Assembly: GCF_023055435.1 (NCBI RefSeq)
Contig: NW_025963784.1
Span: 62,001 to 126,000, forward strand
Source: Haliotis rufescens
Taxonomy: Eukaryota
Direction of reading: 5' to 3'
DNA: 64,000 nucleotides
In this document: positions 1-64,000 of the stretch, one piece after another
Numbering within the stretch: the stretch's first letter is position 1
How the letters are laid out: each line of letters starts with the position of its first letter
The notes under the pieces: generated by a model
The model's database searches: none
What the model was told of the DNA's origin: nothing
What the model saw: only the letters and a program-made list of their open reading frames with translations
Made by a program: the position numbers and the translations under genes

Positions 1-3000
1 AGCAATATCCACGTCGTCCGGGTTGCCAGTCGTGACCATCCGATTCATTAAAATGAGTCCCATTAAGTTAGGAGGAGTGAAACGTCCCTGTAGATGCATT
101 GAATAGCATCGCGCATAACTTTGACAACGTTGTTATATTTGCTAACATCCTTTGAATGTCTACCATAAAATGTGTGGAATGACTTGAAGAAGCCTTTGAT
201 GGTGCAAACAGAACTTGAAATACTTAGTCCTATGAACGTTATAAAATGTAAGAGGGGATGTTGTTGAATATTGGACACATAAAGTCGGATTTTCAGACGC
301 ACTAGTTTTATCACCAATACAAATCTGTTGCTATAGTGTACAGATGAGTGAACATTCACAACTGTATTAACACGTGTTTCGTCATGACGCTAATCTCTTC
401 CGTCATCCTTCTCGGTTTACATGCAAAGGTTTTCAAAGTTCAAGGGGAGGTGAAGAGGACCTTTCCAAATTTGACGCATCAGTGGCAAAAATGACGTGCG
501 ATGCAGTTCCCTATTAACACTGGCTTTTCTTTTGCATGTGATTACGACGGAGCAACCAGTGGGACAGAACCTTTTCGCTAACACCTGGTATCATCACTAT
601 GTGATAGTAATTAAATATACATGAGAATGATAACCGCTTTTACTTGATTTGTTAGATGTGTGCAGAAGATAATAGGCATGACAATTTGGCAAATATAATA
701 TGAATTGTATGTCCGAGGCAATGTTTTGTAATATGTACCTGCTTCTGTGATATACGATTTGTGCATTAAAACGACTAAAGTTTACTGTTAGTTTCAGGCA
801 ATCGACACGAGAGCGACTGAGGATTATGTGGCCTTGGCATAGTAGTTGGTGTGTGTTTTACTTAACTGTGTGTGTTCTGATATAAACTTCTTCATGTCTG
901 TTGTTCTGATATCGAACGTATGCAATATTGTAATGGGTTACTCGCAGCCATTGTTATATGCATCGATGCGTCTGCTGTCGATAGATCGATACTTTTCACA
1001 CTCCTTGTGTGAAGAGGCTTTATTTAAAAGAATTATCAGTCGGAAAAAGCATATTTTTTAAGCAATCAGAATCAAGCATTCTTTAGTGTCAAAGACTACA
1101 ATGCCCAAATACTACAACTCGGCGATAAAACTATCTAAGCTTAAGTACTATTCACAGAAGATAGTTTGTCTCTCTTGATCTGTTCAGACTGTCCCAAGTA
1201 TACTAGCTGTAACAAAAATGTTACAAAAGTTGTAGATCGTCGATAAAGATTAAACGTATTTTCTAAACACGCGTCTATGTTGGCAATACCTTATTAATCA
1301 GCCAACTTGTGTCACCAAGAGACAAAACATTATCTTTGTTTGATGTTATCACTATCTCCCTTGACTACATGTCCCTTAATGAGTTACACACCGACCGCCA
1401 CTCACAAAAGTTAAACAAAAGTAAATTTCATCAAAGTAGGAACAAACCCTAATCGACCTAGCACCGAATCCATACAAGTAAAGGAATACTGCACCATTCA
1501 CACGTCCCCACATCATCCATAAACAAAACCTAGCCCATTATCACTTATTCTGAAACCAGCTCCGTTGTCTGCCCAAAGAACCGGAAGTTCGGTAGTTCGA
1601 TCCCCGTTCACGCCTCACCATGAAGGAGATAAAACAAAGCCTTGTCGACTCCGAGTCAGTTTACAGTGTCTGAGAGAGGTATTCATGTTTAATACTTGCC
1701 ACGTTGTAGGTTCGAAGAATCGTATGAACTTACTTCAGGTATGACAGGTACTGGAGACAGATGTATAAAGACTTGCCAGAAGAAACGGGTTATTGCAATG
1801 TTTATAGAGACATCCTTCAGTGGAAGTAGACACTATTATAAAGTATATAATTACCTGTGGAATTTGGGGTACAGGTTATATTAAATATTGTACCAAAACC
1901 CAACGGTTACATGGACTTCATTGAGCACTGTTGATCCAGGCAATAAGGAACAACCTTATCAGAAACCTCCGGAAACAAGAGATGGCATCCAAGGAGGTTT
2001 CTAACTGTGACTAACACTTGCCTGACTCACGTCATGTCCATTGTGAGATCATGACGCTAGACGGCAAGATTGTAAATTCGTATTGGTTATATTCTGCGAA
2101 AAACCTGTTTTGAAAACAAACTAACCCAATATACCAAGTTTCTTAGGATTAATTCCACAATTCAAGGACTCTTGTTTGCATTGTCAAATAGACGCAAATA
2201 TAAGATGTCAGGACGTGATATTGCTGGCCAACTGAGAGACAATGCGGGATTTTTAATATGAATATGACTCAGACAGAGTATATTTACTTCGAAGACATGT
2301 CTTTGTGTTATACCGTTAATGCCGAGCGCAAGACAAGGTTAACAATGTTAAAGCAAGATGAGTAACATGTTAAAGCATTGTTTGTAATGACACGACCGGC
2401 CATCAAACCACCGAACTTCCGCTCTCCCGACAGATACTCTCGCTTCGCACCACCCCACACGCCACACACAAGACCAAAACTTACACAAACACAACGATCA
2501 CCTGTACTGTTTACCAATACAACCAGTATATAAGCCAACAAGGCCTGTACATTCCAAGGTTGCCCCCGGTCTCTGTAGGTCACGGCGCATCTTACACTTC
2601 ACGTTGCAGATCTTGCTCCATTAATGTGTTTTATCTATCCTTATAAATCACTGACAAAGACTAAAACACACTTTATACCAGAGTTCACCACCCTTTGTAT
2701 ATAGCTTGCACACCAAATATAAACCAATTTTAGTCTAATTAACATCGTACAGACGATTGACATTTCATACCCACTAGACCAGGAGGCGGTCAATAAAGAG
2801 TAATACATATTAAGTATGCTCACATAAGATAATGTTATTCAGTAGCTTGGCAACTGTTATGTCAATACTCAACTGCAGTCAGGTGTTGCCAGTTATTCCC
2901 AAACACGGAAGTAGGTCACCTTCAGAAACATAGCAACCAAGTGACGTAGCCTCGTCATTATACATAATCAATATGTAACCGAAGTATGAAGGGATGAAAT

Positions 3001-3201
3001 TGCATCGTGAATACTACTGCTTTGATGCAACTCGGCAATTTGTGAATAGGTCATATACTTTTTGTCAACTACAGATTCAAATGAAGGAGCCTTGGTGCTC
3101 ATAGCGTATCCCACCTGTGTGACTGATGGAGATTCTTACACAATGAACCTCCACGGATACTCTTTGAAACATTATCGACGGGCCTATTTATAACTTTGCA
3201 A

Positions 3202-3385
3202 ATGGCGTGTAAAAGTCTGAAACCACCCAGGCCTTACATCACAGGGAGAACATCAGCGCTTAAAGTGGAGGAGATTGTTAACATTCTGAGGAGTCCAGAT
3301 GAGAGCAAGACCATCCAGACTGCCCCCGCCACACCTCAGGGAGGACAGGTGTACCTCTATAAGATAGCATCGGGTATGAGAGAAG
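3202..3385 (+). CDS. Copy 1 coding exon 1: N-terminal half of CG-1-like DNA-binding domain
   Basis: ATG 3202, LKVEEIVNILRS..APATPQGGQVYLY, phase-1 donor G|GTGAGT at 3385/3386; paralogous to 24001-24181. Confidence 0.75.
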
Positions 3386-4522
3386 GTGAGTCAGTTGTGT
3401 TCACGCTTAATGCTAACATGAGGCAGGGATCGATATATAGAAAAAGGTTAATAGTCCATGGAAAACTTATATTATGTATAATATAATTTGAATTCAAAAG
3501 GTTTGTTAAACACACACGATGAATGTCCTCAAAAACCACATGTATATACATGTAGGTTTCCAGTATTTCTCTGCATGACGTGATAATAGATTTTATGTTC
3601 GCTAATATTGTTAACGAGTAACTGCCATGCATAATAAACCTCCAGTGACATCTTCATATTGTTCTCCAAATGGGTTAAATTTCATTAACAAGGATGCTAT
3701 AATGTCACAGAGATATTTTAATTGAAGTTGCGTTTATATTGTAGCATATGCATGTTACTCGCTAGGAGAAGTTACTTTGCAATTTAACAAAACAATTTAA
3801 TGAAATGTAAAATCAAATGACAAATTAAACTTCCGGGGATCGAACACGTAATCTTCGTATCTGCAGCCCAGTGAGTGTATCACTAGGCGACAGAGGCGGT
3901 TAAATGTTTTCAAGAATGTATTTTTCAAGTACCCTTACGCTAGCAACACATATTGTAGGCCCATATTGGCGCCCCTCAGTTTAATCCCTTCGATTCCGGT
4001 CTTAACTCTCATAAAGACCCTCAGACGTGTTTTATCCTACACATAAATCACTGCCAATTCAGCTCAATCGTCCATATCATTATTTCAACTACTAATATAT
4101 TCTGTTTCTGTTCTTCTCTCTCTTTTTATCCCCTTTACAATAACCGTGTACTTTAACGAACATTTATCCAATGTTTACATGTAGGAAGTCAATTGTTCAA
4201 CTGATCAATATAAGCTAAACAAGAATTTGTATTGTTTTAAGGTATGTGGTTTAAGGTATGTGCACCCATATGCCCGATGACATGATATTTATCATTACAA
4301 CCTCTAATACAACATATATGCATGACCTTACAGTTCTATGAGTGTGGTGTGTCCGTTGGCCCATGACAAACAAAGTCGACTTTGCATTTAGGTTTCATTA
4401 ATTAATACCTACACCACACGTGACACACTAACATTCAAAGCTTCTTGACGGACGGTTCATCGTCAGGATAACAACAACGCTTGCAATGTCATGAGACTCA
4501 TGATGTTACATTATATTTACAG

Positions 4523-5592
4523 ACGTGTGGAAGGACGACAAATATCACTTCAGAAGTGATGGAACCCGGAAGCAGCCTAGCTCAAGTCCAGTCATAGTGA
4601 AGCAGTACCACAAGGCTTACACCGAGGACAAGGCAACAACAAGGGCCTTTGTCAGAGAAGCATCGTATCTGTACAACCAGCCTCTGAAACACGTCCTAGT
4701 GCAATATATCGGGGACCACACACAAGCACAGCCTGCTCCTCAACGTAAGAAGCGTGGTCAACAGACAGTTAATTCCCCAGGTTACAGTAAACGTAGAAAA
4801 GTAGAATCAACTGGTGGAGCTGTGCAGTCGGGTGTCACGGAGAACACTAACTCAAACCTGGACCCTGAAGATCATTCATCACCGACAGAATTGGAAGACA
4901 ACGGTAAATCAAACACTATTCTAGGTGTAACATTGAATGAAGCAAAGGTGTCAGAGACTGAAACAAAGAATGATCATGACACAAATCAGAAACGCAGCAG
5001 GACAGGAGATCATAGAGGTGATGATGACATTGAATATTTGGATACAACGTCAGGCTCCCCTGTCAAGAAACTCCGTTTGCAGCCTCAAGTTGACAATGAC
5101 AACACAGTTGTAACCTGTGTCACTAACACACCCTACGCTTATCTGTACACATTTCTAGAAGATGTAGAAAGGAATCGTGATGTGATAAGGGTCGTGCAAC
5201 AGGTTTTATCTTTATCAAGGTTCTGGAACAAGGACTGTACCAACAAAGACAACGCATGCTTGTCACTCATTGAAGAGGTCGACAAGAACTGGAATCTAGA
5301 TGCAATAAAAGCAAGGAACTGGGTTAAATGTTCTGTAAATACTGACGTTCTGAGCTTGAACCAAGACCGGTCAGTTTACATAAACCTCATCGCAGCAGTA
5401 CTTGTTGGAGCATGCCATACCAGGACTGAAGTACAGGACTTTTTGAAAACACTGAAGGATCCTCCTTCACACCCGCAGCATGTACAAGAGGACGTCCCCC
5501 TGTCACGTAACTGTACATACACAGTTGGCTGCTACACCATCAGAGGAGATGTTCTGTCTCGCCTGGAAACCAACGACTGGCTGACAGATGAA
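4523..5592 (+). CDS. Copy 1 coding exon 2: rest of CG-1-like domain, basic NLS-like motifs, start of Ulp1-like domain
   Basis: Acceptor tttacag|AC keeps phase (DVWKDDKYHF..FVREASYL..HVLVQYIGD); ends WLTDE|GTAAGT; 1070 nt, same length as 24944-26013. Confidence 0.8.
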
Positions 5593-6273
5593 GTAAGTAG
5601 TCCATCTGCTCTATTTACACAATCACACAAACTACATGCGTAGTTAATTATCCAAGAAAATCATTTCATAGAGCATGGGAGGCTTTCGATTTCATCAAAT
5701 GATGTCAGTATTAGGTATTAACTGAGGGCGTGAGGGTGGTGAGTGGTTCAGTCACGTAATACTCATTGATAGTGCCTTGATGTAGGCAAGGTAGAGCGTG
5801 AGTTTGGTTAAACGCCTCTTTGAACAGTAGTGTCATGGTGAGTTGGATTAAATTATGAAGAAATTCCAAAGTGAAGCATATCTTAGACGTTTACCACTTT
5901 GTTGATTCCCATGGCGAGTCTGCAAAGCGAAATGCGGCGCCTTGGACCATGAGCCCCCGTCTTAAGATTAATACAGCAACGTTTGACAGTTTCTTCTTTT
6001 TACACCAGTATTAGTTAACCATCAATTAATATAATAGTGCTAATTATCAACTCATTGCCATGCATCTCGATTATGCAATGATAACACTACTCACCTGCAA
6101 TGGGCATTGTGCACAAAATCTAGTACATCATCAGTTCAATTGTCAGTCATTGCTAACAGCCGAGATATTCTCCTCATGATGGATATGTGATGTGCAGCGG
6201 ATCCTGCTTTGATTTGAAATTACAAGCGTTCCCTTTGAACCGAAAGCATTGGGGGATTAAACAGTATAATAAA

Positions 6274-8732
6274 GGGCAAAGATATCATGGATATAGTTAT
6301 AAAGAAGGGAAAACGTAGCATCAATATCATAGGTCCTGAAGGATCAACACCTTTACATTACTCATGTGCAGTTGGAAATGTTAGCATTGTAAGCTACCTG
6401 TTACAGGAATCAGTGGCAATTGGTAATCCAAACAAGAAGGGTGAAACTGGACTTCATTTGGCATGTATATATGGGAATGCAGAAGTTGTTAAAATGTTAT
6501 TACAGAACAAGGGAATAAGTCATGTGACAGAAAATGCTGGCCGCACACCTCTACATGATGCAGCCTGGCAAGGACATAGGGAGGTTGTGGAGGTGTTATT
6601 ACAGAACAAGGCAAATGTGGATGAGAAACGTGATGATGGCAGCACACCTCTACATGATGCAGGCTGGCAGGGACATACGGAGGTTGTGGAGGTGTTATTA
6701 CAGAACAAGGCAAATGTGGATGAGAAACGTAATGATGGCAGCACACCTCTACATGATGCAGCCTACCAGGGTCATAGGGAGGTTGTGAGGGTGATATTAC
6801 AGAACAAGGCAAATGTGGATGAGAAAGATGAGGAAGGCAGCACACCTCTACATGATGCAGCCTGGCAGGGACATCGGGAGGTTGTGGAGGTGTTATTACA
6901 GAACAAGGCAAATGTGGATGACAAACGTGATGATGGCCGCACACCTCTACATGATGCAGCCTGGCAGGGACAGAGGGAGGTTGTGGAGGTGTTATTACAG
7001 AACAAGGCAAATATGGATGACAAACGTGATGATGGCCGCACACCTCTACATGATGCAGCCTGGCAGGGACAGAGGGAGGTTGTGGAGGTGTTATTACAGA
7101 ACAAGGCAAATGTGCATGAGAAAGGTGATGATGGCCGCACACCTCTACATGATGCAGCCAGGATGGGACATCGGGAGGTTGTGGAGGTGTTATTACAGAA
7201 CAAGGCAAATGTGGATGACAAACGTGATGATGGCCACACACCTCTACATGATGCAGCCTGGCAGGGACAGAGGGAGGTTGTGGATCAGTTATTACAGAAC
7301 AAGGCAAATGTGGATGACAAACGTGATGATGGCCACACATCTCTACATCTTGCAGCCTACCGGGGACATAGGGAGGTTGTGGAGGTGTTATTACAGAACA
7401 AGGCAAATGTGGATGACAAACGTGATGATGGCCGCACACCTCTACATGATGCAGCCTGGCAGGGACAGAGGGAGGTTGTGGAGGTGTTATTACAGAACAA
7501 GGCAAATGTGCATGAGAAAGGTGATGATGGCAGCACACCTCTATATGATGCAGCCAGGAAGGGACATCGGGAGGTTGTGGAGGTGTTATTACAGAACATG
7601 GCAAATGTGGATGATAAACGTGATGATGGCCGCACACCTCTATATCTTGCAGCCTACCGGGGACATAGGGAGGTTGTGGAGGTGTTATCACAGAACAAGG
7701 CAAATGTGCATGAGAAAGGTGATGATGGCAGCACACCTCTACATGATGCAGCCAGGAAGGGACATCGGGAGGTTATGGAGGTGTTATTGCAGAACAAGGC
7801 AAATGTGGATGAGAAAGATAAGGAAGGCTGCACATCTCTACATCGTGCATCCTACCAGGGACATAGGGAGGTTGTGGAGGTGTTATTACAGAACAAGGCA
7901 AATGTGGATGACAAACGTGATGATGGCCGCACACCTCTACATCTTGCAGCCTACCGGGGACATAGGGAGGTTGTGGAGGTGTTATTACAGAACAAGGCAA
8001 ATGTGGATGACAAACGTGATGATGACCGCACACCTCTACATGATGCAGTCTGGAAGGGTCATCGGGAGGTTGTGGAGGTGTTATTACAGAACAAGGCAAA
8101 TGTGGATGGTAAACGTGATGATGGCCGCACACCTCTACATGATGCAGCCTGGGAGGGACACAGGGAAGTTGTGGAGGTGTTATTACAGAACAAGGCAAAT
8201 GTGCATGATAAACGTGATAATGGCAGCACACCTCTACATGATGCAGCCAGGAAGGGACATCGGGAGGTTATGGAGGTGTTTTTGCAGAACAAGGCAAATG
8301 TGGATGATAAACGTGATGATGGCCGCACACCTCTACATCTTGCAGCCTACCGGGGACATAGGGAAGTTGTGGAGGTGTTATTACAGAACAAGGCAAATGT
8401 GCATGATAAACGTGATAATGGCAGCACACCTCTACATGATGCAGCCAGGAAGGGACATCGGGAGGTTATGGAGGTGTTTTTGCAGAACAAGGCAAATGTG
8501 GATGATAAACGTGATGATGGCCGCACACCTCTACATCTTGCAGCCTACCGGGGACATAGGGAGGTTGTGGAGGTGTTATTACAGAACAAGGCAAATGTGG
8601 ATGAGAAAGACGATAAAGAAGAAACTGCTTTACAAAAGCAGAGGCACAACATCACGATGATATTGCAAGGATTATAACTGAGGCAACAAATATACATGAC
8701 CTGACAAGCAGCCATAGTACAATTATGGATAG
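6274..8732 (+). pseudogene. Copy 1 ankyrin exon remnant (ORF 6287-8677, about 23 ANK repeats), 5'-deleted and with a terminal frameshift
   Basis: Intron sequence joins mid-exon sequence at 6273/6274 relative to copy 2; TPLHxAAxxGH repeats; A4 vs A5 at 8634-8637 shifts the frame before the AG|GTAAG donor at 8732. Confidence 0.7.
6530..8608 (+). repeat. Coding tandem array, 21 x 99 bp ankyrin units
   Basis: 2079 bp = 21 x 99 with no net indels; near-invariant GAGGTTGTGGAGGTGTTATTACAGAACAAGGCAAATGTG framework. Confidence 0.95.
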
Positions 8733-9754
8733 GTAAGAGCAATATGGAAATGATGCTTGAGTTGACAGCCCAAACACATATATTGTATACGCTGTTTTGC
8801 AGAACAGTTTTGAAACCTCACGAAACCATATGAGACCTCGAAGAGGACAGTACCATCAGACATATATCAAATATCTATTTCAGCTAAAAAAGAATATGGA
8901 CAGAGCATTTCTACAAGGCCCCCGAAACAACATACTAAAAGTCCCAAATCAATCAATCAAATATGTGATGAGAGACCAACAGTGTATTGATATTCCATGT
9001 CTGTCCATGTCTTGGAGGTCATCTTGGATTTTTGGGCCAGTCAGTTAGTGTGACAAGTTTTATGCATATATGTCCCAGCACACTGTTTCAGAGATAAAAG
9101 CTTCCACAGCCTAACCTCATATTTAGGAAATGTGTCGGCCATCTTGAAATTGCCAGCCATCTTGATGTTTTGTAGATTTGTCAATAGTCGAAAACGATCA
9201 ATAGTTGTGAATATCTTTTTAGAAACATAATATGGCTATTTTGCAACACAACACATGCTGTTTTTCATCAAAACATTGAACCTCATCTGAAATAAGGAAA
9301 ATACTATTGACAGATGGTTGCCATATTGGATTATGTAAATTAGACATATTTCCCAAACTGGGATTGCTGGGGACTTTAAGTATGTTGTTTTGGGGACCTT
9401 GTAGAAATGCATTGTGATGAAATGAACTCTATTGCTATTTGTTCCAAGTGTAACCTTATTCTCCATGGGCTACATATGTCAATGGGGACTTTGCCAAAAC
9501 ACTGAAATTATGTTAACCAATATTTGAACTTAATTAGGCTTCACTGTGTATAATATTGAATGATTCGTTGGTTTACGTTTATGAGTATGTGGGGCTTCCA
9601 TTTAGTTTGGAGCCTTTTTCATTAGATACGAATTCGAAAGCGCTGGAGGCTTTTACATCTTGATTTTGTATTATATGTCACAATAGCATCACTATTTTGA
9701 TTAAGTCCTATTTTCTCTGAAATGTTGTGTCAAGTGCATGTGGTATTGTTTCAG

Positions 9755-10211
9755 GGTGACAACCGATGGCCAGTTTCTTATGAAATCATCGTCAGTTCCA
9801 CACGGAAGCTATAACAATGGCGGTTGGCTTACATCCACACCACCAACATCAACGTGTCCCGTGAACCACACATCAGAAGAATTGCCAGGGGTTTATGTTC
9901 CGAGTCAACTGGGACAAGCAGTTTCCACAGACAGACAAAGTGTTATGGAAGAGATCGCCTTGCAGTCATCCCAACCATATCATATAGACGGAAATCTTAA
10001 CAACCTCCTTACAGATCCTGCACACATGGAGATACGTTCACCCAATCAAAGATCAGAAACCATATATGGAATCTCAAGTCATGTTCCCACCTATGTCCAT
10101 GCTCCAGTAGTTGGTGACACATTGCCTAGTTCAGATACCACTAGTAATTCTGAGAATACCATCATTCACTACACTGAGTCTGGGGAAAAGATAGAGCTGC
10201 TGCAGCTCTAA
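9755..10211 (+). CDS. Copy 1 terminal exon (Ser/Thr/Pro-rich tail ending EKIELLQL)
   Basis: Acceptor ttgtttcag|G matches the phase-2 donor at 8732 (AG+G = Arg); ORF 9738-10211; paralog 37765-38122. Confidence 0.6.
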
Positions 10212-10340
10212 AAGTGGTCTAGAAAGGAGTTATCATTGTTATTATGATGTGTCCAATGTTACAGTATACATATACAGTTTTACAACCTCCATTAGGGGTC
10301 AGTCGTCCGAATTCGGTTTGCAGAAAATAACGAGTTATTT

Positions 10341-10500
10341 GTGAAACCCAAGAGCACGCGTATGGTTATGACAAACCTAGAAACATAATCTGAGCGAACC
10401 TGGATTCGAACCCACAATCATAGGTATCTGGTGTACCCAAGGGACGCAACTCTGCACAGCGAATCGCGGCGCCTTAGACGACTGGGCCACCCGTACCCCC
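10341..10500 (-). mobile_element. tRNA-derived SINE (Leu-like head, long A-to-B box spacer), 3'-truncated
   Basis: Reverse complement of 13115-13270: TGGCCCAGTCGTCTAAGGCGCC and GGTTCGAATCC boxes. Confidence 0.7.
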
Positions 10501-11634
10501 GTGGGAGTGATTTGTGTCAATGTAGTTTTGACGTTTCTGTTCGCATCTCGATTCCATGAAAAACTCATTGTACGTTACAAATTCTAGGAACATGGCTAAC
10601 TTTAATGTTTAGAAGATTACATAACAGTTTCTTACAAATGTTTATAACTGGACATATGCAGATTTTAGTGTGTTCCGAACTTTCTTAAAGCAAAGTGTTT
10701 TGTTGAAATTAGTGGGAGTGAGTTCAGATTGACGTACACAATGAATGTTTGCAGCTACATGTCGCTGTGTAAAATATGTACTTGCAGGAACACGTGGGTG
10801 TCTTCTATCATAGTCGGTATTGTCACTTTGATTTGTTTCTGCACCATTTCCAGTGTCAGAGTTGTGAAGTCTCACACCCAATACGAAGCCATGTAACATG
10901 TTGTACATGCAATATAGACTTTAAAGTATGTTCACGGTGACCTCATATTCAGGAATATAATGATTGTTTTATTTCAAAGCAATTTATCCTATTAATTTCC
11001 ATGATGTCTTGGCACACATGAAAATGCTAAGATCAAATAGAATTCTTTGAGCTGTGTCCCTTAAACAAATACAGACTATATAGTCATGGGCAAAACCAAC
11101 CAGTATTACATTCTTCCATGATATCTGACATATTCTTATGTGACATATTATGTGATAGATCACTGAACGAATCCCCGTAAGATATCGTTTTTATTACAAA
11201 CATTGTATCTGAAAACGTATCTAAGGAGCGCAAGATGTTGGAAGCATTATTGTACTAACATTCATGGTTTAAGTAATATACTTTTATCATCAGATAACTC
11301 TTGTTAGTGCTGCATTAGTTAAATGGCCTGTTATGTATTGCCCATAGTTGACCCATTGTTTAACCCCTTTGTGACTGTAGACCTACAATTACGTTTTTCA
11401 ATAGAAGTTGTTTTTTATTCATTTATATTGTATGCTGATTTACTGATTTGGCAATATAGTTTGAACCGTTTTCTAAGTTAACCTTCGCGTGTCAATTCGG
11501 AAATCCCCTCGTAACACTGTGCCATACAGTATAAACATACAGTAACGATTACTGTTAATTTCTAAAATGTCACCAGTGTCATTCATGTGACAAACATATG
11601 AAAATCGTTATGATGTTATGCAGACGTACATATA

Positions 11635-11880
11635 CAGTCGAACCCCGATGTCTTGAACTCGGATGTGCCGATTCCAGGGTCCAGGCGAAATCACAGTCCA
11701 AAATCTTACCATATTTATAGTATTGTTACCTGAATGCTCGACATGAGTGTTTTGAGTTCAATTTATAGTCCCCAAAGTTGAAAGGTAAAACTTATCAAGA
11801 TCCAGGTCGAATTCAAATAGTTCGAATAACTCGAACTATTTCTTTGGTCCCCAGAAGTTCGAGGCAATTGGGTCCGATTG
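11635..11880. mobile_element. Degenerate MITE, Tc1/mariner-pogo-like ends
   Basis: TA-CAGTCGAACCCC at left; imperfect inverted end GGGTCCGATTG at right; subterminal TTCGA motifs. Confidence 0.45.
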
Positions 11881-12399
11881 TTCCTTTATGTTCATATATC
11901 TGAATATGTATACAGGTAGAACAAGGTGCTTATCCAAACGCAGTGAAGTCACACAGACAGCCCATACCAGTGCAGCGTGTATCACAATCAGAACCAATCA
12001 CAAACTATATTCAGGCACTATCCTGATCTAAATATACACTTTCCCTGTGAAAAAGACAAATAAGTGTCTTTGTTGATTATAATCAAATAAAGAAAATACG
12101 CAAAACCAAACCAAAACAAACTGACATTTGAATGAAGTTATCCAGGTTACATGGCATAAATAAGCAGCATGTTTTGCAAGCACAATACATGTGTGATGAT
12201 CAAGTATTTGTAAATACCTTGCTCTGAAATAGAGTGGGCTAGATCGCCTCCATTGTCTTATGGATAGAGTATTAGACCGATTTATTTCGTATGTGTGGCC
12301 TCGAGGCCAATAGTACAATGACATTTTGTTGTAATTCGTCGTGAAGCACCACTTGTATACTGATTAGATTGTAGCTAAATATGGTGTACACAGTTTTAT

Positions 12400-12750
12400 T
12401 TATATTCAATGTATATATTATCCTTCTTTCAAATATCTTATAAACACACACAAGTCTGAGAAGAATATGGCTATTTTTGCTGTTCATTAACTGTACAGAT
12501 TTTCTTTGTGATGGATACGTATAATAATAGTTAGGCAGGTATTTGATTCTTATATCCTCATATACTGGACATATCAATAAAACATGGTATTCATTTTCTT
12601 GGTTATATTTGCAGAAAGGACACGTCGATGTTAAAACATCATTATCTTTGGAGTGTCTGTATAATTGTATATTGAGGGTATGTATACCACACCTGAACTT
12701 CGTTAAGCATCTGCGTAAAGGGAGAGAGTATCTGCCCAGTAACGTTTAAT
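12400..12750 (-). mobile_element. LINE ORF2 3' fragment (C-terminal zinc-knuckle region)
   Basis: Minus-strand translation LTKFRCGIHTLNIQ..CPFCKYNQENEYHVLLICPVYEDIRIKYLP, typical of non-LTR retrotransposon ORF2 ends. Confidence 0.75.
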
Positions 12751-12764
12751 TGTGGTGGTCTTGT

Positions 12765-12980
12765 CACCCCGCCTGGCGCTCAGTATTAAGGGGATAAGAC
12801 TGGTCAATTTGTGGTCAGTATATTGTGTCAGAGTGGGGTAGTAATGTTAAAACTTCGGCATGGTGTATCAGTGGCTTGCTCTGTAAAAACTACATGAGCA
12901 GACACACATACATATACACACACGCGTGCATGCACGTCACCTCATATAAGTGCAATATTCTTGAACGCAACGTTAAACCT
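12765..12980 (+). mobile_element. SINE fragment sharing its central domain with 55375-55628
   Basis: CCCGCCTGGCGCTCAGTATTAAGGGATAAGACTGG..GTCAGTATATTGTGTCAGAGTGGGGTA; duplicated at about 40753-40975. Confidence 0.6.
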
Positions 12981-13114
12981 CAAACCTCATTTTGCCTTGC
13001 CTCACCTCTACAGAGAATGAATCAAATAAGGGCAAAAAATAAAATATGCCTCCTTATTTATGCTTGGCAAACGTGTACTGAATATTGTTTGTGAAGTCAG
13101 GTCTGAAGATTTTC

Positions 13115-13356
13115 GGGGTACGAATGGCCGAGCCGTCTAAGGCGCCGTGATTCGCTGTGCAGAGTTGCGCCCCTTGGGCACGCCAGAGACCTCTAATTGT
13201 GGGTTCGAATCCATGTTCGCCCAGTTTATGTTTCTAGGTTTGTCAGCACCATACCCGTGCTCTTGGGTTTCACCGAAGTGGTAAACGTCTGAGACATTCA
13301 TCACTTGGGCTTTCCTCTCACATTCAGCTGTCACGCCGTGATATAACTGGAATACT
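13115..13356 (+). mobile_element. tRNA-derived SINE (Leu-like head)
   Basis: A box TGGCCGAGCCGTCTAAGG, B box GGTTCGAATCC, tail CGCCGTGATATAACTGGAATA shared with other SINEs here; four copies in the window. Confidence 0.75.
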
Positions 13357-14665
13357 ATCGTAAGCCGTTATAAACATTATCCAGTCTTGTATCCAGTCAA
13401 CAAAGTCAGTTGTAGACAATGCCAGGGATAGAAAAGGTTGAATAATGCATACCACGTTTACGGTAGCTTGTCAAAGGGAGGCAACTCTGTTTTCAGATAT
13501 TATGTTAGCATTTGATACGGAAGTTATTCTGACGAAACTTGGATACTGTGGGTAAAAAGCTGACAGGCGTATTGTCAATAGAGGCATCACCTGTAGTTGT
13601 TCGTACTGGGCTTAAATGACTTTGTGTCTGAATGTGGCAAATGTACGTAATAATGACGAAAGGTATAATGAAATGAAGTGCACTGATGTTTGAACAGCTT
13701 TAAATGTTCTGTTTTGTGTTGAACTCATTTTCCAGAATGGAAATAGTATTTTCCTGTTTTAAATCATACCATGAAGCAAATTTGTTCTTCACCTCATGTA
13801 CATGAAATTTTGATCTTTTGATCACCACAACCATTGTACCTGTAACCTATTGTTCAGGTTGTGAGAAAGGGAGAGAAAACGTATACCCTTACTTGTGCTG
13901 TTTCTAGTGATATAAACAGAGGGACGGTTTGAATATTTGAAACGATGTACAATATGAAGGTTGTATAGCACTGTGATCGAATTACGAATTACGAATACGA
14001 TTACTGACTTGAATAATCAGTTTTTTATTCAATTTAATTAAGACAGTTTGTGAATTTCTGACTAATTTATCATTGCTATCACTGTGAGGTGGAGGTATTT
14101 GAATTCGTCAGAGATGTTTGTATGGATAAGAGCGACAAAACCCTTTACATAATCACAAGAAATCTCTGTTGTAAGCAGACTCCATTTTACGATTCTGACT
14201 TTATTAAAAGCATCACTATCAACTGTCATTATTTCCGGGAGATATTTCACATGTAAAATCGAAATCGTAGCATTCTAAATTCAATAAATATAAAACGTCA
14301 ACGCCAGAGAATAACCAGTCTCGGATATCCACCGAAACACATTCCATTGGGTGTAAAAGGCAACGAGCGGCGAAAACTATGGGAATGGATTATTGATGAC
14401 ACCACGTCTTGTGAAAGTGTACGCATGTCCTGCCCAACCGGTAGGAGCCGCCATTGGTACAATCTGACTCCACGTGTTCTTGGGGTAAACTTGCAAATGC
14501 AGAAAACACAAAGAAACAATGACTTGATAAATATATAGATTTCCCAAACATGATGACTGATTATATGCAATATCTCTGAACAAGCTAAAGGTATGACGGT
14601 AGCCATTTTAGAAATCATAAAAACACAGTTTCATTTCTTGTAATATTTCTCCGACCGAGTTGCAA

Positions 14666-15582
14666 TTACACTGACAAGGAGGACCGCAGCTGCAGGATGT
14701 TGAGAATGTCCTCCCATTCGATCGTGCATCTCTCTTTACATGTCCAGAGTACTTTGACCAGGACCAGATAGGTGGCCGAACTGCCATTCCACTGCTTCCA
14801 TTAAGTGAGCATAATCAAGACCTGCATATACATTGAACATGGGTGTGCAACTTTGCCATGTTGGATAGCCACAATGCTGAGCCCAAGTTCAATCCCGACA
14901 TGCTCAAAGCCGATCCCGATATGTCTCGCAACAAGTCCGAGATCTTGTGGAGTTACAGGAGTCTTCAGTCTCTCGTTCACACGACGTGTTGAACCTACAC
15001 ACAAATCTGTATTACTTGACGTAACGCCAAAATCACCACATATAAACAGGTTCTGTTTATTGTTTGATTGATATGTGATATCGAATTAACGTATCTCAAA
15101 TACTGATCGATAATCATCATTACAAAATGACAGAAAAAGAAACTGTGTATATCCTCTGATATACGTTTATGTCGTCAAAATAATGACCACAAAGTTTATA
15201 GTAATACTGAACAAATGGGATATATAACCAAATTTCTGAAATTAAATTTTTCAAATTGAGACGTTCAATGTCTTACACAATTATCTTTTTAAAATGGGAA
15301 TTTAACGCACCTCTCCCTATGTTCTGATGGATGCAATACTCGATCAGCTCGTTGTTCGACTGGTGCATTCTCTAGAACGAAAAGCACACAATATCACGTT
15401 GGTCAATAGCTCTGTTACTGTATATCCACTATTAAGCATACAAAATGCACTAAGCTGAGGATTGAATTCTGTGTACATGTTATATTACTGCTAGCTTAAG
15501 TGTATAAACATCTTCATAGAAGAAAGTTATTAAGACGTACCTGATACTGAAGTCCTGAGAAGCACGAGACTAGATTCCCCAT
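14666..15582 (-). pseudogene. Acylated death-domain-only gene, type A, with nonsense mutation (exons 15582-15541, 15371-15311, 14994-14666)
   Basis: MGNLVSCFSGLQYQ / RMHQSNNELIEYCIHQNIGR / GSTRRVNERL..; GT-AG sites and phases 0/1 fit; TAA at 14803-14801 where the paralog has AAA (TKW). Confidence 0.8.
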
Positions 15583-15680
15583 GTTGTCTGTATCTAACTT
15601 TATATGACGCCGAAGTGCACTACTCTGTTTGTTGAACCTACCTGACTGAATCAAGACCTCTCAGCTACATGTGAGCAATA

Positions 15681-15691
15681 GGGGAATCCCC
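15681..15691. promoter_or_regulatory. NF-kB/Rel-type site GGGGAATCCCC
   Basis: Matches GGGRNNYYCC; 99 bp upstream of the DD ATG at 15582; position conserved in paralogs. Confidence 0.65.
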
Positions 15692-17934
15692 TGTACCAGG
15701 TTGGACACAACTTCTCTCTCGATCCAAGGCTTCAATCAAGGATTTCGGATTTACGGATTTTCGTATTTACACTGACGGCGTGCGTCAAACTGATGTGTAA
15801 TGAGAACCACATTACAAAAGCCCTATATCAGGGGATACTGCTTGTCATGTGTGTTAAGTGTGGTGTGAGAGACTGTGAACAACCTTCATAAACAATCCAC
15901 ACGACAATAGTGTTGGAAAATAAAAACACAAGGTTGGAATGCCGTTATAAAGCTGAGGGATAAGATAACCCCCAATGTCACGGGATCAGTGAAGAAATTA
16001 AGGATGCAATATTCTCTTTTCAAACAGTGTAAAAGCTGCTTTTTCACAACATTTGAGATTGGCTAACGTGTATTGGTATTAATAGTGAAAAGGTAAGTGA
16101 AAAAAAAATCATGTATATTTGATACTGAGATAATGTTCGTCAAGTTTGTAAATCAAATACGAAGCCATTCATAGAGGGAAGGATTGTATGTTGCTGAATA
16201 TGGGACACAAAAGTCGGATTTTCGGAGTTAGGAGTTCATTAGGCAAATTAGTCTTTAACTTCTTTGATAGGCATTTAGAAGTTGGAGTACTAAAAAGGAT
16301 ACAAATTTATGGATGAACAACTTCTTTATTACAATTAAGAGCGACGTTTCGGTGTAGGTTCTAACACTTGCTTGATAATTGTTATAAAGAAGTTGTTCAT
16401 CCATAAATTATTATCCTTACTTAATGTAGCCTTTGGCTGAAGTGAACATATGAGGGAACAGTCACTTCATTCTTTCTCCACTAAGCCCAGCTGTTCAGTC
16501 ACTAATAGATTCCTCCCTTTCTAGGATACATGCATGACATGTTCATGTTGCGACGAAGAAAATAGACATGGGAATATGGTCTCAAATGAAATAAAAAATG
16601 GATATTTTGAGAGTTTGTTTTGGTACAGTGTATCCCATTGATGTAAGCTTTAAACATATATTATAATTATAGTAGCATCTTTGAAGGTATTAATATAAAT
16701 AGTCAAACATCGTTAAAGAGAGATACGTAAATACTAAGAGTTATCCGAGGTTTGACGCAACTGAAAATAAATAAAGATAGAATACGCAGGGACCAATGTT
16801 TTACTTCGAGACAAACGTAAGTTCGACACACCAAAGTTCGACACAACGGTGTCTGATTGCACGTATCTATTGATCTTGATATAACCCTACAAAATGAATA
16901 TATTAAACAGAATGTCTTTGGCAGGGTAAGTCAAAAATAAAAATAAATATTGTATTTAAGACCTATGGTATTATTTGTGAAGTGCGTCAAATGTAGGACA
17001 TACGTCGGCGTTGTTAATATTTAATACTGGCTCATATAAATAGAAAGCTTTTTTTAAAGAAACACGTTTATGTCTACATATAAACTTCTCTTGAGTCGTA
17101 TATAGGTAAAGGAGAACCCGAATCTTGTGGTCCTTAAAGTTTTATAAGAATATGTCAATCTGTGCATTAATGATGTGCACTGGCCTTAAGAATGTGATCA
17201 CACTTTCTGCATTACTAGACCTGTCGCAAGCTGTCATCCATTATGCCTGCGAACTACTACTTGATAAGTATGTGAATAGAATCAAGCGCCAAAACCCTTT
17301 CCAAATTCACTAGAAAATGTCTGTTAAAATCAATCAGAGTCGATTGCACGATTCCAACCAGGAAATAAACTACCAAATAGCATACAGCTGTTTCAATGGC
17401 AGTAGGTTCCTGTCAGTTCAATATTTAGGGTCGAGATGAAGGGATTCGGTAATTAAGTGTTGCATTGAGTGGGTGTGAAAGTTAGCGTTTTGTGAGAGGC
17501 AGTTCTTTCGTTACGTTAGTTTCAGTTTCCGGATTTTCGGATTACGGATTACGTTTAGGGCAAATCTCTTCACAACTCGCTCAATCTTCCGCTAATATCA
17601 CAAGAGGCAGAAAGACAAGTTCTTACAAAGGGCATCGTAGCAGTTTATTTACAACATTTATTCTGAAAGACATACAAATACAATCACAATGTATCATATA
17701 CGGAAAATATATAACTGTACATATGACGAGCGTTCAGTTCTATACAGAAATAGATGGTAGTCCCTGAAGCATGGTTGAGTGTTCAGTGCAGCACTAGCAC
17801 GAGGAAAGAAAAAATAAGGCATGATTTTACTACATGTTGTTGCGGAAACTCAGTGAAACATACTTATATCCCCACTCGCGTGTTCACAGCAATAAAGCCA
17901 GAGGGTGTACTCCACAGTAATATTCCCGCCCTGA

Positions 17935-18281
17935 TTACCCAGACGTAGATGCTGGTGACAGCAGGATGTTGAGAATGTCCTCCCACTCAATGGTACAGCT
18001 GTCATTGCATCTCCACAATGCTCTGACAAGGACCAGTCCTGTGGCAGATCTTCCGTTTTTCTCCTTCCACTTGGTAAGCATGTGTACAACTTGCATATAT
18101 AGTGAACATGGATGTGCAAAAGTCACTTGTTCGATAACCACGAGAGTAAGTCCAAGTTCGATGCCAACAGACTCGAACCCGATCCCGATGTGACTTGCAA
18201 CAAGGCTGAGATCTCGTCCAGATACAGGAGTATCCAACATCTCGTCATTTACAGCATATGCTTGGTTCGGGTGTCTTGGCC
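17935..18281 (-). pseudogene. Death-domain exon, type B, orphaned by deletion of exons 1-2 and promoter
   Basis: Open 347-nt exon paralogous to 52152-52498; at about 18340 the sequence jumps from the equivalent of about 52556 to about 53530. Confidence 0.7.
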
Positions 18282-18929
18282 CTACAACATTAAACTCACA
18301 ATAAACTACCTATTTACTTGTGTACATTGTGTTTGATAGGCATGGGTAAAATACTTGTGCCGGAAGTATAAACACTTGCCATCAGTCGTGTGTGTATAGC
18401 AATTTGGAAGTTGGAAGACAACTTCTTTCCCGTTCATCTTGCCAGGTGAAAGGAGAAGAAGTAGCCCTGAAATAGAGAAGTTGTAATCGATAAGAGTTTT
18501 ATGTCTGTTTGGATCATTCTTGCACGCAAGTGATATCGATACTAGTCTTCTCTGGGCCATCTGTCTTGTTCAGGTGCAGTAAATAATACACTTGTTTAAG
18601 TTTATTCAGTTAATTGTTCACGTTGGCTTTCATCAGATAAGTGTTGGAAGCCTACGCCGTAATATGATCAATTAGATCAAACCGGTCTATCACACTAAAA
18701 ATCATCGATCCGAAAATCCGACAAAAAGCTAAAAATACATGTCGCTAGAGGAGCTGTACATACCTGATTGTGTACATTGTGTGAGTGTTTTGAGGGAAGG
18801 TTGGTTGGATATATGATGTCTTTCTCCAGTTGATCACAGTACAAAGAAACAGTTATGTTGCTGTGCTGATAAGGAAATGACATACTATGAGTTCGCGGGT
18901 AGTGTCAGTAGGGGGTGTATACGATTTTA

Positions 18930-19948
18930 TCATATAATGGGTAGGTTTCTCGGCAGGATAAAGCCAACGGATAAAAACGATATCCGTTGGGGTCATATGC
19001 GGATAGAGATGCAAATATCAAAGGTCAAGTAGGGACTACTTTCACTGTTTATAAACAAACATGGCGTCGCACTCGTCATTCGGCGATCGAGTCAGAATTA
19101 ACCATCGGGAATCTGGATTAACTACAGCGATAATTGCTATCATTATCAAAAGAACAGTCTAATATACTGAAAATCTGTGTCTCACTGTGACGCAACTAAG
19201 GCATTTTATAAGTTTTGGCAACTTTGGAGATATAAATTTCGAAACAATTTGGCGAGGGCACGAGGCCTTGCCAAGCGGGATCAGTAGCCATATCTGTGCA
19301 TGTAGACCTCTGCGGCTTGAAACCTTCTCCACAAATTAAAATAGTTGGATTTGACGGGAATATGTTTGAATTGTTACCTTGTTTCGTTTTGTCGCTGTGT
19401 GTACATATGAGTACACTTCTTATCGTTATGACAGGACAGACCGACTGTCAACAACGTCTGACCGTGGCCGTGACGTCTCATAGACTAGGGTTAGAGTAGC
19501 TTCCCTTTGACAAAGGGCAGTTACTCTAGCGGACAGACCGATGGATTGCCGCGAAAGGCAATTAAAAACAATTGTTGTTTTGCGTATATGTTGCTTCGCC
19601 ACTGTATAAGAAACAGATTTCAGTTGGAACTATATTGGCTACTGTCACTGTCCGACTGACACATCACTTACCCTGTGACGTAATAAATATTAATGCGCGC
19701 ATTCCAGGAAAACTCGCAATGTTTTGGTAATATTTGTGAGAAAGGGAAAGCGATTTTGAAGCACAGAATTAAAGAATGACATTATATGATAAAGAGGTTA
19801 TCACGCTTGTGTGTTTGGGGATGGTAAATATCCTGAATTAGGAATAAACACTATGTATTTAGCTCGCCAAGGCTCGCTAAATACAATGTTTATTCCTAAT
19901 GCAGGATATTTACCATCCCCAAACACACTCGCGTGATAACCTCTATTT
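18930..19948. mobile_element. About 1-kb insertion ending in a 152-bp hairpin
   Basis: Absent from the paralogous site near 54690; long inverted repeat at 19793-19944. Confidence 0.6.
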
Positions 19949-19949
19949 A

Positions 19950-20519
19950 CGTGCTGAATGGGCTTGAAAATATGAAGAAGAAATGAGTGGAAATATGAGC
20001 AGTGATGTAGATTGTTATATTGAGGAAATGATATAACAAGTTGTCTACATTCAAATGTCTCATCATATAAGTGTGCATCATATAAGTGTGCACAAAACAC
20101 TTGAACTTGTGTAGTTGTCAATAGTGCATAAGATAACCAGGCAGTGATCAATACGTAGTGTAAAATTGACTTCCGCCAGAATAGATATAAATGATGTCTC
20201 ACTGAGACATGAGTGCATAACGAAGAACTTCCTTTGAACTAATTGTCTAGTGGAACGTTCTACTGTTTGATTGATGTCGATGTGCATGGGAAGAAGTTCC
20301 GTCACCTCGCATCTACTCCCGATATATCCCGCGAAGACTGAGGGATCATGTATAGTTAAAATTCTGTTCATTATTATAAAAGGAATATCTGCTAAAACCT
20401 AATCTTCATCAGCTGAAGTGGAATATGCAGAATGGTTATAGTATACAACAATGTACGATTATCCCAGATAAACTCAATATTTTATGGTCAATATATCGTA
20501 CCCACGTTACACAGGCGAA
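19950..20519 (+). pseudogene. Degenerate exon-like block of unknown family (paralogs about 49575-50115, 54695-55276, partial 61100-61350)
   Basis: Conserved among copies, ends at a shared GAA|GT donor-like site, many stops and frameshifts; no product recognised. Confidence 0.35.
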
Positions 20520-22246
20520 GTAAGCATCAGAACAATTGTCAGATATCAAGTAATTGGTGATTGAATAAATTATACATTTGAACTATGGGACAGAAATGTT
20601 ACCCGTAAGTGTATCTGGTTTGAACGTACAATGACTGATTGAAGGTGTCGCGTTTTCGGACCAATGAAGTGAAATTTTCCATTTACAATGAAAATATATT
20701 TACCTTCTCGTGTACCATGACACAGGCTTACTTGAATGGCTTGACGAACGACTACGTCGGGTTCGATTCTCAACATGACAATAACGTTTAAGTTTATGCA
20801 CTTGTGGTATGTGGATATAATAAATTAAACTGACTTACATTACGAGCAAAACATGTTAAAAACCTTGGTATCACGACTGCATAAAAAACAGTGGTTACAT
20901 TTATTATTCTGTTTCGTGTGAGAATTATACATCACCTGTGGTATGGGGTACTCTGTTAAAAGTTAAATTGTTACTAAATAGTAAAGCGGATGGTACGTTT
21001 CAAGACTTTCGGATTTTCGGACTACCGTCAAAAGGCTTATTGCAAGGAAATGAATGGCGTTACGAATAAGTTCTGATTACTGTTTGCAAACACTTGAATA
21101 AGTTTTTTTATCACTGTGAGGTGGAAGTATTATAAGCCTCCGGCTCGTGGTATTTAACATAGGGCGGGACGCATAAAACAACATGAACCCCTCGTGGTAC
21201 TGCTAAAACGAATTTATCTAACTGACATGTTTTAATTTGCACTTGTTAAAGAATTGAAGCAAATTCAAAATTGATAGAAAACAGATGTTCGATTGAGCTG
21301 AGGATAGCTTGTGCTATGTCACGCGACTATCACTGACTCGGAAAAAGCGTGCGGCTTTTTGCTTCGAAGCGGGGTTGAAGGGATTCATTCTCCCGCTCAA
21401 TGATCACGTGATGCCTGTCTTCTTCGTGGCGGGGTATAAGCGATTATTCTCCCGCTGAGACATTTATGTTCCACACAGGCAGAATGCATAGTATTTTATC
21501 AAGATCACGTGAACCAATCATATATCAACATTTTGAAATGGAGATATGATGGAACAGAACAGAGAATAATTAGAAATATCTGCCAAACGTAACGCAGATT
21601 TTTCGAATCTGACTTTATCATAAGTATGTGTTATTTGATGCAGTGTCAACTTAACTTGGAGGAAAACTATAGCGCAGATCATTCACGTTTACCACTTTGG
21701 CAGAACCTCCGATCATGGGTATGTTTCTAACAAACCAACAATCATAATCAGCACAAATCTGGGATTCGAACTCACAATCATAGGATTTCGTCACGCTGAT
21801 TATGTACAGCTATCTGCAACGCATCAGACTACTAAGACACCACCTTGAGTCGTGGAAACGAAGTGTTGGATATGTGACAAATCATTGTTGTTCGCATTAC
21901 CGAGTTCATCACGGTAGTGTATGTTCCTTCCGATTCAAGTTAACTGAAATATGATAAAACACAAGACTGCGATCTTTCATTATTCTTTGTATATTTCTGA
22001 GCGATATTTCACAGATCAAATGGAATCCAAAGCATTCCGAATTTAGTATTTCATATTATTACACAGGCAAGACAGGGAGCGGAAAAATCCCCCGATAGGT
22101 GTGGTAACTATATATATTTGCTATACATGAAGGCAAATCACATAGCCACTTTTACCTCGACACATCCGATCGCTGTACAGGAGGGGTGATATCGATATCA
22201 AAATATCATGATTCCACCATTTATTGTATGTTTATTATTACTGAGA

Positions 22247-22434
22247 TTACAGGGACTGCAGGATGTTGAGAATGTCCTCCCATTCAATCGTGCATCTCTC
22301 TTTACATGTCCAGAGTGCTTTGACCAGGACCAGATAGGTGGCCGAACTGCCATTCCACTGCTTCCATATCGTGAGCATAAATCAAGATCTGCATATACAT
22401 TGAACATTGGTGTGCAACTCTGCCCTGTTGAATA
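22247..22434 (-). pseudogene. 3' half of a type A death-domain exon, frameshifted
   Basis: QQGRVAHQCSMYMQIL then frameshift (gcataaatc vs gcataatc) to WKQWNGSSATYLVLVKALWTCKERCTIEWEDILNILQSL*; 5' half missing. Confidence 0.8.
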
Positions 22435-23227
22435 GAGCCTAGGCTATAGAGGAAAATACATTGTCTGTCTGTCTGTTCCAGTTGTTTGTATCTGCAACCC
22501 AACAATTAATTGAGGAGTTGATGGCTTCCGCATACCTAACAGTCATCATAAGTTGGGAGAGCGTTTTCGTATCTCACATGACTCCGGTGCAGGTGAGGAT
22601 TTGGCTGACAGCCGTTCCTTGATGAAACTAATACGTAACACCTGATCACGAACTGCACATGCCCCTTTGACAACCACGGTACAGTGTTTGAACCGATCTA
22701 GGTCCGAACATCCGACAAACGTCAACCATGCAAGACTATAAATATATGTCACTACACGGATTGACATACCGGCGTATATACATTGTAGCAGTGACTGGCA
22801 AAAGGTTCGTTGGAGTTATGATGTCACACTCAAGTGGTTTTCGTACACTATGACACCGATTGATGTTAAAATTAAAGGTAGGGTGCCGTTCCACAATATA
22901 TAATTGTCAATGCACGAGAATAAATAATTTTATGTATGAATGTACCACTGAAAATCAATGATGACACCAGGTGTTTACTTTTCGTATTTGAAAGTCAGAT
23001 TGAAACAAATTTCAATATCGAACGGAGCTGAAACAATGTTGATACAATGATTTTCAAGTAAGCAAACTCAGATCAACCAAATTTCAACATTAGAACAATG
23101 ACAATGCTGGGATACTTCAGTGGAGGTAGACATTATTATAAAGTATGAATATCTGTGTTAGTTTGGGTACAGGTGATTATGAAAATTGTAAAAACACATC
23201 CTCGGTGACGTGTAGTTCATTTTGTCA

Positions 23228-23393
23228 GGGGGCGGTCGGGTAGCCTAGTGGTTAAAGCGTTCGCTCGTCACGCCGAAGACCCGGGTTCGATTCCTGACAT
23301 GGGTACAATATGTGAAGCCATGTGCTGGTGTCCCCCGCCGTGATATTGCTGGAATATTGCTAAAAGCGGCGTAAAACCATACTCACTCACTCA
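23228..23393 (+). mobile_element. tRNA-derived SINE with (CTCA)n tail
   Basis: A box TAGCCTAGTGG, B box GGTTCGATTCC, non-tRNA body; absent at the paralogous site near 1920; second copy 45158-45329. Confidence 0.85.
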
Positions 23394-24000
23394 TTCTCTC
23401 AGTGAGCATAGGTTGAACCAGGCAATAAAGGTTTCTTACTCAGTAACAATTCTCTAGTCATGTCGCTAGACAACAACATTGTAATTTGTAATATTTTGTT
23501 ATATTTTGATCAAGACTTGATTTGAAACCACAATAAAGTATGTATATTAGGTGGATTCACCTGATCACGAAGACTGACGCTTTTTTGGATTGTTACTCGG
23601 ACATGTACAATGCTCATCTTGAAATATGGTCACACAGTGTACTGCAGAAATAATGCAGGGTAATAACAAATATCATCATTTAACGTCGTTTGGTAAAACG
23701 CGGCCGGGGCTCGAACCACCTATTTTCCTGGGCAGACTCGCTTTATTTTTCCCCGCAAGCCACACACAGAACAACAAACCAATAACAGAAAGTCCCCTGC
23801 GGTACAAGGAGAGACGTTTATGACGCCCTGAGGCGTTATAACAATACCAACACTGATACGTAGACAAATACAGGGTATATAAGAATATTCATGCTTGGAT
23901 GTAGTTCAGCATATAACCTTTTGTCATCTACAGGTTCAAGTGAACAACCGATTATTTATCACGCCTGTGTGACTCATGTGACTATTAATAACTTGACAAA

Positions 24001-27000
24001 ATGGCGCCTAATCCGAAACCACCCGAGCCTTACCGGACAGGGAGAACATCAGCCCTTAAAGTGGAGGAAATTGTTAACATTCTGAGGAGTCGGGATGAGA
24101 GCAAGACCATCCAGACTGCCCCCGCCACACCCCATGGAGGGGAGGTGTACCTCTATAAGATAACCTCGGGAATGAGAGAAGGTGAGGCAGTTGTGTTCAG
24201 GCTTAATATTACCATGAGTCAGGGATTAATACATATGAACAATGTTAATATTTCATGGAAAGCTGATATTATTTTTTACACAATTTGAATTCATTGGGGT
24301 TGTTAAGTACACATGACCAATGTCCTCAAAGCCACATTCATATACATGTACGTTATTAGTAATAGTCTGCTTGACGTCGGGGTCACCCTGCCCTGGTATC
24401 AGCTTCCTTGTACAGCCCTGTGATAACCGGTTTTATGTTTGCTAATATTGTTGACAAGTGATAGTCGTGCAAATAAGTGACTACGTGAATTAAGTTTATT
24501 TGTCTGTATCATCATCAAAACGACTTCTTTTACTTATGTTCTATCTTTGTTTTTCTATTTACTCTTTCCATCCCCTCTACAACAATTGTGTACTTAAATA
24601 ATGAACATTGTTTGATGTCAACTAGTAGAAAATCCATTGTTGGATTAATCAATATTGGCTAAACAAGAATCAAGCATCGTGTTGCATCTCAGAGAAGGAA
24701 AAAAGGACATGGTATTTATCATCACAACCTCTAATACAACATATTTATGCATGACCTTACAGCTGATTTGGCATTAAGGTGGGTTGATTTTAGAGTTATG
24801 TTACACTATTGACTGTTCACAGTTTTATTAATTAACATCTACATCACAGGTGACACACTAACACACAAAGAATTTTGAGGGATAGTTCATCTTCAGGATT
24901 ACAACATTGTTTGCAATGTTATGATATTAATTTCTATTTGCAGATATCTGGAAGGATGACAAATATCACTTCAGAAGTGATGGAACTCGGAAGCAGCCTG
25001 GCTTAAGTCCAGTCATAGTGAAGCAGTACCACAAGGCTTACACCGAGGACAAGGCGACAACAAGGGCCTTTGTCAGAGAAGCATCGTATCTGTACAACCA
25101 GCCTCTGAAACACGTCCTAGTGCAATATATCGGGGACCACACACAAGCACAGCCTGCTCCCCAACGCAAGAAGCGTGGTCAACAGACAGTTAATACCTCA
25201 GGTGACAGTAAATGTAGGAAAGTAGAATCAACTGGTAGAGCTGTGCAGTCGGGGGTCACGGAGAACACTAACTCCAACCTGGACCCTGAAGTTCATTCAT
25301 CACCGACAGAATTGGAAAATAACGGTAAATCAAACACTATTCTAGGTGTAACATTGAATGAAGCAAAGGTGTCAGAGACCGAAACAAAGAATGATCATGA
25401 CACAAATCAGAAACGCTGCAGGTCAGGAGATCATAGAAGTGATGATGACATTGAATATTTGGGTACAACGTCAGGCTCCCCTGTCAAGAAACCTCGTTTG
25501 CAGCCTCAGGTTGACAATGACAACACAGTTGCAACCTGTGTCACTAACACACCCTACGTTTATCTGTACACATTTCTAGAAGAAGTAGAAAGGAATCGTG
25601 ATGTGATAAAGGTCGTGCAACATGTCCTAGCATTATCTAGGTTCTGGAACAAGGACTGTACCAACAAAGGCAATCCGTGCTTGTCACTCATTGAAGAGGT
25701 CGACAAGAACTGGAATCTAGATGCAATTAAAGCAAGGAACTGGGTTAAATGTGCTGTTAATACTGACGGTCTGAGCTGGAACCAAGACGGTTCAGTTTAC
25801 ATAAAGCTCATCGCAGCAGTACTTGTTGGAGCATGTCATACCAGAACTGAAGTTTACGACTTTGTGAAAACACTGAAGGATCCTCCTTCACACCTGCAGC
25901 ATGTACAAGAGGACGTCCCCCTGTCACGTGACTGTACATACACAGTTGGCTGCTACACCATCAGAGGAGATGTTCTGTCTCGCCTGGAAACCAACGAGTG
26001 GCTGACAGATGAAGTAAGTAGTCCACCTGCAATATTTACACAATCACACAAACTACATGCCTAGTTAACCATCCAAGAAAATCATTTCATAGAGCATGGG
26101 AGGCTTTCGATTTCATCAAATGATGTTAGTATTAGATATAAACTGGAGGCGTGAGGGTGGTGAGTTGTTCAGTCACCTAATACTCATTGATAGTGCCTTG
26201 AGGTAGGCGTGGTGTCATGGTGCGTTGGATTAAATTATGAAGAAAGTAATGCACATCTTTGACGTTAACCACTTTGTTGATTCCCATGGTGAATCTGCAT
26301 AGCGAAATGCGGCGCCTTGGACCACTGAGACCCCATCTTAAGATTAATACAGCAACTTTTGGCGGTTTCTTCTTGTTACACCAGTATTAGTTAACTATCA
26401 ATTCATATAATGGTGCTAATTATCAACTCATTGCCATGCATCTCGATTCTGCAATGATGGCACTACTCACCTGCAATGGGCATTGTACACAAAATCTAGT
26501 ACATCACCAGTCAAATTGTCAGTCATTGCTAACAGCCGATATATTCTCTTCATGATGAATATGTGATGTGCAGCGGATCCTGCTTTGATTTGAAATTACA
26601 AGCGTTCCTTTTGAAGCAAACGCATTTGGCGATTAAACAGTATAATAAACATTCTAATAAATGAACTCTTTCCTGTCCAGATCATGGACATATACCTGCA
26701 CCTCCTGGAGAGAGAGTGGTGTTCCCGTGTCAGCTTCCACTGTCTGGTGCTGCCTACAGAGACAATCCTACTGTGGGAGGCAGGACAGTACACAGACAGA
26801 ATAAGGGGGAAAGATGTGAGTGACGTGAGATTTTTATATTTCTTATAATTCTTTCATTCTGAGTGTACCATTGCATGTCCACCCTACCAAGAACAAGGGC
26901 AAGACTCGAAAGATACTTTGTAATAATTGTATGTTTTTTGTGATAACATATGATTCGTCTATGCCATGATTGCGTATTCGGCATGCTAGAAGTTGTCACT

Positions 27001-30000
27001 TGCAATTGTGCGCACGAAGCGACCATATGCTGCAATGGGTTTCAATTGAGTCAAAGCCAGTAACCCCATTGATCATAATGCTATTCGTTTTCAATATGCA
27101 GTTACAAAAGCAGATATTGCACATGAACATATTCGTCTTGCTACATATTATTTTACGAAGTGAAAATCTGGTTGTCAGAGAGGGGTCTTTAGAAGTTCTA
27201 AGTTCCAAGATCATACCAATTCACTAATATCTCTGTTACTGCATCATATCCATCTTATGTGAAGCACGTGTTTCTTGATATATTGATCGTACACCGGAAA
27301 GGCATTTGTTGTGAACTTTCAGGAAAATTTGACAAACTACACGTGGATCTTAATGCCAGTGAACATGCCACGTAATCAACATTGGGTGCTACTGGTGGCT
27401 AATGTCAAGGATGGAACAGTGGGCGTGGTTAATTCTAAACCCTCCTTAGATGTGGAGGACAAGGTTGTACAACACTGGAGGTAGGTGGACAGAACAGTGG
27501 GCGTGGTCAATTCTAAACCCGCCTTATATGTAGAACACTCATTTGTACAACACTAGAGGTAGATAAAAAAAAAAGAAGAGGACGTGTGGCTGCACATTAT
27601 AAATGTTAAAAATAGCTATCCAATTTGAAATGTTGAAATGTTGATTTCTCAAAAACAAACATGAATGTAAATAAGATCCATCGAAAAATGTTCGATACAC
27701 CCACATTTGTAGCTTTTACTTTTGGGTAGAAGATATAGAACAACTTGTTCACAGGGTTACCCAGTTCCCCAAATGGGTACACTGTGTGAATGATTTAAAC
27801 GCCATAAATACAGTTATGTCACTCATTCATTTAAACCATAACATCTGTATTTGCTAACATAAAACCTAATTATGGACAAAGCAGGAGAGAACATCAGAAA
27901 TGCCAGGACCGGATATTTTAGGCACTGCTGTATTTACCTTCTGTTCTACCTTTACTTTAGCACCAGTCCACATGAGTTGAAGACTTTATTGCCATCGAGT
28001 AATATACATGTATTCCTCAGGCTCTTTGTAAACCACTTGAAATCTACGTCTAAGGAAAGGAGCAAGTCATGGATGAAGAAACAGTACCCGGGGATAGAAC
28101 AGTCAGATGGACACAGCTGTGGGATATTCGTTCTGATGGTAGGTTGGTTTGAAGCTATGTTTTTGATATGAAAGGCAACATGTGTCTCAAAAACCACGTA
28201 TGAACGATACCTTTTCATTTCTAACCTTCATATTCTCAGGCTGCTGATGCAATTTTGTCGGAGAAGTCTCCAGGCATCATGAGGAACTGTCACGTTGAGA
28301 AATACAGGCTGTATGTACTTCAGAGGATACTACAGTATGCCAAGGACAAGGGAGATATGCATGGTGGACGAAATCACATGATGGCAGTTGATCGACAGGG
28401 TAATGTCACAAACGAAATTCAAACTGTAACGCTGGAGACAAGAGATGTACTGGAAAATAGCTGTACAATGACAACAGAACAAGGAGGTCCAACTATTCAT
28501 GAAGAGGATGGACATGAAACACATGAAGGAACCGACTGTGCTATCGCCAGTGATGAAAGTATGCATTCTGGAGATCATTACTATGTTACGTAATTGTAAG
28601 GCGTTACGCAAGGTATTATATTTTAGATCTACATGTGCAATGTTGTACACTGCTTTCTTACAAACGTTATTTGTTTTCACAGATACAGAGGACTATCCAT
28701 GTTTGGATCAGCACCTGTTGCATAAGCAGAAGATGGCATGCTTGTTAGTGGTTGCTTTGGCGGAGAATAACCTGGAGGAGAGGATGCTATGGGCAGGGTC
28801 TGACACAGGGACTCGCGTGGAAAGAGAAACCTACAAAAAATATATTGTTTGGGCACTCAAGGTTTTTGACATCAATGAAGAAGAATACACTGAAAATATG
28901 ATGAAACCTATTTTATCCCAATTGGCGGGATGCTGTCTCCATCATGAATCAGGGTCATATAGAATAAGAAATCATGAAGTAGCAATAAAGCTAAGAGAAA
29001 TACTGCTCAGTGATGTGGGACAGTTGGTTGAAAGGATGGATCTCGAGTTCATATTTCGTTATGTGACATTTAGAGGTGATCCAACCGAAGAGGAACAACT
29101 AGATGTGCCTTTTAAAATCGAATTGAAACATGATGATCTGCATATTGTAGCAAGGCGGTTTGTTGCAGCTGTACATGACAGAAAGTTTGCCTTTGTGTGC
29201 ATGCATTCACTATTCCAGGTAGAGACATTTGTTAATATGGTTTGGGAGAATCTCTTGCATAATCTGAACAAGGACAGATCTGAACTGTTGAAAGTATTGT
29301 CAAAAAATGACATTATATATGGATATTCCTTTCTGTTTTGGGCGAGCGTCACAGGCAACTCGAATTTGCTGAAGAAAGCATTGAACAGTGTTCAGTTTAA
29401 GGTAAAGAACAGACAGGAAGCCTTGTTTGGAAGTTGCTTTGGGAGTAGTTTGGCCAACTTCGATTACTTGTGTTCCAAAAATAACTGGAAGTTGGATATG
29501 TTGTGTATGACGCTACCCGAGCTCCCAAGACCTCTTATCATCAAACTGCAGTTGGCAGTTGTAGATGATCTGAGAGTAAAGTTTGGTAAATGTTCACTTT
29601 TGGACATTGCCTGTATGGGTGGGTTGTCTACAGTGGCTTCCAGACTGTCACATTTGATGAAGACGAGCCAGAACAAGAACAGTTCAAGAAAGAATACTTA
29701 TGTACATTATGCAGCCATGTGTCAAAAGGGCAAAGATATCATGGATATAGTTATAAAGAAGGGACAACGTAGCATCAATATCATAGGTCCTGAAGGATCA
29801 ACACCTTTTCATTACTCATGTGCAGTTGGAAATGTTAGCAATGTAAGCTACCTGTTACAGGAAGTACTGGACATTGGTAAGCCAAACAAGAAGGGTGAAA
29901 CTGGACTTCATTTGGCATGTATATATGGGAATGCAGAAGTTGTTAAAATGTTATTACAGAACAAGGGAATAAGTCATGTGACAGACAATTATGGCAGCAC

Positions 30001-33000
30001 ACCTCTACATGATGCAGCCTGGCAAGGACATAGGGAGGTTGTGGAGGTGTTATTACAGAACAAGGCAAATGTGGATGAGAAAGATAAGAAAGGCCGCACA
30101 CCTCTACATCGTGCAGCCTCCCAGGGACATAGGGAGGTTGTGGAGGTGTTATTACAGAACAAGGCAAATATGAATGAGAAACGAATTGATGGCAGCACAC
30201 CTCTACATGATGCAGCCAACAAGGGACACAGGGAGGTTGTGGAGGTGTTATTACAGAACAAGGCAAATGTGAATGAGAAACGTAATGATGGCAACACACC
30301 TCTACATCTTGCAGCCGTCCAGGACCATTGGGAGGTTGTGGAGGTGTTATTCCAGAACAAGGCAAATGTGAATGAGAAACGGAATGATGGCAGCACACCT
30401 CTACATGATGCAGCCTACCAGGGACATAGGAAGGTTGTGGAGGTGTTATTAAAGAAGAAGGCAAATGTGGATGAGAAAGATAAGGAAGGCCGCACACCTC
30501 TACATGATGCAGCCTACCAGGGACATAGGAAGATTGTGGAGGTGTTATTACAGAACAAGGCAAATGTGAATGAGAAACGGAATGATGGCAGCACACCTCT
30601 ACATGATGCAGCTTACCAGGGACATAGGAAGGTTGTGGAGGTGTTATTACAGAACAAGGCAAATGTGGATGAGAAAGATAAGGAAGGCCGCACACCTCTA
30701 CATGATGCAGCCGACCATGGACATAGGAAGGTTGTTGAGGTGTTATTACAGAACAAGGCAAATGTGAATGAGAAACGGAATGATGGCCGCACACCTCTAC
30801 ATGATGCAGCTTACCATGGACATAGGAAGGTTGTGGAGGTGTTATTACAGAACAAGGAAAATGTGGATGAGAAAGATAAGAAAGGCCGCACACCTCTACA
30901 TGATGCAGCCTCCCAGGGACATAGGAAGGTTGTGGAGGTGTTATTACAGAACAAGGCAAATGTGAATGAGAAACGGAATGATGGCAGCACACCTCTACAT
31001 GATGCAGCCTACCATGGACATAGGAAGGTTGTGGAGGTGTTATTACAGAACCAGGCAAATGTGGATGAGAAACGTAGTGATGGCAACACACCTCTACATC
31101 ATGCAGCCTACCATGGACAAAGGGAGGTTGTGGAGGTGTTATTACAGAACAAGGCAAATGTGGATGAGAAAGATAAGAAAGGCCGCACACCTCTACATCG
31201 TGCAGCCTCCCAGGGACATAGGGAGTTTGTGGAGGTGTTATTACAGAACAAGACAAATGTGCATGAGCAACGTCAAGATGACAGCACACCTCTACATGAT
31301 GCAGCCTACCAGGGACACAGGGAGGTTGTGGAGGTGTTATTACAGAACAAGGCAAATGTGAATGAGAAACGTAATGATGGCAACACACCTCTACATGATG
31401 CAGCCTACCAGGGACATAGGAAGGTTCTGGAGGTGTTATTACAGAACAAGGCAAATGTGAATGAGAAACGGAATGATGGCAACACACCTCTACATGATGC
31501 AGCCTACCAGGGACATAGGAAGGTTGTGGAGGTGTTATTACAGAACAAGGCAAATGTGGATGAGAAAGATAAGGAAGGCAGCACACCTCTACATGATGCA
31601 GCCGACCAGGGACATAGGAAGGTTGTGGAGGTGTTATTACAGAACAAGGCAAATGTGAATGAGAAACGGAATGATGGCAGCACACCTCTACATGATGCAG
31701 CCTACCATGGACATAGGAAGGTTGTTGAGGTGTTATTACAGAACAAGGCAAATTTGAATGAGAAACGTAATGATATCAACACACCTCTACATCTTGCAGC
31801 CTGGCAGGGACATTGGGAGGTTGTGGAGGTGTTATTAAAGAACAAGGCAAATGTGGATGAGAAAGATAAGAAAGGCCGCACACCTCTACATCGTGCAGCC
31901 TACCAGGGACATAGGGAGGTTGTGGAGGTGATATTACAGAACAAGGCAAATGTGAATGAGAAACGTAATGATGGCAGCTCACCTCTAAATGATGCAGCCT
32001 ACCAGGGACATAGGGAGGTTGTGGAGGTGTTATTACAGAACAAGGCAAATGTGGATGAGAAAGATAAGAAAGGCCACACACCTCTACATCGTGCAGCCTC
32101 CCAGGGACATAGGGAGGTTGTGGAGGTGTTATTACAGAACAAGGCAAATGTGAATGAGAAACGTAATGATGGCAACACACCTCTGCATGTTGCAGCCTGG
32201 CAGGGACATAGGGAGGTTGTGGAGGTGTTATTACAGAACAAGGCAAATGTGGATGAAAAACGTAATTATGGCAGCACACCTCTACATATTGCAGCCTACC
32301 AGGGACATAGGGAGGTTGTGGAGGTGTTATTACAGAACAAGGCAAATGTGGATGAAAAACGTGATGATGGCCCTACACCTCTACATGAGGCAGCTTACCA
32401 GGGACATAGGGAGGTTGTGGAGATGATATTACAGAACAAGTCAAATGTGAATGAGAAACATCAAGACGGCAGCACACCTCTACATCTTGCAGCCTGGCAT
32501 GGACATTCGGAGGTTGTGGAGGTGTTATTACAGAACAAGGCAAATGTGGATGAGAAAGATAAGGAAGGCCGCACACCTCTACATGATGCAGCCTGGCAGG
32601 GACACAGGGAGATTGTGGAGGTGTTATTACAGAACAAGGAAAATGTGGATGAGAAAGATAAGGAAGGCTGCACACCTCTACATCGTGCAGCCTCCCAGGG
32701 ACATAGAGAGGTTGTGGAGGTGTTATTACAGAACAAGGCAAATATGAATGAGAAACGGAATGATGGCAGCACACCTCTACTTGATGCAGCCTGGCAGGGA
32801 CATAGGGAGGTTGTGGAGGTGTTATTACAGAACAAGGCAAATGTGAATGAGAAACGAAATGATGGCAACACACCTCTACATCTTGCAGCCGTCCAGGAAC
32901 ATTGGGAGGTTGTGGAGGTGTTATTACAGAACAAGGCAAATGTGAATGAGAAACGGAATGATGGCAGCACACCTCTACATAATGCAGCCTACCAGGGACA

Positions 33001-36000
33001 AAGGAAGGTTGTGGAGGTGTTATTAAAGAACAAGGCAAATGTGGATGAGAAAGATAAGGAAGGCCGCACACCTCTACATGATGCAGCCGACCAGGGACAT
33101 AGGAAGGTTGTGGAGGTGTTATTACAGAACAAGGCAAATGTGAATGAGAAACGGAATGATGGCAGCACACCTCTACATGATGCAGCTCACCAGGGACATA
33201 GGAAGGTTGTGGAGGTGTTATTACAGAACAAGGCAAATTTGGATGAGAAAGATAAGAAAGGCCGTACACCTCTACATGATGCAGCCTCCCAGGGACATAG
33301 GAAGGTTTTGGAGGTGTTATTACAGAACAAGGCAAATGTGAATGAGAAACGTAATGATGGCAGCACACCTCTACATGATGCAGCCTCCCAGGGACATAGC
33401 AAGGTTGTGGAGGTGTTATTACAGAACCAGGCAAATGTGGATGAGAAACGTAATGATGGGAACACACCTCTACATCTTGCAGCCTGGCAGGGACATAGGG
33501 AGGTTGTGGAGGTGTTATTACAGAACAAGACAAATGTGCATGAGCAACGTCAAGATGACAGCACACCTCTACATGAGGCAGCCTACCAGGGACACAGGGA
33601 GGTTGTGGAGGTGATATTACAGAACAAGTCGAATGTGAATGAGAAACATCAAGAAGGCAGCACACCTCTACATCTTGCAGCCTGGCATGGACATTGGGAG
33701 GTTGTGGAGGTGTTATTACAGAACAAGGCAAATGTGGATGAGAAAGATAAGGAAGGCCGCACACCTCTACATGATGCAGCCTGGCAGGGACACAGGGAGG
33801 TTGTGGAGGTGTTATTACAGAACAAGGAAAATGTGGATGAGAAAGATAAGGAAGGCAGCACACCTCTACATCGTGGAGCCTCCCAGGGACATAGAGAGGT
33901 TGTGGAGGTGTTATTACAGAACAAGGCAAATATGAATGAGAAACGGAATGATGGCAGCACACCTCTACATGATGCAGCCAACAAGGGACACAGGGAGGTT
34001 GTGGAGGTGTTATTACAGAACAAGGCAAATGTGAATGAGAAACGTAATGATGGCAACACACCTCTACATCTTGCAGCCGTCCAGGACCATTGGGAGGTTG
34101 TGGAGGTCTTATTACAGAACGAGGCAAATGTGAATGAGAAACGGAATGATGGCAGCACACCTCTACATAATGCAGCCTACCAGGGAGAAAGGAAGGTTGT
34201 GGAGGTGTTATTAAAGAACAAGGCAAATGTGGATGAGAAAGATAAGGAAGGCAGCACACCTCTACATGATGCAGCCAACCAGGGAGATAGGAAGGTTGTG
34301 GAGGTGTTATTACAGAACAAGGCAAATGTGGATGAGAAACGGAATGATGGCAGCACACCTCTACATGATGCAGCTTACCAGGGACATAGGAAGGTTGTGG
34401 AGGTGTTATTACAGAACAAGGCAAATGTGGATGAGAAAGATAAGGAAGGCCGCACACCTCTACATGATGCAGCCGACCAGGGACATTGGAAGGTTGTGGA
34501 GGTGTTATTACAGAACAAGGCAAATGTGGATGAGAAAGATAAGGAAGGCCGCACACCTCTACATGATGCAGCCGACCAGGGACATTGGAAGGTTGTGGAG
34601 GTGTTATTACAGAACCAGGCAAATGTGGATGAGAAACGTAATGATGGCAACACACCTCTACATCATGCAGCCTACCGTGGACAAACGGAGGTTGTGGAGG
34701 TGTTATTACAGAACAAGGCAAATGTGCATCGGCAACGTCAAGATGACAGCACACCTCTACATGATGCAGCCTACCAGGGACACAGGGAGGTTGTGGAGGT
34801 GTTATTACAGAACAAGGCAAATGTGAATGAGAAACGTAATGATGGCAGCACACCTCTACATGATGCAGCCTACCAGGGACATAGGAAGGTTGTGGAGGTG
34901 TTATTACAGAACAAGGCAAATGTGAATGAGAAACGGAATGATGGCAACACACCTCTACATGATGCAGCCTACCAGGGACATAGGAAGGTTGTGGAGGTGT
35001 TATTACAGAACAAGGAAAATGTGGATGAGAAAGATATGGAAGGCCGTACACCTCTACATGATGCAGCCGACCAGGGACATAGGAAGGTTGTGGAGATGTT
35101 ATTACAGAACAAGGCAAATGTGAATGAGAAACGGAATGATGGCAGCACACCTCTACATGATGCAGCCTACCATGGACATAGGAAGGTTGTGGAGGTGTTA
35201 TTACAGAACAAGGCAAATGTGAATGAGAAACGTAATGATAGCAACACACATCTACATCTTGCAGCCTGGCAGGGACATAGGGAGGTTGTGGAGGTGTTAT
35301 TACAGAACAATGCAAATGTGGATGAGAAAGATAAGAAAGGCCGCACACCTCTACATCGTGCAGCCTCCCAGGGACATAGGGAGGTTGTGAAGGTGTTATT
35401 ACAGAACAAGGCAAATGTGAATGAGAAACGGAATGATGGCAGCACACCTCTACATGATGCAGCCTACCAGGGACATAGGGAGGTTGTGGAGGTGTTATTA
35501 CAGAACAAGGCAAATGTGGATGAGAAAGATAAGAAAGGCCGCACACCTCTACATCTTGCAGCCTCCCAGGGACATAGGGAGGTTGTGGAGGTGTTATTAC
35601 AGAACAAGGCAAATGTGGATGAGAAACGGAATGATGGCAGCACACCTCTACATGATGCAGCCTACCAGGGACATAGGGAGGTTGTGGAGGTGTTATTACA
35701 GAACAAGGCAAATGTGAATGAGAAACGTTATAATGGCAGCACACCTCTACATGATGCAGCCTCGCAGGGACATAGGGAGGTTGTGGAGGTGTTATTACAG
35801 AACAAGGCAAATGTGGATGAAAAACGTAATGATGGCAGCACACCTCTACATCTTGCAGCCTACCAGGGACATAGGGAGGTTGTGGAGGTGTTATTACAGG
35901 ACAAGGCAAATATGGATGAAAAACGTGATGATGGCAACACACCTCTACATGAGGCAGCCTACCAGGGACGTAGGGAGGTTGTGGAGGTGATATTACAGAA

Positions 36001-36610
36001 CAAGTCAAATGTGAATGAGAAACATCAAGACGGCAGCACACCTCTACATCTTGCAGCCTGGCATGGACATTGGGAGGTTGTGGAGGTGTTATTACAGAAC
36101 AAGGCAATTGTGGATGGGAAAGATAAGGAAGGCCGCACACCTCTACATGATGCAGCCTGGCAGGGACATAGGAAGGTTGTGGAGGTGTTATTACAGAACA
36201 AGGCAAATATGGATGAGAAAGATAAGGAAGGTTGCACACCTCTACATGATGCAGCCTGGCAGGGACACAGGGAGGTTGTGGAGGTGTTATTACAGAACAA
36301 GGCAAATGTGGATGTGAATGATAAGGAAGGCAGCACACCTCTACATGATGCAGCCTGGCAGGGACATAGGAAGGTTGTGGAGGTGTTATTACAGAACAAG
36401 GCAAATGTGGATGAGAAAGATAAGGAAGGCAGCACACCTCTACATGATGCAGCCTGGCAGGGACACAGGGAGGTTGTGGAGGTGTTATTACAGAACAAGG
36501 CAAATGTGGATGAGAAAGATAAGAAAGGCTGCACACCTCTACATGATGCAGCCTGGCAGGGATACATGGAGGTTGTGGAGGTGTTATTACAGAACAACGC
36601 AAATGTTTAA
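24001..36610 (+). CDS. Copy 2 gene: CG-1-like domain + Ulp1/C48-like protease + STAND-associated helical region + about 70 ankyrin repeats, about 3300 aa (exons 24001-24181, 24944-26013, 26681-26815, 27323-27480, 28021-28138, 28240-28558, 28683-36610)
   Basis: All junctions are GT-AG with matching phases (1,0,0,2,0,1), giving a 9909-nt open frame. Motifs WLTDEIMDIYL, LMPVN..HWVLLV..VVNS, QSDGHSCG. An alternative phase-1 donor exists at 28399. Confidence 0.8.
27414..27562 (+). repeat. 78-bp tandem duplication of an exon end and its splice donor
   Basis: GAACAGTGGGCGTGG..TGTACAACACT(G/A)GAGGTAG starts at 27414 and 27492; donors at 27481 and 27559. Confidence 0.85.
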
Positions 36611-36616
36611 GAGAAA
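29984..36616 (+). repeat. Coding tandem array, 67 x 99 bp ankyrin units
   Basis: 6633 bp = 67 x 99 with no net indels; higher-order periods of 12, 35 and 36 units. Confidence 0.95.
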
Positions 36617-37764
36617 GACGATAAAGAAGAAACTGCTTTACAAAAAGCAGAGGCACAACATCACGATGATATTGCAAGGATTATAACTGAGGCAACAAAT
36701 ATACATGACCTGACAACCAATCATGGTACAATTATAGATAGGTAAGAGCAATGTGGAAATGATGCTTGAGTTGACAGCCCAAACACATATATTGTATACG
36801 CTGTTTTGCATAACAGTTTTGAAACCTCACGAAACCATATGATACCTCGAAGAGGACTGTACCATCAGACAATAAATCAAAATATCTATTTCAGCTAAAT
36901 AAAGAATATAGACAGAGCATTTCTACAAGACCCCAAAACAACATACTAAAAGTCCCAAATCAATCAATCAAATATGTCATGAGAGAACAACAGTGTATTG
37001 ATATTCCATGTCTGACCATGTCTTGGAGGTCATCTTGGAATTTTGGGCCAGTCAGTTAGTGTGACAAGTTTTATGCATATAAGTCCCAGCACACTGTTTC
37101 AGAGATAAAAGCTTCAACAGTCTAAACTCATATTTAGGAAATGTGTCGGCCATCTTGAAATTGCCGGCCATCTTGATGTTTTGTAGATTTGTCAATAGTC
37201 GAAAACGATCAATACGTGTGAATATCTTTTTAGAAACGTAATATGACTATTTTGCAACACAACACATGCTGTTTTTCATCAAAACATTGAACCTCATCTG
37301 AAATAAGGAAAATACTATTGAGAGATGGTTTCCATATTGAATTATGTAAATTAGACATATTTCCCAAACTGGGATTGCTTGGGACTTTAAGTATGTTGTT
37401 TTGGGGACCTTGTAGAGATGCATTTTGGTGAAATGAACTCTATTGCTATTTGTTCCAAGTGAAACCTTATTTTCCATGGGCTACATATGTCAGTGGGGAC
37501 TTTGCAAAAACATTGAAATTATGTTAACCAATATTTTAACTGGATTAGGCTTCACTGTCTATAATAATGAATGATTCGTTGGTTTACGTTTATGAGTATG
37601 TGGGGCTTCCATTTAGTTGGAGTCTTTTTCATTAGATACGAATTCGAAAGCGCTGGAGGCTTTTACATCTTGATTTTGTATTATATGTCACAATAGCATC
37701 ACTATTTTGATTAAGTCCTATTTTCTCTGAAATGTTGTGTCAAGTGCATGTGGTATTGTTTCAG

Positions 37765-38122
37765 GGTGACAACCGATGGCCAGTTTCTTATAAAATCATC
37801 GTCAGTTCCATACGGAAGCTATAACAATGGCGGTTGGCTTACATCCAACCCACCAACATCAACTTGTCCCGTGAAGCACACATCAGGAGAATTGCCAGGG
37901 GTTTATGTTCCGAGTCAACTGGGACAAGCAGTTTCCACAGACAGACAAAGTGTTATGGAAGAGATCGCCTTGCAGTCATCCCAACCATATCATATAGACG
38001 GAAATCTTAACAACCTCCATACAGATCCTGCACACATGGAGATACGTTCACCAAATCAAAGATCAGAAACCATATATGGAAACTCAAGTCATGTTCCCAC
38101 TTGTTATTATGGTGTCCAGTGA
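37765..38122 (+). pseudogene. Copy 2 ancestral terminal exon, downstream of a premature stop and shortened by a 145-bp deletion
   Basis: In phase with the donor at 36741; lacks the equivalent of 10091-10235. Confidence 0.55.
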
Positions 38123-38405
38123 TACAGTATACATATACAGTTTTACAACCTCCATTAGGGGTCAGTCGTCTGAATTTGGGATGCAGAAAATAACGAGTTA
38201 TTTGTCATTTGTGTCGATGTAGCATTGATGTTTCGGTAAGCATATCAATTCCATAGCTAATGGACCATAGCTAACTTCATGTCGAAAAAAGTCCTTTACG
38301 TTGCGTAGAGGATTACATAATAGATTCTTTCAAATGTTCCTAACTGGACATATGCACCTTTCAGTGTGTACCAAACTTTCCTGGGGCATTGTGTTAAGTT
38401 GAATT

Positions 38406-38686
38406 GAGTGAGTGTGCGAGTTGGATTTAACGCTGCTTTTAACAGTTTTCCAGTTATATCACGGCGTGACAGTTAAATATGGGAGGAAAGCCCGAAGTTA
38501 TGCAGGTCTCAGACGTTTACCACTTCGGTGAAACCCAAGAGCACGGATATGGTGCTGACAAACCTAGATACATAATCTGGGCGAACCTGGATTCGAACCA
38601 ACAATCATAGGTCTCTGGCGTGCCCAAGGGACGCAACTCTGCACAGCGAATCGCGGCACCTTAGACGACTGGGCCACTCGTGCCCC
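38406..38686 (-). mobile_element. tRNA-derived SINE (Leu-like head), full length
   Basis: Reverse complement of 41107-41390 including the tail. Confidence 0.75.
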
Positions 38687-40396
38687 TGTGTTATGTTGAA
38701 AGTAGTGGGAGTGATTTGTGTCGATGTAGTTTTGGCGTTTCTGTATGGATCTCAATTCCATAGAAAAACCATTGTACTTTACAAATTCTAGGAACATGGC
38801 TAACTTCATGCCGACAAAATCATTTATGTTTAGAAAATTACATAACAGTTTCTTACAGTTTCCAACTGGACATATGCAGATTTCAGTGTGTTCCGAACTT
38901 TCTTAAAGCAAAGTGTTTTGTTGTAATTAGTGGGAGTGAGTTCAGATTGACGTACACAATGAATGTTTGCAGCTACATGTCACTGTGTAAAATATGTACT
39001 TGCAGGAACACGTTGGTGTCTTTCTATCATAGTCGGTATTGTCACTTTGATTTGTTTCTGCACCCTTTCCAGTGTCAGAGTTGTGAAGTCTCACACCCAA
39101 TACGAAGCCATGTAACCTGTTGTACATGCAATATAGACTTTAAAGTATGTTCACGGTGACCACATATTCAGGAATATAATGATTGTTTTATTTCAAAGCA
39201 ATTTATCCTATTAATTTCCATGATAGCATTTTCATGTTTGCCAAGACAAGATCAAATAGAATTCTTTGAGCTGTGTCCCTTGAACAAATACAGACTATAT
39301 AGCCATTGGGAAAACCAACCTGTATTACATTCTTCCATGATATCAAACATATTCTTATGTGACATATTATGTGATAGATCACTGAACGAATTCCCGTAAG
39401 ATATCGTTTTTATTACAAACATTGTATCTGAAAACGTATCTAAGGAGCGAACTATTCTACTAACATTCATGGTGTAATTAATATACTTTTATCATCAGAT
39501 AACTCTTGTTAGTGCTGCATTAGTTAAATGGCCTGTTATGTATTGCCCATAGTTGACCCATTGTATAACCCCTTTGTGACTGTAGACCTACAATTATGTT
39601 TTTCAATAGAAGTTGTTTTTTGTTCATTTGTATTTTGTGCTGATTTACTGATTTGGCAATATAGTTTGAACCGTTTTCTATTATTGTTACCTGAATGCTC
39701 GAAATGGGTGTTTTGAGTTCAATTTACGGTCCCCAAAGTTAAAAGGTAGAACTAATCAAGATCCAGGTCGAATTCAAATATTTCGGAGAAGTCGAACTAT
39801 TTCTTTGGTCCCCAGAAGTTCGAGGCAATTGGGTCCGATAGTTCCTTTATGTGTATATATCTGAATATGCATACAGGTAGAAAAAGGTGCTTATCCAAAC
39901 GCAGTGAAGTCACACAGACTGAGCCATACCAGTGCAGCGTGTATCATAATCAGAACCAATCACAAACTATATTTACTAGACTTATCTAAATAAAAAATTC
40001 CCTGTGAAAAAGACAAATAAGTGTCTTTGTTTATTATAAGCAAATAAAGAAAATACGCAAAACCAAACCAAAACAAACTAACAATTGAAGGAAGTTATCC
40101 AGGTTACATGGCATAAATAAGCAGCATGTTTTGCAAGCACATTACATGTGTGATGATGAAGCCTGCTAGAATTGTCATCATACACCATTGCATTTGTAAA
40201 TACCTTGCTCTGAAATAAAGTGGGCTAGACCGCCTCCATTGTCTTATGGATCGAGTATCAGAAAGATTTATTTCGTATGTGTGGCCATGAGGCCAATAGC
40301 ACAATGACATTTTGTTGTAAAACAATCCGTCGTGAAGCAACACTTGTATACTGATTAGATTGTAGCTAAATATGGTGTACACAGTTTTATTTATAT

Positions 40397-40740
40397 TCAA
40401 TGTATTATCCTTCTTTCAAATATCTTATAAACACAAACTGCAAGTCTGAGAAGAATATGGCTATTTTTGCTGTTCATTAACTGTACAAATTTTCTTTGTG
40501 ATGGATACGTGTAATAATAGTCAGGCAGGTATTTGATTCTTATATCCTCAAATACTGGACATATCAATAAAACATGGTATTCATTTTCTTGGTTATATTT
40601 GCAGAAAGGACACATCGATGTTAAAACCTCATTATCTTTGGAGTGTCTGTATACTTGTATATTGAGGGTATGTATACCACACCTGAACTTCGTTAAGCAT
40701 CTGCGTAAAGGGAGAGAGTATCTGCCCAGTAACGTTTAAT
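40397..40740 (-). mobile_element. LINE ORF2 3' fragment, duplicate of 12400-12750
   Basis: CPFCKYNQENEYHVLLICPVFEDIRIKYLP. Confidence 0.75.
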
Positions 40741-41106
40741 TGTGGTGCTCTTGTTACCCCGGCTGGCGCTCAGCATTAAGGGGATAAGACTGGTCCATTT
40801 GTGGTCAGTATACTGTGTCAGAGGTGAGTATTCATGTTAAAACTTCGGCATGGTGTATCAGTGGCTTGTTCTGTAAAAACGACATGAGCAGACACACATA
40901 CATGTACACATACGCGTGCATGCACGTCACTTCATATAAGAGCAGTATTCTTGAACGCAACGTTAAACCTCAAACCTCATTTTGCCTTGCCTCACCTCTA
41001 CAGAGAATGAAACAATTAAGGGAAAAAAATAAATAAAATGCCTGCTTATTTATGCTCGGCAAACGTATACTGAATATTGTTTGTGAAGTCAGGTCTGAAG
41101 ATTTTC

Positions 41107-41390
41107 GGGGTACGAGTGGCCCAGTCGTCTAAGGCGCCGCCGTTTTCTGTGCAGAGTTGCGTCCCTTGGGCACGCCAGAAACCTGTGATTGTGGGTTCGA
41201 ATCCCGGTGCGCCCAGATTATGTTTCTAGGTTTGTCAAAACCATACCCATGCTCGTGGGTTTCACCGAAGTGGTAAACGTCTGAGACTTGCATCACTTCG
41301 GGCTTTCCTGTCACATTAAGCTGACACGCCGTGATATAACTGGAATACTGTTAAAAGCAGCGTTGAACCCAACTCACTCACTCACACACT
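41107..41390 (+). mobile_element. tRNA-derived SINE (Leu-like head) with (CTCA)n tail
   Basis: A and B boxes and tail as at 13115. Confidence 0.75.
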
Positions 41391-42878
41391 CTGGAGATTT
41401 AATTAGAAAGGAAATTAGATTCAGCCCCACTCACACCCGACATTGACGAAACATGGTGATTGTCCCTTGCCGATCTCAAATTATCAAGATTTCATTTCAA
41501 TTACATGTTATCGCAAGCTGTACTACCAACGCCGTTACAAACATTATCCTGTCTTGTATCCAGTCAACAAAGTCAATTGTAGACAATGTCAGGGATAGAT
41601 AGGGTTGAATAATGCATACCACGTTTACGGTAGCTGGTCAAAGGGAGGCAACTCTGTTTTCAGATATTATGTTAGCATTTGAAAAGTACGGAAGTTATCC
41701 TGACGAGACCTGGATACTGTGGGTAAAATGCTAACAGGCGTATTGTCAATAGAGGCATCACCTGTAGCTGTTCGTACTGGGCTTAAATGACTTTGTTTTC
41801 TGAATGTGGCAAATGTACGTAATAATGACGAAAGGTATAATGAAATGAAGTGCACTGATTTTTAAAAGGCTTTAAATGTTCTGTTTTGTGTTGAACTCAT
41901 TTTCCAGAATGGAAATAGTATTTTCCTGTTTTAAATCATACCATGGAGCAAATTTGTTCTTCATCTCATGTGCATGAAATTTTGATCTTTTGATCACCAC
42001 AACCATTGTACCTGTAACCTATTGTTCAGGTTGTGAGAAAGGGAGAGAAAACGTATACGCTTACTTATGCTATTTCTAGTGATATAAACAGAGGGACGGT
42101 TTGAATATTTTAAACGATGTACGATATGAAGGTTGTATAGCACTGTGATTACGAATTACGAATATGTTCTGATTACTGACTTGAATAATCAGTTTTTTAT
42201 TCAATTTAATTTAGAAAGTATGTGAATTTCTGAGTAATTAATCATTGCTATCACTGTGAGGTGGAGGTATTTGAATTCGTCAGAGATGTTTGCATGGATA
42301 AGAGCGCCAAAACCCTTTGCATAATCACAAGAAATCTCTGTTGTAAGCAGACTCCATTTTACGATTTATTCTTTATTAAAAGCATCACTATCAACTGTCA
42401 GTATTTCCGGGAGATATTTCCCATGTAAGCTCGAATACGTAGCATTCTAAATTTAATAAATATACAACGCCAGAGAATAACCAGTCTTGATTATCTACCG
42501 AAACACATTCCATTGGGCGTAAAAGGCAAAATAGCGGGGAAAACTATAGGAATCGATTACTGATAATCACTGATGACACCACGTCTTCCGAAAGTGTACG
42601 CATGTCCTGCCCAACCGGTAGCAGCCGCGAGTGGTACAATCTGACTCCACGTGTTCTTGGGGTAAACTTGCAAATGCAGAAAACACAAAGAAACAGTGGT
42701 TTGATAAATATATTTCTTTCCCAAACATGATGACTGATGATATGCTCCCTGTTTACTGATTGCTGTATAGTAGACCTGAGATTACAATATTTCGGAACAA
42801 GGTAAAAAGGTATGGTCGAATTGATAAAAACACAGTTTGTTTTCATATTTATGTAATATTTCTTCTACCAAGGTGCAA

Positions 42879-44007
42879 TTACACTGGCAAGGAGGACCGC
42901 CACTGCAGGATGTTGAGAATGTCCTCCCATTCGATCGTGCAACTCTCTTTACATGTCCATAGTGCTTTGACCAGGACCAGATAGGTGGCCGAACTGCCAT
43001 TAAACTGCTTCCATTTAGTGAGCATAATCAAGATCTGCATATACATTGAACATGGGTGTGCAACTCTGCCCTGTTGGACAGCCACAATGCTGAGCCCAAG
43101 TTCAATCCCGACATGCTCAAATCCCATCCCGATATGTCTCGCAACAAGTCCGAGATCTCGTGGAGTTAAAGGAGTCTTCAGTCTCTCATTCACACAGCGT
43201 GTTGAACCTACACAGAAATCTGTATTACTTGATGTAACACCAATTCTACCACAAAGGCTCACATAAACAGGTTTCTTTCTGTTTTATGTGATTGACATGT
43301 GGTATCGAATTAACCTTTATTTATCTCCAATGCTCATCGATATTCCAAATAAGCAATACAAATTGACGGAAAAAGAAGTTGCACAAATCGTCCCATATAC
43401 ATATATGTCATCATAATAACGATCAAAATATGTTGAAAGTTATGCTGAACACATATGGCATATATTGCCAAATTTCTGAAATGAAATCATCAAATCATGA
43501 TAAAGAATGTCGAACAAAATTATCAGTTTAATATGGGCAGTTATAATTAACGCACCTCTGCTTATGATCTGTTGGATGTAATACTCGATCAGCTCTTTGC
43601 TTGAAAGGTGCATTCTCTAGAACGAAAAACACACACTATCAATTGTGTGTTATATGATATGAACGAGTATTAGTATTTCCTGAAAGGCTTTGAACTCAAA
43701 TACAGTATTGTTCGTCAGGTGGGATCAAACTTCCACATTATAACACTTGGTAACGTACCACCACTGAATATGGAATGATAAACAGAGACAATGTCTGCAG
43801 GAACAGTAGTGAGTATATAAAGACTTTGAACAGTATTTTCGTTACCTTATATCCACTATTTAGCATACAGAATGCCACTTGTTTAGTGTTAAACGATGTG
43901 TACATATATTACTACCATTAGTGTACGTTAATGAACATGTCTAAAAGGGAGTTATTAAGACGTACCTGATACTGAAGTCTGGAGAAGCACGAGGCAATAT
44001 TCCCCAT
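42879..44007 (-). CDS. Acylated death-domain-only protein, type A, 143 aa (exons 44007-43966, 43616-43556, 43207-42879)
   Basis: MGNIASCFSRLQYQ / RMHLSSKELIEYYIQQIISR / GSTRCVNERL..LVARHIGMGFEHVGIELGLS..Q..MLTKWK..G..AT..LVKAL; canonical splice sites, open frame. Confidence 0.85.
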
Positions 44008-44104
44008 GCTGCCTATATATACTCGTATGACACTGATGTACACTACTCTGTCTGTTGAACTGATCTGACTGTATCAAGAGCTCTAAGTTACATGTGAGCA
44101 CTGC

Positions 44105-44114
44105 GGGAAGCCCC
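44105..44114. promoter_or_regulatory. NF-kB-type site (GGGGCTTCCC on the - strand)
   Basis: Matches GGGRNNYYCC; 98 bp upstream of the ATG at 44007. Confidence 0.6.
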
Positions 44115-45157
44115 TACACAAGAGGGGACACTACTTCTCACTCTCTCTCGCGATTGCTTCAACCAAAGATTTAGGAATTTCGGATTTTCGGATTTTTGGA
44201 TATCCAAACTGATATAAAGGCGGAGTGGTGTGTAGTGGAGTAAGAGATTATAATAAACCTACATGGGGGTCATACCTCTTGCACTTTAAGTTTGTTGTTA
44301 CATACTATGACCAACCATAATGAGGAAATAATATTACAGCAGTGTCGATAACTGACGCGTGGTCACAAAAGCAACATGCGTATGCCGCTTACACAGGGTT
44401 ACGATGGTTTCTGAAGTAGGAGTGTTGTCGCCAATACAATCTATTACTGTAGTGTATAGATGAGAGAGCAGTCACAACTTCACCGAGATGCCTCTCTCCA
44501 CTACGTCCAGCTGTTCAGTCAAAAACCAAGCCATCCCGTTCAAGGTGCCATGACTTATATGTTAGTCTTGCATGGTAGACCATAGACATGGGAATATTGT
44601 CACAAAAATGGTCTATTAAAAAGGATAATAGGTCTCAATCAAAATAAGTATCTAGAAATCATGACAATACGTGTGATAATGCAAGACAAAACTAAATAAA
44701 TGTTGAATGCAAAAGCTGTGGTACATTGTTGATGCTGGGGGACCTGGTCAACGTGTAGGATATATGTCGGCGTTGTTTTGGCCTTGATATGGAATACCAT
44801 CTAATATATATATAAATTAGGCTTTGTTTGTAAACTGCAATCAGCAGCCTTAAACTAAAAGAACAAGACCATAGAATGGAACAGAACTTGATGTTGAACG
44901 TGTCGGCAATACGAAAATGTCCATGATTGGACTATAATAATGCTTGGATATCTTCTCCAGCTGTAGTCAAGTCGTCTTTATGGACAGACAGACAGACAAA
45001 CTATTCAAAACGAACACTACAAGGTCTACGCATCATGAATAAAGTTGACAATAATTTCACATACATTCTAATCGTTGACTTTCTTTGTGACGATCAACAA
45101 CATCAGATCAGATTGTGGATGACAGAAGAACCTAATTAGTTATCACTTGCCCATTGA

Positions 45158-45329
45158 GGGGCGGTAGGGTAGTCTAGTGGTTACAGTGTTCGCTCATCAC
45201 GCCTAAGATCCGGGTTCGAATCCACACATGGGTACAATGTGTGAAGCCCATTTCTGGTGTCTCCGGCCGTGATATTGCTGAAATATTGCTTAAAGCGGCG
45301 TAAAACATTACACCCTCACTCACTCACTC
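45158..45329 (+). mobile_element. tRNA-derived SINE with (CTCA)n tail
   Basis: Same family as 23228-23393. Confidence 0.85.
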
Positions 45330-45787
45330 TTCCCCGTGAACACATGAGGCAGAGGACGGACGGACGGACAATAAGCAGTTGCTCAACTTTAATGTCTGTC
45401 TGGGATGATAATTGTAATATTGTGGTCTCCAGCTGGAGCTGCACTACAGCGTTTCTATTGCTGTTGATATGTAGAATATCCGTGAAACAACTGAATCTGT
45501 ATGTTAAGCTAGGGCTGAACTACAGAAGACACAACATCTTCAGTTAATCAGGCATGCTTACAGAATCTTCTATAATTAGTGTAAAACGTAGCATTCATGA
45601 GATGTAATCTTCGATTCGCTGATGTTATTATTCAGTCGATCAGGAAAGATAAATTTCGTTGCACAGACCAAAACTAAGCACCCACCCATCGTCAACTACA
45701 TAGAATTATAATTCTACTTCATTTGTTACATGTAGGTTATAGTAATTTTCGCATATCATATCACACACGAACTGAAGAAACGACATA

Positions 45788-46457
45788 TATATTTATGAAA
45801 TCCGGAAATCCTGTTTCTATATATGACATTTGTTCCTTTCTCAATACCAGCTTGTCATCAGTTGGTGTGTGGCATTGTAAAGGAATGACATTTGGAAACA
45901 CACGTATACTTGACCTCATGGAAAGAAATCATTGTACCGCTCTTTGCCGGTCACTGGTGGTTAATATGAAAGGATGGGTTATCTTTCGTGCCAATTCTCG
46001 GGAAAGAAGAAAAGACTCAAACACATTCCTTGGTGTGTTGAACTCAAAAGTTGTAGACTTTTAAACTTTTATATTTATGAAATGACATTTGTTCCTTTCT
46101 CAATACCAGCTTATCATCAGTTGGTGTGTGGCATTGTAAAGGAATGACATTTGGAAACACACGTACTTGACCTCATGAAATACAATTCTTGAATTACGTC
46201 ATCTTTAAATAGAACCCTTTCTGTAATTGGAATAGATCTGGACTTAACGCATATCATAAGCATGTGTTCAATTTGTTCAACTTCAATGAAAGCAAAAGAA
46301 AACGCTGGACACAAATGAAATCATTGTACCGCTCTGTGCCGGTCACTGGTGGTTAATATGGAAGGATGGGTTATCTTTCGTGCCAATTCTCGGGAAAGAG
46401 CAAAAGACTCAAACACATTGCTTGGTGTGTGGAACTCAAAAGTTGTAGACTTTTAAA
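45788..46457 (+). repeat. Local tandem duplication (45788-46066 and 46070-46457; second copy about 140 bp longer internally)
   Basis: Shared TGACATTTGTTCCTTTCTCAATACCAGC..GTTGTAGACTTTTAAAC. Confidence 0.8.
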
Positions 46458-46845
46458 CATTTTTGATAGTTGTTATAAATAAATACCAATAATCACATCT
46501 TTACCAGTCTTTCATATGTACAAACACCAACAATATTCAGAAAGTCGTGCATTCATATATACATGTGCACACATTCGAACACATTCATGCACTGGAAACA
46601 TATGATGCAACCCCTGACTTCCCTCTCTGATCCCAGCACATCCTTACCTTATGGCTGTATTATCAGCATGCTACACGTAGGTCACCAAACATTGTATTTC
46701 AGACACTACCGTAGCGTCATGTCTTTACATATGATAGTATGTCCCACCACACTTAACATGCATGACACGAAGTATGACCCTTATATGTGTCACACAGTGA
46801 TGGCCGTCTCTTTCACATGCACTGCAGTTAATATAGAAGGCCTAC

Positions 46846-46887
46846 CTGATATCGAAATCCTAACAAGCATGACCTAATATTCCCCAT
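46846..46887 (-). CDS. Orphan DD-family first exon MGNIRSCLLGFRYQ
   Basis: 42 nt, ATG, CAG|GTAGG donor, upstream TATA and kB site; no DD exon of its own found. Confidence 0.55.
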
Positions 46888-46958
46888 GATCATCATCCCA
46901 GCTACGAATCCGCAGCGTGTGGTGTTGTGACACAGTTAACACAACGTAGCCAGCCCAG

Positions 46959-46992
46959 TTTATACATGCATGACTGATGGGAGGGGACTCCC
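46959..46992 (-). promoter_or_regulatory. TATA-like box plus kB site GGGGACTCCC (46983-46992)
   Basis: Same layout as the other DD promoters. Confidence 0.6.
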
Positions 46993-47990
46993 TTGTACAA
47001 TTTACCGGCACATTGTAAATCTCAGACGTGTGTAACCAACAAATTACTGTCATTTCTCTAAATAACGGACTTCGGATTTCCGGGTTTTCGGCTATGAATC
47101 ACCATGTCATTCAGTTACATAGATTGTCAGATGTGCTCCTGTCGTTTCCAGAGTGAATGAGCGTTTCAATTTCATTCGAAAATAGGACCCAATGTTTGTT
47201 AAGCAATTGGCACACTCTCACTGCAGATACTAATCTATCGGACTAGGACTATTGTTTGTCTGAAATGGGGGTTGCGCACTACGCAATAAAACGAAACGAA
47301 ACACTTCGGGCATATCGCAGGGAGTTCATGCAAGATGTGAACAAGACAATCCGGCAATCCGACATAGTATATGACGTTTCGTTCATTTGTCAAAATCAGT
47401 TCATAACACTGTGGTTGAGACAAGCAGTTAGGTCTAGGTAGGATACGGACCTCATGTTATACTACTCATCAGGCATTTAGTACAGGCTGGGCCCTGAGGT
47501 ATATATGAAAACTAAGTGGTATTAAATGTAATGGAGATGAAGGAAACTCCCTTACAAACAACATGAAGGTTTATCTGAAAGCGTACGACGCCGTTGGGTT
47601 CGGATGACACCCACACAGCTGAATGACCAACTCTGACCACCTGATTCGCTCCAGTCAGCTCTTGCAGCAACCATAGGATACTGGTGTCTTATTGATCACC
47701 GGAATATACACAGGGCAGATGCAATGTAGTATAATCACATGATCATCATCAGTAGCATAAGTTTGGACTCTTGGAACTACTACCGGACTGTCAGTAACAC
47801 CACGTAGACTAACATAGACTCAAACATCCATATGTGCAATGTATAAATGAACAAAAAAAACTGTAGTTAAAAGCAACATTTATTCGTCAAACATAAGGAA
47901 ATATCAAACATGTACGTTATTCTTAACATATACTAGAGCAGTGAGTCGACAGTGTTGTTGTTAGGTCAGGGGTGCACTACAAATGACACA

Positions 47991-48744
47991 CTAAGTCGAT
48001 GGTGATTGGAGAATGTTTAGTATGGCATCAATTTCGAGCGTACATCTACCTCTGCATCTCCACAACGCTCTGACGAGCACAAGGCCAGTGGCAGATCTGC
48101 CATTCCTCTCCTTCCACTTGGTGAGCATGTGTAGGGTCTGCATATAAAGTGAATTATGGTGTGAAACTTTGCCTTGTTCGATCACCACAAGATTGAGTCC
48201 AAGTTCGATTCCAATAGATTCAAACCCGATCCCAATATGATTTGCCACCAGGCTGACACCTTTCTGAGAAACAGGGATTCTCAGTCTTTCCTCATTTACA
48301 GGGCCTACAAAACAAATGTGAATGAAAATTATAGATGAGTCTTGAGTTTTGAGTAATTTTGTTTTTGACTTTTCAAAATTATATTTTAACAAACACTTTA
48401 CAAATCAGAACAGATACGGAAAGTATGTTGCGAGACATAGTACATCTTAATATATGCAGAGGAGAATACATATTCTCTCCACGTCTACAGTATAGCATAT
48501 GTGTACTTAAGATATTATTCGAAGTTCATATTGTATATTTAACATAATCAAATTGATCAAGATGAAAAGGACATATTGAATGACATTAAATAAACGAACC
48601 TGTCAATGTGACCAATGGATTATATGAACGGATCATCTGGTTGTGTGGCTGGTGAAGTCTCTGGAAGGGAGATGTTTATACCATCACATGTCATGTATAA
48701 AATTAAATGTTGCAAGCTTATGTCATATATACTTTTCGTGCTGT

Positions 48745-48779
<35 letters not shown>

Positions 48780-48997
48780 ACACACGCATACACGCACACA
48801 CACACGCACACGCACACGCACACACGCACGTGCGCACGCACGTACACACACACACAGAAATAAAGACAGACTGTATAAGACCATGCAACCACAAACGCGC
48901 ACATTGACATGCAAACAATGAGCTCGTTAGTTTCTAATAATTAAAGTTCACCTACCCGATACCTAAATCCAGACCAGCATGACACATAATTCCCCAT
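47991..48997 (-). CDS. Acylated death-domain-only protein, type C, 138 aa (exons 48997-48956, 48660-48600, 48304-47991)
   Basis: MGNYVSCWSGFRYR / RLHQPHNQMIRSYNPLVTLT / GPVNEERLRIPVSQKGVSLVANHIGIGFESIGIELGL..MLTKWKERNGRSAT; phases 0/1 fit. Confidence 0.85.
48748..48856. repeat. (CA)n/(CACG)n microsatellite in intron 1 of the type C gene
   Basis: Visible directly. Confidence 0.95.
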
Positions 48998-49061
48998 TGT
49001 CGGCTCTGTACATACGTTTTACCCTCGGCTTTACTGATCTGCTGTCCGTTCAATCGCTTGC

Positions 49062-49094
49062 TATTTATATGTAGGCTTTGTGAAGGGGATTTCA
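49062..49094 (-). promoter_or_regulatory. TATA box (TATAAATA on -) plus kB-like GGGGATTTCA (49085-49094)
   Basis: 65-97 bp upstream of the ATG at 48997. Confidence 0.55.
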
Positions 49095-49284
49095 CTAAAT
49101 TTGTCGACAATAATTTCTGTTGCAGAAAACCAAAACCGCCGAGTTTTTATTGACGGGCGTTTATTGAAGCAAAACGCATGCTATACATCATAAATCCGAA
49201 AATCCGACTTGTTGTACATTTACTTCACAATGTCAACTAGTTGGCGGAAACGTCTTTAGGCTGTGTGTGTGTGTGTGTTCTTTG

Positions 49285-49462
49285 NNNNNNNNNNNNNNNN
49301 NNNNNNNNNNNNNNNNNNNNNNNNNNNNNNNNNNNNNNNNNNNNNNNNNNNNNNNNNNNNNNNNNNNNNNNNNNNNNNNNNNNNNNNNNNNNNNNNNNNN
49401 NNNNNNNNNNNNNNNNNNNNNNNNNNNNNNNNNNNNNNNNNNNNNNNNNNNNNNNNNNNNNN
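49285..49462. other. Assembly gap
   Basis: Run of N. Confidence 1.
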
Positions 49463-52151
49463 AACAACTTCAAACATTTCATGAAGATTTTCCTGCAGAA
49501 TGTTTCCTTCGCAAAAATGAAATTTGAAAAGGAACACATTGTATTATATCCAGGAAATACTTAATGTGACAAAATTACGAGTTGAATGGGCTTGAAAACA
49601 TGTAGAGCTACATAAGAGGGAACAATAGTGGTGGTGTGGATTTGCATACTGTGGAAATGATACAATCATGTTGTTCACCAAGTAAGCTGTCTCGTCATGT
49701 AAGTGAGCACCAACACACTTGAAGGTTGTCCTTTTCAATAGTACATAATATAAGATGAACATATATAGGTGAGTAAGTCAGTTCGCATTGAGAGCTCAAT
49801 GGGATATAACAACATAGCGAAGAGCTTCACGTGAACTGATTGTGAAGGCCGAACCTTCTGCTGTTTGATTGACCTCGATGTGAACAGACAGCAGTTGAAT
49901 CATCTCACATCAACTCCCTACACATCAAGTTGTGATTAAAGTGACATGCGTGATGATAAAGGAATATCTGCTATACTCTCATCCTGTTGAATTGAATGTA
50001 ATGGTTACAAAGAGGAATATAGAAAAATGGCTATAGTGTACAACAATGTCACATAATACCAAATAGACTCAACATATTATGTTTTAGATATGGTACTAAC
50101 GTTACAGTTGGTGAAGTGTGCTTTGGTTATTGCAGAGCATGTGTCGGATCTTAAATAACTGACAATTGAATAACTATTTTGAAATGCATTGATATTTTTG
50201 AATGGAATTGTGACATGTTAATAAATTAAGTTGGAACGGAGAATCTCTGACTGACTATGTCGGATTTTCGGACTAGCTAAGTCACGAGACAATTAAACGT
50301 TGTTGTCGTCTCTTGAATGACTTGGCGATCGATTACGCCTGTCCAATACTCTGAAGCGGAGATTTTTTTATCGAAAAGTACAGCATAAGTAGTATTTCAT
50401 TTCAATGGTTTTCATAGTTATATTGCAGGTATTTTACATGAAGTAAAATTTTAAACTCCCGCTTTTGACAATGTTTTTGAACCCAAGGGGTAAAAAAACC
50501 CTTAACATCCACGTTAGTGTTCCTGGATATAATGCTAGTAATATGTGACGTGACGAAAATTTCACGTGGACCAATATGCCTGCAGCTTCAACTTATGGCA
50601 TCTATATTTTCATGTTGTTTATGTACTTAAACGCATGTGCATATCATTCAAATTTCCTGGAAAGACACATTTTTCTTACAACTTAGCTTAAATTCAATCA
50701 AGGTTCGGCATCACAGGCCTAATCAAGTCATCCCAGAAATAGGAAATTAGGTATTTTTTTTACTAAATATGACATGCTACCTGTCAAAGTGATTTGCAAT
50801 TATATCCCATACTATGACCTTTACAGGGAGATTTCACACCTCCTTATTCACTAACTTAAATGGATCGGGTGGTCATGCTTGGTGACTTGGTTGACAGAGT
50901 GGAGTAGTAACCCGACCACGTGAGTCATTGCTCATGATAGTGATCCCTGGATTCTTTGGTCGAGACTCGATACTTTACAGGCCACCGTGATATGTCAGGA
51001 GTATTGCTGGTAGCGGCATTTGGCAACAACAAATAGCTTTTATTAAATTTGTGAGAGTGGCGGGTGCTTGTGGTAGAGCATTACATGCTAATCATTCTGT
51101 GGATTACCTGGTGTCATCGCTGATTTTCACTGATTCATTCATTTACTTCTCATCACTATTTTGATCTTTTCCATGCATAAAGAAAGTGACAGTATTTCAG
51201 GCTTCTTTATAATTGAGACCGTTACTTGTAATTGTGTCATTCGAATTCTTTATCAAGCTAGTTGTAGAATCTAAAAGGGTATATTATTGAATTGTCTGTG
51301 ACGGGTGCCACCAGTGGGACAGGATACCTTTTCGCGAACTTCTGGTATCATCTCTATTTGATTTCATACCTGAGAACCACTACAGCCCATGACCAGTATT
51401 TGCAAACTTCAAACCAGGAAATATTCTTACAAATAGAATACAGCTACTATAGAAAGTAAAACACAAATTGTCGTCCACAATCAATCAGCAGGATTCTACG
51501 ACCGGCAAACCCTTGTGAAATTGTTCCAAAGAAGAGACAACAGAGAAACCGCTCATTTGGAACAACATAACACAAATATTTTGACTGTTCAATCGTGACG
51601 GGACACTGTAAAATCAAATCATATTGTGAGACGCAATTATGTCTCCGGAATTTCGGATTACGGATGACGTTTAGGGCGCATGTAATCATCCCTCGCTAGT
51701 TCTTCCTCAAATATCACAAGAGACAGAAAGACAAGTTTTTACAAAAGGCATCACAACAATTTATTAAAAGCATTTATTCTCAACACATACAAATTAAATC
51801 ACAATGTATTACAAACGGAAAATAAAATAATGTTCAAATGAAGAGTGTTCAGTGTGCAACTTGAGGAAGCAGAAAATCAATCAGATCAGTCAGGATCCCA
51901 ATTTATGTACAAAATCCTCAGTGAACCTAGCATCTCGACTCGATATTTCAAAGCGGGAACCCAATGAATCAATGATGACTGTACATGAGAAGAGTGTTCA
52001 GTGCAGCGCTCGTATATGAGAAAACATAAATGTAGGCATGATTTCTCTGTATGTGGTCGGGGAAACTCAGTGAAGCATTACTTATATACCCACTCGTGTA
52101 TTCACAGCGTAAAGCAAGACAGTGTCAGGTGAAAACAGCTCTCCGACTTGA

Positions 52152-53297
52152 TTACACAGACACAGTGGACGGTCCCTGAAGGATGTTGAGAATGTCCTCC
52201 CACTCAATGGTACACCTGTCATTGCATCTCCACAGTGCTCTGACAAGGACAAGGATGGTTGCAGTTCTCCCGTTCTTCTCCTTCCACTTTGTAAGCATGT
52301 GCACAACTTGCATGTATAGTGAATAAGGGTGTGCAAACGTGACTTGTTCGATAACCACGAGAGTAAGTCCAAGTTCGATGCCAACAGACTCGAACCCGAT
52401 CCCGATGTGACTTGCAACAAGACTGAGATCTCTTCCAGATACTGGAGTATCCAACATCTCGTCATTTACAGCATATGCTTGGTTCCAGTGTGTTGGCCCT
52501 ACAACATTAAACTCACAATAAACTACCAATAGACTTGTGTACATTTTGTTTGATAGATGATGTAACAACATTCGGTTCGCTTTCATTAATCCAAATTATT
52601 TCACTAAACAAAGAAAAATACGATACATACATACAGTAATTTAAAAAGAAATTAATGGGGTACACATAGAACTAAACTTCCTAAAATAGAATTATAAGAC
52701 AAACAGATTGTTTAAATAAAGAACTAAAGGATGACTATGCTTGTCATAAGAGGCGACCAGCGGGATCGGGTGGTCAGGCTCGCTGACATGGTTGATGCAT
52801 GTTATTGTATCCCAATTGCGTAAATCGATACTCATGATGTCAATCAGTGGATTGTCTGGTCCAGATTCGATTATTTACAGACCACCGTCATATAGCTGGA
52901 ATATTGCTGCGTGCGACGTTAAACAAAAAACAAGCAAACCAAATAACAAACAATGTAATTTAACGTACATGTAACTCTCTCTGTCAGATTGGGTTCATTT
53001 TGGCAGTTTATCGAGTTCTCTGTGTTGGACAGCCTCTGGAATCGAATAAACACAGTTTAAAACACGATTGATAGCTACGCCATCACAGCAATAAAACAAT
53101 AAAGATAATCTTACATAAACTAAACAAGACAATGCAATGCCAAATTCACGTGAACATGTACACACGCATTACACATATTGACACGCTAAAGTTCGAATAG
53201 GGAAAGCATGTGAAATATGCCTATATACATATGTATACATAACATCTTGACCCACCTGATATCGGGATATTGGCCAGCATGAAACAATATTACCCAT
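52152..53297 (-). CDS. Acylated death-domain-only protein, type B, 151 aa (exons 53297-53256, 53035-52969, 52498-52152)
   Basis: MGNIVSCWPISRYQ / RLSNTENSINCQNEPNLTERVT / WPTHWNQAYAVNDEMLDTPVSGRDLSLVASHIG..; open frame, GT-AG sites. Confidence 0.82.
52730..52950 (+). mobile_element. 5'-truncated SINE in DD intron 2 (duplicate 63618-63840; related fragments about 50863-51030 and 61533-61700)
   Basis: GACTATGCTTGTC(A/G)TAAGAGGCGAC..CCGTCATATAGCTGGAATATTGCTG plus (AAAC)n tail. Confidence 0.7.
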
Positions 53298-53383
53298 GCT
53301 GTCTGTAATTATGCCTCTACTTCACACATGTGTATCCCACAGCCAGCTGACACAATCTGATAGTTTCGACTGTACTGACGGGC

Positions 53384-53415
53384 TTTATATATCGGACTAG
53401 CATAAGGGGATTCCC
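53384..53415 (-). promoter_or_regulatory. TATA box (TATATAAA on -) plus kB site GGGGATTCCC (53406-53415)
   Basis: Perfect kB consensus 109 bp upstream of the ATG at 53297. Confidence 0.7.
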
Positions 53416-55374
53416 ATTGTTGATTCACGTAGATTAGCAGTCACCGGCATATGCTACAGTCAACTTACAACCGATTTTCAGATCGCAGATCGCGGAGTTC
53501 GGACTTTAGGATTTCATATCAGGCTGATGGGTATGGGTAAAATAGGCCGGTGATGATGCAGGTGAAGGGACAAGAAGTAGTCCTGAAACGTCGTTACAAA
53601 TAATAGAGAAATAGTGATCTCATGTCTGTCTTCTTGTAGGCTATTCAACAAGTCATATCGATATTTGTCCTTTCTTGGCCATTTATCATGTTCAGGTGCA
53701 GTAAATAATAAACCTGTTTATGTTGCCTTATGTTCAATGAAGTCATATTGTAAATTGACATTGGGATGGTTTTATATCCAAGTTGTTGACGCGTTGGCAC
53801 AACACAACGAAGATCCAGTTAAAATTCCCATCAAGGGAACAATGTCTGACGTCATGTGTCTCTCGTCGTGTAATTGAATAAGGCTCCGTGTGCCACAAAC
53901 GAATATTATATTTAGGCTAAAGAGTGGCAATGGTGATTGGGATTATTAAAGGTTGTGTTTACTTCGATAATAATTTGTCATAAACCTGGTTTAATACTTT
54001 TAATTCATCCAGAGATATTGACCCCTAGATTCAACCAAAATGAGCTGATTCCTTTTATAGCTACCATTTCACTACTTGGTGTATTCAGTTCACTTGTTCA
54101 TTCGTCTCCTTCATCAGCTCAGGTGTAGATGAGCCTGTCGTCCTCATTTTCCTTATCAGCAATACACAGTATACAAGAACCATTAAATACATCCCATCAC
54201 ATTTCCTTCGAGGTTACGATTACAAATGCTTCTGTCTTCAGTCTATGTTACAGACAATAACTGAATAAATACTAAAATAGCCAACTAATAGTATACACAT
54301 TCAGATATCATCCGACCTAATGTCTTCAGGGGTTTGCACATAATATTTTCGGCTCAAAGCAATATTACCAAGGAATACGATATGTATAAATCGGCATGTG
54401 CAGGAATCTGACACTGGTATATGATACATTAAAAGTGAACCTTGTTTAAACCGATCGATTACGATAAAAATCCTTCATCCGAAAATCCGAACAAGGCTAT
54501 AAATACATGTCGCTGTAGGAACTGTTCATACCGGAATGTACACATTGTGTCAGGGCTATCCGGGGAGGTTGGTTGTCTATATAGTGTCATACTCAAGTTG
54601 ATCACAGTACGTAGGAACAATTATGTTGCTGTGCTGATACAGAAATGATATACTATGAATTACATATGTCAGTAGCGGGGTGTATGCATTTTAACGTGCT
54701 ACATTCATTTGAAAAGTTGAAGAAGAAATGAGGGCAAATATGAGCAATGATCTGGATTGGGATATTGAGGAAATGATATGATACGTTGTTATCTACATTC
54801 ACATGTCTAATCATATAAGTGTTCACTAAAACACTTAAACTGGTTTAATTGTCGATAGTGCATAAGATAATCAGGCAGGGATCAATACGTCGGGTACAAA
54901 TGACTTCCGCCAGAATATATACAAATGATATCTCACTGAGATATGAGTACATAACAAAGAACGTCCTTTGAACTAATAGTCTGATTGAACCGTCTTCTGC
55001 TTGATTGATGTCGATGTGCATGGGAAGCAGCTCATCACTTCACATCTACTCCCGAAACATCCCGCAAAGACTGATGGAGCATGTGTAGACAAAAGCAAAA
55101 GAAATCCTTTTCGTAATTATAAAAGAAAATCTGCTAAAACTTCATCATTATCAACCGATTGTGCAGGTTGCAAAGAGGAATGTGTAAAATGGTTATTGTA
55201 TAGGACAATGTCCCATTATCCCAGCTAAACTCAATTTTATATGGCTACGATATCGTACCCACGATACACAGGCGAAGTGAGCATCAGAACAATTGGTTGG
55301 ATGGGGGGGGGGGGGGGGGGGGGGGGGTTGGTGGGTGCGTGCGTGCGTGCGTGCGAGTGTTGCTGCTTGTAATA

Positions 55375-55628
55375 GTCCGGACTGATGCCGATTTATAGTG
55401 CAAGCTCAGTGAGATACCATGCCGCAGTTTAACATGAATACCCCACTCAGACACAGTATACTGACTCCGAGCCTACCAGTCCTTGTTTTATCCCATAATG
55501 CCGAGCGCCAGACAGGGTAACAAACTAGTACCATATTTTAACGTCTTTTGGTATGACGCGGCCGGGGATCGTACGCCGGACCTTCCGCTCTCCGGGCGGA
55601 CGCTCCACCACAAGACCAAGGAGGCGGT
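55375..55628 (-). mobile_element. tRNA-derived SINE with conserved central domain
   Basis: Minus strand has a tRNA-like head, then CGTCATACCAAAAGACGTTAAAA..CCCTGTCTGGCGCTCGGCATTA; degenerate relatives near 1580-1695, 2310-2480, 23620-23775. Confidence 0.7.
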
Positions 55629-57602
55629 TGTTATATTTAGGAGGTAGACTGTGCGTTCAGTTCCAAATTCAATTTTGCGCAGTTAAATCTAAGGTAAACT
55701 AGCCCTTCAATGTAAAAACAGTATGTTTATCTCCATTCTACCATATAAGCATATAAGGACGGCAACTTGGGAAGCTAACATGAGTTGAGCATCCCTAGAG
55801 AAAACTAAGCAAGCTTTGCAAGGCTTTTGTTCTACACCGCATGCCACCATTATGAAGTCATATCGTTCATTGTGACGCAAAACATATGACGTCACAGTCG
55901 TACATAGAAAAGCGCCAAATTCTAAGCTCTCTGTTGTCTCAAAAACTTAAATAGTTCTCTTTGTAGATTTCTATCGTCTTTTCTGCGCTAAATGTATTGG
56001 CACACACACTCTGTTTATTTTAGCAGCCGCAAGTTTGCATTTTGTAACCTGTAATTGTAGATGTTATTATTTAAATATGCCTACCGACAATGACCATGAA
56101 TATTAGCTTCCGTGGTGATGCGACCGTCAAACAAGCTGTTTCAATCAGAGGGTTTTTCTTGTGATTTAATAGCCTTTGACTGACCCATCAGAATCGAGTA
56201 ATTTACAAAATGATGGTAGAATTACTAATATAATGATTATCATTATAAAATGGGAATGATATTTGTACACCATGATAAGATATTCTGATCTACTTACGTT
56301 GTGTAACCGAAAACTCTTTCTTTCAAATAACCAGCAGCCAATCATCAGACGTTAAAATGAAATCTTTCCACTATGCATCGTTAACAATGCTGGCCCCCAT
56401 TCACCATTTGTTTCTGAGATGAATACGCGAATTTTTTGTATACATTTGACCTCCTGAGCATGGCACTGTTGGTGAAGTGTTAGAACCTATCCCAATTTCA
56501 CATCAAACCTCTCTTATCACATACATCACCCACTACATAGCACAATCTGCCATTTTCGTTGTTACATGGTTTTAACATGCCTCCAGTGTGCACTAATATA
56601 CAAAGAAAATCGTAGATAATACATATTCAGTAATGTCAATGTGGGTTTGTGATAGCTGACGAAAAAGGGAGGTAACTCTATCGACTCTGTTTCCAGATTT
56701 TCGAACATGGATAGGGAAATGAGACAAATCCATATACACTTAGTGTAAAGTAGTAAGACTGGGACGCATGTTTATACAGGCACAGATACACATTGCACAA
56801 TATTGATTCTGTATAACACCTTGTACACAGGAGGTAGATGATAATAATGTCCAAATTTGTAGGTTGATGTCACGTCCAATCAGCATATTTTCTTCATCTC
56901 TTTTGATACATAAGGAACATATGTGCGACAATCATGTGGCTTAGAAAACAGGAAACATACTGACGCACGCACGCACGGACACGGGACAAAATATACAGTT
57001 TCTTTTTCTGTCAGCTCGTATTGCTGATTAGGAATGTCAAATGGATAACAAGTAATTTCTTCAGGTGTATAAGCGTAAAATATACAGAAAGGATTGTGTA
57101 GATATTTGTGCTTGTCAAACTTTTTTTTGCACACAAAATCTTTCTCCGCACAACGGCTCTTTAGGTGAAACTTTAACGGGGTATAGGCGACGCCCAGCAG
57201 TATTTGTGACGTCATTTTATATGTATAAATAGATCAACGTTGAGCGCGTCAAATCGGGTCACACAGCCAGTCGTCTATCGGCTGTGTAAACATATCATTC
57301 TGAATGACTTAACCATATACAGACACTTATATATTCAGGGCATGTCCTCTTTATCATGTGTCGGTGTACTCTCTTCAGACATAAAAAAGTTATATACGAC
57401 CTTACTATATAAAAACATTACAAATAATCATTTCGGTAGCAAACTATTTTCTATGTACTTAATCTAAATTTTTTAATAAACATTCAACAGTAATATCAGC
57501 CTTGTAACTATATCTGCTTGTGGCTAGTGACCTCATTCGTATGGTATGCGGAGATAAAATCACGCAGATATCCCCGACGCTTCGCCACTGAGGCCTATGC
57601 TT

Positions 57603-57750
57603 NNNNNNNNNNNNNNNNNNNNNNNNNNNNNNNNNNNNNNNNNNNNNNNNNNNNNNNNNNNNNNNNNNNNNNNNNNNNNNNNNNNNNNNNNNNNNNNNNN
57701 NNNNNNNNNNNNNNNNNNNNNNNNNNNNNNNNNNNNNNNNNNNNNNNNNN
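57603..57750. other. Assembly gap
   Basis: Run of N. Confidence 1.
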
Positions 57751-58957
57751 ACAGGAAATAAATAGTAAAGTATAAATAGGTTTGTGGGGAACTCCATGCC
57801 AGTATGTTTCATCCAGTATGGGTGTCAGCGGGCTCCTAATTGTCGCTCTGCATGTTCTCGTGTTTAGAGCTAAGTGTTTGTAATTTTCTTTAATATTCAA
57901 ACCGGAAGACAATCTTTTCATAAGTATCAATCGTGGAAAAATATGCATTTCATTTGAATAAATATTATGGTTCAACAATAGTGTCAACTCCCCAGAGGGA
58001 CAGGTAAAACAATGTGAACTCTCCCTACCTCATATTGGCTTTCTATTGTGTAAGCCACACTCTATAAGTACACAAAATAATGAGGCTGTTATATAATTAT
58101 TAACACGTTATAATGTTAAAATTTTCCCAAATAGTTACCCTGCAAAGCCCTGCACTGGTCTTCTATCACTGCCCCCCACGTGAGACGTATATAATCCATG
58201 TTCGGGGCCGTCATGTTTGTTCAGATTCATATATACGATCACATCAGTACAAATAAACTTGGAGAAATTGCTTCGCATCAAGATATAGTTTTATTGGATG
58301 TGCTTTTATTGACATATGTATTGATTATTTCCATGTCCACTGCAAAACATGCTTTAATGCGTACTTTACAACTGTCACGTGTCTGTGTACATGCATGTTT
58401 ATATATTATTTTCTCTATGTCATTTTGGTGACTTCAGACTATTAGTCTGGTCTCTTGTTATGGTCAGGTATAAAGACGCTTTCTCTGATAACAGACATAG
58501 CTGTGCAGACTGTTTAATTATTCATATAATTGTGAACACCCGATGTCATCACTGATGTTCAGTGATCCTTCTACATGTATCATTCATCCTCATCCTGCCT
58601 CTTTACGCCAAATGGAATCTGTTTCGGCAGCTAATCGAGACTGGTTATTCTCTGGTGTTCACGTCTTATATTTAAATGTGTAACTTTTTAACATATGAAT
58701 AATTACAGCACGTATAGATCATGATCTGATTTGTTACATGAGATCGCAATAAATTCTTCACTAATGGGATAAAATCTACCGATTTAGACATATTTGCCCT
58801 CATAGCATTGCGCTATCGCGTGTTGTCTGTGATAAACACAAACGAATACTCTTGACCTACTCAAAGGGAGTTTCCTCCTTCAGTCAATGGGCTGACAGTG
58901 GCCCACATTGTTTATCACAGATGTTGAATGGCATCCCATGCGTGAATACAGTCACGG

Positions 58958-59030
<73 letters not shown>

Positions 59031-60266
59031 GAGCACTAAGTGACATAGAAACAGGAAATAAATAGTAAAGTATAAATAGGTTTGTGGGGAACTCCATGCC
59101 AGTATGTTTCATCCAGTATGGGTGTCAGCGGGCTCCTAATTGTCGCTCTGCATGTTCTCGTGTTTGAGAGCTAAGTGTTTGTAATTTTCTTTAATATTCA
59201 AACCGGAAGACAATCTTTTCATAAGTATCAATCGTGGAAAAATATGCATTTCATTTGAATAAATATTATGGTTCAACAATAGTGTCAACTCCCCAGAGGG
59301 ACAGGTAAAACAATGTGAACTCTCCCTACCTCATATTGGCTTTCTATTGTGTAAGCCACACTCTATAAGTAGACAAAATAATGAGGCTGTTATATAATTA
59401 TTAACACGTTATAATGTTAAAATTTTCCCAAATAGTTACCCTGCAAAGCCCTGCACTGGTCTTCTATCACTGCCCCCCACGTGAGACGTATATAATCCAT
59501 GTTCGGGGCCGTCATGTTTGTTCAGATTCATATATACGATCACATCAGTACAAATAAACTTGGAGAAATTGCTTCGCATCAAGATATAGTTTTATTGGAT
59601 GTGCTTTTATTGACATATGTATTGATTATTTCCATGTCCACTGCAAAACATGCTTTAATGCGTACTTTACAACTGTCACGTGTCTGTGTACATGCATGTT
59701 TATATATTATTTTCTCTATGTCATTTTGGTGACTTCAGACTATTAGTCTGGTCTCTTGTTATGGTCAGGTATAAAGACGCTTTCTCTGATAACAGACATA
59801 GCTGTGCAGACTGTTTAATTATTCATATAATTGTGAACACCCGATGTCATCACTGATGTTCAGTGATCCTTCTACATGTATCATTCATCCTCATCCTGCC
59901 TCTTTACGCCAAATGGAATCTGTTTCGGCAGCTAATCGAGACTGGTTATTCTCTGGTGTTCACGTCTTATATTTAAATGTGTAACTTTTTAACATATGAA
60001 TAATTACAGCACGTATAGATCATGATCTGATTTGTTACATGAGATCGCAATAAATTCTTCACTAATGGGATAAAATCTACCGATTTAGACATATTTGCCC
60101 TCATAGCATTGCGCTATCGCGTGTTGTCTGTGATAAACACAAACGAATACTCTTGACCTACTCAAAGGGAGTTTCCTCCTTCAGTCAATGGGCTGACAGT
60201 GGCCCACATTGTTTATCACAGATGTTGAATGGCATCCCATGCGTGAATACAGTCACGGAATGAGAG

Positions 60267-60330
<64 letters not shown>

Positions 60331-60712
60331 ACTAAGTGACATAGAAACAGGAAATAAATAGTAAAGTATAAATAGGTTTGTGGGGAACTCCATGCCAGTA
60401 TGTTTCATCCAGTATGGGTGTCAGCGGGCTCCTAATTGTCGCTCTGCATGTTCTCGTGTTTGAGAGCTAAGTGTTTGTAATTTTCTTTAATATTCAAACC
60501 GGAAGACAATCTTTTCATAAGTATCAATCGTGGAAAAATATGCATTTCATTTGAATAAATATTATGGTTCAACAATAGTGTCAACTCCCCAGAGGGACAG
60601 GTAAAACAATGTGAACTCTCCCTACCTCATATTGGCTTTCTATTGTGTAAGCCACACTCTATAAGTACACAAAATAATGAGGCTGTTATATAATATAATA
60701 TAATAACGGAAT

Positions 60713-60782
<70 letters not shown>

Positions 60783-60803
60783 CATAGAAACAGGAAATAA
60801 ATA
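57751..60803 (+). repeat. About 1.3-kb near-identical tandem repeat (units start at 57751, 59051, 60347 partial), each ending in (GA)n
   Basis: Units differ by a few bases; (GA)n at about 58961-59032, 60262-60329, 60713-60780. Confidence 0.9.
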
Positions 60804-60849
60804 TGCAAACAATGAACTCGTTAGTTTCTAATAATTAAAATTCACCTAC

Positions 60850-60891
60850 CCGATACCCAAATCCGGACCAGCAGGAGACATAATTCCCCAT
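60850..60891 (-). pseudogene. Orphan type C first exon MGNYVSCWSGFGYR, with TATA and kB-like GGGGATTTAC (60977-60986)
   Basis: Duplicate of 48956-48997; downstream exons are replaced by the 1.3-kb repeat in this assembly. Confidence 0.6.
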
Positions 60892-63036
60892 TGTCGGCTC
60901 TGTACATACGTTTTACCCTCTGCTGTGGAGATCTGCTGTCCGTTCAATCGCTCGCTATTTATGAAGGCTTTGTGAAGGGGATTTACCTTCAAACTTCAAA
61001 CATTTCATGAAGATTTTTCTGCAGAATGTTTCCTTCGCAAAAAATAAATTTGAAAAGGACCACATTGTATTATATCCAGGAAATACTCAATGGGAAAAAA
61101 TTACGAGTTGAATGGGCTTGAAAACATGTAGAGGTACAGATCTAGAAGAGGGAACAATAGTGGTGGTGTGGATTGGCATACTGGGGAAATGATACAATAA
61201 TGTTGTTAACCAAATTAAGCTGTGTCGTCATGTAAGTGAGCACCAACACACTTGAAGGTTGTCCTTTTCAATAGTACACAATATAAGATGAACACAAAAA
61301 GGTGAGTAAGTCAGTTCGCATTGAGAGCTCAATGGGATATAACAACATAGCGATTGGCTTAAATTCAATCAAGGTTCGGCATCATAGGCCTGATCAAGGC
61401 ATTCCAGAAATAGGAAATTAGGTAGATTTTTTTACGAAATATGACATGCTGCCTTTGAAAGTTATTTTCAATTCTATCCCATACTATGACCTTTACAGGG
61501 AGATTTCACACCTCCTCACTCCCTTACTTAAATGGATCGGGTGGTCATGCTTGGTGACTTGGTTGACAGCGTGGCGTAGTAACCCGACGACGTGAATCAT
61601 TGCTCATGATAGTGATCCCTGGATTCTTTGGCCGATACTTTACAGGCCACCGTGATATGTCAGGAGTATTGCTGGTGGCGGCATTTTGCAACAACAAATA
61701 GCTTTTATTAAATTTGTGAGAGTGGCGGTTGCTTCTGGTAGAGCATTACATGCTAATCATTCTGTGGATTACCTGGTGTCATCGCTGATTTTCATTGATT
61801 CATTCATTTACTTCTCATCACTATTTTGATCTTTTCCATGCATAAAGAAAGTGACAGTAATTCAAGCTTCTTTATAATTGAGATCATTACTTGTAATTGT
61901 GTCATTCGAATTCTTTATCAAGCTAGTTGTAGAATCTAAAAGGGTATATTATTGAATACATAAAATCGGATTTTCGAAACAACTAGAATTTTTACCACTA
62001 CAAATCTGTTGCAATGGTGCATAGATATGAGTGCAGTCACAACTTTATTTACGCATGTTTCGTCATAACGCCAATCTTTTCCGCTATCCCTTTGCAGTCA
62101 GCATGCAAAAGCTTTCACATATTATCCTACGATAGTTGTCTAAATGTTTTATGGTAAAAGTGTAGAGGACTGGTTAGGATAATCATTTCCCTGTCTGTGA
62201 CGGGTGCCAGTGGGACAGGATACCTTTTCGCAAACTTCTGGTATCATCTCTATTTGATTTCATACCTGAGAACCACTACAGCCCATCACCAGTATTTGCA
62301 AACTTCAAACCAGGAAATATTCTTACAAATAGAATACAGCTACTATAGAAAGTAAAACAAAAATTGTCGTCCATAATCAATCAGCAAGATTCTACGACCG
62401 GCAAACCCTTGTGAAATTGTTCCAAATAAGAGACAACAGATAAACAGCTCATTTGGAACAACATAACACAAATATTTTGACTGTTCAATCGTGACGGGAC
62501 ACTGTAAAATCAAATCATATTGTGAGACGCAATTATGTCTCCGGATTTTCGGATTACGGATCACGTTTAGGGTGCATGTAATCATCCCTCGCTAGTTCTT
62601 CCTCAAATATCACAAGAGACAGAAAGACAAGTTATTACAAAAGGCATCACAGCTATTTATTAAAAGCATTTATTCTCAACACATACAAATAGAATCACAC
62701 TGTATTACAAACGGAAAAGATATTAATGTTCAAATGAAGAGTGTTCAGTGTGCAACTTGAGGATACAGAAATCATTCAGGTCAGTCAGGATCCCAAATTA
62801 TCTACATAAGCCTCAGTGAACCTAGCATCTCGACTCGATATTTCAAAGCGGGAACCCAATCAATCAATGATAACTGTACATGAGAAGAGTGTTCGCTCGT
62901 ACGAGAGAACATAAATGTAGACATGATTTCTCTGTATGTTGTCGGGGAAACTCAGTGAAGCATTACTTATATACCCACTCGTGTATTCACAGCGTAAAGC
63001 AACACAGCGTCAGGTGAAAACAGCTCTCCGACTTGA

Positions 63037-63934
63037 TTACACGGATACAGTGGACGGTCCCTGAAGGATGTTGAGAATGTCCTCCCACGCAATGGTACAC
63101 CTGTCATTGCAACTCCACAGTGCTCTGACAAGGACCAGGCTGGTTGCAGTTCTCCCGTTCTTCTCCTTCCACTTTGTAAGCATGTGTACAACTTGCATGT
63201 ATAGTGAACATGGATGTGCGAAAGTCACTTGTTCGATAACCACTAGAGTAAGTCCAAGTTCGATGCCAACAGACTCGAACCCGATCCCGATGTGACTTGC
63301 AACAAGGCTGAGATCTCGTCCAGATACAGGAATATCCAGCATCTCTTCATTTACAGCATATGCTTGGTTCGGGTGTCTTGGCCCTACAACATTAAACTCA
63401 CAATAAACTACCTATTTACTTGTGTACATTTGTTTGATAGATTATGTTACAACATTCGGTTCACATTCATTATACCAAATTAGCTTTATCAAACAAAAAG
63501 GTATGGTACATACATAAAGTAACGTAAACAGAAATCATTTGGTACACATAGAACTAAACTTCCTGAAAGACAAGCAGATTGTTTAAATTCAATAAAACTA
63601 AAACATCAAACTAAAAGGCGACTATGCTTGTCGTAGGAGGCGACTAACAGGATCGGGTGGTAAGGCTCGCTAACATGTTTGTTGCATGTCATCGTATCCC
63701 AATTGCGTAGATCGATACTCCTGATGTTAATCGCTGGATTGTCTGGTCCAGACTCGATTATTTAAAGATCGCCGTCATATAGCTGGAATATTGCTGAGTG
63801 CGACATTAAACAACAAACAAACAAAAAAACAAGCAAACAAAATAGCGAACAATGTAATGTAACGTACTTGTAACTCTCTCTGTCAGATTGGGTTCATTTT
63901 GGCAGTTTATCGAGTTCTCTGAGTTGGACAGTCT
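63037..63934 (-). CDS. Death-domain-only protein, type B, exons 2-3 (63934-63868, 63383-63037); exon 1 expected beyond the window
   Basis: Open frame; paralogous to 52152-53035 with the same splice sites. Confidence 0.8.
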
Positions 63935-64000
63935 CTGGAATCGAATAAACACAGTTTCAAACACAATTGATACCTACACCATCATAGCACTAAACTAATA

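What the first reader, a model, noticed from the sequence alone, without database searches (positions are those of the whole stretch)
3202..64000. Candidate innate-immune module: a variable ANK-protease gene co-duplicated with NF-kB-driven acylated death-domain-only genes
Seen: the recognisable host genes are all of these two types; each ANK gene is followed convergently by a type A DD gene, and the pair was duplicated together; both types show rapid gain and loss. Known: death domains, Rel sites, STAND-ANK receptors and deSUMOylating/deubiquitinating proteases all act in innate signalling. Inference: a linked sensor/regulator plus membrane adaptor-or-decoy cluster that I do not recognise as described. 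Linkage alone does not show joint function.
Basis: partly seen in the sequence, partly recalled or inferred. Interest (0 to 1): 0.8.

Follow-up and report, generated by a model that had tools for sequence, protein, structure and literature searches.

The report
Abalone death-domain / protease-ankyrin gene array
This stretch of red abalone DNA is part of a long tandem array. In it, a giant protease-ankyrin gene has been copied again and again together with small death-domain genes that are probably membrane-anchored and carry NF-kB-type promoter sites. It looks like an undescribed abalone-specific immune or cell-death locus, but its function is untested.

Summary

**What is in the window (Haliotis rufescens, C6:62001-126000)**
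- There are two about 90% identical duplication units.
- Each unit has a CG-1-like / Ulp1(C48) / helical / ankyrin-array gene on the + strand.
- Each is followed by small three-exon genes on the - strand that encode MGNxxSC-tailed, death-domain-only proteins.

**Genome-wide**
- The same unit repeats over at least 340 kb of chromosome scaffold C594. It also fills redundant scaffolds C6 and C72.
- Related death-domain exons lie beside three of five old, 22-35% identical protease-ankyrin paralogs. The linkage therefore predates the array.
- A kB-like decamer sits 12-20 nt upstream of a TATA-like box in all six promoters in the window. About 70% of roughly 90 such promoters genome-wide carry a perfect decamer.
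- The death domain is real: its predicted fold is closest to RAIDD, and dN/dS is 0.12-0.26.

- Unit A is decaying. Its ankyrin gene has lost the protease core and helical region and has a frameshift. Its type-A death-domain gene has a stop.
- Gene B has a premature stop.
- No STAND NTPase is present.

**Not shown**
NF-kB control, acylation, immune induction and joint function remain inferences. No paper found describes the locus. Earlier agents of this scan reached the same reading on other windows of this genome.

The parts
3184..15768 (.). Duplication unit A, a decaying copy that holds ankyrin gene A and DD-A1
   Evidence: Self-BLAST shows 83-92% identity to 23982-44195. dS between the units is about 0.04-0.12.
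23982..44195 (.). Duplication unit B, which holds ankyrin-protease gene B and DD-A2
   Evidence: Self-BLAST.
3202..10211 (+). Gene A. It keeps the CG-1-like exons (3202-3384 and ~4522-5592) joined to a 21-repeat ankyrin exon (~6271-8732) and a tail exon (to 10211). The rest of the C48 domain, including its catalytic residues, and the helical region are deleted, and there is a 1-nt deletion near 8633. It is probably a pseudogene.
24001..38122 (+). Gene B: CG-1-like domain, basic linker, C48 protease, helical region of about 400 aa, and about 69 ankyrin repeats (66 of them regular 33-mers). A premature TAA at 36608-36610 cuts off the C-terminal tail.
   Evidence: The exon order matches RefSeq model P0006. 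A spliced RNA-type contig joins the giant exon to 37763.
27323..28138 (+). C48 catalytic exons: a His motif (QHWVLLV...VVNS) and a Gln/Cys motif (QSDGHSCGIFV)
   Evidence: Pfam PF02902 E 1.4e-5 on the exon. His, Gln and Cys are kept and Asn sits at the Asp position in all four paralogs aligned.
28682..29900 (+). Helical region of unknown fold, with no NTPase motif
   Evidence: No Pfam or NCBIfam hit. Only Haliotis relatives among 1.84 billion representatives. AF2 pLDDT is 41.
29990..36607 (+). Ankyrin array. The scaffold is near-invariant and variability is confined to positions 1, 3, 8, 11, 12, 29, 32 and 33 of the 33-mer.
   Evidence: 63 of the 66 repeats are distinct.
14669..15691 (-). DD-A1, a type-A death-domain gene with an in-frame stop at 14801-14803. 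Its promoter has the kB-like site GGGGATTCCCC at 15681-15691.
17938..18282 (-). DD-B1, a remnant that keeps only the death-domain exon. Exons 1-2 and the promoter are lost.
22253..22445 (-). Type-A-like death-domain fragment 1.5 kb upstream of gene B
42882..44114 (-). DD-A2, intact. Exons are 44007-43966 (MGNIASCFSRLQYQ), 43616-43556 and 43207-42882. The kB-like site is at 44105-44114.
   Evidence: One contig from run X2 ends at the exon-3 acceptor, which is weak support.
46846..46992 (-). Orphan first exon (MGNIRSC...) with a kB-like site at 46983-46992. No death-domain exon follows.
47994..49095 (-). DD-C, intact. Exons are 48997-48956, 48666-48598 and 48317-47994. The kB-like site at 49085-49095 has one mismatch.
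   Evidence: It is 93% identical to H. cracherodii P0004.
52152..53415 (-). DD-B2, intact. Exons are 53297-53256 (MGNIVSCWPISRYQ), 53035-52969 and 52498-52152. A TATA box lies near 53390 and GGGAATCCCC at 53406-53415.
60850..60987 (-). Orphan first exon (MGNYVSC...) with a one-mismatch kB-like site. It abuts a tandem-repeat block and a gap.
63040..63384 (-). DD-B3 death-domain exon. Its first exon lies beyond the end of the window.

Best explanation
The window is a slice of an abalone-specific tandem array that evolves by birth and death of copies. The array holds two long-linked gene families, which most likely act in innate-immune or cell-death signalling.

**Death-domain family.**
- The small genes encode proteins of about 130-150 aa.
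- Each has a disordered N-terminal tail starting MGNxxSC. I predict this tail is N-myristoylated and palmitoylated, which would tether the protein to membranes.
- Each has one RAIDD/PIDD/ankyrin-type death domain and no effector domain.
- Their TATA promoters carry a Rel/NF-kB-type decamer.
- They are probably inducible, membrane-tethered adaptors or decoys that nucleate or block death-domain oligomers.

**Protease-ankyrin family.**
- The giant genes encode a CG-1 DNA-binding-type domain, a basic linker, a clan-CE (Ulp1/SENP-like) cysteine protease and a helical region.
- These are followed by 20-70 ankyrin repeats whose binding-surface residues vary.
- I read this as a probable nuclear binder or regulator that removes a ubiquitin-like modifier.

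**Amplification.** Unequal crossing-over copies whole units. Copies then decay, as unit A has here.

**Shown:** gene structures, domains, co-amplification, old linkage, motif conservation, purifying selection on the death domain, and transcription with splicing of the ankyrin-protease family.

**Inferred:** acylation, NF-kB control, immune role, and any coupling between the two proteins.
For: **Array**
- At least 46 matches to the helical region, 62 to the N-terminal exon and at least 150 death-domain exons were found.
- Almost all lie on C594:41.59-41.92 Mb, C6 and C72. The ankyrin genes are all on + and the death-domain genes all on -.
- On C594, a type-A first exon follows seven of the nine ankyrin genes. 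A type-A-like death-domain exon follows the other two.

**Old linkage**
- The closest non-array relatives of the family's death domain lie 9-38 kb upstream of distant paralogs a (C594:5.33 Mb), d (C594:21.86 Mb) and e (C27:178 kb).
- These three paralogs have the same CG-1/C48/ankyrin architecture.
- Three of four independent loci fall in about 0.04% of the genome.

**Death domain**
- Pfam Death scores 24.8-27.2 bits against a cut-off of 22.6.
- PDB sequence hits include the ankyrin-3 death domain (5e-7) and CRADD (3e-5).
- AF2 gives pLDDT above 90 over residues 45-145, showing six helices.
- Foldseek's best match is the RAIDD death domain, with TM 0.88 and rmsd 1.7.
- dN/dS is 0.12-0.26 with dS above 1 between types.

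**Promoter**
- The kB-like decamer is aligned upstream of a TATA-like box in 6 of 6 promoters, although mean column identity is only 55%.
- The window has 18 consensus hits against 5.0 expected.
- Genome-wide, the composite 'kB decamer, 85-115 nt, MGN exon' has 65 hits and 0 in the control. The exon pattern alone has 94 hits.

**N-terminus.** MGN... starts also occur in H. cracherodii and H. rubra RefSeq models.

**Protease.** C48 scores E 8e-11 to 4e-17. His, Gln and Cys are conserved in paralogs as low as about 38% identical.

**Ankyrin.** Variability falls on the positions randomised in DARPins (the mapping is from my own knowledge).

**RNA.** A contig from run X5 is spliced into 37763.
Against: - No expression level or induction data could be obtained. 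Only assembled contigs were available.
- No consensus kB site lies upstream of the ankyrin-protease genes, so nothing predicts co-regulation.
- The orientation of the death-domain genes relative to the ankyrin gene differs among the old loci.
- Paralogs b and c showed no neighbouring death-domain exon. However, their immediate flanks could not be fetched.
- Many copies are pseudogenes, including both ankyrin genes here.
- The ankyrin-protease has no death domain, so no obvious interaction surface exists for the small proteins.
- One outlying subfamily (L023) starts MNPF..., not MG. A distant paralog starts MGD, which is a poor N-myristoyltransferase context.
- Block duplication alone can produce linked paralogs.
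Confidence: 0.45

Rival explanations
1. The linkage is historical only. An ancestral block that happened to hold both genes was duplicated, first to other chromosomes and later in tandem. Under this reading the two families work independently. The death-domain proteins act in death-domain signalling. The CG-1/C48/ankyrin protein is an unrelated nuclear SUMO-protease-like regulator.
For: - Tandem and segmental duplication co-copies whatever lies in the unit.
- Orientation is not conserved at the old loci.
- The two families have different promoter content.
- The large protein has no death domain.
- Two of five old paralogs and the C1 and C445 death-domain clusters show no partner in the DNA I could see.
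Against: - The neighbourhood is retained at three loci whose proteins have diverged to 22-35% identity.
- Nearly every close relative of that death-domain subtype sits beside an ankyrin-protease paralog.
- Both observations are more than random microsynteny would be expected to give.
Confidence: 0.3
2. The array is a transposon-derived or selfishly amplifying gene cluster. Under this reading the CG-1/C48 module was domesticated from a DNA transposon protein. The array expands by unequal exchange with little benefit to the organism. Most copies are decaying.
For: - Ulp1 domains are carried by Ginger1 and Mutator transposases in animals (PMC2836005).
- An earlier scan note (s1-810260) proposes a Mutator-like origin.
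- Pseudogenes are frequent.
- dN/dS is 0.4-0.6 on the ankyrin-protease.
- The family is confined to Haliotis in the searches made.
Against: - There is no transposase, integrase or terminal repeat around the units.
- The genes have multiple exons and are spliced.
- The catalytic residues and the architecture are conserved in old paralogs.
- The death-domain genes are under clear purifying selection.
Confidence: 0.12
3. The scale of the array is partly an assembly artefact. Haplotigs and collapsed or duplicated repeats would inflate copy numbers and create some of the apparent truncations.
For: - The first 130 kb or so of C6 share a constant coordinate offset with C594:41662507 onward.
- C72 repeats the 3' end of C6, and C6 repeats itself at an offset of about 589.6 kb.
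- The window has two N gaps and a 99%-identical 1301-bp tandem block.
Against: - C594 alone holds 8-9 ankyrin-protease genes and about 30 death-domain exons, which differ from one another by 2-35%.
- Units A and B differ by about 10%.
- H. cracherodii has both families on one 41.9-Mb contig.
Confidence: 0.08

Closest known systems
RAIDD/CRADD and PIDD death domains (PIDDosome), and the ankyrin-G/B C-terminal death domain
   Same: The small proteins share the six-helix death-domain fold. RAIDD is the best structural match (TM 0.88) and the ankyrin-3 and CRADD death domains are the best sequence matches. NCBI names some members 'CRADD-like'.
   Different: They have no CARD, so they are not CRADD orthologues. 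True molluscan CRADD has both CARD and death domain (PMC11463336). The tail is a short, disordered MGNxxSC stretch. There are dozens of tandem copies, and the promoters carry a kB-like site next to a TATA box.
Ulp1/SENP clan-CE proteases, including Ulp1 domains carried by Ginger1 and Mutator transposases
   Same: The Pfam C48 domain is present with conserved His, Gln and Cys.
   Different: It is fused to a CG-1 domain and to 20-70 ankyrin repeats. Asn sits where Ulp1 has the catalytic Asp. That register comes from my own memory of the Ulp1 sequence. No transposase is attached.
CAMTA transcription factors (CG-1, TIG, ankyrin, IQ)
   Same: There is an N-terminal CG-1 domain, above Pfam's threshold in paralog P0018, together with ankyrin repeats in the same protein.
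   Different: No TIG or IQ domain is found. A C48 protease and a helical region are inserted. The ankyrin array is enormous and variable. The family is tandemly amplified and restricted to abalone.
Lineage-specific immune gene clusters and linked gene pairs, such as plant NLR pairs and expanded death-domain or NLR repertoires of sea urchin, amphioxus and bivalves (from general knowledge)
   Same: It shows tandem birth-and-death evolution, a variable repeat surface, death-fold signalling domains, and linkage of two different families.
   Different: There is no NTPase switch, TIR or LRR domain. The large partner looks nuclear and proteolytic. No immune phenotype or induction is known.
Lipid-anchored signalling adaptors, such as myristoylated TRAM/TICAM2 and dual-acylated Src-family N-termini (from general knowledge)
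   Same: The protein starts Met-Gly, with Ser at position 6 and an adjacent Cys, ahead of a small protein-interaction domain.
   Different: The interaction domain is a death domain rather than a TIR or kinase domain. Acylation is only predicted.

Membership tests
Death domain (Pfam PF00531, death-fold superfamily) | Profile match above the curated threshold | tested here: met
   Four of the five window ORFs score 24.8-27.2 bits against a cut-off of 22.6. Type A scores 20.7 bits, just below it.
Death domain (Pfam PF00531, death-fold superfamily) | Six-helix bundle fold | tested here: met
   AF2 gives pLDDT above 90 over residues 45-145, with six helices. The top 17 Foldseek hits are all death domains, and RAIDD gives TM 0.88.
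CRADD/RAIDD | N-terminal CARD plus C-terminal death domain | tested here: not met
   Pfam finds only Death. The N-terminal 36-45 residues are disordered and far too short for a CARD.
Ulp1/SENP peptidase C48 (clan CE) | C48 profile match above threshold | tested here: met
   P0006 scores 42.6 bits, P0010 63.2, P0018 44.3 and the window exon 25.5, against a cut-off of 20.7.
Ulp1/SENP peptidase C48 (clan CE) | Catalytic His-Asp-Cys triad plus oxyanion Gln | tested here: inconclusive
   His, Gln and Cys are conserved in all four paralogs. The residue 17 positions after His is Asn, not Asp, in all four. The register against Ulp1 comes from memory, and activity is untested.
CAMTA | CG-1 domain | tested here: inconclusive
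   P0018 scores 30.9 bits, above the 23.5 cut-off. P0017 scores 23.0, P0006 19.7 and the window exons 13.2 bits. The domain is real in the family but diverged in this subfamily.
CAMTA | TIG/IPT domain and IQ motifs | tested here: not met
   Pfam finds no such hits in P0006, P0010, P0017 or P0018.
STAND/NLR receptors | P-loop NTPase (NACHT or NB-ARC) between the effector and repeat domains | tested here: not met
   Pfam and NCBIfam find nothing in the helical region. I saw no Walker A motif on reading it. The language-model lead to fungal winged-helix-plus-ankyrin clusters is weak (0.89-0.90). The AF2 model is unusable.
NF-kB/Rel target promoter | GGGRNNYYCC decamer at a conserved position near the core promoter | tested here: met
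   Four sites are perfect and two have one mismatch in the six aligned promoters. Genome-wide there are 65 composite hits against 0 in the control.
NF-kB/Rel target promoter | Rel binding and Rel-dependent induction | not testable with these tools
   No raw RNA-seq from challenged animals could be laid on the region.
N-myristoylated / palmitoylated proteins | Met-Gly start, permissive residue 3, Ser/Thr at 6, nearby Cys | tested here: met
   MGN[ILYN]xSC is encoded by about 89 first exons (Ser and Cys were fixed by the search pattern). RefSeq models of two other species also start MGN, though the spacing of Ser and Cys varies. The actual lipidation was not tested.

The most novel reading that the evidence does not exclude
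The two families form a genuine two-component system unique to abalone. The hypervariable ankyrin arrays would recognise pathogen or danger ligands. The linked, NF-kB-inducible, membrane-anchored death-domain proteins would transmit or gate the resulting cell-death or inflammatory signal. Each tandem unit would co-evolve as a matched sensor-adaptor pair. This would be a receptor-diversification strategy that uses neither an NTPase switch nor LRRs.
Probability: 0.15. Interest if true: 0.85.

Novelty: new variant of a known kind. Interest (0 to 1): 0.6.

Why it matters
Abalone are farmed and endangered animals hit by withering syndrome, vibriosis and herpesvirus, and their immune repertoire is poorly known.

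This locus has many features typical of an immune or conflict locus:
- Dozens of death-domain-only genes under purifying selection.
- A conserved Rel-type promoter site in those genes.
- Persistent linkage to a giant protein with a variable binding surface and a ubiquitin-like protease.

If it is functional, it would add a new kind of death-domain signalling module, membrane-tethered and without any effector domain. It would also add the first non-CAMTA use of a CG-1 domain that I found any record of.

The array is also a clear case of co-amplification and co-decay of a multi-gene unit. It can be tested directly with existing abalone challenge experiments.

Tried and rejected
- **STAND reading rejected.** No NTPase domain was found.
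- **AF2 of the helical region** gave pLDDT 41, so I made no fold search on it. Its first 61 or so residues were intron read-through, which I recognised only afterwards by comparison with P0006.
- **ESM Atlas look-ups** gave only weak leads.
- **PDB sequence search with single C48 exons** gave nothing. One call failed on stop codons.
- **NCBIfam** found nothing.
- **Literature.** No paper describes the locus, a CG-1+Ulp1+ankyrin protein, or these abalone death-domain genes.
The immediate flanks of paralogs a-e and the C1 locus were therefore not read. Linkage at a, d and e rests on search coordinates.
- **RNA evidence.** The runs were assembled contigs of uncertain type and cannot give expression levels.
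- **No joined-exon protein of the window was built or searched.** I searched exons by reference and used RefSeq models of relatives for the full architecture.
- The N gaps were left as they are.

Full report
**Source and setting.** The window is eukaryotic and has introns. Protein hits and contig lengths identify it as Haliotis rufescens (red abalone). The window is C6:62001-126000. H. rufescens RefSeq proteins P0007, P0017 and P0002 sit on a 1,025,956-bp contig. P0005 and P0010 sit on a 54,236,743-bp contig, which is the length of C594.

The assembly is redundant here. Hits on the first 130 kb or so of C6 keep a constant offset to C594:41662507 onward. C72 repeats the 3' end of C6. C6 also repeats itself at an offset of about 589.6 kb. 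Copy numbers from C6 and C72 are therefore upper bounds, and I rely mainly on C594.

**Checking the observation.** Self-BLAST shows unit A (3184-15768) matching unit B (23982-44195) at 83-92% identity. Each unit has one large + strand gene.

For gene B the open frames and the H. cracherodii RefSeq model P0006 (2079 aa) give this exon order:
- A CG-1-like first exon (24001-24180).
- A 357-codon exon carrying the rest of that domain, a basic linker and the start of the protease (24943-26013).
- Four short C48 exons (26681-26812, 27323-27481, 28022-28138, 28240-~28566).
- A giant exon (~28682-~36741) with a helical region of about 400 aa and the ankyrin array.
- A tail exon (37763-38122).

Pfam supports ankyrin repeats and Peptidase_C48, both on the 65-aa exon alone (E 1.4e-5) and on P0006 (E 8e-11). 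CG-1 is weak on the window exons (E 0.07) and on P0006 (E 7e-4, covering 108 of 116 profile positions). It is above Pfam's threshold in paralog P0018, which is 38% identical (30.9 bits), so the domain is real in the family.

An alignment of four paralogs shows the His motif, the Gln and the Cys conserved. An Asn sits 17 residues after the His in all of them. From my memory of Ulp1, that is the position of the catalytic Asp. The triad may therefore be His-Asn-Cys. I did not test activity.

The linker has basic runs (QRKKRG, KCRKV, VKKPRL; read directly) that look like nuclear localisation signals.

**The helical region is not a STAND module.**
- Pfam and NCBIfam find nothing in it.
- A HMMER search of 1.84 billion representatives finds four proteins, all from Haliotis.
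- The AF2 model is unusable (pLDDT 41).
- A language-model lead to fungal winged-helix-plus-ankyrin clusters is weak.

**Ankyrin array.** Gene B has 66 regular 33-residue repeats, of which 63 are distinct. Gene A has 21. Entropy is concentrated at positions 1, 3, 8, 11, 12, 29, 32 and 33 of my register. Most of these map to the beta-turn and first-helix positions randomised in designed ankyrin binders (mapping from my own knowledge). The scaffold is nearly invariant.

**Death-domain genes.** All lie on the - strand. tblastn with Haliotis RefSeq proteins and direct reading give nine loci:

| Locus | Coordinates | State |
|---|---|---|
| DD-A1 | 15582..14669 | In-frame stop at 14801-14803 |
| DD-B1 | 18282-17938 | Only the death-domain exon survives |
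| Fragment | 22445-22253 | Type-A-like fragment |
| DD-A2 | 44007-43966, 43616-43556, 43207-42882 | Intact |
| Orphan exon 1 | 46887 | No death-domain exon follows |
| DD-C | 48997-48956, 48666-48598, 48317-47994 | Intact |
| DD-B2 | 53297-53256, 53035-52969, 52498-52152 | Intact |
| Orphan exon 1 | 60891 | Abuts repeat block and gap |
| DD-B3 | 63384-63040 | Exon 1 is off the window |

Evidence that the domain is a real death domain:
- Pfam Death scores 24.8-27.2 bits (cut-off 22.6) for types B and C, and 20.7 for type A.
- The closest solved sequences are the death domains of ankyrin-3 (5e-7), CRADD (3e-5) and PIDD.
- An AF2 model built from 11 family members is confident over residues 45-145. 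It has six helices and a disordered N-terminal 36 residues.
- Foldseek ranks the RAIDD death domain first (TM 0.88, rmsd 1.7 A), followed by PIDD, ankyrin-G, RIPK1, TRADD and FADD.

There is no CARD, so the automatic name 'CRADD-like' refers only to the death domain. True molluscan CRADD has CARD plus death domain (PMC11463336).

dN/dS on the death-domain exon is 0.12-0.26, with dS above 1 between types A, B and C. The types are therefore old and constrained. The A1/A2 pair gives 1.6, as expected if A1 is decaying.

**Acylation motif and promoter.** The six first exons in the window encode MGN[ILY]xSC... and end at a GT donor. RefSeq models from H. cracherodii and H. rubra also start MGN. Genome-wide, the pattern ATGGGNAATNNNNNNTCNTGCT has 94 hits against 3 in the reversed control, and about 89 of them lie in the array or at C605. 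The pattern fixes Ser6 and Cys7, so it counts such exons rather than testing their conservation.

Aligning the six promoters (55% mean column identity) puts a kB-like element at one position, 12-20 nt upstream of a TATA-like box. Four copies match GGGRNNYYCC exactly: 15681-15691, 44105-44114, 46983-46992 and 53406-53415. Two have one mismatch: 49085-49095 and 60977-60987. The window has 18 consensus hits against 5.0 +/- 3.2 expected, although palindromes and a tandem repeat inflate that count.

Genome-wide, the composite 'perfect decamer, 85-115 nt, MGN exon' occurs 65 times and never in the control. It occurs across four promoter types whose decamers differ in the degenerate centre but keep the GGG...CC flanks. 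This is a good phylogenetic footprint for a Rel-type site, but binding and induction remain untested. No consensus site lies upstream of either ankyrin-protease gene.

**Scale of the array.** In the whole genome:
- The helical region has 46 matches.
- The N-terminal exon has 62 matches.

Almost all lie on C594:41.59-41.92 Mb, C6 and C72. The large genes are always on + and the small genes always on -.

On C594 alone there are 8-9 large genes at spacings of 30-50 kb and about 30 death-domain exons. A type-A first exon follows seven of the nine large genes (41632433, 41684324, 41740068, 41768529, 41802707, 41833745, 41865486). A type-A-like death-domain exon follows the other two (41713429, 41897880). 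Many copies carry stops.

**Linkage is older than the array.** Five distant paralogs, 22-35% identical, have the same CG-1/C48/helical/ankyrin layout (P0010). They lie at C594:5.31-5.33 Mb (a), C24:35.96-35.97 Mb (b), C545:33-52 kb (c), C594:21.88-21.89 Mb (d) and C27:136-165 kb (e).

In the flanks I fetched, related death-domain exons appeared upstream of a and d. A whole-genome search with the exon beside a then showed where its ten closest non-array relatives lie:
- Two at a (5336614, 5338161).
- Five at d (21840572-21862049).
- One at e (C27:178335).
- Two at C1:67.02 Mb, whose neighbourhood I could not read.

Three of four independent loci thus fall within about 40 kb of an ankyrin-protease paralog. 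Those neighbourhoods make up about 0.04% of the genome, so the association is not chance.

It could still reflect duplication of an ancestral block rather than selection for linkage. The orientation of the small genes differs among the three loci. A separate death-domain cluster at C445:17.67-17.74 Mb showed no ankyrin-protease in the two 10-kb windows I held.

**State of the copies in this window.** Gene A lacks the 3075 bp corresponding to B 26650-29724. That removes the rest of the C48 domain, including its catalytic residues, and most of the helical region. Gene A also has a 1-nt deletion near 8633 that shifts the frame before the donor.

Its type-A partner has a stop, DD-B1 has lost its 5' half, and a further fragment follows. 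The whole of unit A is decaying together.

Gene B has a TAA at 36608-36610, about 44 codons before the donor. Its tail exon is frame-shifted relative to gene A and P0006. At best it encodes a protein without the C-terminal tail.

**Assembly gaps.** Gap 49285-49462 lies 288 bp upstream of the DD-C start codon, beside a (TG)n run. The sequence to its right (49466-49820) is co-linear with the paralogous promoter region at 60992-61353.

Gap 57603-57750 is followed by a 1301-bp unit repeated 2.3 times at 99% identity (57751-60694). This block ends 156 bp from the orphan first exon (60850-60891). Neither gap lies in an exon. I did not try to fill them. I cannot say whether the missing exons of the 60891 gene are a real loss.

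**Expression.** Only assembled contigs of uncertain library type were available. One contig of run X5 carries 30 letters that match the end of the giant exon with one mismatch. It is joined exactly at 37763, so the ankyrin-protease family is transcribed and spliced. One contig of run X2 covers DD-A2 exon 3 and stops within 2 nt of the acceptor, with 46 unaligned letters beyond. This is weak evidence of a spliced death-domain transcript. Nothing can be said about expression levels or induction.

**Distribution and literature.** Searches with the death-domain exon, the helical region and the first 640 residues of P0006 return only H. rufescens, H. cracherodii and H. rubra proteins.

Six literature searches found no description of the locus or of a CG-1+Ulp1+ankyrin protein. 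Ulp1 domains are known on Ginger1 and Mutator transposases of animals (PMC2836005). A transposon origin of the protease module is therefore possible but untested here.

**Earlier notes of this scan.** After my own, I read notes on other windows of this genome. Follow-up agents had reached the same reading: an array of at least 340 kb, pairing at three older loci, and a CG-1/Ulp1/ankyrin architecture. These are not independent evidence, but my tests agree with them.

**Verdict.** The sequence hallmarks fit an immune or cell-death locus, and the old linkage hints at joint function. The STAND element is wrong, the large protein looks nuclear, and no functional link or induction has been shown.

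I rate it a new variant of a known kind, namely a lineage-specific, tandemly expanded death-fold and repeat-protein locus. Interest is 0.6.

Noticed in passing
window 57751-60694: A 1301-bp unit is repeated 2.3 times at 99% identity directly after the N gap. It carries kB-like decamers (GGGGAACTCC, GGGAGTTTCC) in each copy. It could be a satellite, a young duplication or an assembly artefact.
   Followed up: partly
window 38408-38686 and 41107-41385: These two stretches form an inverted repeat pair at 89% identity. They bracket about 2.4 kb of intergenic DNA. Both arms have contig depths of 10^4-10^5 in all four runs laid, so this is a very high-copy SINE- or MITE-like element. It is also present in unit A.
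   Followed up: no
window 15740-15775, 44150-44190, 47040-47070 (- strand): Several death-domain promoters have runs of AAATCCG/GAAATCC heptads just upstream of the kB-like site. These may be extra half-sites or sites for another factor.
   Followed up: no
L023:9299-10000 (C594:41924299-41925000), L029:7142-8272, protein P0018: A second subfamily has CG-1 + C48 + ankyrin with no helical region and is 32-38% identical. It sits at the edge of the array, in several places inside C6, and at C594:21.37 Mb. Its CG-1 domain passes Pfam's threshold.
   Followed up: partly
L023:4583-5330: A 65%-identical death-domain gene at the array's edge keeps the kB-like site (GGAAGCCCCC) and TATAAAT. However, its first exon reads MNPFNPTH..., with no Met-Gly start.
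   Followed up: partly
G000:C445:17669617-17742846: A separate cluster of five more distant death-domain exons (23-39% identical) lies here. No ankyrin-protease homology appeared in the two 10-kb windows I fetched.
   Followed up: partly
G000 C6, C72 and C594:41.66-41.79 Mb: The assembly is redundant. C6 duplicates part of C594, C72 duplicates the end of C6, and C6 repeats itself at an offset of about 589.6 kb. These are likely haplotigs, so copy counts in this region are inflated.
   Followed up: partly
L030:7707-8765 (- strand): A 353-aa open frame looks like a Tc1/mariner-type transposase (helix-turn-helix followed by a DDE-like region, judged by eye). It lies next to an N-terminal-domain paralog at C594:13.23 Mb.
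   Followed up: no
window 48615-48921: A long (CA)n/(TG)n microsatellite lies in intron 1 of DD-C. A second (TG)n run borders the gap at 49285.
   Followed up: no

What the first reader, a model, noticed from the sequence alone, without database searches (positions are those of the whole stretch)
15681..60986. All six DD first exons have a kB-type site at nearly the same distance
Sites at 15681, 44105, 46983, 49085, 53406 and 60977 lie 86-109 bp upstream of the ATG; in four cases they sit just upstream of a TATA box. Four match GGGRNNYYCC and two are one base off, while the surrounding promoter sequence has diverged between types. This suggests Rel-inducible genes, possibly a negative feedback loop.
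Basis: partly seen in the sequence, partly recalled or inferred. Interest (0 to 1): 0.7.

Follow-up and report, generated by a model that had tools for sequence, protein, structure and literature searches.

The report
Conserved NF-kB switch, abalone death-domain array
About a hundred tandem copies of a small abalone death-domain gene keep an NF-kB-type DNA site just ahead of their start while the DNA around it has diverged, so they are likely switched on together during infection and would then likely act as membrane-anchored dampers of immune or cell-death signalling; binding, induction and damping are untested.

Summary
All six sites are present, 86-109 bp before minus-strand ATGs (4 perfect, 2 one off). 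Corrections: they represent five promoter types, only three head intact genes, two exons have no death-domain (DD) exon of their own, and a seventh DD copy has lost exon 1 and its site. The window lies in a 1-Mb abalone array with 100 such first exons: 75 carry a perfect site, 17 one mismatch (background 0.6% and 9.9%). Across nine types the site is 86% identical, the flanks 26-29%, and dS between DD clades is 1-2, so the site is under selection. The commonest form is the 11-bp palindrome GGGGA(A/T)TCCCC, a p50-type rather than Rel-type site; an IkB-like gene in this genome has the same site-plus-TATA layout. The proteins are RAIDD-like DD-only proteins with a predicted lipid anchor. Induction is likely, negative feedback plausible; neither was tested. 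The scan noted this array before on other DNA (e1-9879501, e1-9881846).

The parts
15681..15691 (-). kB-type site, full 11-bp palindrome, type-7 promoter; no TATA follows
15746..15760 (-). tandem AAATCCG element upstream of the site
14666..15582 (-). DD gene A1: exons 15582-15541, 15371-15311, 14994-14666; premature stop at codon 99 of 143
17935..18309 (-). DD exon whose exons 1-2 and promoter were deleted (about 740 bp missing against a sister copy)
22253..22445 (-). frameshifted DD fragment
42879..44007 (-). DD gene A2, intact, 143 aa: exons 44007-43966, 43616-43556, 43207-42879
   Evidence: Pfam Death E 5e-4 below cut-off
44105..44114 (-). kB-type site (10-bp form), type-9 promoter; TATA decayed in this copy
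44181..44195 (-). tandem AAATCCG element
46846..46887 (-). type-C first exon with no DD exon of its own in any copy; in phase with exon 2 of the next type-A gene
46959..46992 (-). kB-type site 46983-46992 and TATAAA 46959-46964
47064..47092 (-). degenerate tandem (A/G)TCCG element, exact AAATCCG at 47073
47991..48997 (-). DD gene D1, intact, 138 aa: exons 48997-48956, 48660-48600, 48304-47991
   Evidence: Pfam Death E 8.5e-6
49063..49094 (-). kB-type site 49085-49094 (one mismatch) and TATAAAT 49063-49069
49192..49206 (+). tandem AAATCCG element in inverted orientation (10 of 13 copies of this type)
52152..53297 (-). DD gene B2, intact, 151 aa: exons 53297-53256, 53035-52969, 52498-52152; exon 2-3 join seen in contigs of probable RNA runs
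   Evidence: Pfam Death E 3.2e-6
53385..53415 (-). kB-type site 53406-53415 and TATATAA 53385-53391
53500..53515 (-). variant tandem element (AAATCCT-AAAGTCCG)
60850..60986 (-). truncated type-D copy: first exon 60891-60850, weak TATA 60956-60963, one-mismatch site 60977-60986; no exons 2-3 and no AAATCCG element upstream
63037..63411 (-). DD exon of the next gene; its first exon lies 191 bp beyond the window end with a perfect site at -157

Best explanation
The six sites are copies of a conserved promoter element that is likely bound by an NF-kB-family factor and would switch on a tandem array of small death-domain-only genes after immune challenge, whose likely lipid-anchored products would act as decoys damping death-domain signalling at membranes. 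Shown: the site, its position before a TATA-like box, its conservation against saturated flanks, a second tandem AAATCCG element, the DD-only three-exon genes under purifying selection. Inferred: (1) binding by NF-kB, most likely a dimer containing the p50-type subunit (about 0.8); (2) induction (about 0.7); (3) cooperation with an unknown factor on the AAATCCG element (about 0.6); (4) myristoylation at Gly2 and acylation at Cys7 (about 0.75); (5) dominant-negative action on a RAIDD/PIDD- or TNFR/RIP1/FADD-type assembly, closing a feedback loop (about 0.4).
For: 75 of 100 first exons perfect, 17 one mismatch, against 0.6%/9.9% background. Site identity across nine types 0.86, flanks 0.26-0.29; best-match-anchored null 0.357 +/- 0.029, maximum 0.485 in 5000 draws; dS between the four DD clades 1.0-2.0, dN/dS 0.10-0.26, at which neutral identity would be 0.30-0.45. 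Within types 26 extra alleles over 77 site columns against 233 over 490 flank columns (approximate P 0.03). 38 of 100 carry exact GGGGA(A/T)TCCCC, which occurs 914 times in 1.33 Gb. The site-plus-TATA pattern matches 92 times genome-wide against 5 for the reversed control; of 20 non-array loci read, one heads an IkB-like gene (ankyrin repeats, DEGYES motif, IkB-alpha E 5e-32) and one a weakly TNF-like gene (E 0.025). Two Rel-homology genes exist, one with the p50-type GPSHGG loop. AATCCGAAAATCCG occurs 136 times against 2 for the control, 91 of the 100 listed places in array contigs. Of 85 open first exons Gly2 is kept in 80, Ser/Thr6 in 73, Cys7 in 72. Model pLDDT 84.7, best fold match RAIDD DD.
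Against: No binding, induction or function data. Intact genes do not keep the site better than broken or DD-less ones: 41 of 54 versus 34 of 46, P 0.82; the DD-less type C has it in 11 of 11. Two of nine types use a 10-bp form, not the palindrome; several types lack a clear TATA (types 6, 7, 13). The types share one ancestor and cluster into about five groups, so they are not nine independent origins. One contig of another organism (X6) has a 6-nt insertion inside the type-C site. The exon 1-exon 2 join was not seen, and one X1 contig joins exon 2 to a different upstream exon about 37 kb away. None of 20 non-array kB-TATA promoters has the AAATCCG element, so the composite is not a general immune module. 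18 of the 20 non-array loci gave no identifiable immune gene. DD identity to named adaptors is only 26-41%, too low to name a target.
Confidence: 0.6

Rival explanations
1. The promoter is NF-kB-driven, but the products are positive: membrane-tethered DD seeds that nucleate or amplify death or NF-kB complexes, or baits for pathogen effectors that attack death domains.
For: Same promoter evidence. A lipid anchor concentrates a DD at membranes, and DDs assemble by nucleation (established knowledge). Expansion to about 100 copies in four clades is more typical of recognition or effector genes than of a brake (inference).
Against: No second interaction domain in 138-151 aa; single death-fold proteins in mammals mostly inhibit (PMC7555848, passages); DD cores are under purifying, not diversifying, selection.
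Confidence: 0.22
2. The site is a real binding site but mainly repressive or basal: held by a p50-type homodimer without activation domain or by a ZAS/Schnurri zinc-finger protein, with the AAATCCG factor giving the activating input.
For: 11-bp G-rich palindrome is the p50 homodimer spacing (PMC10527052); ZAS3 binds the kB motif and competes with NF-kB (PMC1361774, abstract start in listing); the second element is as conserved as the site.
Against: The IkB-like and TNF-like genes, classic induced targets, have the same layout. I did not search the genome for a Schnurri gene.
Confidence: 0.13
3. The site is only inherited or spread by gene conversion within the array and has no present function.
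For: All copies share an ancestor; broken copies keep the site as well as intact ones.
Against: Flanks are at random identity and dS is 1-2 while the 11-mer stays at 0.86; conversion tracts of 11 bp only are implausible; site-ATG spacing shifts by indels while the site persists.
Confidence: 0.05

Closest known systems
Proximal kB element plus TATA of NF-kB primary-response genes (IkB-alpha, IL-8, insect antimicrobial peptide genes; recalled); MHC class I-type 11-bp p50 site
   Same: Consensus match, position 7-18 nt before a TATA-like box, same layout at this genome's IkB-like gene
   Different: Repeated in about 100 tandem copies; paired with an array-specific tandem AAATCCG element; binding untested
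CARD-only and PYD-only proteins (COPs, POPs)
   Same: Small single death-fold proteins from lineage-specific duplication, proposed as inducible feedback inhibitors (PMC7555848, passages)
   Different: Domain is a DD; predicted N-terminal lipid anchor; about 100 copies instead of a few; not next to an evident parent gene; inhibition not shown
RAIDD/CRADD (CARD-DD adaptor; PDB 2o71, 2of5)
   Same: Best fold match (E 1.3e-4, rmsd 1.7); NCBI names two relatives 'CRADD-like'; five CARD-DD proteins among library hits scanned
   Different: No CARD; 26% identity; ankyrin DDs, Roco-DD and multi-DD proteins score similarly, so descent from RAIDD is not established
DEAF1 response element (two TTCG half-sites)
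   Same: The second element read on the other strand has two CpGs 6 nt apart, one of DEAF1's preferred spacings (PMC4274154, passages); SAND genes with KDWK exist in the genome
   Different: Invariant part here is CGGATT, DEAF1 prefers TTCGGG; the first half-site often lacks TT

Membership tests
NF-kB response element | match to GGGRNNYYCC | tested here: met
   4 of 6 perfect in window; 75 of 100 on the contig
NF-kB response element | conserved above flanks at a promoter-proximal position | tested here: met
   0.86 versus 0.26-0.29; null 0.36
NF-kB response element | cognate factor encoded in the genome | tested here: met
   two Rel-homology genes, Rel-type and p50-type (typing of the loop motif is recalled)
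NF-kB response element | bound by NF-kB and needed for induction | not testable with these tools
   needs EMSA/ChIP, reporter, challenge RNA
p50-type 11-bp site | GGGRN-N-NYCCC with outer G:C pairs | tested here: inconclusive
   51 of 100 copies, the majority form in 7 of 9 types; types 1 and 9 are 10-bp
Death domain (PF00531) | profile match and six-helix fold | tested here: met
   4 of 5 window DD exons above cut-off; model and fold search
RAIDD/CRADD | N-terminal CARD | tested here: not met
   only Death found; whole proteins 138-151 aa
COP/POP-like decoy | single death-fold domain, lineage-specific duplication | tested here: met
   hits above 1e-30 are Haliotis only
COP/POP-like decoy | binds and inhibits a cognate adaptor | not tested
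   no partner identified; no complex job run
N-myristoylated proteins | Met-Gly-x-x-x-Ser/Thr start (motif recalled) | tested here: met
   Gly2 80 of 85, Ser/Thr6 73 of 85
N-myristoylated proteins | modification and membrane location | not testable with these tools
   needs labelling or mass spectrometry
DEAF1 response element | two TTCGK half-sites, CpGs 6-11 nt apart | tested here: inconclusive
   spacing met, first half-site variable

The most novel reading that the evidence does not exclude
Abalone have a megabase immune regulon of about 100 NF-kB-induced, lipid-anchored death-domain-only decoys, a DD counterpart of the primate COPs/POPs, gated by a two-key promoter whose second key, the array-specific AAATCCG repeat, is read by the CG-1-domain/Ulp1/ankyrin protein encoded in each repeat unit of the same array, so that the cluster carries its own regulator.
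Probability: 0.08. Interest if true: 0.85.

Novelty: new variant of a known kind. Interest (0 to 1): 0.5.

Why it matters
The promoter layout itself is textbook. What is unusual is its scale and cargo: about 100 co-regulated DD-only genes with a predicted lipid anchor, for which my searches found no paper. If induced and inhibitory, they would be a mollusc feedback layer on death or NF-kB signalling, a copy-number-variable locus of interest for disease resistance in farmed abalone, and a ready set of natural promoter variants for defining mollusc p50-type versus Rel binding rules and for finding the factor behind an undescribed motif.

Tried and rejected
No RNA holder listed on record; four probable-RNA contig sets also cover introns and promoter, so no start site, level or induction can be read. 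Cross-species view of the type-B promoter: listed differences fall in the flanks and none inside 53406-53415, but 18 rows were cut and paralogues are mixed: not counted. Search for the composite AAATCCG-kB outside the array with a 20-50 nt gap gave 0; the gap was too short even for array copies, so it is uninformative. Seven non-array loci with the 14-mer: no kB site within 300 bp in the six displayed. The second DD cluster on C445 (about 36% identical) has no MG-N first exon and no adjacent site of this kind. No DD remnant behind type-C exons. IRF/ISRE reading of the second element set aside because ATCCG, not repeated GAAA, is what persists. Single-sequence fold of the CG-1-like region failed (pLDDT 36.5). 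No complex prediction was run, as no same-species partner was singled out. Two papers (Drosophila DEAF-1 immunity; NF-kB dimer binding preferences) were not held and are recalled only. Supplements were not read.
Full report
Setting. The window is G000:C6:62001-126000 of a 1.33-Gb genome. The closest named homologues are Haliotis proteins, one on a contig of the same length as C6, so this is red abalone (inference). The DD exon matches at least 150 places (the listing limit), nearly all on C6, C72 and C594:41.59-41.92 Mb; C72 and parts of C594 repeat C6 stretches and may be assembly duplicates, so I counted on C6 only, which I fetched whole.

Observation. The six sites are at the stated places, 99, 98, 96, 88, 109 and 86 bp upstream of minus-strand ATGs; four are perfect and two one base off. 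A TATA-like box follows in four, one of them weak. The genes have three exons: 42 nt coding for MGNxxSC(W/F)..., a 61-67 nt exon, and the DD exon. In the window three genes are intact (143, 138, 151 aa), one has a stop at codon 99, two first exons have no DD exon (46887, 60891), one DD copy lost exons 1-2 and promoter by a deletion of about 740 bp, and one has its first exon just beyond the window. So 'all six DD first exons' is true of the exons but overstates the number of working, independent genes.

Is it more than chance? On C6 100 first exons were found. In the -165..-70 zone 75 have a perfect site, 17 one mismatch, 8 none; random zones of the same contig give 0.6% and 9.9%. Because the copies are related, the real test is conservation. 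Nine promoter types with three or more copies (five minor clusters with 7 copies in all were left out) give 0.86 mean pair identity in the 11-bp site and 0.26-0.29 in the flanks. Anchoring on the best match inflates identity, so I ran the same anchoring on random zones: 0.357 +/- 0.029, maximum 0.485 in 5000 draws. dS between the four DD clades is 1.0-2.0 with dN/dS 0.10-0.26 (67 open DD cores); neutral DNA would keep 0.30-0.45 identity. Within seven types the site is somewhat less variable than its flanks (26/77 versus 233/490 alleles per column; the test is approximate). Against: intact genes do not keep the site better than broken or DD-less ones (41 of 54 versus 34 of 46, P 0.82), which fits recent breakage but gives no copy-level evidence of selection; and the types fall into about five related groups.

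Which factor? 38 of 100 copies have exact GGGGA(A/T)TCCCC and 51 of 100 an 11-bp form; types 1 and 9 use 10-bp forms. The p50 homodimer prefers 11-bp spacing through His64 contacts with the outer G (PMC10527052, passages). The genome has two Rel-homology genes; one reads RFRYECEGRSAGSI (Rel type), the other RFRYECEGPSHGGL (p50/p105 type, with the His; typing recalled). The site therefore points to a dimer with the p50-type subunit rather than to Rel alone. As a positive control, the pattern site-(8-22 nt)-TATA matches 92 times against 5 for the reversed pattern; 24 loci lie outside the array, of which I read 20 in detail. One heads an IkB-like gene with a second kB site upstream (ankyrin repeats, DEGYES; IkB-alpha E 5e-32, though long ankyrin proteins score higher), one a weakly TNF-like gene (E 0.025, below cut-off); 18 stayed unidentified. 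ZAS/Schnurri proteins also bind kB motifs (PMC1361774, listing) and remain a rival.

A second element. A tandem AAATCCG repeat lies roughly 30-130 bp upstream of the site in all nine types (per-type counts, lowest 1 of 3 in type 7; background 4% per 200 bp). In type 4 it is inverted, as expected of a binding site. AATCCGAAAATCCG occurs 136 times genome-wide against 2 for the control, and 91 of the 100 listed places are on C6 and C72; it also sits 3' of DD genes and about 1 kb upstream of promoters. It is absent from the 20 non-array kB-TATA promoters. Its two CpGs are 6 nt apart, a spacing DEAF1 prefers (PMC4274154, passages); DEAF1 has immune roles in mammals (PMC3750155, passages) and, as recalled, in Drosophila, and SAND genes exist here, but the invariant letters differ from the DEAF1 consensus. 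A second lead is the gene repeated in the array units on the plus strand, with a CG-1-like domain (E 7e-5, 23.0 bits against cut-off 23.5), a Ulp1 protease and ankyrin repeats.

The proteins. Pfam finds only Death. The model (pLDDT 84.7) matches RAIDD DD best, then PIDD and ankyrin DDs. Hits above 1e-30 are Haliotis only; the rest are 23-41% identical DDs of CARD-DD, Roco and multi-DD proteins (21 proteins scanned). The N-terminus keeps Gly2 in 80, Ser/Thr6 in 73 and Cys7 in 72 of 85 open first exons and recurs in three other Haliotis species: a predicted myristoyl plus palmitoyl anchor (motif recalled). Contigs of two probable RNA runs from two studies join exon 2 to exon 3 (X1 matched between calls by length and depth). 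The exon 1-2 join was not seen; one X1 contig brings a distal exon instead.

Mechanism. Most likely an NF-kB dimer binds next to the TATA box after challenge, with help from the AAATCCG factor, and turns on many copies at once; the products anchor at membranes and, having a DD but no effector domain, compete in DD assemblies, as COPs and POPs do for CARD and PYD (PMC7555848, passages). The promoter half is well supported by sequence; the feedback half is analogy. Rivals are positive or bait function (0.22), repressive or basal occupancy (0.13) and neutral inheritance (0.05).

Novelty. Five literature searches (listings only) showed no description of the array or its promoter; the library lacks most subscription journals. 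The scan's own notes already hold this array from other DNA, with the same reading and a second motif; these are not independent support. Verdict: real, selected, ordinary in kind as a promoter, unusual in scale and cargo; interest 0.5.

Noticed in passing
window 3127-10211 and 23992-38122 (+); many copies along C6: Gene with CG-1-like domain, Ulp1 (Peptidase_C48) protease and long ankyrin arrays, co-duplicated with the DD genes; two paralogue types. The first window copy lacks its middle part. The domain mix recalls Mutator-like transposon cargo (recalled).
   Followed up: partly
G000:C594 about 41,947,395 (minus): Distal exon with GT donor joined to DD exon 2 in one probable-RNA contig; it offers an in-frame Met without Gly2, i.e. 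a possible unanchored isoform from another promoter.
   Followed up: partly
window 46846-46992 and 11 further copies on C6: Type-C first exon never has its own DD exon yet keeps site and TATA in 11 of 11 copies; may be an alternative first exon or enhancer for the next type-A gene; several copies have a stop in the exon.
   Followed up: partly
L152 (G000:C57:11319739): kB-TATA promoter followed by a gene with no Pfam match (exons at L152:1031-1429 and 3573-4271); unnamed candidate NF-kB target.
   Followed up: no
L151, L153, L159, L160, L161: Five dispersed loci share a related kB-TATA promoter sequence, apparently one more gene or repeat family.
   Followed up: no
G000:C445:17.67-17.74 Mb: Second cluster of nine DD exons about 36% identical, without the MG-N exon.
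   Followed up: partly
G000:C605:45.76-45.77 Mb: Two dispersed copies in opposite orientation keep site, TATA-like box and AAATCCG element.
   Followed up: partly
window 57751-60694: 1.3-kb tandem triplication, 99% identical, inserted where exons 2-3 of the 60891 copy would be; it carries its own kB-consensus matches (57786, 58866, 59086, 60167, 60382).
   Followed up: no
window 18918-19950: 1-kb insertion 95% identical to a stretch on C35, probably a mobile element.
   Followed up: no

What the first reader, a model, noticed from the sequence alone, without database searches (positions are those of the whole stretch)
24001..36610. Chimeric 3300-aa protein: CG-1-like DNA-binding domain + Ulp1-type protease + STAND-like helical region + about 70 ankyrins
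The ORF track hides this; seven exons splice in phase. The N-terminus follows the CAMTA CG-1 pattern (EIxxIL, PxxPxxGxxxLY, WxxDxYxF, FxRxxxxL, HxLVxY) and is followed by basic NLS-like motifs. Exons 2-6 give a C48 fold (WLTDEIM, HW, QxDGxSCG). The 28683-29700 region resembles, from recall, the winged-helix/helical segment after the NTPase in molluscan nSTAND3-ANK proteins, but I see no Walker A. Inference: the NTPase of a STAND receptor was replaced by a DNA-binding/protease module, possibly transposon-derived, since Ulp1 domains are known cargo of Mutator-like elements.
Basis: partly seen in the sequence, partly recalled or inferred. Interest (0 to 1): 0.85.

Follow-up and report, generated by a model that had tools for sequence, protein, structure and literature searches.

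The report
Giant abalone protease-ankyrin fusion gene
A seven-exon red-abalone gene encodes a 3,302-residue protein that joins a CAMTA-like (CG-1) domain, a SUMO-type protease, the winged-helix remnant of an immune-type STAND receptor that has lost its ATPase, and about 70 near-identical ankyrin repeats; it belongs to a tandem gene family found so far only in abalones and named only "uncharacterized".

Summary
Seven GT-AG exons (24001-36610, + strand) join in phase into 9,906 nt, or 3,302 codons. NCBI models of paralogues and orthologues in three Haliotis species use the same exon joins.

- **Protease:** Peptidase_C48 is solid. Pfam scores it above cut-off, the fold matches SENP1/2 and Ulp1, and His, Gln, Cys and both clamp Trp are kept. 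The triad Asp is Asn.
- **N-terminus:** it is probably a diverged CG-1 domain. One paralogue passes Pfam's cut-off, and both halves match collinearly, exon by exon. The reciprocal test failed.
- **"Helical region":** it is homologous to the segment after the NTPase in this genome's own nSTAND3-ankyrin proteins (hhalign 99.6%, E 5.5e-25). It models as a winged helix plus degenerate ankyrins. No NTPase relic lies anywhere in the window.
- **Ankyrin array:** 67 perfectly phased 33-residue repeats follow.

This supports an NTPase-less derivative of a STAND receptor. Transposon origin has no support.

This copy carries a premature stop that removes a roughly 190-residue tail. No RNA evidence could be obtained. 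The family has at least 25 tandem loci interleaved with Death-domain genes. First readers noted the same architecture in two other windows of this genome (s1-810260, s1-816368).

Function is inferred: a nuclear Ubl protease steered by a variable ankyrin scaffold.

The parts
24001..24181 (+). Exon 1: start codon and the first third of the CG-1-like domain. It ends in phase 1 at a GTGAGG donor.
   Evidence: The sequence was read. Pfam CG-1 matches profile positions 6-43 at 13.2 bits, E 0.07. Exon 1 of distant paralogues scores 15.5 and 18.5 bits on profile 5-45. Paralogues appear.
24944..26013 (+). Exon 2. It holds the rest of the CG-1-like domain (to about 25135). A disordered basic linker with NLS-like QRKKRG and VKKPR follows (about 25138-25557). 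Then come a helical pre-domain and the start of C48, ending WLTDE.
   Evidence: Splice sites were read. The AF2 model of paralogue P0152 shows residues 126-265 at pLDDT 23-29 and residues 266-590 folded. At least 20 intact paralogous copies exist.
26681..26815 (+). Exon 3: C48 N-terminal helices (IMDIYLHLLE...).
   Evidence: The sequence was read. tblastn of P0001 residues 417-472 matches here.
27323..27480 (+). Exon 4: C48 core. The catalytic His codon is at 27380-27382. Asn sits at the triad Asp position, at 27431-27433.
   Evidence: Pfam Peptidase_C48 scores 25.5 bits, above the 20.7 cut-off. The SENP1 (2iyc) alignment places His on His and Asn on Asp550.
28021..28138 (+). Exon 5: C48 oxyanion Gln (28100-28102) and catalytic Cys (28118-28120), in the motif QSDGHSCG.
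   Evidence: The sequence was read. Gln and Cys are invariant across five diverged family members.
28240..28558 (+). Exon 6: last C48 helix, then a disordered acidic linker. The donor is A|GTATGC, phase 1.
   Evidence: The sequence was read. The GT and AG of introns 4-6 are conserved in 8 of 8 paralogues, and the exons are free of indels. P0001 and P0152 carry the same ...SDE-N-T.DYPCL join.
28683..29030 (+). Start of exon 7: winged-helix domain, homologous to the post-NTPase module of nSTAND3 proteins.
   Evidence: hhalign gives 99.6%, E 5.5e-25. In the AF2 model, pLDDT is mostly 73-93 per 10-residue block after a weak first block. VIA gives Z 6.4-6.8 against the C-terminal winged helices of Cdc6/Orc1 and against ArsR/SmtB.
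29031..29948 (+). Helical linker plus about four degenerate ankyrin-like repeats and the first irregular ankyrin repeats.
   Evidence: AF2 model residues 150-280 match ankyrin domains at Z 7-8.2. Pfam finds Ank at residues 377-471 of the exon 7 piece.
29949..36607 (+). Array of 67 phased 33-residue ankyrin repeats.
   Evidence: TRF gives period 99 nt, 67.3 copies, 88% matches and 0 indels. Variation is concentrated at repeat positions 2, 3, 4, 6, 11 and 14.
36608..36610 (+). TAA stop, premature relative to the family. P0001 has Tyr at this position, and the other paralogue in the window has Asp.
   Evidence: The same stop is present in the duplicate copy on C594, locus L033.
36611..36739 (+). 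Untranslated relic of the end of exon 7 (EKDDKEETALQKAEAQHHDD...).
   Evidence: It is 84% identical to the P0001 tail across the stop.
37763..38122 (+). Relic of the family's last coding exon (C-terminal tail). Its 3' end carries a further lesion.
   Evidence: tblastn gives 85% identity to the P0001 tail. The end diverges and stops early.

Best explanation
This is a real multi-exon gene of the red abalone, Haliotis rufescens. It is one member of a tandemly amplified family that has so far been retrieved only from Haliotis.

**What the protein contains, in order**
1. A diverged CG-1 (CAMTA-type) domain.
2. A disordered basic linker with NLS-like motifs.
3. A SENP/Ulp1-type cysteine protease with His, Gln, Cys and both clamp Trp kept, and Asn in place of the triad Asp.
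4. An acidic linker.
5. A winged-helix plus degenerate-ankyrin module that descends from the post-NTPase part of nSTAND3-ankyrin (NLR-like) receptors.
6. 67 homogenised ankyrin repeats whose differences sit on the canonical binding face.

The STAND NTPase itself is gone.

**Most likely origin (inferred).** An exon carrying the WHD and ankyrin part of an nSTAND3-ankyrin gene was joined to a CG-1-like/C48 gene.

**Most likely working (inferred).**
- The protein is nuclear and DNA- or chromatin-associated.
- Its protease removes SUMO or another di-Gly Ubl from proteins captured by the ankyrin scaffold.
- It does this without a nucleotide-driven oligomerisation switch.
- The setting is probably immune or cell-death related, given its descent and its interleaving with Death-domain genes.

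This particular copy is the longest in its subgroup and has lost its C-terminal tail to a nonsense codon.

The confidence given covers the gene and domain architecture and the STAND descent. The functional part alone is about 0.4.
For: **Gene model**
- Six GT-AG introns are all in phase, giving 3,302 codons.
- NCBI proteins carry identical joins: P0001 from H. cracherodii and P0152 from H. rufescens.
- The order ex1, ex2, helical region recurs at constant spacing in at least 25 loci. It also recurs in loci at 21-31% identity on C27, C24, C545 and C594 at 5.3 and 21.9 Mb.
- Splice dinucleotides are conserved in 8 of 8 paralogues, and the exons are free of indels.

**C48**
- Pfam scores are 25.5 bits on exon 4, 42.6 on P0001 and 52-63 on distant members.
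- The SENP1 alignment shows His, Gln and Cys kept and Asp replaced by Asn.
- P0021 keeps the Asp.
- Foldseek gives SENP1/2 and Ulp1 at E about 1e-6, TM 0.66-0.80.

**CG-1**
- P0016 scores 25.0 bits, above the GA of 23.5, covering profile positions 5-114 of 116.
- P0001, P0021 and P0033 score 16.9-20.3 bits.
- Separate exons hit the correct halves of the profile.
- In a scan of the whole genome, the only hits after CAMTA itself are this family, apart from one lone 16.8-bit match at E 4.7.

**STAND descent**
- hhalign gives 99.6%, E 5.5e-25.
- phmmer gives 1e-10 to 2e-5, and BLASTP gives 1e-10.
- The partner proteins carry Pfam nSTAND3.
- The module has a winged-helix fold.
- No NTPase relic is present.

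**Constraint and context**
- dN/dS is 0.31-0.78 over the WHD region.
- Death-domain ORFs are co-amplified with the family.
Against:
- NCBI also models short proteins of 579-662 aa covering the N-terminal half only. One of these is isoform X2 of a gene whose X1 isoform is fused. Protease-only products may therefore exist.
- No NCBI model among those retrieved matches this exact locus.
- The window's own CG-1 scores are below Pfam's cut-off.
- A family HMM does not hit the abalone CAMTA exons.
- AF2 gives low confidence for the N-terminal domain.
- The triad Asp is Asn, so activity is unproven.
- This copy has a premature stop and a damaged last exon.
- Several paralogues are pseudogenes.
- The winged-helix structural matches are modest, at Z below 8.
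- Every functional step (nuclear location, DNA binding, Ubl specificity, immune role) is inferred.
Confidence: 0.72

Rival explanations
1. There are two separate genes: a CG-1-like/C48 gene (exons 1-6) and a downstream ankyrin gene that starts inside the large ORF. The fusion is then an artefact of gene prediction.
For: - NCBI holds short models of 579-662 aa without ankyrin repeats.
- It also holds an ankyrin-only partial model, P0002.
- The donor of intron 6 (GTATGC) is only moderate.
- There is no RNA evidence.
Against: - The phase-compatible junction is conserved in 8 of 8 paralogues.
- NCBI fuses the two halves at five diverged loci in three species.
- Intron 6 is only 124 nt, and the sequence before the acceptor in the large ORF's frame looks non-coding.
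- The architecture is kept at 21-31% identity on other contigs.
Confidence: 0.08
2. This copy is a young pseudogene, or a decaying duplicate, in a fast-turnover cluster, and it makes no functional protein.
For: - It has a premature TAA where relatives continue for about 190 residues.
- Its last exon carries a further lesion.
- Neighbouring paralogues carry stops, deletions and frameshifts.
- dN/dS reaches 0.78 in one comparison.
Against: - 3,302 codons are open, including a single exon of 2,641 codons.
- All catalytic residues and splice sites are intact.
- The duplicate on C594 is identical in the WHD region.
- Most dN/dS values are 0.3-0.6.
Confidence: 0.12
3. The CG-1-like/C48 module is cargo captured from a DNA transposon, in the way Ulp1 domains ride in plant Mutator-like elements. 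The family then spread by transposition.
For: - By established knowledge, Ulp1 domains travel with some transposons.
- The Atlas structure search listed plant C48 clusters that carry transposase or PMD domains, but only at TM of 0.3 or less.
Against: - No transposase domain appears in any exon.
- There are no inverted repeats of 25 nt or more around exons 1-6.
- Copies lie in head-to-tail tandem units together with Death-domain genes on three contigs, not dispersed.
Confidence: 0.06
4. The N-terminal domain is not a CG-1 homologue. It is an unrelated small domain whose motif pattern mimics CG-1 by chance.
For: - The window's own score is below the cut-off.
- The family HMM misses the CAMTA exons.
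- AF2 confidence is low for residues 56-125.
- No solved CG-1 structure was available for comparison.
Against: - CG-1 is the only Pfam family hit in this region, in 10 separate scans.
- The hits are always collinear and cover profile positions 5-114.
- One hit is above the cut-off.
- A scan of the whole 1.33 Gb genome finds CAMTA and then this family, apart from one lone 16.8-bit match at E 4.7.
Confidence: 0.15

Closest known systems
nSTAND3-ankyrin proteins (Pfam PF20720 NTPase plus ankyrin repeats; NLR-like, hugely expanded in this genome)
   Same: - The module between NTPase and ankyrin array (winged helix plus degenerate ankyrins) is homologous (hhalign 99.6%).
- Both have a long ankyrin array in one large exon.
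- Both show lineage-specific expansion.
   Different: - This protein has no P-loop NTPase at all.
- Its N-terminus is a CG-1-like domain plus a C48 protease.
- A nucleotide-driven switch is therefore impossible.
SENP/Ulp1 SUMO-specific proteases (MEROPS C48, clan CE)
   Same: - The fold matches (Foldseek E 1e-6, TM up to 0.80).
- His, Gln, Cys and both clamp Trp are kept.
   Different: - The triad Asp is Asn in most family members.
- The protease is embedded in a 3,302-residue protein with a CG-1-like domain and about 70 ankyrin repeats.
- Its substrate is unknown.
CAMTA transcription factors (CG-1, TIG, ankyrin, IQ)
   Same: - A CG-1-type domain sits at the extreme N-terminus and is followed by NLS-like basic motifs.
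- Ankyrin repeats lie further downstream.
   Different: - No TIG or IQ domains were found.
- The CG-1 domain is highly diverged, scoring 13-25 bits.
- The ankyrin repeats descend from STAND-type proteins, not from CAMTA.
- The true abalone CAMTA exons lie elsewhere, on C212.
Fungal NACHT-WHD_GPIID-ankyrin NLRs
   Same: A winged helix followed by an ankyrin array. This comes from the Atlas feature search at score 0.90 and is a lead only.
   Different: - No sequence-level match was shown.
- The fungal proteins keep their NTPase.

Membership tests
Peptidase_C48 (Ulp1/SENP) | Match to the family profile above the curated cut-off | tested here: met
   Exon 4 alone scores 25.5 bits against a cut-off of 20.7. 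P0001 scores 42.6, and distant members score 52-63 bits.
Peptidase_C48 (Ulp1/SENP) | Catalytic His and Cys, the oxyanion Gln, and the Trp clamp | tested here: met
   The alignment to SENP1 (2iyc) places His on His533, Gln on Gln597 and Cys on Cys603. The Trp of WL.DE and the Trp of HW are both kept.
Peptidase_C48 (Ulp1/SENP) | Asp as the third member of the triad | tested here: inconclusive
   Asn replaces Asp in this copy and in 4 of 5 diverged members, while P0021 keeps Asp. By general knowledge, Asn serves this role in papain-type triads. Activity was not tested.
Peptidase_C48 (Ulp1/SENP) | Clan CE fold | tested here: met
   Foldseek on the AF2 model of paralogue P0152 gives SENP1/2 and Ulp1 at E 1e-6 to 4e-6, TM 0.66-0.80.
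CG-1 domain (PF03859) | Profile match above the curated cut-off of 23.5 bits | tested here: inconclusive
   - Window exon 1 scores 13.2 bits, and window exon 2 scores nothing.
- Paralogue P0016 scores 25.0 bits.
- Other members score 16.9-21.8 bits.
CG-1 domain (PF03859) | Collinear coverage of the whole domain | tested here: met
   Profile positions 5-114 of 116 are covered in P0016, P0001, P0021 and P0033. Exon 1 hits positions 5-45 and exon 2 hits positions 47-114.
CG-1 domain (PF03859) | Reciprocal recognition of true CAMTA CG-1 by a profile of this family | tested here: not met
   hmmsearch of a six-member family HMM against the six-frame abalone CAMTA loci L022-L027 found nothing at E below 10. 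CAMTA is split there into exons of 48 and 27 residues, which weakens the test.
CAMTA transcription factors | TIG and IQ domains after CG-1 | tested here: not met
   No TIG or IQ hit appears in any exon or in P0001.
STAND NTPases (nSTAND3, PF20720) | P-loop NTPase domain with Walker A and B | tested here: not met
   An HMM of the NTPase part of 19 own-genome nSTAND3 proteins finds nothing in six frames of the window; the best hit is E 5.4. Pfam finds no NTPase either.
STAND NTPases (nSTAND3, PF20720) | Post-NTPase winged-helix/helical module followed by repeats | tested here: met
   hhalign gives 99.6%, E 5.5e-25, over 244 columns. The fold is a winged helix at Z 6.4-6.8.
Ankyrin repeat proteins | Tandem 33-residue repeats that match the Ank profiles | tested here: met
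   Pfam Ank families match. There are 67 phased repeats.
Transposon-borne Ulp1 (for example Mutator-like elements) | Transposase and terminal inverted repeats around the module | tested here: not met
   No transposase domain was found. There are no inverted repeats of 25 nt or more in 21000-29000. The copies are tandem, not dispersed.

The most novel reading that the evidence does not exclude
The family would be a new kind of animal innate-immune or cell-death sensor-effector.
- It is a STAND receptor stripped of its ATPase.
- Ligand capture by a hypervariable, rapidly resizing ankyrin array would directly position or gate a SUMO/Ubl protease on chromatin, through the first CG-1 domain known outside CAMTA.
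- It would signal together with the co-amplified Death-domain genes.
Probability: 0.2. Interest if true: 0.75.

Novelty: new variant of a known kind. Interest (0 to 1): 0.55.

Why it matters
**Modular evolution of a receptor.** The case shows a concrete, datable example of modular evolution in an invertebrate NLR-like repertoire. The sensor half of a STAND receptor (winged helix plus ankyrin array) is reused without its ATPase. It is wired to a Ubl protease and a CAMTA-type domain.

**What follows if the protease is active.**
- The family offers a natural system in which an ankyrin scaffold of up to 67 repeats, resembling a designed ankyrin binder, chooses substrates for deconjugation.
- It also gives a testable link between SUMO/Ubl removal and mollusc immunity. 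Abalone disease resistance has been tied loosely to ankyrin-repeat genes (PMC12627906).

**Annotation.** The genes are currently "uncharacterized" in RefSeq and are modelled inconsistently, as fused, N-terminal half only, or ankyrin only.

Tried and rejected
- **Joined protein.** Exons were searched by reference, and natural NCBI proteins stood in for the whole.
- **Representative search.** The search with the helical region was swamped by ankyrin hits, because my query kept about 90 ankyrin-like residues at its end. Only P0002, P0016, P0021, P0033 and P0069 were informative. Absence outside Haliotis is therefore not shown.
- **Foldseek on the helical model.** It found nothing below E 1e-3.
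- **Exon 4 against PDB.** It gave nothing.
- **Reciprocal CG-1 test.** It was negative.
- **AF2 of the N-terminal domain.** Confidence was low, so no fold comparison was attempted for it.
- **Logan contig P0159.** It covers one exon only and says nothing about splicing.
- **Literature.** Searches found no paper on a CG-1/C48/ankyrin architecture.
- **Complex prediction.** It was not used, because no binding claim is made.
Full report
**Source and setting.**
- The window is G000:C6:62001-126000 of a 1.33 Gb assembly.
- NCBI proteins of Haliotis rufescens sit on contigs whose lengths equal those of this assembly: 54,236,743 for C594, 751,927 for C27 and 1,025,956 for C6. The genome is therefore red abalone.
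- GC and GC skew rise over 28-36 kb, where the large ORF lies.

**Observation.**
- I read the splice sites directly.
  - ex1 24001-24181
  - ex2 24944-26013
  - ex3 26681-26815
  - ex4 27323-27480
  - ex5 28021-28138
  - ex6 28240-28558
  - ex7 28683-36607, with a TAA stop at 36608-36610
- All introns are GT-AG and all phases fit. The sum is 9,906 nt, or 3,302 codons.
- The bacterial-style ORF list shows only pieces, plus one ORF of 2,703 codons.
Exons were searched by reference, and natural database proteins served for whole-protein tests.

**Is it one gene?**
- The NCBI model P0001 (H. cracherodii, 2,079 aa, 93% identical in the helical part) and P0152 (H. rufescens paralogue, 924 aa) carry exactly the same six joins. 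These include ...SDE-N-T.DYPCL between the protease half and the ankyrin exon.
- In the genome itself, exon 1, exon 2 and the helical region recur in that order and spacing at about 25-30 loci on C6, C594 (41.6-41.9 Mb) and C72.
- At 21-31% identity they recur again on C27, C24, C545 and C594 at 5.3 and 21.9 Mb. NCBI again models fused proteins there: P0016 at 3,458 aa, and P0033 at 3,808 aa with six isoforms. The fused relatives P0021 (H. cracherodii) and P0069 (H. rubra) come from other species.
- The GT and AG of introns 4-6 are kept in 8 of 8 paralogues. The exons have no indels, while intron 4 does.
- Against this, NCBI also holds short models of 579-662 aa covering the N-terminal half only. 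One is isoform X2 of a gene whose X1 isoform is fused.
- None of the retrieved models is this exact locus.

**Protease.**
- Exon 4 alone passes Pfam's Peptidase_C48 cut-off. Whole proteins score 42-63 bits.
- The HMMER alignment to SENP1 (2iyc) puts the family's His, Gln and Cys on His533, Gln597 and Cys603. An Asn falls on Asp550.
- Among five diverged members, one keeps Asp and four have Asn. His, Gln, Cys and both Trp are invariant.
- An AF2 model of P0152 folds residues 266-590 well. Foldseek matches it to SENP1/2 and Ulp1 at E about 1e-6, TM 0.66-0.80.
- Activity is plausible but untested.

**N-terminal domain.**
- CG-1 is the only Pfam family that ever hits this region, and the hits are always collinear.
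  - Window exon 1: 13.2 bits on profile positions 6-43.
  - Exon 1 of distant loci: 15.5 and 18.5 bits.
  - Exon 2 of the subgroup-2 locus L017: 19.7-21.8 bits on positions 47-114.
  - Whole proteins: 16.9-20.3 bits. P0016 reaches 25.0 bits, above the 23.5 cut-off, over positions 5-114 of 116.
- A six-frame scan of the whole genome with PF03859 finds the true CAMTA exons on C212. After them the remaining hits are this family, apart from one lone 16.8-bit match at E 4.7 on C24.
- The reverse test failed. A family HMM does not find the CAMTA exons.
- AF2 is unsure of residues 56-125.
- I rate homology at about 85%. DNA binding is inferred.

**Helical region.**
- Taken without its ankyrin end (28685-29599), it hits own-genome ORFs that begin with a Walker A and carry Pfam nSTAND3. 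BLASTP gives 1e-10, and phmmer gives 1e-10 to 2e-5.
- I compared a profile of 14 family members with a profile of 19 nSTAND3 ORFs.
  - hhalign gave 99.6%, E 5.5e-25, over 244 columns.
  - Query positions 13-269 aligned to template positions 246-494.
  - The template is numbered from 25 residues before the Walker A, so the match starts just after the NTPase.
- AF2 on an alignment of 26 sequences gave pLDDT 76.8 and pTM 0.75.
  - Residues 1-115 form a winged helix. It matches the C-terminal winged helices of Cdc6/Orc1 and ArsR/SmtB repressors at Z 6.4-6.8.
  - Residues 150-280 are ankyrin-like, at Z 7-8.2.
  - These Z values are modest.
- An HMM of the NTPase half finds nothing in any frame of the window.
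- The exon therefore starts where the NTPase of its relatives ends. This fits loss or replacement of the NTPase.
- The direction of the change is inferred from numbers: at least 351 nSTAND3 candidates in the genome, against a few dozen copies of this family.

**Ankyrin array.**
- TRF gives period 99 nt, 67.3 copies, 88% matches and no indels.
- There are 67 phased repeats with 77% mean identity. Variation is concentrated at repeat positions 2, 3, 4, 6, 11 and 14.
- By general knowledge of ankyrin binders, those positions form the hairpin and first-helix face.
- Open frames of the ankyrin exon range from 431 to 2,745 codons among paralogues. Repeat number therefore changes quickly.

**State of this copy.**
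- The TAA at 36608-36610 stands where P0001 has Tyr. Conserved coding sequence runs on to 36739 and resumes at 37763.
- The last exon has a further lesion.
- The duplicate on C594 has the same stop.
- The remaining 3,302 codons are intact.
- dN/dS over the winged-helix region against eight paralogues is 0.31-0.78.

**Context.**
- Minus-strand ORFs at 47991-48392 and 52152-52586 carry Death domains, both above Pfam's cut-off.
- All but three of their 150 scored genome matches lie in the same three contigs, interleaved with this family.
- Abalone genomes are reported to have haplotype-variable chromosomes enriched in ankyrin genes (PMC12627906).
- nSTAND clades were introduced in work on conflict systems (PMC8195603).

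**Transposon idea.**
- No transposase domain was found.
- There are no inverted repeats around exons 1-6.
- The copies are tandem. I find no support for a transposon origin.

**Verdict.**
- The architecture and its descent from a STAND receptor are supported.
- Transposon origin is not supported, and function remains inferred.
- The genes are already in RefSeq as "uncharacterized". I found no paper on this architecture.
- All relatives retrieved are from Haliotis, but my broad search was swamped by ankyrin hits. A wider distribution is therefore not excluded.

Noticed in passing
window 3202-10211 (+): A second family member sits here. It has exon 1 (3202-3384), exon 2 (4522-5595), an ankyrin ORF (6287-8677) and a tail exon (9753-10208). 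It lacks exons 3-6 and all but the last 47 residues of the helical region, and it has a frameshift in the tail. NCBI models its front half as 437-662 aa proteins (P0164, P0167, P0168).
   Followed up: partly
window 47991-48392 (-) and 52152-52586 (-): Small ORFs carry Pfam Death domains at 25.7 and 27.2 bits, against a cut-off of 22.6. All but three of their 150 scored genome matches lie on C6, C594 (41.58-41.92 Mb) and C72. They are interleaved with the protease-ankyrin genes on the opposite strand, and many carry stops.
   Followed up: partly
L017 + L054 (C594:41921500-41941499); L055 (C6:577000-586999): A second subgroup sits in the same cluster, about 33% identical in exon 2. It has CG-1-like and C48 exons, and an ankyrin ORF of 690-820 codons about 3.3 kb downstream. 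It has no winged-helix or helical region. Whether the parts are spliced together is unknown.
   Followed up: partly
G000:C212:299555-806118 (L022-L027): The true CAMTA-type CG-1 exons (64 bits) occur seven times on one contig, at spacings of about 70-150 kb. This is either a tandem amplification of the CAMTA 5' region or an assembly artefact.
   Followed up: no
whole genome G000: At least 351 first-look candidates exist for the nSTAND3 NTPase domain, of which only 21 were scored. Many sit in single large exons followed by ankyrin repeats.
   Followed up: no
C6:12543-126000 versus C594:41675050-41763300: The start of contig C6 mirrors C594 gene for gene. The helical region is 100% identical, the premature stop is the same, and one ankyrin repeat differs (2,712 versus 2,745 open codons). 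C6 is either a haplotig or a very recent segmental duplication.
   Followed up: partly
window 29943-36677 (-): Long antisense ORFs (602 and 1,434 codons) overlap the ankyrin array. They are a by-product of the repeat's composition and period, not separate genes.
   Followed up: no
window 49285-49462 and 57603-57750: Two runs of N, which are gaps or masked stretches. I left them untouched.
   Followed up: no

Follow-up and report, generated by a model that had tools for sequence, protein, structure and literature searches.

The window, a stretch of 64,000 nucleotides of Haliotis rufescens (contig NW_025963784.1, positions 62,001 to 126,000 of the forward strand), contains a spliced, transcribed multi-exon gene in which a long array of ankyrin repeats forms the ankyrin part of exon 7 (Table 1). 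From its start codon, the gene encodes an N-terminal region and a Ulp1/SENP-type C48 peptidase, followed by a helical region, two ankyrins resembling caps, the 67 near-identical ankyrins and a tail. Seven GT..AG joints in contigs of four runs agree with the exon borders derived from a Haliotis cracherodii protein (P0001), where the contigs behind the joints are 90-100% alike and may derive from paralogues or sister species. For exon 1, we considered and discarded an assignment as CG-1 (PF03859), to which its likeness is weak (E = 0.073), the 13.2 bits falling short of the curated cut-off of 23.5. Inspection by eye revealed no secretion signal, and the protein is therefore probably intracellular.

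Table 1. Features of the ankyrin-array gene and of a paralogous array in the window. Splice joints are written as donor>acceptor.
Feature	Positions	Strand	Evidence
Locus A, paralogous 21-unit array	6530..8608	+	segmental duplicate, ~90% identical
Exon 1, start codon	24001..24179	+	tblastn, P0001 residues 1-60, 90% identity; joint 24179>24942 (run X10)
Exon 2, long linker and C48 start (EWLTDE motif)	24942..26013	+	P0001 residues 61-418, 89.7% identity
Exon 2/3 joint	26013>26681	+	4/4 runs
Exon 3, peptidase domain	26681..26815	+	joints 26013>26681, 26815>27323; P0001 residues 417-472
Exon 4, C48 catalytic His motif (QHWVLLV)	27323..27478	+	Pfam Peptidase_C48 and joints
Exon 5, C48 Gln and Cys motif (EQSDGHSCG)	28019..28137	+	translation; SENP alignment
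Exon 5 joints	27478>28019; 28137>28239		3/4 runs; 4/4 runs
Exon 6, acidic linker	28239..28558	+	P0001 residues 555-661, 93% identity
Exon 6 joints	28137>28239; 28558>28683		4/4 runs each
Exon 7 start, helical region	28683..29740	+	P0001 residues 661-1094, 93% identity
Two diverged cap-like N-terminal ankyrins	29741..29983	+	Pfam Ank/Ank_2, residues 458-530 of the 28499-30100 translation
66 complete 99-base ankyrin units	29984..36517	+	stop-free, indel-free
67th unit	36518..36610	+	30 codons, then TAA at 36608-36610 (codon 31 of the unit)
Exon 7 remainder past the stop	36611..36741	+	in frame (EKDDKEETALQKAEAQ...) to donor AG/GT; P0001 tail, 90% identity
Tail exon past the stop	37763..38113	+	tblastn, P0001 tail, 85% identity

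Membership of the C48 (Ulp1/SENP) family is indicated by exon 4, which scores 25.6 bits against the Pfam model Peptidase_C48, above its curated cut-off of 20.7 (E = 1.2e-5). Exon 5 reaches only 11 bits, and P0001 carries PF02902 in its precomputed domain list. P0001 also aligns to SENP2, SENP1 and Ulp1 (PDB 1tgz, 2iyc and 1euv; E = 6e-4 to 1e-3). In the comparison with SENP2 and SENP1, the HW, Q and CG motifs line up, while the Asp of 'LDS' faces the Asn of 'VNS'; the His, Gln and Cys motifs and this Asn are readable in the exons of the window, too. We take the SENP motifs to provide the catalytic His, Asp and Cys and the oxyanion Gln. The abalone protein thus resembles the SENP/Ulp1 enzymes (PF02902) in possessing a C48 domain that retains the His, Gln and Cys motifs, but differs from them in the Asn at the position of the triad Asp and in the fusion of its putative peptidase to a giant ankyrin array.

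The helical region corresponds to no Pfam family, apart from a weak Ank_2 match at its end, and finds only six matches among 1.84 billion representatives; its AlphaFold model is unusable (pLDDT 35.7). In the genome it has 30 matches, including assembly duplicates, in open frames of 184-2745 aa, and 19 further arrays of 5-38 units were retrieved. The gene is hence one of roughly 20 tandem copies that make up a family, with unit numbers from 5 to 67, and is the largest of them, having grown mainly by internal duplication. A further H. rufescens protein, the 'uncharacterized protein' of LOC124124203 (XP_048244847.1, P0005), likewise combines, in the same order, a Peptidase_C48 domain, a related helical region (25% identity) and an ankyrin region of great length, but its units are ordinary diverged repeats with a mean identity of 30% (13 TPLH-anchored units).

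Tandem Repeats Finder places the array at 29949-36606, with a period of 99, 67.3 copies, 88% matches, 0% indels and a score of 9828. Read in register from 29984, it consists of 33-codon (99-base) units without a single indel, all within one open frame (28499-36610, 2703 aa). A sequence-only reading of the same DNA had counted 67 units, and this count stands for the 66 complete ones, whereas the 67th is cut short by a TAA. That these are ankyrin repeats is evident from the 33-residue period, the G-TPLH-AA-GH-V-LL motif and the family model: Pfam Ank matches the caps and unit 1 (28499-30100) with E = 1.8e-22 and the array of locus A with E = 5e-213. In a phmmer search of the PDB with units 3-8, ankyrin-1 (E = 1.5e-179) and the DARPin 6mol_A (E = 2.1e-125) were retrieved, and the gap-free alignment to solved ankyrins and DARPins suggests that the units would adopt the solenoid fold of helix-turn-helix and beta-hairpin. 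The NOMPC spring is also among the best solved relatives.

The units are on average 88.9% identical to each other in DNA, but only 77.5% in protein. According to the sequence-only reading, their framework is almost fixed even at silent sites, and codon counts over the 66 complete units bear this out: at the framework positions listed here, a single codon accounts for 57-65 of the 66 units (T6 ACA 65, P7 CCT 65, L8 CTA 65, H9 CAT 64; A11 GCA 65, A12 GCC 61; V19 GTT 63, V20 GTG 62, E21 GAG 65, V22 GTG 63, L23 TTA 62, L24 TTA 65, Q25 CAG 62, N26 AAC 64, K27 AAG 61, A28 GCA 57, N29 AAT 65, V30 GTG 59). Change is clustered rather than uniform across codons, as had also been proposed. Among the same units, the amino-acid entropy is concentrated at positions 13 (2.26 bits), 10 (1.91), 2 (1.88), 5 (1.81) and 3 (1.58), followed by 31 (1.22), 1 (1.19), 18 (0.98), 14 (0.87) and 17 (0.83), while all remaining positions have at most 0.78 bits. 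The H. cracherodii protein, with 24 units, has the same most variable positions. At the variable positions, charged or polar residues predominate, drawn from restricted alphabets. The vocabularies given in the earlier reading are correct but incomplete, as they lack P at position 5, V and I at position 10, the hairpin types DNY, RID, RSD, RNY, RDD, HQE, DME and RYN, and the variable positions 17/18 (R/W, E/K) and 31 (D/N/H). Similarly, the vocabulary is small when taken position by position, but not jointly, with the seven positions originally listed forming 41 distinct words among 66 units.

The variable positions had further been said to match those randomised in designed ankyrin libraries. 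Binz and colleagues reportedly described such libraries, the DARPins, in 2003. The classic DARPin set comprises positions 2, 3, 5, 13, 14 and 33; the differences between the internal repeats of 6mol_A are consistent with it, and it covers four of the five top positions of the array, in which position 33 is nearly fixed. The agreement is complete for the ANK-N5C scaffold (DxxGxTPLHxAAxNGH...x), which shares the register of the abalone units. In the available part of its description (PMC4308713), positions 2, 3, 5, 10, 13 and 33 are randomised, the first five having been picked for their high natural entropy, and precisely these five are the top entropy positions of the array. This match alone is no proof of selection, because natural ankyrins in general vary most at these positions too. 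While the array and the libraries share a consensus-like 33-residue scaffold, the abalone array is natural and germline-encoded, has 67 units instead of 2-5 internal repeats, varies also at positions 1, 18 and 31 but not at 33 and 26, uses few residues per position, separated by one or two mutational steps, and mostly has Asp rather than Leu at position 10. It thus resembles a natural counterpart of a designed binder library.

Silent divergence of the framework amounts to about 0.045 inside the array and 0.02-0.14 from one paralogous array to another, which shows that the units are young or homogenised; in one paralogous array (L014), framework dS is 0.010. Against this background, dN at the listed positions is 0.46 within the array, compared with a framework dS of 0.045, and relative to locus A it is 0.58 at the variable positions, compared with 0.040 at silent framework sites, with the flanks about 9-10% diverged. 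Under a GY94 maximum-likelihood model with a shared silent rate, omega is 3.75 for the variable and 0.99 for the framework codons, and omega = 1 for the variable class is rejected (2dlnL = 37.1, p = 1.1e-9), where the variable class was picked after inspecting the data and recombination violates the assumptions of the tree behind the counts and likelihood tests. The family as a whole gives a similar picture. Over 21 arrays, nonsynonymous diversity at positions 1, 2, 3, 5, 10 and 13 is 4-7 times the silent diversity of the framework, the bootstrap intervals of pN/pS(framework) lie above 1 at these positions and, more weakly, at 14, 18 and 31, and pN(V)/pS(F) is at least 2.4 in each array.

Could the excess instead reflect hypermutable codons, or noise introduced when so long a repeat is assembled? 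CpG transitions do account for some of the changes (R to H, R to C), assembly of long arrays is difficult, and the two assembly copies are one unit apart. Most changes, however, are not CpG transitions, and the wobble bases in the variable codons are as conserved as those in the framework: they are fixed in 494 of 503 units at codon 5 and in 489 of 503 at codon 10, and the synonymous diversity between units with the same residue at codons 1, 2, 3, 5, 10 and 13 is 0.031-0.078, compared with 0.065 in the framework (21 arrays). Estimated by NG86, the variable codons have 2.3 times the silent diversity of the framework across the family, an excess that stems mostly from codon 14 and from multi-step codon paths. 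Since, moreover, the two assembly copies agree except for three bases over 6.5 kb, and the pattern recurs across 21 arrays and also in a protein from a second species, we regard such an artefact as hardly credible.

For this array taken alone, the estimates are less one-sided. A model with a separate rate for the variable codons has a slightly better fit (2dlnL ~5, p ~0.02) and yields an omega of ~1-1.5, not different from 1, because one CGT/CGG dimorphism in codon 1 drives the result; the optimiser was not fully converged in this fit, the constrained model lying 0.7 lnL above the free one. Likewise, tree counts at the variable codons (N 70.5, S 13.5) correspond to an omega of ~1 relative to their own few silent sites. 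Synonymous change matching nonsynonymous change at the variable sites, which the sequence-only reading had named as counter-evidence, is not seen at codons 1, 2, 3, 5, 10 and 13 over 21 arrays; in this single array, omega against their own silent sites does not differ significantly from 1.

These values would suit a young, decaying array, in which a recent burst of runaway unequal crossover multiplied a few ancestral unit types, the variable positions are a legacy of older functional ancestors, and what is now a pseudogene drifts neutrally with no current selection for diversity. No purifying selection is seen in the framework of this array (omega 0.9-1.4), for 50 of the 66 units the nearest relative lies in this array itself, and among the 21 family copies examined, about 8 or 9 show visible damage. 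Locus A is without exons 3-6 and most of the helical region and has a 1-base deletion in its tail. In the 67-unit copy (locus B), a TAA precedes the tail at a position that is GAT in locus A and Y in the H. cracherodii protein, and it is also present in the second assembly copy (C594). In addition, its tail exon is shorter than that of locus A: the match ends at tail residue 168 of 203, while locus A reaches 203, and bases 10091-10235 of locus A have no counterpart in locus B. This copy may hence have been truncated recently, with the TAA of the last unit removing the tail and the framework evolving about neutrally. Yet the array runs over 6.5 kb without a stop or indel, and none of its 66 units contains a stop, where ~6.1 would be expected from the synonymous count (P = 0.002), given that 4.7% of random substitutions would create one. 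All three single-base differences between this copy and C594 change an amino acid. Neutral drift can yield neither a dN ten times the silent divergence at seven codons nor the same excess in each of 21 arrays. Lastly, only 15 of the 41 words occur in any other array and 26 are private, and diversification has therefore continued after gene duplication. A purely neutral, decaying array is thus unlikely in our view.

Reshuffling by unequal crossover, the third element of the sequence-only reading besides the library match and diversifying selection, is supported by several lines of evidence. Multi-unit blocks repeat at lags of 12, 26, 35 and 38, paralogues have 5-38 units, and the second assembly copy contains one extra unit within flanks that are 99.98% identical. 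Of five arrays present on two assembly contigs, this one alone differs, by that unit, for which an assembly error is possible. The arrays thus grow and shrink in register, both by single units and by multi-unit blocks. Overall, the observation of the array is confirmed, and all three elements drawn from it hold up, with the caveats given above.

A purely structural role has to be weighed as well, in which 69 repeats form a spring or scaffold and the differences between units merely curb misfolding or aggregation of identical neighbours or tune charge. Consistent with it, ankyrin-1 and the NOMPC spring are among the best solved relatives, the variable residues are mostly charged or polar with limited alphabets, and the hairpin type D-K-E/K tends to come after D31 and R-N-D after N31. 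In protein, however, adjacent units still reach 77% identity, which is not below that of distant ones, and avoidance between neighbours is therefore not visible. Paralogues also bear largely different words, and, as far as the available parts of the two sources go, the variable positions coincide with those that make up the binding face of designed binders (PMC4308713) and of the ankyrins in fungal NLRs (PMC4986451). We consider this role very unlikely.

The reading we prefer, and hold to be probable, is that of a transcribed C48-peptidase/ankyrin gene of a tandem family, with a scaffold homogenised by recombination and diversifying selection acting on the concave face. In-register unequal recombination and conversion would keep the scaffold uniform and shuffle the units, while positive diversifying selection would push the beta-turn and helix-1 residues of the concave face apart. 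Each array would thereby become a long series of differing binding patches, by which the attached peptidase, or else a scaffold function, would most likely be guided to intracellular partners that change fast. The variable surface would then be a recognition surface, and the array family a germline-encoded recognition repertoire.

The leucine-rich repeats of plant NLRs and the variable lymphocyte receptors of lampreys combine a solenoid scaffold with variable concave residues in fast-evolving tandem clusters. The abalone family shares with these hypervariable receptors the repeat scaffold, the concave-face variability and the tandem gene cluster, but differs in fold, and no sign of somatic assembly was seen in it. 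Among fungi, repeats of the Podospora nwd/het-e family were reportedly studied by Paoletti and colleagues in 2007.

Judging from the available part of Dyrka et al. 2014 (PMC4986451), the closest known kind is found in fungal NLRs such as Podospora nwd/het-e, whose ANK/TPR/WD repeats are internally conserved. There, too, near-identical repeats are arranged in tandem, vary in number and are shuffled inside and between paralogues, and the variable positions of the ankyrins form the binding face. Positive selection at a few concave-face positions, a trait of these repeats, is likewise found in the abalone array, as far as the mapping through the ANK-N5C scaffold places its positions on that face. 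In the same part of that study, the largest ANK example has 21 units, compared with 67 here; high internal conservation calls for 85% identity or more across a minimum of 100 aa, which the abalone mean of 77.5% in protein falls short of, and is seen in only 0.8% of metazoan ANK/TPR/WD repeats. The host, moreover, is an animal, and its repeats are preceded by a C48 peptidase and a helical region instead of NACHT/NB-ARC. No Pfam match to NACHT/NB-ARC was found in any exon (E up to 10) or in the precomputed domains of P0001, and no Walker A motif was seen by eye. We consequently rejected an identity as NOD-like receptor or STAND NTPase, the nucleotide-binding domain being absent from the exons and from P0001. 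As a lead only, a score of 0.86 was obtained for ESM Atlas neighbours in which a winged-helix domain of fungal NLR-like proteins is present. Within the abalone family, sub-blocks of the array and some paralogues are closer to each other than the array mean of 77.5%.

The array under study comprises 66 complete ankyrin units of 33 codons (99 bases) and a 67th unit of 30 codons followed by a TAA, all inside one open frame of 2703 codons; Tandem Repeats Finder describes it as 67.3 copies with a period of 99 bases, 88% matches and no indels. The sequence-only reading had claimed a framework that is nearly fixed even at silent sites, with changes clustered at a few codons, and a per-codon table of the 66 units confirms this: framework codons are identical in 57-65 of the 66 units, and per-codon entropy, far from being uniform, is concentrated at positions 13, 10, 2, 5 and 3, followed by 31, 1, 18, 14 and 17. 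Units within the array are 88.9% identical in DNA and only 77.5% identical in protein. We also observed long open frames antisense to the arrays, as well as a second sense frame, of up to 1434 residues. Neither the antisense nor the +2 frames were accepted as coding, since repeating a stop-free unit so often most likely leaves such frames open as a side effect.

For the selection analyses, we set seven variable codons (the hairpin triplet, the codon before TPLH, the one after the H and the two after AA) against the remaining framework. Within the array, pairwise Nei-Gojobori estimates give a dN of 0.46 at the variable codons versus a dS of 0.045 in the framework. Against locus A, the paralogous 21-unit array whose flanks are about 90-91% identical, the same method gives 0.58 and 0.040. 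A GY94 likelihood analysis, with the tree fixed and a single silent rate throughout, puts omega at 3.75 in the seven codons and at 0.99 elsewhere, and rejects omega = 1 for the former with p = 1.1e-9. For all these tests, the data themselves guided the choice of the position class, and any tree is approximate because of recombination. The diversifying selection that had been claimed would be undermined if silent change at the variable codons kept pace with amino-acid change. In the window array alone it nearly does: tree counts at these codons are 70.5 nonsynonymous and 13.5 synonymous changes over 17.7 and 3.3 sites, and a separate rate for them fits slightly better, with an omega of 1-1.5 in a run that did not fully converge. 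The silent sites involved are very few, and their change is mostly one CGT/CGG dimorphism in codon 1.

Across 503 units from 21 arrays of the family, by contrast, silent change is far below amino-acid change. The wobble base is C in 494 units at codon 5 and T in 489 at codon 10, while diversity over bases one and two of the variable codons is 0.36; local hypermutation was rejected on this control. Among pairs of units with the same residue, synonymous diversity is 0.031-0.078 at codons 1, 2, 3, 5, 10 and 13, compared with 0.065 in the framework, and only codon 14 is high (0.39). With the 21 arrays weighted equally and resampled, the ratio of pN to framework pS is 6.65, 4.69, 4.21, 5.03, 6.67 and 6.44 at positions 1, 2, 3, 5, 10 and 13, and about 2.2 at positions 14, 18 and 31, with all intervals above 1; for the whole framework it is 0.66 (interval 0.53-0.84). 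The ratio of pN at the variable codons to framework pS is at least 2.4 in all 21 arrays. Such a codon pattern can come neither from a regional hot spot nor from very old units nor from relaxation by itself, and its simplest reading is positive selection for differing residues at the variable positions. This selection is supported for the gene family and more weakly for the window copy by itself. The homologous Haliotis cracherodii protein varies most, over its 24 units, at positions 2, 5, 18, 10, 3, 13, 1 and 14. We infer that the variable positions function as a recognition surface; family-wide, they form 243 distinct seven-position words among the 503 units.

A match to the positions randomised in designed ankyrin libraries had also been proposed. 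The DARPin set includes positions 2, 3, 5, 13, 14 and 33; the array coincides with it at 2, 3, 5, 13 and, more weakly, 14, whereas position 33 is fixed in the array. The agreement with a second design, ANK-N5C, is closer. Its scaffold reads DxxGxTPLHxAAxNGH...x, and its positions 2, 3, 5, 10 and 13 were picked as the most variable in natural ankyrins (PMC4308713). These are exactly the five positions of highest entropy in the array, a coincidence with a chance of 1 in 237,336 by our own arithmetic. The proposed match is borne out. Because the same positions are the least constrained in any ankyrin, however, it shows only where variation is tolerated, and it is the rate tests that indicate that variation is favoured.

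Rather than a regular higher-order repeat, the array forms a patchwork of duplicated blocks: runs of four to five consecutive units reappear at lags of 12, 26, 35 and 38, and 50 of the 66 units have their nearest relative inside their own array. The framework differs hardly more between arrays (3.82 per 69 bases) than within them (3.20), and between-array framework dS does not follow the dS of the helical exon (0.05 to 0.19), a pattern that fits units exchanged among copies or drawn from a recent pool that the copies share. The 21-unit array of locus A is nearly the same as the array of a paralogue on contig C594, 123 kb away, with a mean nearest distance of 0.5 bases per unit. The second assembly copy of the window array, also on C594, differs from the C6 copy at 2 of 10,275 flanking bases and at three single bases within the array, all three of which change an amino acid; it also carries an additional unit of distinct sequence between units 23 and 24, which reflects either an allelic in-register deletion or a slip of the assembly. 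Of the five arrays that occur on two contigs, this C6/C594 pair alone differs in length. Recurring blocks and varying unit numbers fit the reshuffling by unequal crossover that had been suggested, as would the one-unit difference if it is no slip of the assembly.

The open frame of the array does not hold the start of the gene. Its closest named protein is P0001, an 'uncharacterized protein' of 2079 residues from H. cracherodii that is 93% identical across the helical region preceding the ankyrins, and from which the exons were modelled.

Positions of the gene model, the array and other features in the window
Feature	Position	Basis
Exon 1	24001-24179	tblastn of P0001
Exon 2	24942-26013	tblastn of P0001
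Exon 3	26681-26815	tblastn of P0001
Exon 4	27323-27478	tblastn of P0001
Exon 5	28019-28137	tblastn of P0001
Exon 6	28239-28558	tblastn of P0001
Exon 7	28683 onward	tblastn of P0001
Tail exon	37763-38113	tblastn of P0001
Ankyrin array	29949-36606	Tandem Repeats Finder
Complete units (66)	from 29984	
67th unit	36518-36610	
Locus A	3184-12000	
Tandem duplication at exon 4	27414-27562	
Exon 3 to exon 5 splice	26815-28021	contig of run X2
Antisense long frames	29943-36677, minus strand	
Second sense frame	6813-8660, plus strand	
Run of N, 178 bases	49285-49462	
Run of N, 148 bases	57603-57750	

In contigs of four public runs, presumably of RNA, GT..AG joints coincide exactly with the tblastn exon borders, three of them in all four runs; it follows that the gene family is transcribed and that its splicing agrees with the model. 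As these contigs are 90-100% alike and may derive from paralogues or sister species, the statement applies to the family rather than to the window copy. In run X2, a single contig of low depth splices exon 3 directly to exon 5 and thereby omits exon 4, which encodes the catalytic His. The 3' end and the donor of exon 4 lie within a tandem duplication of 78 bases (1.9 copies, 84% matches), which could offer a second donor.

Domain searches were run on each exon separately. On exon 4, Peptidase_C48 scores above the Pfam cut-off. When the corresponding part of P0001 is aligned with SENP2, SENP1 and Ulp1, the His, Gln and Cys motifs coincide, and an Asn occupies the position of the Asp. The CG-1 match of exon 1 falls below the Pfam threshold, and neither this domain nor a STAND module is supported at family thresholds in the window exons. 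The helical region between the peptidase and the ankyrins has no Pfam family match, and its relatives outside abalone are almost absent: phmmer against 1.84 billion representatives returned 6 hits, all from molluscs where named. AlphaFold2, with a 15-row paralogue alignment, gave no usable model of it (mean pLDDT 35.7), and its ESM Atlas neighbours score 0.86, under that resource's own trust threshold.

In the 1.33 Gb assembly of red abalone (Haliotis rufescens), of which the window is C6:62001-126000, the helical region has 30 matches, all on the plus strand of contigs C6, C72 and C594 (41.62-41.89 Mb), several of them assembly duplicates. Parts of C594 are duplicated on C6, and parts of C6 on C72, nearly base for base; these overlaps are probably alternate haplotigs, and the family counts are therefore inflated. 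The other arrays of the family range from 5 to 38 units, mostly with a perfect spacing of 99 bases, and that of the window is the largest. Among 19 further paralogues that were retrieved, roughly 10 or more have a frame that stays open from the helical region via the array to the donor, and about eight family copies, including locus A, carry stops, frameshifts or truncations. This looks like a birth-and-death family. Locus A arose by segmental duplication of the gene and is about 90% identical to it; it has a 1-base deletion in its tail and nothing that corresponds to 26650-29724, the stretch with exons 3-6 and the greater part of the helical region. In one paralogue, a TAA in the helical region is present on C594 and absent on C6.

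The window copy itself may be freshly truncated. Codon 31 of its final unit, which is GAT in locus A and Tyr in P0001, is TAA, also in the second assembly copy on C594; past this stop, the frame continues to match the P0001 tail up to the donor at 36741/36742, 131 bases further on. Moreover, its tail exon (37763-38205 region) lacks about 145 bases found in locus A (10091-10235). The framework of the window array has an omega of 0.9-1.4, that is, no purifying selection on missense changes. Nevertheless, the 66 units contain no stops and no indels, where about six stops would be expected from the silent count, given that 4.7% of random substitutions would create one (P = 0.002, or P = 0.015 counting the terminal TAA). 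The array was therefore held open until very recently, while a lone missense change, in one unit out of 67, cost little.

The closest known kind of system is the internally conserved repeats of fungal NOD-like receptors. According to PMC4986451, their ANK, TPR and WD repeats combine high internal conservation with repeat-number polymorphism, concerted evolution and positive selection, their selected and polymorphic sites map, with one exception, to the concave face, and such repeats make up only 0.8% of metazoan ANK/TPR/WD repeats. The abalone genes share this mode of evolution, but belong to a different family, have a C48 peptidase in place of the NOD module and carry far longer arrays. Our literature search, mostly of titles and abstract openings, returned no description of the abalone family or of internally conserved hypervariable ankyrin arrays in molluscs. 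From abalone genomes, an enrichment of ankyrin genes on a non-syntenic homologous chromosome is reported in PMC12627906, which also cites work tying ankyrin expansions to host defence.

We tentatively propose, as a possibility we would not yet favour, that these genes form a germline repertoire of recognition proteins that act inside the cell and follow a plan not previously described. A SUMO-type (C48) protease would be directed to its targets through ankyrin arrays that are very long and consensus-like, selection would keep their concave-face residues diverse, and unequal recombination would shuffle units within and between about 20 tandem genes. Such a repertoire would be an independent animal counterpart of the fungal repeats and a natural analogue of a DARPin library. 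If so, animal evolution would have reached the protein engineers' solution, a fixed consensus ankyrin scaffold with diversity limited to positions 2, 3, 5, 10 and 13, and the family would hold hundreds of natural, foldable variants of the designed-binder surface. It would also be a metazoan case of concerted evolution and diversifying selection in solenoid repeats, so far documented mainly in fungi, and would tie this mode of receptor evolution to a protease instead of a NOD module. For abalone biology, the family is a concrete candidate for studies of disease resistance.

A more distant paralogue in the same genome, LOC124124203 (protein P0005), has the same order of parts with ordinary ankyrins, diverged at 30% identity. 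Its six annotated isoforms (P0005 and P0008-P0012) measure 3841, 3809, 3808, 3776, 3743 and 3734 residues, and several differ by exactly 33 residues, or one ankyrin unit; either genuine differences in units or the way reads align within repeats may lie behind this.

What the first reader, a model, noticed from the sequence alone, without database searches (positions are those of the whole stretch)
42879..53297. Family of predicted myristoylated/palmitoylated death-domain-only proteins
Six 42-nt first exons, too short for the ORF track, encode MGNLVSC, MGNIASC, MGNIRSC, MGNYVSC (twice) and MGNIVSC: Gly2, Asn3, Ser6 and Cys7 are invariant. MGxxxS is the established N-myristoyltransferase motif, and a nearby Cys is a typical palmitoylation site. 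A highly variable 61-67-nt linker exon then joins one conserved DD exon, resembling RAIDD/IMD-type domains from recall, with no other domain. Inference: membrane-tethered adaptors or decoys analogous to vertebrate CARD-only and PYD-only proteins.
Basis: partly seen in the sequence, partly recalled or inferred. Interest (0 to 1): 0.85.

Follow-up and report, generated by a model that had tools for sequence, protein, structure and literature searches.

The report
Abalone lipid-anchored death-domain gene family
This stretch of the red abalone genome holds part of a very large tandem family of tiny three-exon genes, each with a probable fatty-acid membrane anchor signal, a free-evolving tether and one death domain. 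They are most likely inducible immune or cell-death signalling adaptors or decoys, but nothing about their expression or lipidation could be tested here.

Summary
Six 42-nt MGNxxSC first exons lie on the minus strand, each followed by a GT donor. The same motif occurs 107 times in the genome against 0 for the reversed control.

Only four of the six continue into a 61-67-nt linker exon and a death-domain (DD) exon.
- gA (143 aa), gB (138 aa) and gC (151 aa) are intact.
- The copy at 15.5 kb has a premature stop.
- The first exons at 46846 and 60850 are orphans.

The last exon is a true DD: Pfam PF00531, AlphaFold pLDDT 89.7, best fold match RAIDD DD. It is under purifying selection (dN/dS 0.12-0.24 at dS above 1), while the linker evolves neutrally. 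Gly2 and Asn3 are almost never lost; Ser6 and Cys7 are less strict.

Every promoter carries a kB(-like) site about 100 nt upstream of the ATG. The family is Haliotis-specific and is annotated only as "uncharacterized" or "CRADD-like" models.

The assembly gap at 49285-49462 is intergenic. The scan noted this family before on other windows of this genome (s1-810247 and others).

Verdict: a new variant of a known kind; lipidation and function are inferred.

The parts
53256..53297 (-). gC exon 1: coding part MGNIVSCWPISRYQ, GT donor
   Evidence: in-frame stop 27 nt upstream
52969..53035 (-). gC exon 2: 67-nt linker, AG/GT, ends in phase 1
52152..52498 (-). gC exon 3: death domain plus stop; whole protein 151 aa
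   Evidence: (PF00531 E 2.6e-6)
48956..48997 (-). gB exon 1: MGNYVSCWSGFRYR
48600..48660 (-). gB exon 2: 61-nt linker, identical in peptide to RefSeq model P0008
47991..48304 (-). gB exon 3: death domain plus stop; whole protein 138 aa
43966..44007 (-). gA exon 1: MGNIASCFSRLQYQ
43556..43616 (-). gA exon 2: 61-nt linker
42879..43207 (-). gA exon 3: death domain plus stop; whole protein 143 aa
15541..15582 (-). g15k exon 1: MGNLVSCFSGLQYQ (paralog of gA)
15311..15371 (-). g15k exon 2: 61-nt linker
14669..14994 (-). g15k death-domain exon with a premature TAA at 14801-14803 (98-aa product); probable pseudogene, dN/dS 0.98 against gA
46846..46887 (-). Orphan first exon, MGNIRSC type. It has no linker or DD exon of its own and two in-frame ATGs directly upstream. 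Half of the genomic copies of this type carry a stop at codon 6.
60850..60891 (-). Orphan first exon, MGNYVSC (duplicate of the gB 5' end), followed by a 1.3-kb tandem repeat and a gap instead of linker and DD exons
63037..63383 (-). DD exon of a further C-type gene. Its linker exon is at 63868-63934. Its first exon (MGNTVSS, Cys7 to Ser) lies just beyond the window end.
   Evidence: locus L026
17941..18281 (-). C-type DD exon with an open frame and intact acceptor, but no first or linker exon within 1 kb upstream (relic)
22253..22445 (-). Fragment of an A-type DD exon
53406..53415 (.). kB consensus site at -109 to -118 of the gC ATG, with a TATA box at -94
44105..44114 (.). kB consensus site at -98 to -107 of the gA ATG
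46983..46992 (.). kB consensus site at -96 to -105 of the orphan first exon at 46846
15681..15691 (.). Palindromic kB site at -99 to -109 of the g15k ATG
49285..49462 (.). Assembly gap: intergenic, 288 nt upstream of the gB ATG, beyond its kB-like and TATA elements; not filled

Best explanation
The window holds part of a Haliotis-specific tandem family of small three-exon genes (138-151 aa).

Shown here:
- Exon 1 carries a short 5' UTR and 14 codons beginning MGNxxSC.
- Exon 2 encodes an unconstrained tether of 20-22 residues.
- Exon 3 encodes one six-helix death domain of the RAIDD/ankyrin/PIDD kind and nothing else.
- The death domain and the N-terminal Gly2/Asn3/Ser6/Cys7 are under purifying selection.
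- A kB(-like) site sits about 100 nt upstream of each start codon.

Inferred:
- After methionine removal, N-myristoyltransferase acylates Gly2, and a DHHC enzyme palmitoylates the neighbouring Cys. This fixes the protein to a membrane.
- The flexible linker then presents the death domain, which joins or caps helical death-domain assemblies of partner proteins at that membrane.
- Transcription is driven by Rel/NF-kB, so the genes act as an inducible feedback element of immune or cell-death signalling. A dampening decoy is somewhat more likely than an initiating adaptor.

In this window three genes are intact (gA, gB, gC). One is a pseudogene, two first exons are orphans, and two DD exons are relics.
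For: Motif and exon structure.
- Six first exons with GT donors.
- 107 genomic matches against 0 for the control.
- AG/GT borders and an open frame are kept in 26 of 30 related loci.
- RefSeq models of H. rufescens, H. cracherodii, H. rubra and H. asinina show the same exon 1-linker-DD join in 11 of 14 proteins.

Start codon. In 5 of 6 copies an in-frame stop lies 24-81 nt upstream with no ATG between. A TATA box lies at -71 to -94 in the B, C and D types.

Constraint on the motif.
- Freeing codon 2 adds only 6 array copies.
- Freeing codon 3 adds none.
- Freeing codon 7 adds about 18.
- Gly2 uses all four GGN codons, and Ser6 uses TCA, TCG and TCC.
- Types A, B and C differ by dS above 1 yet keep the motif.

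Death domain.
- Pfam PF00531 above the gathering score in 4 of 5 exons.
- PDB profile hits: ankyrin-3 DD 2e-9, CRADD 1e-6, PIDD 5e-4.
- AlphaFold model with pLDDT 89.7 and six helices.
- Best Foldseek match RAIDD DD 2o71, TM 0.87 normalised to the target, rmsd 1.7.
- dN/dS 0.12-0.24.

Linker. dN is about equal to dS.

kB sites. 15 matches against 2.9 expected. Exact sites lie at -96 to -118 in 4 of 6 promoters, the other two have one mismatch, and 21 of 29 further loci have an exact site.

From established knowledge:
- MGxxxS/T with a small uncharged residue 3 is the NMT substrate rule.
- ARF1, eNOS, recoverin and calcineurin B begin MGN.
- Cys near a myristoyl-Gly is a usual palmitoylation site.
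- The CARD-only protein INCA caps caspase-1 filaments (PMC11874512).
Against: - No transcript-derived protein of the family is in the protein collections.
- Ser6 is replaced by Leu, Arg or Phe in other copies and species. Cys7 is Tyr in a subtype of roughly 15 copies and in RefSeq P0013. Gly2 is lost in 6 copies.
- Residues 8-12 are aromatic or hydrophobic rather than the polar or basic stretch common in NMT substrates.
- In the A type the only TATA-like box lies 14-22 nt before the ATG. The RefSeq A-type model P0007 starts at the Met inside the linker exon, so A-type proteins may lack the MGN start.
- The H. asinina model P0004 puts MGN internally, after a 59-aa extension.
- Copy numbers are inflated by assembly redundancy.
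- The kB match is a consensus match, not a binding test.
- No partner is known.
Confidence: 0.55

Rival explanations
1. The genes are real death-domain-only proteins, but the MGN N-terminus is not lipidated. The conserved Gly2/Asn3/Cys would then serve something else, for example an N-terminal glycine degron, a protein contact or a translation-start context. The proteins would act as soluble DD adaptors or decoys.
For: Position 6 is Leu, Arg or Phe, and position 7 is Tyr, in apparently intact copies. Residues 8-12 are hydrophobic or aromatic, which is unusual for NMT substrates. Asn3, which NMT does not require, is the most strictly kept residue.
Against: Gly2 directly after a validated start codon is kept across paralogs with dS above 1 and uses all four Gly codons. 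The six window peptides satisfy the classical myristoylation rule. MGN starts are typical of known myristoylated proteins (own knowledge).
Confidence: 0.2
2. The array is mostly dead DNA. The small DD units would have been carried along passively by segmental duplication of the giant ankyrin gene, few or none would be expressed, and the database models would be ab initio predictions.
For: - In the window only 3 of 6 first exons belong to intact genes. There are also orphans, relics and a stop-bearing copy.
- Half of the MGNIRSC-type exons carry a stop.
- gA against g15k gives dN/dS 0.98.
- No transcript-derived sequences were found.
Against: - DD exons show dN/dS 0.12-0.24 between old paralog types and 0.11-0.19 among C-type copies with dS of about 0.17 or more.
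- Splice sites and frames are kept in 26 of 30 loci.
- The family is kept in four Haliotis species, including the distant H. asinina.
- The promoter kB and TATA elements are conserved although the flanking DNA is 27-37% diverged.
Confidence: 0.1
3. The three-exon models are incomplete. Transcripts would be longer or combinatorial: orphan first exons could serve as alternative promoters spliced to a neighbour's linker exon, or there could be read-through between tandem units. In that case the products would not simply be 'anchor-linker-DD'.
For: - The orphan first exons at 46846 and 60850 have their own kB(-like) site and donor but no downstream exons of their own.
- The 46846-type exon always sits 2.3-2.9 kb upstream of an A-type first exon in other units.
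- There is a DD exon with an intact acceptor but no first exon at 17941-18281.
Against: Every DD exon ends in a stop codon. An in-frame stop precedes the ATG in 5 of 6 first exons. RefSeq models in four species are three-exon, 128-149 aa.
Confidence: 0.1

Closest known systems
CRADD/RAIDD death domain (PIDDosome adaptor; PDB 2o71, 2of5)
   Same: It is the best structural match (TM 0.87 normalised to the target, rmsd 1.7 A, 25% identity). The profile E-value is 1e-6. NCBI names several family members 'CRADD-like'.
   Different: RAIDD has an N-terminal CARD that recruits caspase-2. These proteins have no CARD, only a 36-residue N-terminal stretch with an acylation-type motif. They are not orthologs: true ~210-aa CARD-DD-sized hits are separate proteins.
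Ankyrin-G/B/R death domains and PIDD death domain (ZU5-UPA-DD proteins)
   Same: Ankyrin-3 DD gives the best sequence-profile match among solved structures (2e-9). Ankyrin-2, ankyrin-1 and PIDD also match.
   Different: In those proteins the DD is the C-terminal module of large ZU5-UPA proteins. Here the DD stands alone.
CARD-only and PYD-only proteins (COPs and POPs, e.g. INCA, ICEBERG, POP1-3)
   Same: They are single death-fold domains without an effector domain, arose by tandem duplication, and are lineage-specific. INCA caps a filament (PMC11874512).
   Different: They use a different death-fold subfamily, have no lipid-anchor motif, and number a few genes rather than dozens. The decoy function is untested here.
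TRAM/TICAM2 (myristoylated TIR adaptor) and dual-acylated N-termini of Src-family kinases, G-alpha subunits and eNOS
   Same: A Met-Gly start that fits the NMT rule, with a nearby Cys. This serves to place a signalling module on a membrane (own knowledge).
   Different: The attached module is a TIR, kinase or GTPase domain, not a death domain. Acylation is demonstrated for those proteins but not here.
Membrane-targeted Tube and Pelle death-domain proteins of Drosophila (experimental Src-myristoylation fusions)
   Same: They show that tethering a DD protein to the membrane is enough to drive Toll-pathway signalling (own knowledge). That is the logic proposed here.
   Different: Those are artificial fusions. 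The abalone genes would be a natural version, and could equally act as inhibitors.

Membership tests
Death domain superfamily (Pfam PF00531) | Sequence match to the Death profile above the curated cut-off | tested here: met
   Scores of 24.4-27.9 bits against the cut-off of 22.6 for four exons. gA scores 21.4, just below.
Death domain superfamily (Pfam PF00531) | Six-helix bundle fold matching solved DDs | tested here: met
   AlphaFold pLDDT 89.7 with six helices. The top 40 Foldseek matches are almost all DDs, with RAIDD first.
CRADD/RAIDD orthologs | N-terminal CARD followed by a C-terminal DD | tested here: not met
   Only 36 residues precede the DD and there is no CARD. Pfam finds Death only.
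N-myristoylated proteins (NMT substrates) | Gly at position 2 of the true translation start | tested here: met
   Gly2 is present in all six. An in-frame upstream stop without an ATG is present in 5 of 6; the exon at 46846 has upstream ATGs. The transcription start site itself was not observed.
N-myristoylated proteins (NMT substrates) | Residues 3-7 fit G-{EDRKHPFYW}-x(2)-[STAGCN]-{P} | tested here: met
   All six window peptides fit (the rule is from own knowledge). Some genomic copies with Leu, Arg or Phe at position 6 do not.
N-myristoylated proteins (NMT substrates) | Covalent myristate on Gly2 | not testable with these tools
   Needs metabolic labelling or mass spectrometry.
S-palmitoylated dual-acylated proteins | Cys close to the myristoyl-Gly | tested here: met
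   Cys7 is present in all six. It is kept in 107 of about 125 array copies and is Tyr in one subtype.
S-palmitoylated dual-acylated proteins | Thioester-linked palmitate and membrane residence | not testable with these tools
   Needs acyl-exchange or 17-ODYA labelling, plus imaging.
Death-fold 'domain-only' decoys (COP/POP-like) | A single death-fold domain with no effector domain | tested here: met
Death-fold 'domain-only' decoys (COP/POP-like) | Inhibits assembly of a multi-domain relative | not testable with these tools
   No partner was identified. Complex prediction was not used because no specific pair is claimed.
Rel/NF-kB target genes | kB consensus site in the proximal promoter | tested here: met
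   An exact GGGRNWYYCC lies at -96 to -118 in 4 of 6 promoters and a one-mismatch site in the other 2. The window has 15 matches against 2.9 expected. 21 of 29 related loci have an exact site. Binding and induction were not tested.

The most novel reading that the evidence does not exclude
The small kB-driven, lipid-anchored death-domain genes would form, together with the co-duplicated giant protease-ankyrin gene and/or the expanded ZU5-UPA-DD (PIDD/ankyrin-like) genes of this genome, a lineage-specific membrane-based death-fold signalling system. A diversifying set of dozens of anchored DD modules would nucleate or cap PIDDosome-like assemblies. That would be a natural counterpart of the artificial membrane-tethered Tube and Pelle experiments, and a kind of immune module not described in any animal.
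Probability: 0.2. Interest if true: 0.8.

Novelty: new variant of a known kind. Interest (0 to 1): 0.55.

Why it matters
Death-fold 'domain-only' regulators are known for CARD and PYD in mammals. I found no family of stand-alone death domains with a built-in lipid-anchor signal in the literature searched: searches returned nothing, and the 2025 death-fold atlas does not mention lipidation.

If the acylation is real, abalone would show that membrane tethering of a bare death domain is a natural, selectable design. Fly geneticists used that design artificially. Here it would also have been amplified to dozens of kB-controlled copies.

This would give a handle on mollusc immune and cell-death signalling, which matters for abalone disease. 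The proteins are small and easy to express, so the idea is directly testable with G2A and C7S mutants.

Tried and rejected
Tools that did not run:
A full census of intact genes along contig C6 was therefore not made.

Steps that gave little or nothing:
- The first AlphaFold run, on a shallow 12-sequence alignment, gave pLDDT 41.8 and was discarded. The run on 85 sequences was used.
- Paper searches for lipidated death-domain proteins, abalone DD families and the RefSeq LOC identifiers found nothing relevant.
- A second protein search with a full-length RefSeq member added no new species or transcript-derived sequences.
- ARAGORN found no tRNA in the tRNA-like repeat.
- Poly(A) signals downstream of the stop codons exist, but they are too frequent in this AT-rich DNA to count as evidence.

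Steps left out on purpose:
- Complex prediction was not sent, because no specific binding pair is claimed.
- Joined (spliced) protein models were never sent to a search or fold tool. Exons were searched by reference, one by one, and frames across junctions were only checked inside scripts.
- The gap was not filled.

Readings rejected:
- CRADD orthology, because there is no CARD.
- 'All six first exons head intact genes', because only three do.
- 'Ser6 and Cys7 invariant' as a property of the whole family.


Full report
**Source and scope.** The window is G000:C6:62001-126000. The closest proteins are RefSeq models of Haliotis rufescens, H. cracherodii, H. rubra and H. asinina. The H. rufescens records sit on contigs of 1,025,956 and 241,659 bases, which fits contigs C6 and C72 of this assembly. 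An earlier follow-up of this scan (s1-810247) also calls the genome red abalone.

**Observation.** A codon-level search finds nine MGN triplets in the window.
- Six of them are followed by xx-Ser-Cys, lie on the minus strand, and end after exactly 42 nt at a GT: 15541-15582, 43966-44007, 46846-46887, 48956-48997, 53256-53297 and 60850-60891.
- tblastn with the downstream exon finds seven related exons on the same strand. Five intact ones match Pfam Death, four of them above the gathering score.
- Linker exons of 61 nt (gA, gB, g15k) or 67 nt (gC) have AG/GT borders and end in phase 1. They join exon 1 to the DD exon in frame.
- The resulting products are gA 143 aa, gB 138 aa and gC 151 aa.

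I checked the joins only inside scripts.

**The gap.** The gap at 49285-49462 lies 288 nt upstream of the gB ATG. It is distal to gB's kB-like site (-97) and TATA box (-72), and 2.7 kb downstream of the gC stop codon. No exon or intron crosses it, so the question of frame does not arise. The two flanks align, in order and orientation, to the paralogous unit at 60803-60984 and 60992-61353. I did not fill it. Continuity could not be tested with reads.

- Only four first exons have a linker and a DD exon.
- g15k carries a premature TAA in its DD exon (98-aa product). Its dN/dS against its paralog gA is 0.98, so it is a probable pseudogene.
- The exon at 46846 (MGNIRSC) has no downstream exons of its own and has two in-frame ATGs directly upstream. 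It belongs to a subtype in which half of the genomic copies have a stop at codon 6. It is either a relic or an alternative first exon of gA.
- The exon at 60850 is a duplicate of the gB 5' end. A 1.3-kb tandem repeat and a second gap follow it.
- The window also holds a DD exon without a first exon (17941-18281) and a DD fragment (22253-22445).
- A further C-type gene has its DD and linker exons at 63037-63934. Its first exon (MGNTVSS) lies just beyond the window (locus L026).

**More than chance, and the scale of the family.**
- The pattern ATG-GGN-AAY-(9)-TGY-(15)-TAY-CRG-GT occurs 107 times in the 1.33-Gb assembly (106 on one strand), against 0 for the reversed control. All listed places lie on C6, C72 and the 41.58-41.92-Mb end of C594.
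- The DD exon gives at least 150 matches in the same places.
- Part of this is assembly redundancy. Several 3.3-kb loci on C6, C72 and C594 are identical base for base. The haploid number is probably about half, still dozens.
- In 26 of 30 fetched C-type loci, the first exon, both splice-site pairs and the DD frame are intact.

**Constraint.**
- Between the A, B and C types the DD exon has dS of 1.0-1.6 and dN/dS of 0.12-0.24. Among C-type copies with dS of about 0.17 or more, dN/dS is 0.11-0.19.
- The linker has dN about equal to dS (0.50/0.52 and 0.45/0.54). It is a free-evolving tether, not a target of demonstrable positive selection.
- One pair of subtypes (L012, L023) has DD dS of 0.025 while the introns differ by 25-29%. 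This points to gene conversion or exchange of the DD exon.
- For the N-terminal motif I freed one residue at a time in the genome-wide pattern. Freeing Gly2 adds 6 array copies (Ala, Arg, Glu, Ser). Freeing Asn3 adds none. Freeing Cys7 adds about 18, mostly a Tyr7 subtype also seen in RefSeq P0013.
- Position 6 is Ser in about four fifths of the listed copies, and otherwise Leu, Arg or a stop.
- Gly2 uses all four GGN codons and Ser6 uses three TCN codons, so the constraint acts on the protein.
- Orthologous models in other species read MGNIVLC, MGNISC and MGNIQFC. Gly2, Asn3 and a Cys at position 6 or 7 are the stable core.

**Start codon and promoter.**
- In five of the six exons an in-frame stop lies 24-81 nt upstream with no ATG between.
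- The kB consensus GGGRNWYYCC occurs 15 times in the window against 2.9 expected.
- Four of the six promoters have an exact site at -96 to -118. The two B-type promoters have a one-mismatch site at -95 to -98.
- A TATA-like box follows at -71 to -94 in the B, C and D types.
- In 21 of 29 further C-type loci the palindrome GGGGAATCCCC sits at -119 and TATATA at -94, although the upstream DNA is otherwise 27-37% diverged between subtypes.
- The A type has no TATA box at that place, only one at -14 to -22. The RefSeq A-type model P0007 begins at the Met inside the linker exon. Whether A-type proteins carry the MGN start is therefore open.

**The domain.**
- A profile of the family hits, among solved structures, ankyrin-3 DD (2e-9), CRADD (1e-6), ankyrin-2 and -1, PIDD (5e-4), FADD and TRADD.
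- With an 85-sequence alignment, AlphaFold gives pLDDT 89.7 and six helices.
- Foldseek ranks RAIDD DD first (2o71, TM 0.87 normalised to the target, rmsd 1.7 A). PIDD, p84, TRADD, ankyrin-G, FADD and RIPK1 DDs follow.
- 'RAIDD-type' is therefore supported as a resemblance. Orthology is excluded because there is no CARD.

**Distribution.** An exhaustive HMMER search of 1.84 billion representatives finds only four at E below 1e-30, all Haliotis. A gap then follows down to 5e-23. None of the other small DD-only hits starts with MGN. The family is known only as 'uncharacterized' or 'CRADD-like' gene models. I found no paper on it.

**Mechanism.**
- Shown: gene structure, domain, selection pattern and promoter motifs.
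- Inferred from the established NMT rule and from known dual-acylated proteins: myristoylation of Gly2 and palmitoylation of Cys7 fix the protein to a membrane.
- Inferred: the unconstrained linker acts as a tether.
- Inferred: the DD joins or caps helical DD assemblies.
- Inferred: kB control makes the system inducible.
- A dampening decoy (like the CARD-only protein INCA; PMC11874512) and an initiating adaptor (like membrane-tethered Tube and Pelle) cannot be told apart here. I lean slightly towards the feedback decoy.
- Likely partners, by DD similarity, are PIDD/ankyrin-type ZU5-UPA-DD proteins. Another note of this scan says these are also clustered in this genome (s1-815155, not checked).

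**Context.** The segmental duplication 3184-15768 ~ 23982-44195 carries both the giant ankyrin-repeat gene (a 2703-aa open frame with about 68 ANK repeats and no DD) and an A-type DD gene placed tail-to-tail with it. This agrees with the co-duplication described in s1-810247. A functional link is not shown.

**Limits.**
- As a result, expression, RNA splicing, the transcription start, acylation, localisation and partners are all untested.

**Verdict.** The feature is real and is a new variant of a known kind: a stand-alone death-fold regulator with a lipid-anchor signal, massively amplified. The scan had already noted it on other windows of the same genome. Interest 0.55.

Noticed in passing
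window 28499-36610 (+) and 6287-8677 (+); duplication 3184-15768 ~ 23982-44195: A giant ankyrin-repeat gene: a 2703-aa open frame with about 68 ANK repeats and no death domain found. It is present twice, the first copy shorter, and is co-duplicated with an A-type death-domain gene lying tail-to-tail about 5 kb downstream.
   Followed up: partly
window 57751-60694, next to the gap 57603-57750: A 1.3-kb tandem repeat of about 2.3 copies, 99.5% identical. It lies directly downstream of the orphan first exon at 60850, where the linker and DD exons would be expected.
   Followed up: no
window 15746-15765, 44173-44200, 47081-47092, 49195-49206, 51646-57, 62542-53 and others: The motif TCCGAAAATCCG, often in tandem, occurs 19 times against 0.39 expected. 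It sits about 165-205 nt upstream of most MGN start codons (inverted in gB) and also at places without a recognisable gene. Its function is unknown and it is not a canonical ISRE.
   Followed up: partly
loci L012 against L023 (G000:C6:461128-464472 and 214855-218199): The DD exons differ at synonymous sites by only 0.025, while the introns differ by 25-29% and the linker by about 0.5. This is a signature of gene conversion or exon exchange that homogenises the death-domain exon between subtypes.
   Followed up: partly
G000 contigs C6, C72 and C594:41.58-41.92 Mb: Several 3.3-kb loci are identical base for base between these contigs (L005=L006, L009=L010, L027=L028=L029). Two loci 590 kb apart on C6 differ at 4 of 3345 bases. 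The array is partly assembled more than once, so copy counts are upper bounds.
   Followed up: partly
protein P0139 (Mercenaria mercenaria XP_053383887.1): A bivalve NLR-like protein of 1086 aa starts MGSCLS, a strong dual-acylation-type motif, followed by a Death domain (89-158) and a NACHT domain. This is a possible independent case of a lipid-anchor motif next to a death domain.
   Followed up: partly
protein P0026 (Haliotis rubra XP_046582321.1): A 136-aa death-domain-only protein with a Cys-rich N-terminus (CTLCGCC, then YRRYQ as at the end of the MGN exon). It is possibly a palmitoylated relative without the MGN start, or a mis-modelled first exon.
   Followed up: no
window 45158-45329 and 23229-23400: A tRNA-like repeat, probably a SINE, 85% identical between the two places. 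ARAGORN calls no tRNA.
   Followed up: partly
window 48745-48860 and 49265-49284: A (CA)n/(CACG)n microsatellite lies in intron 1 of gB, and a (GT)n run abuts the assembly gap. The second is a plausible cause of the gap.
   Followed up: no
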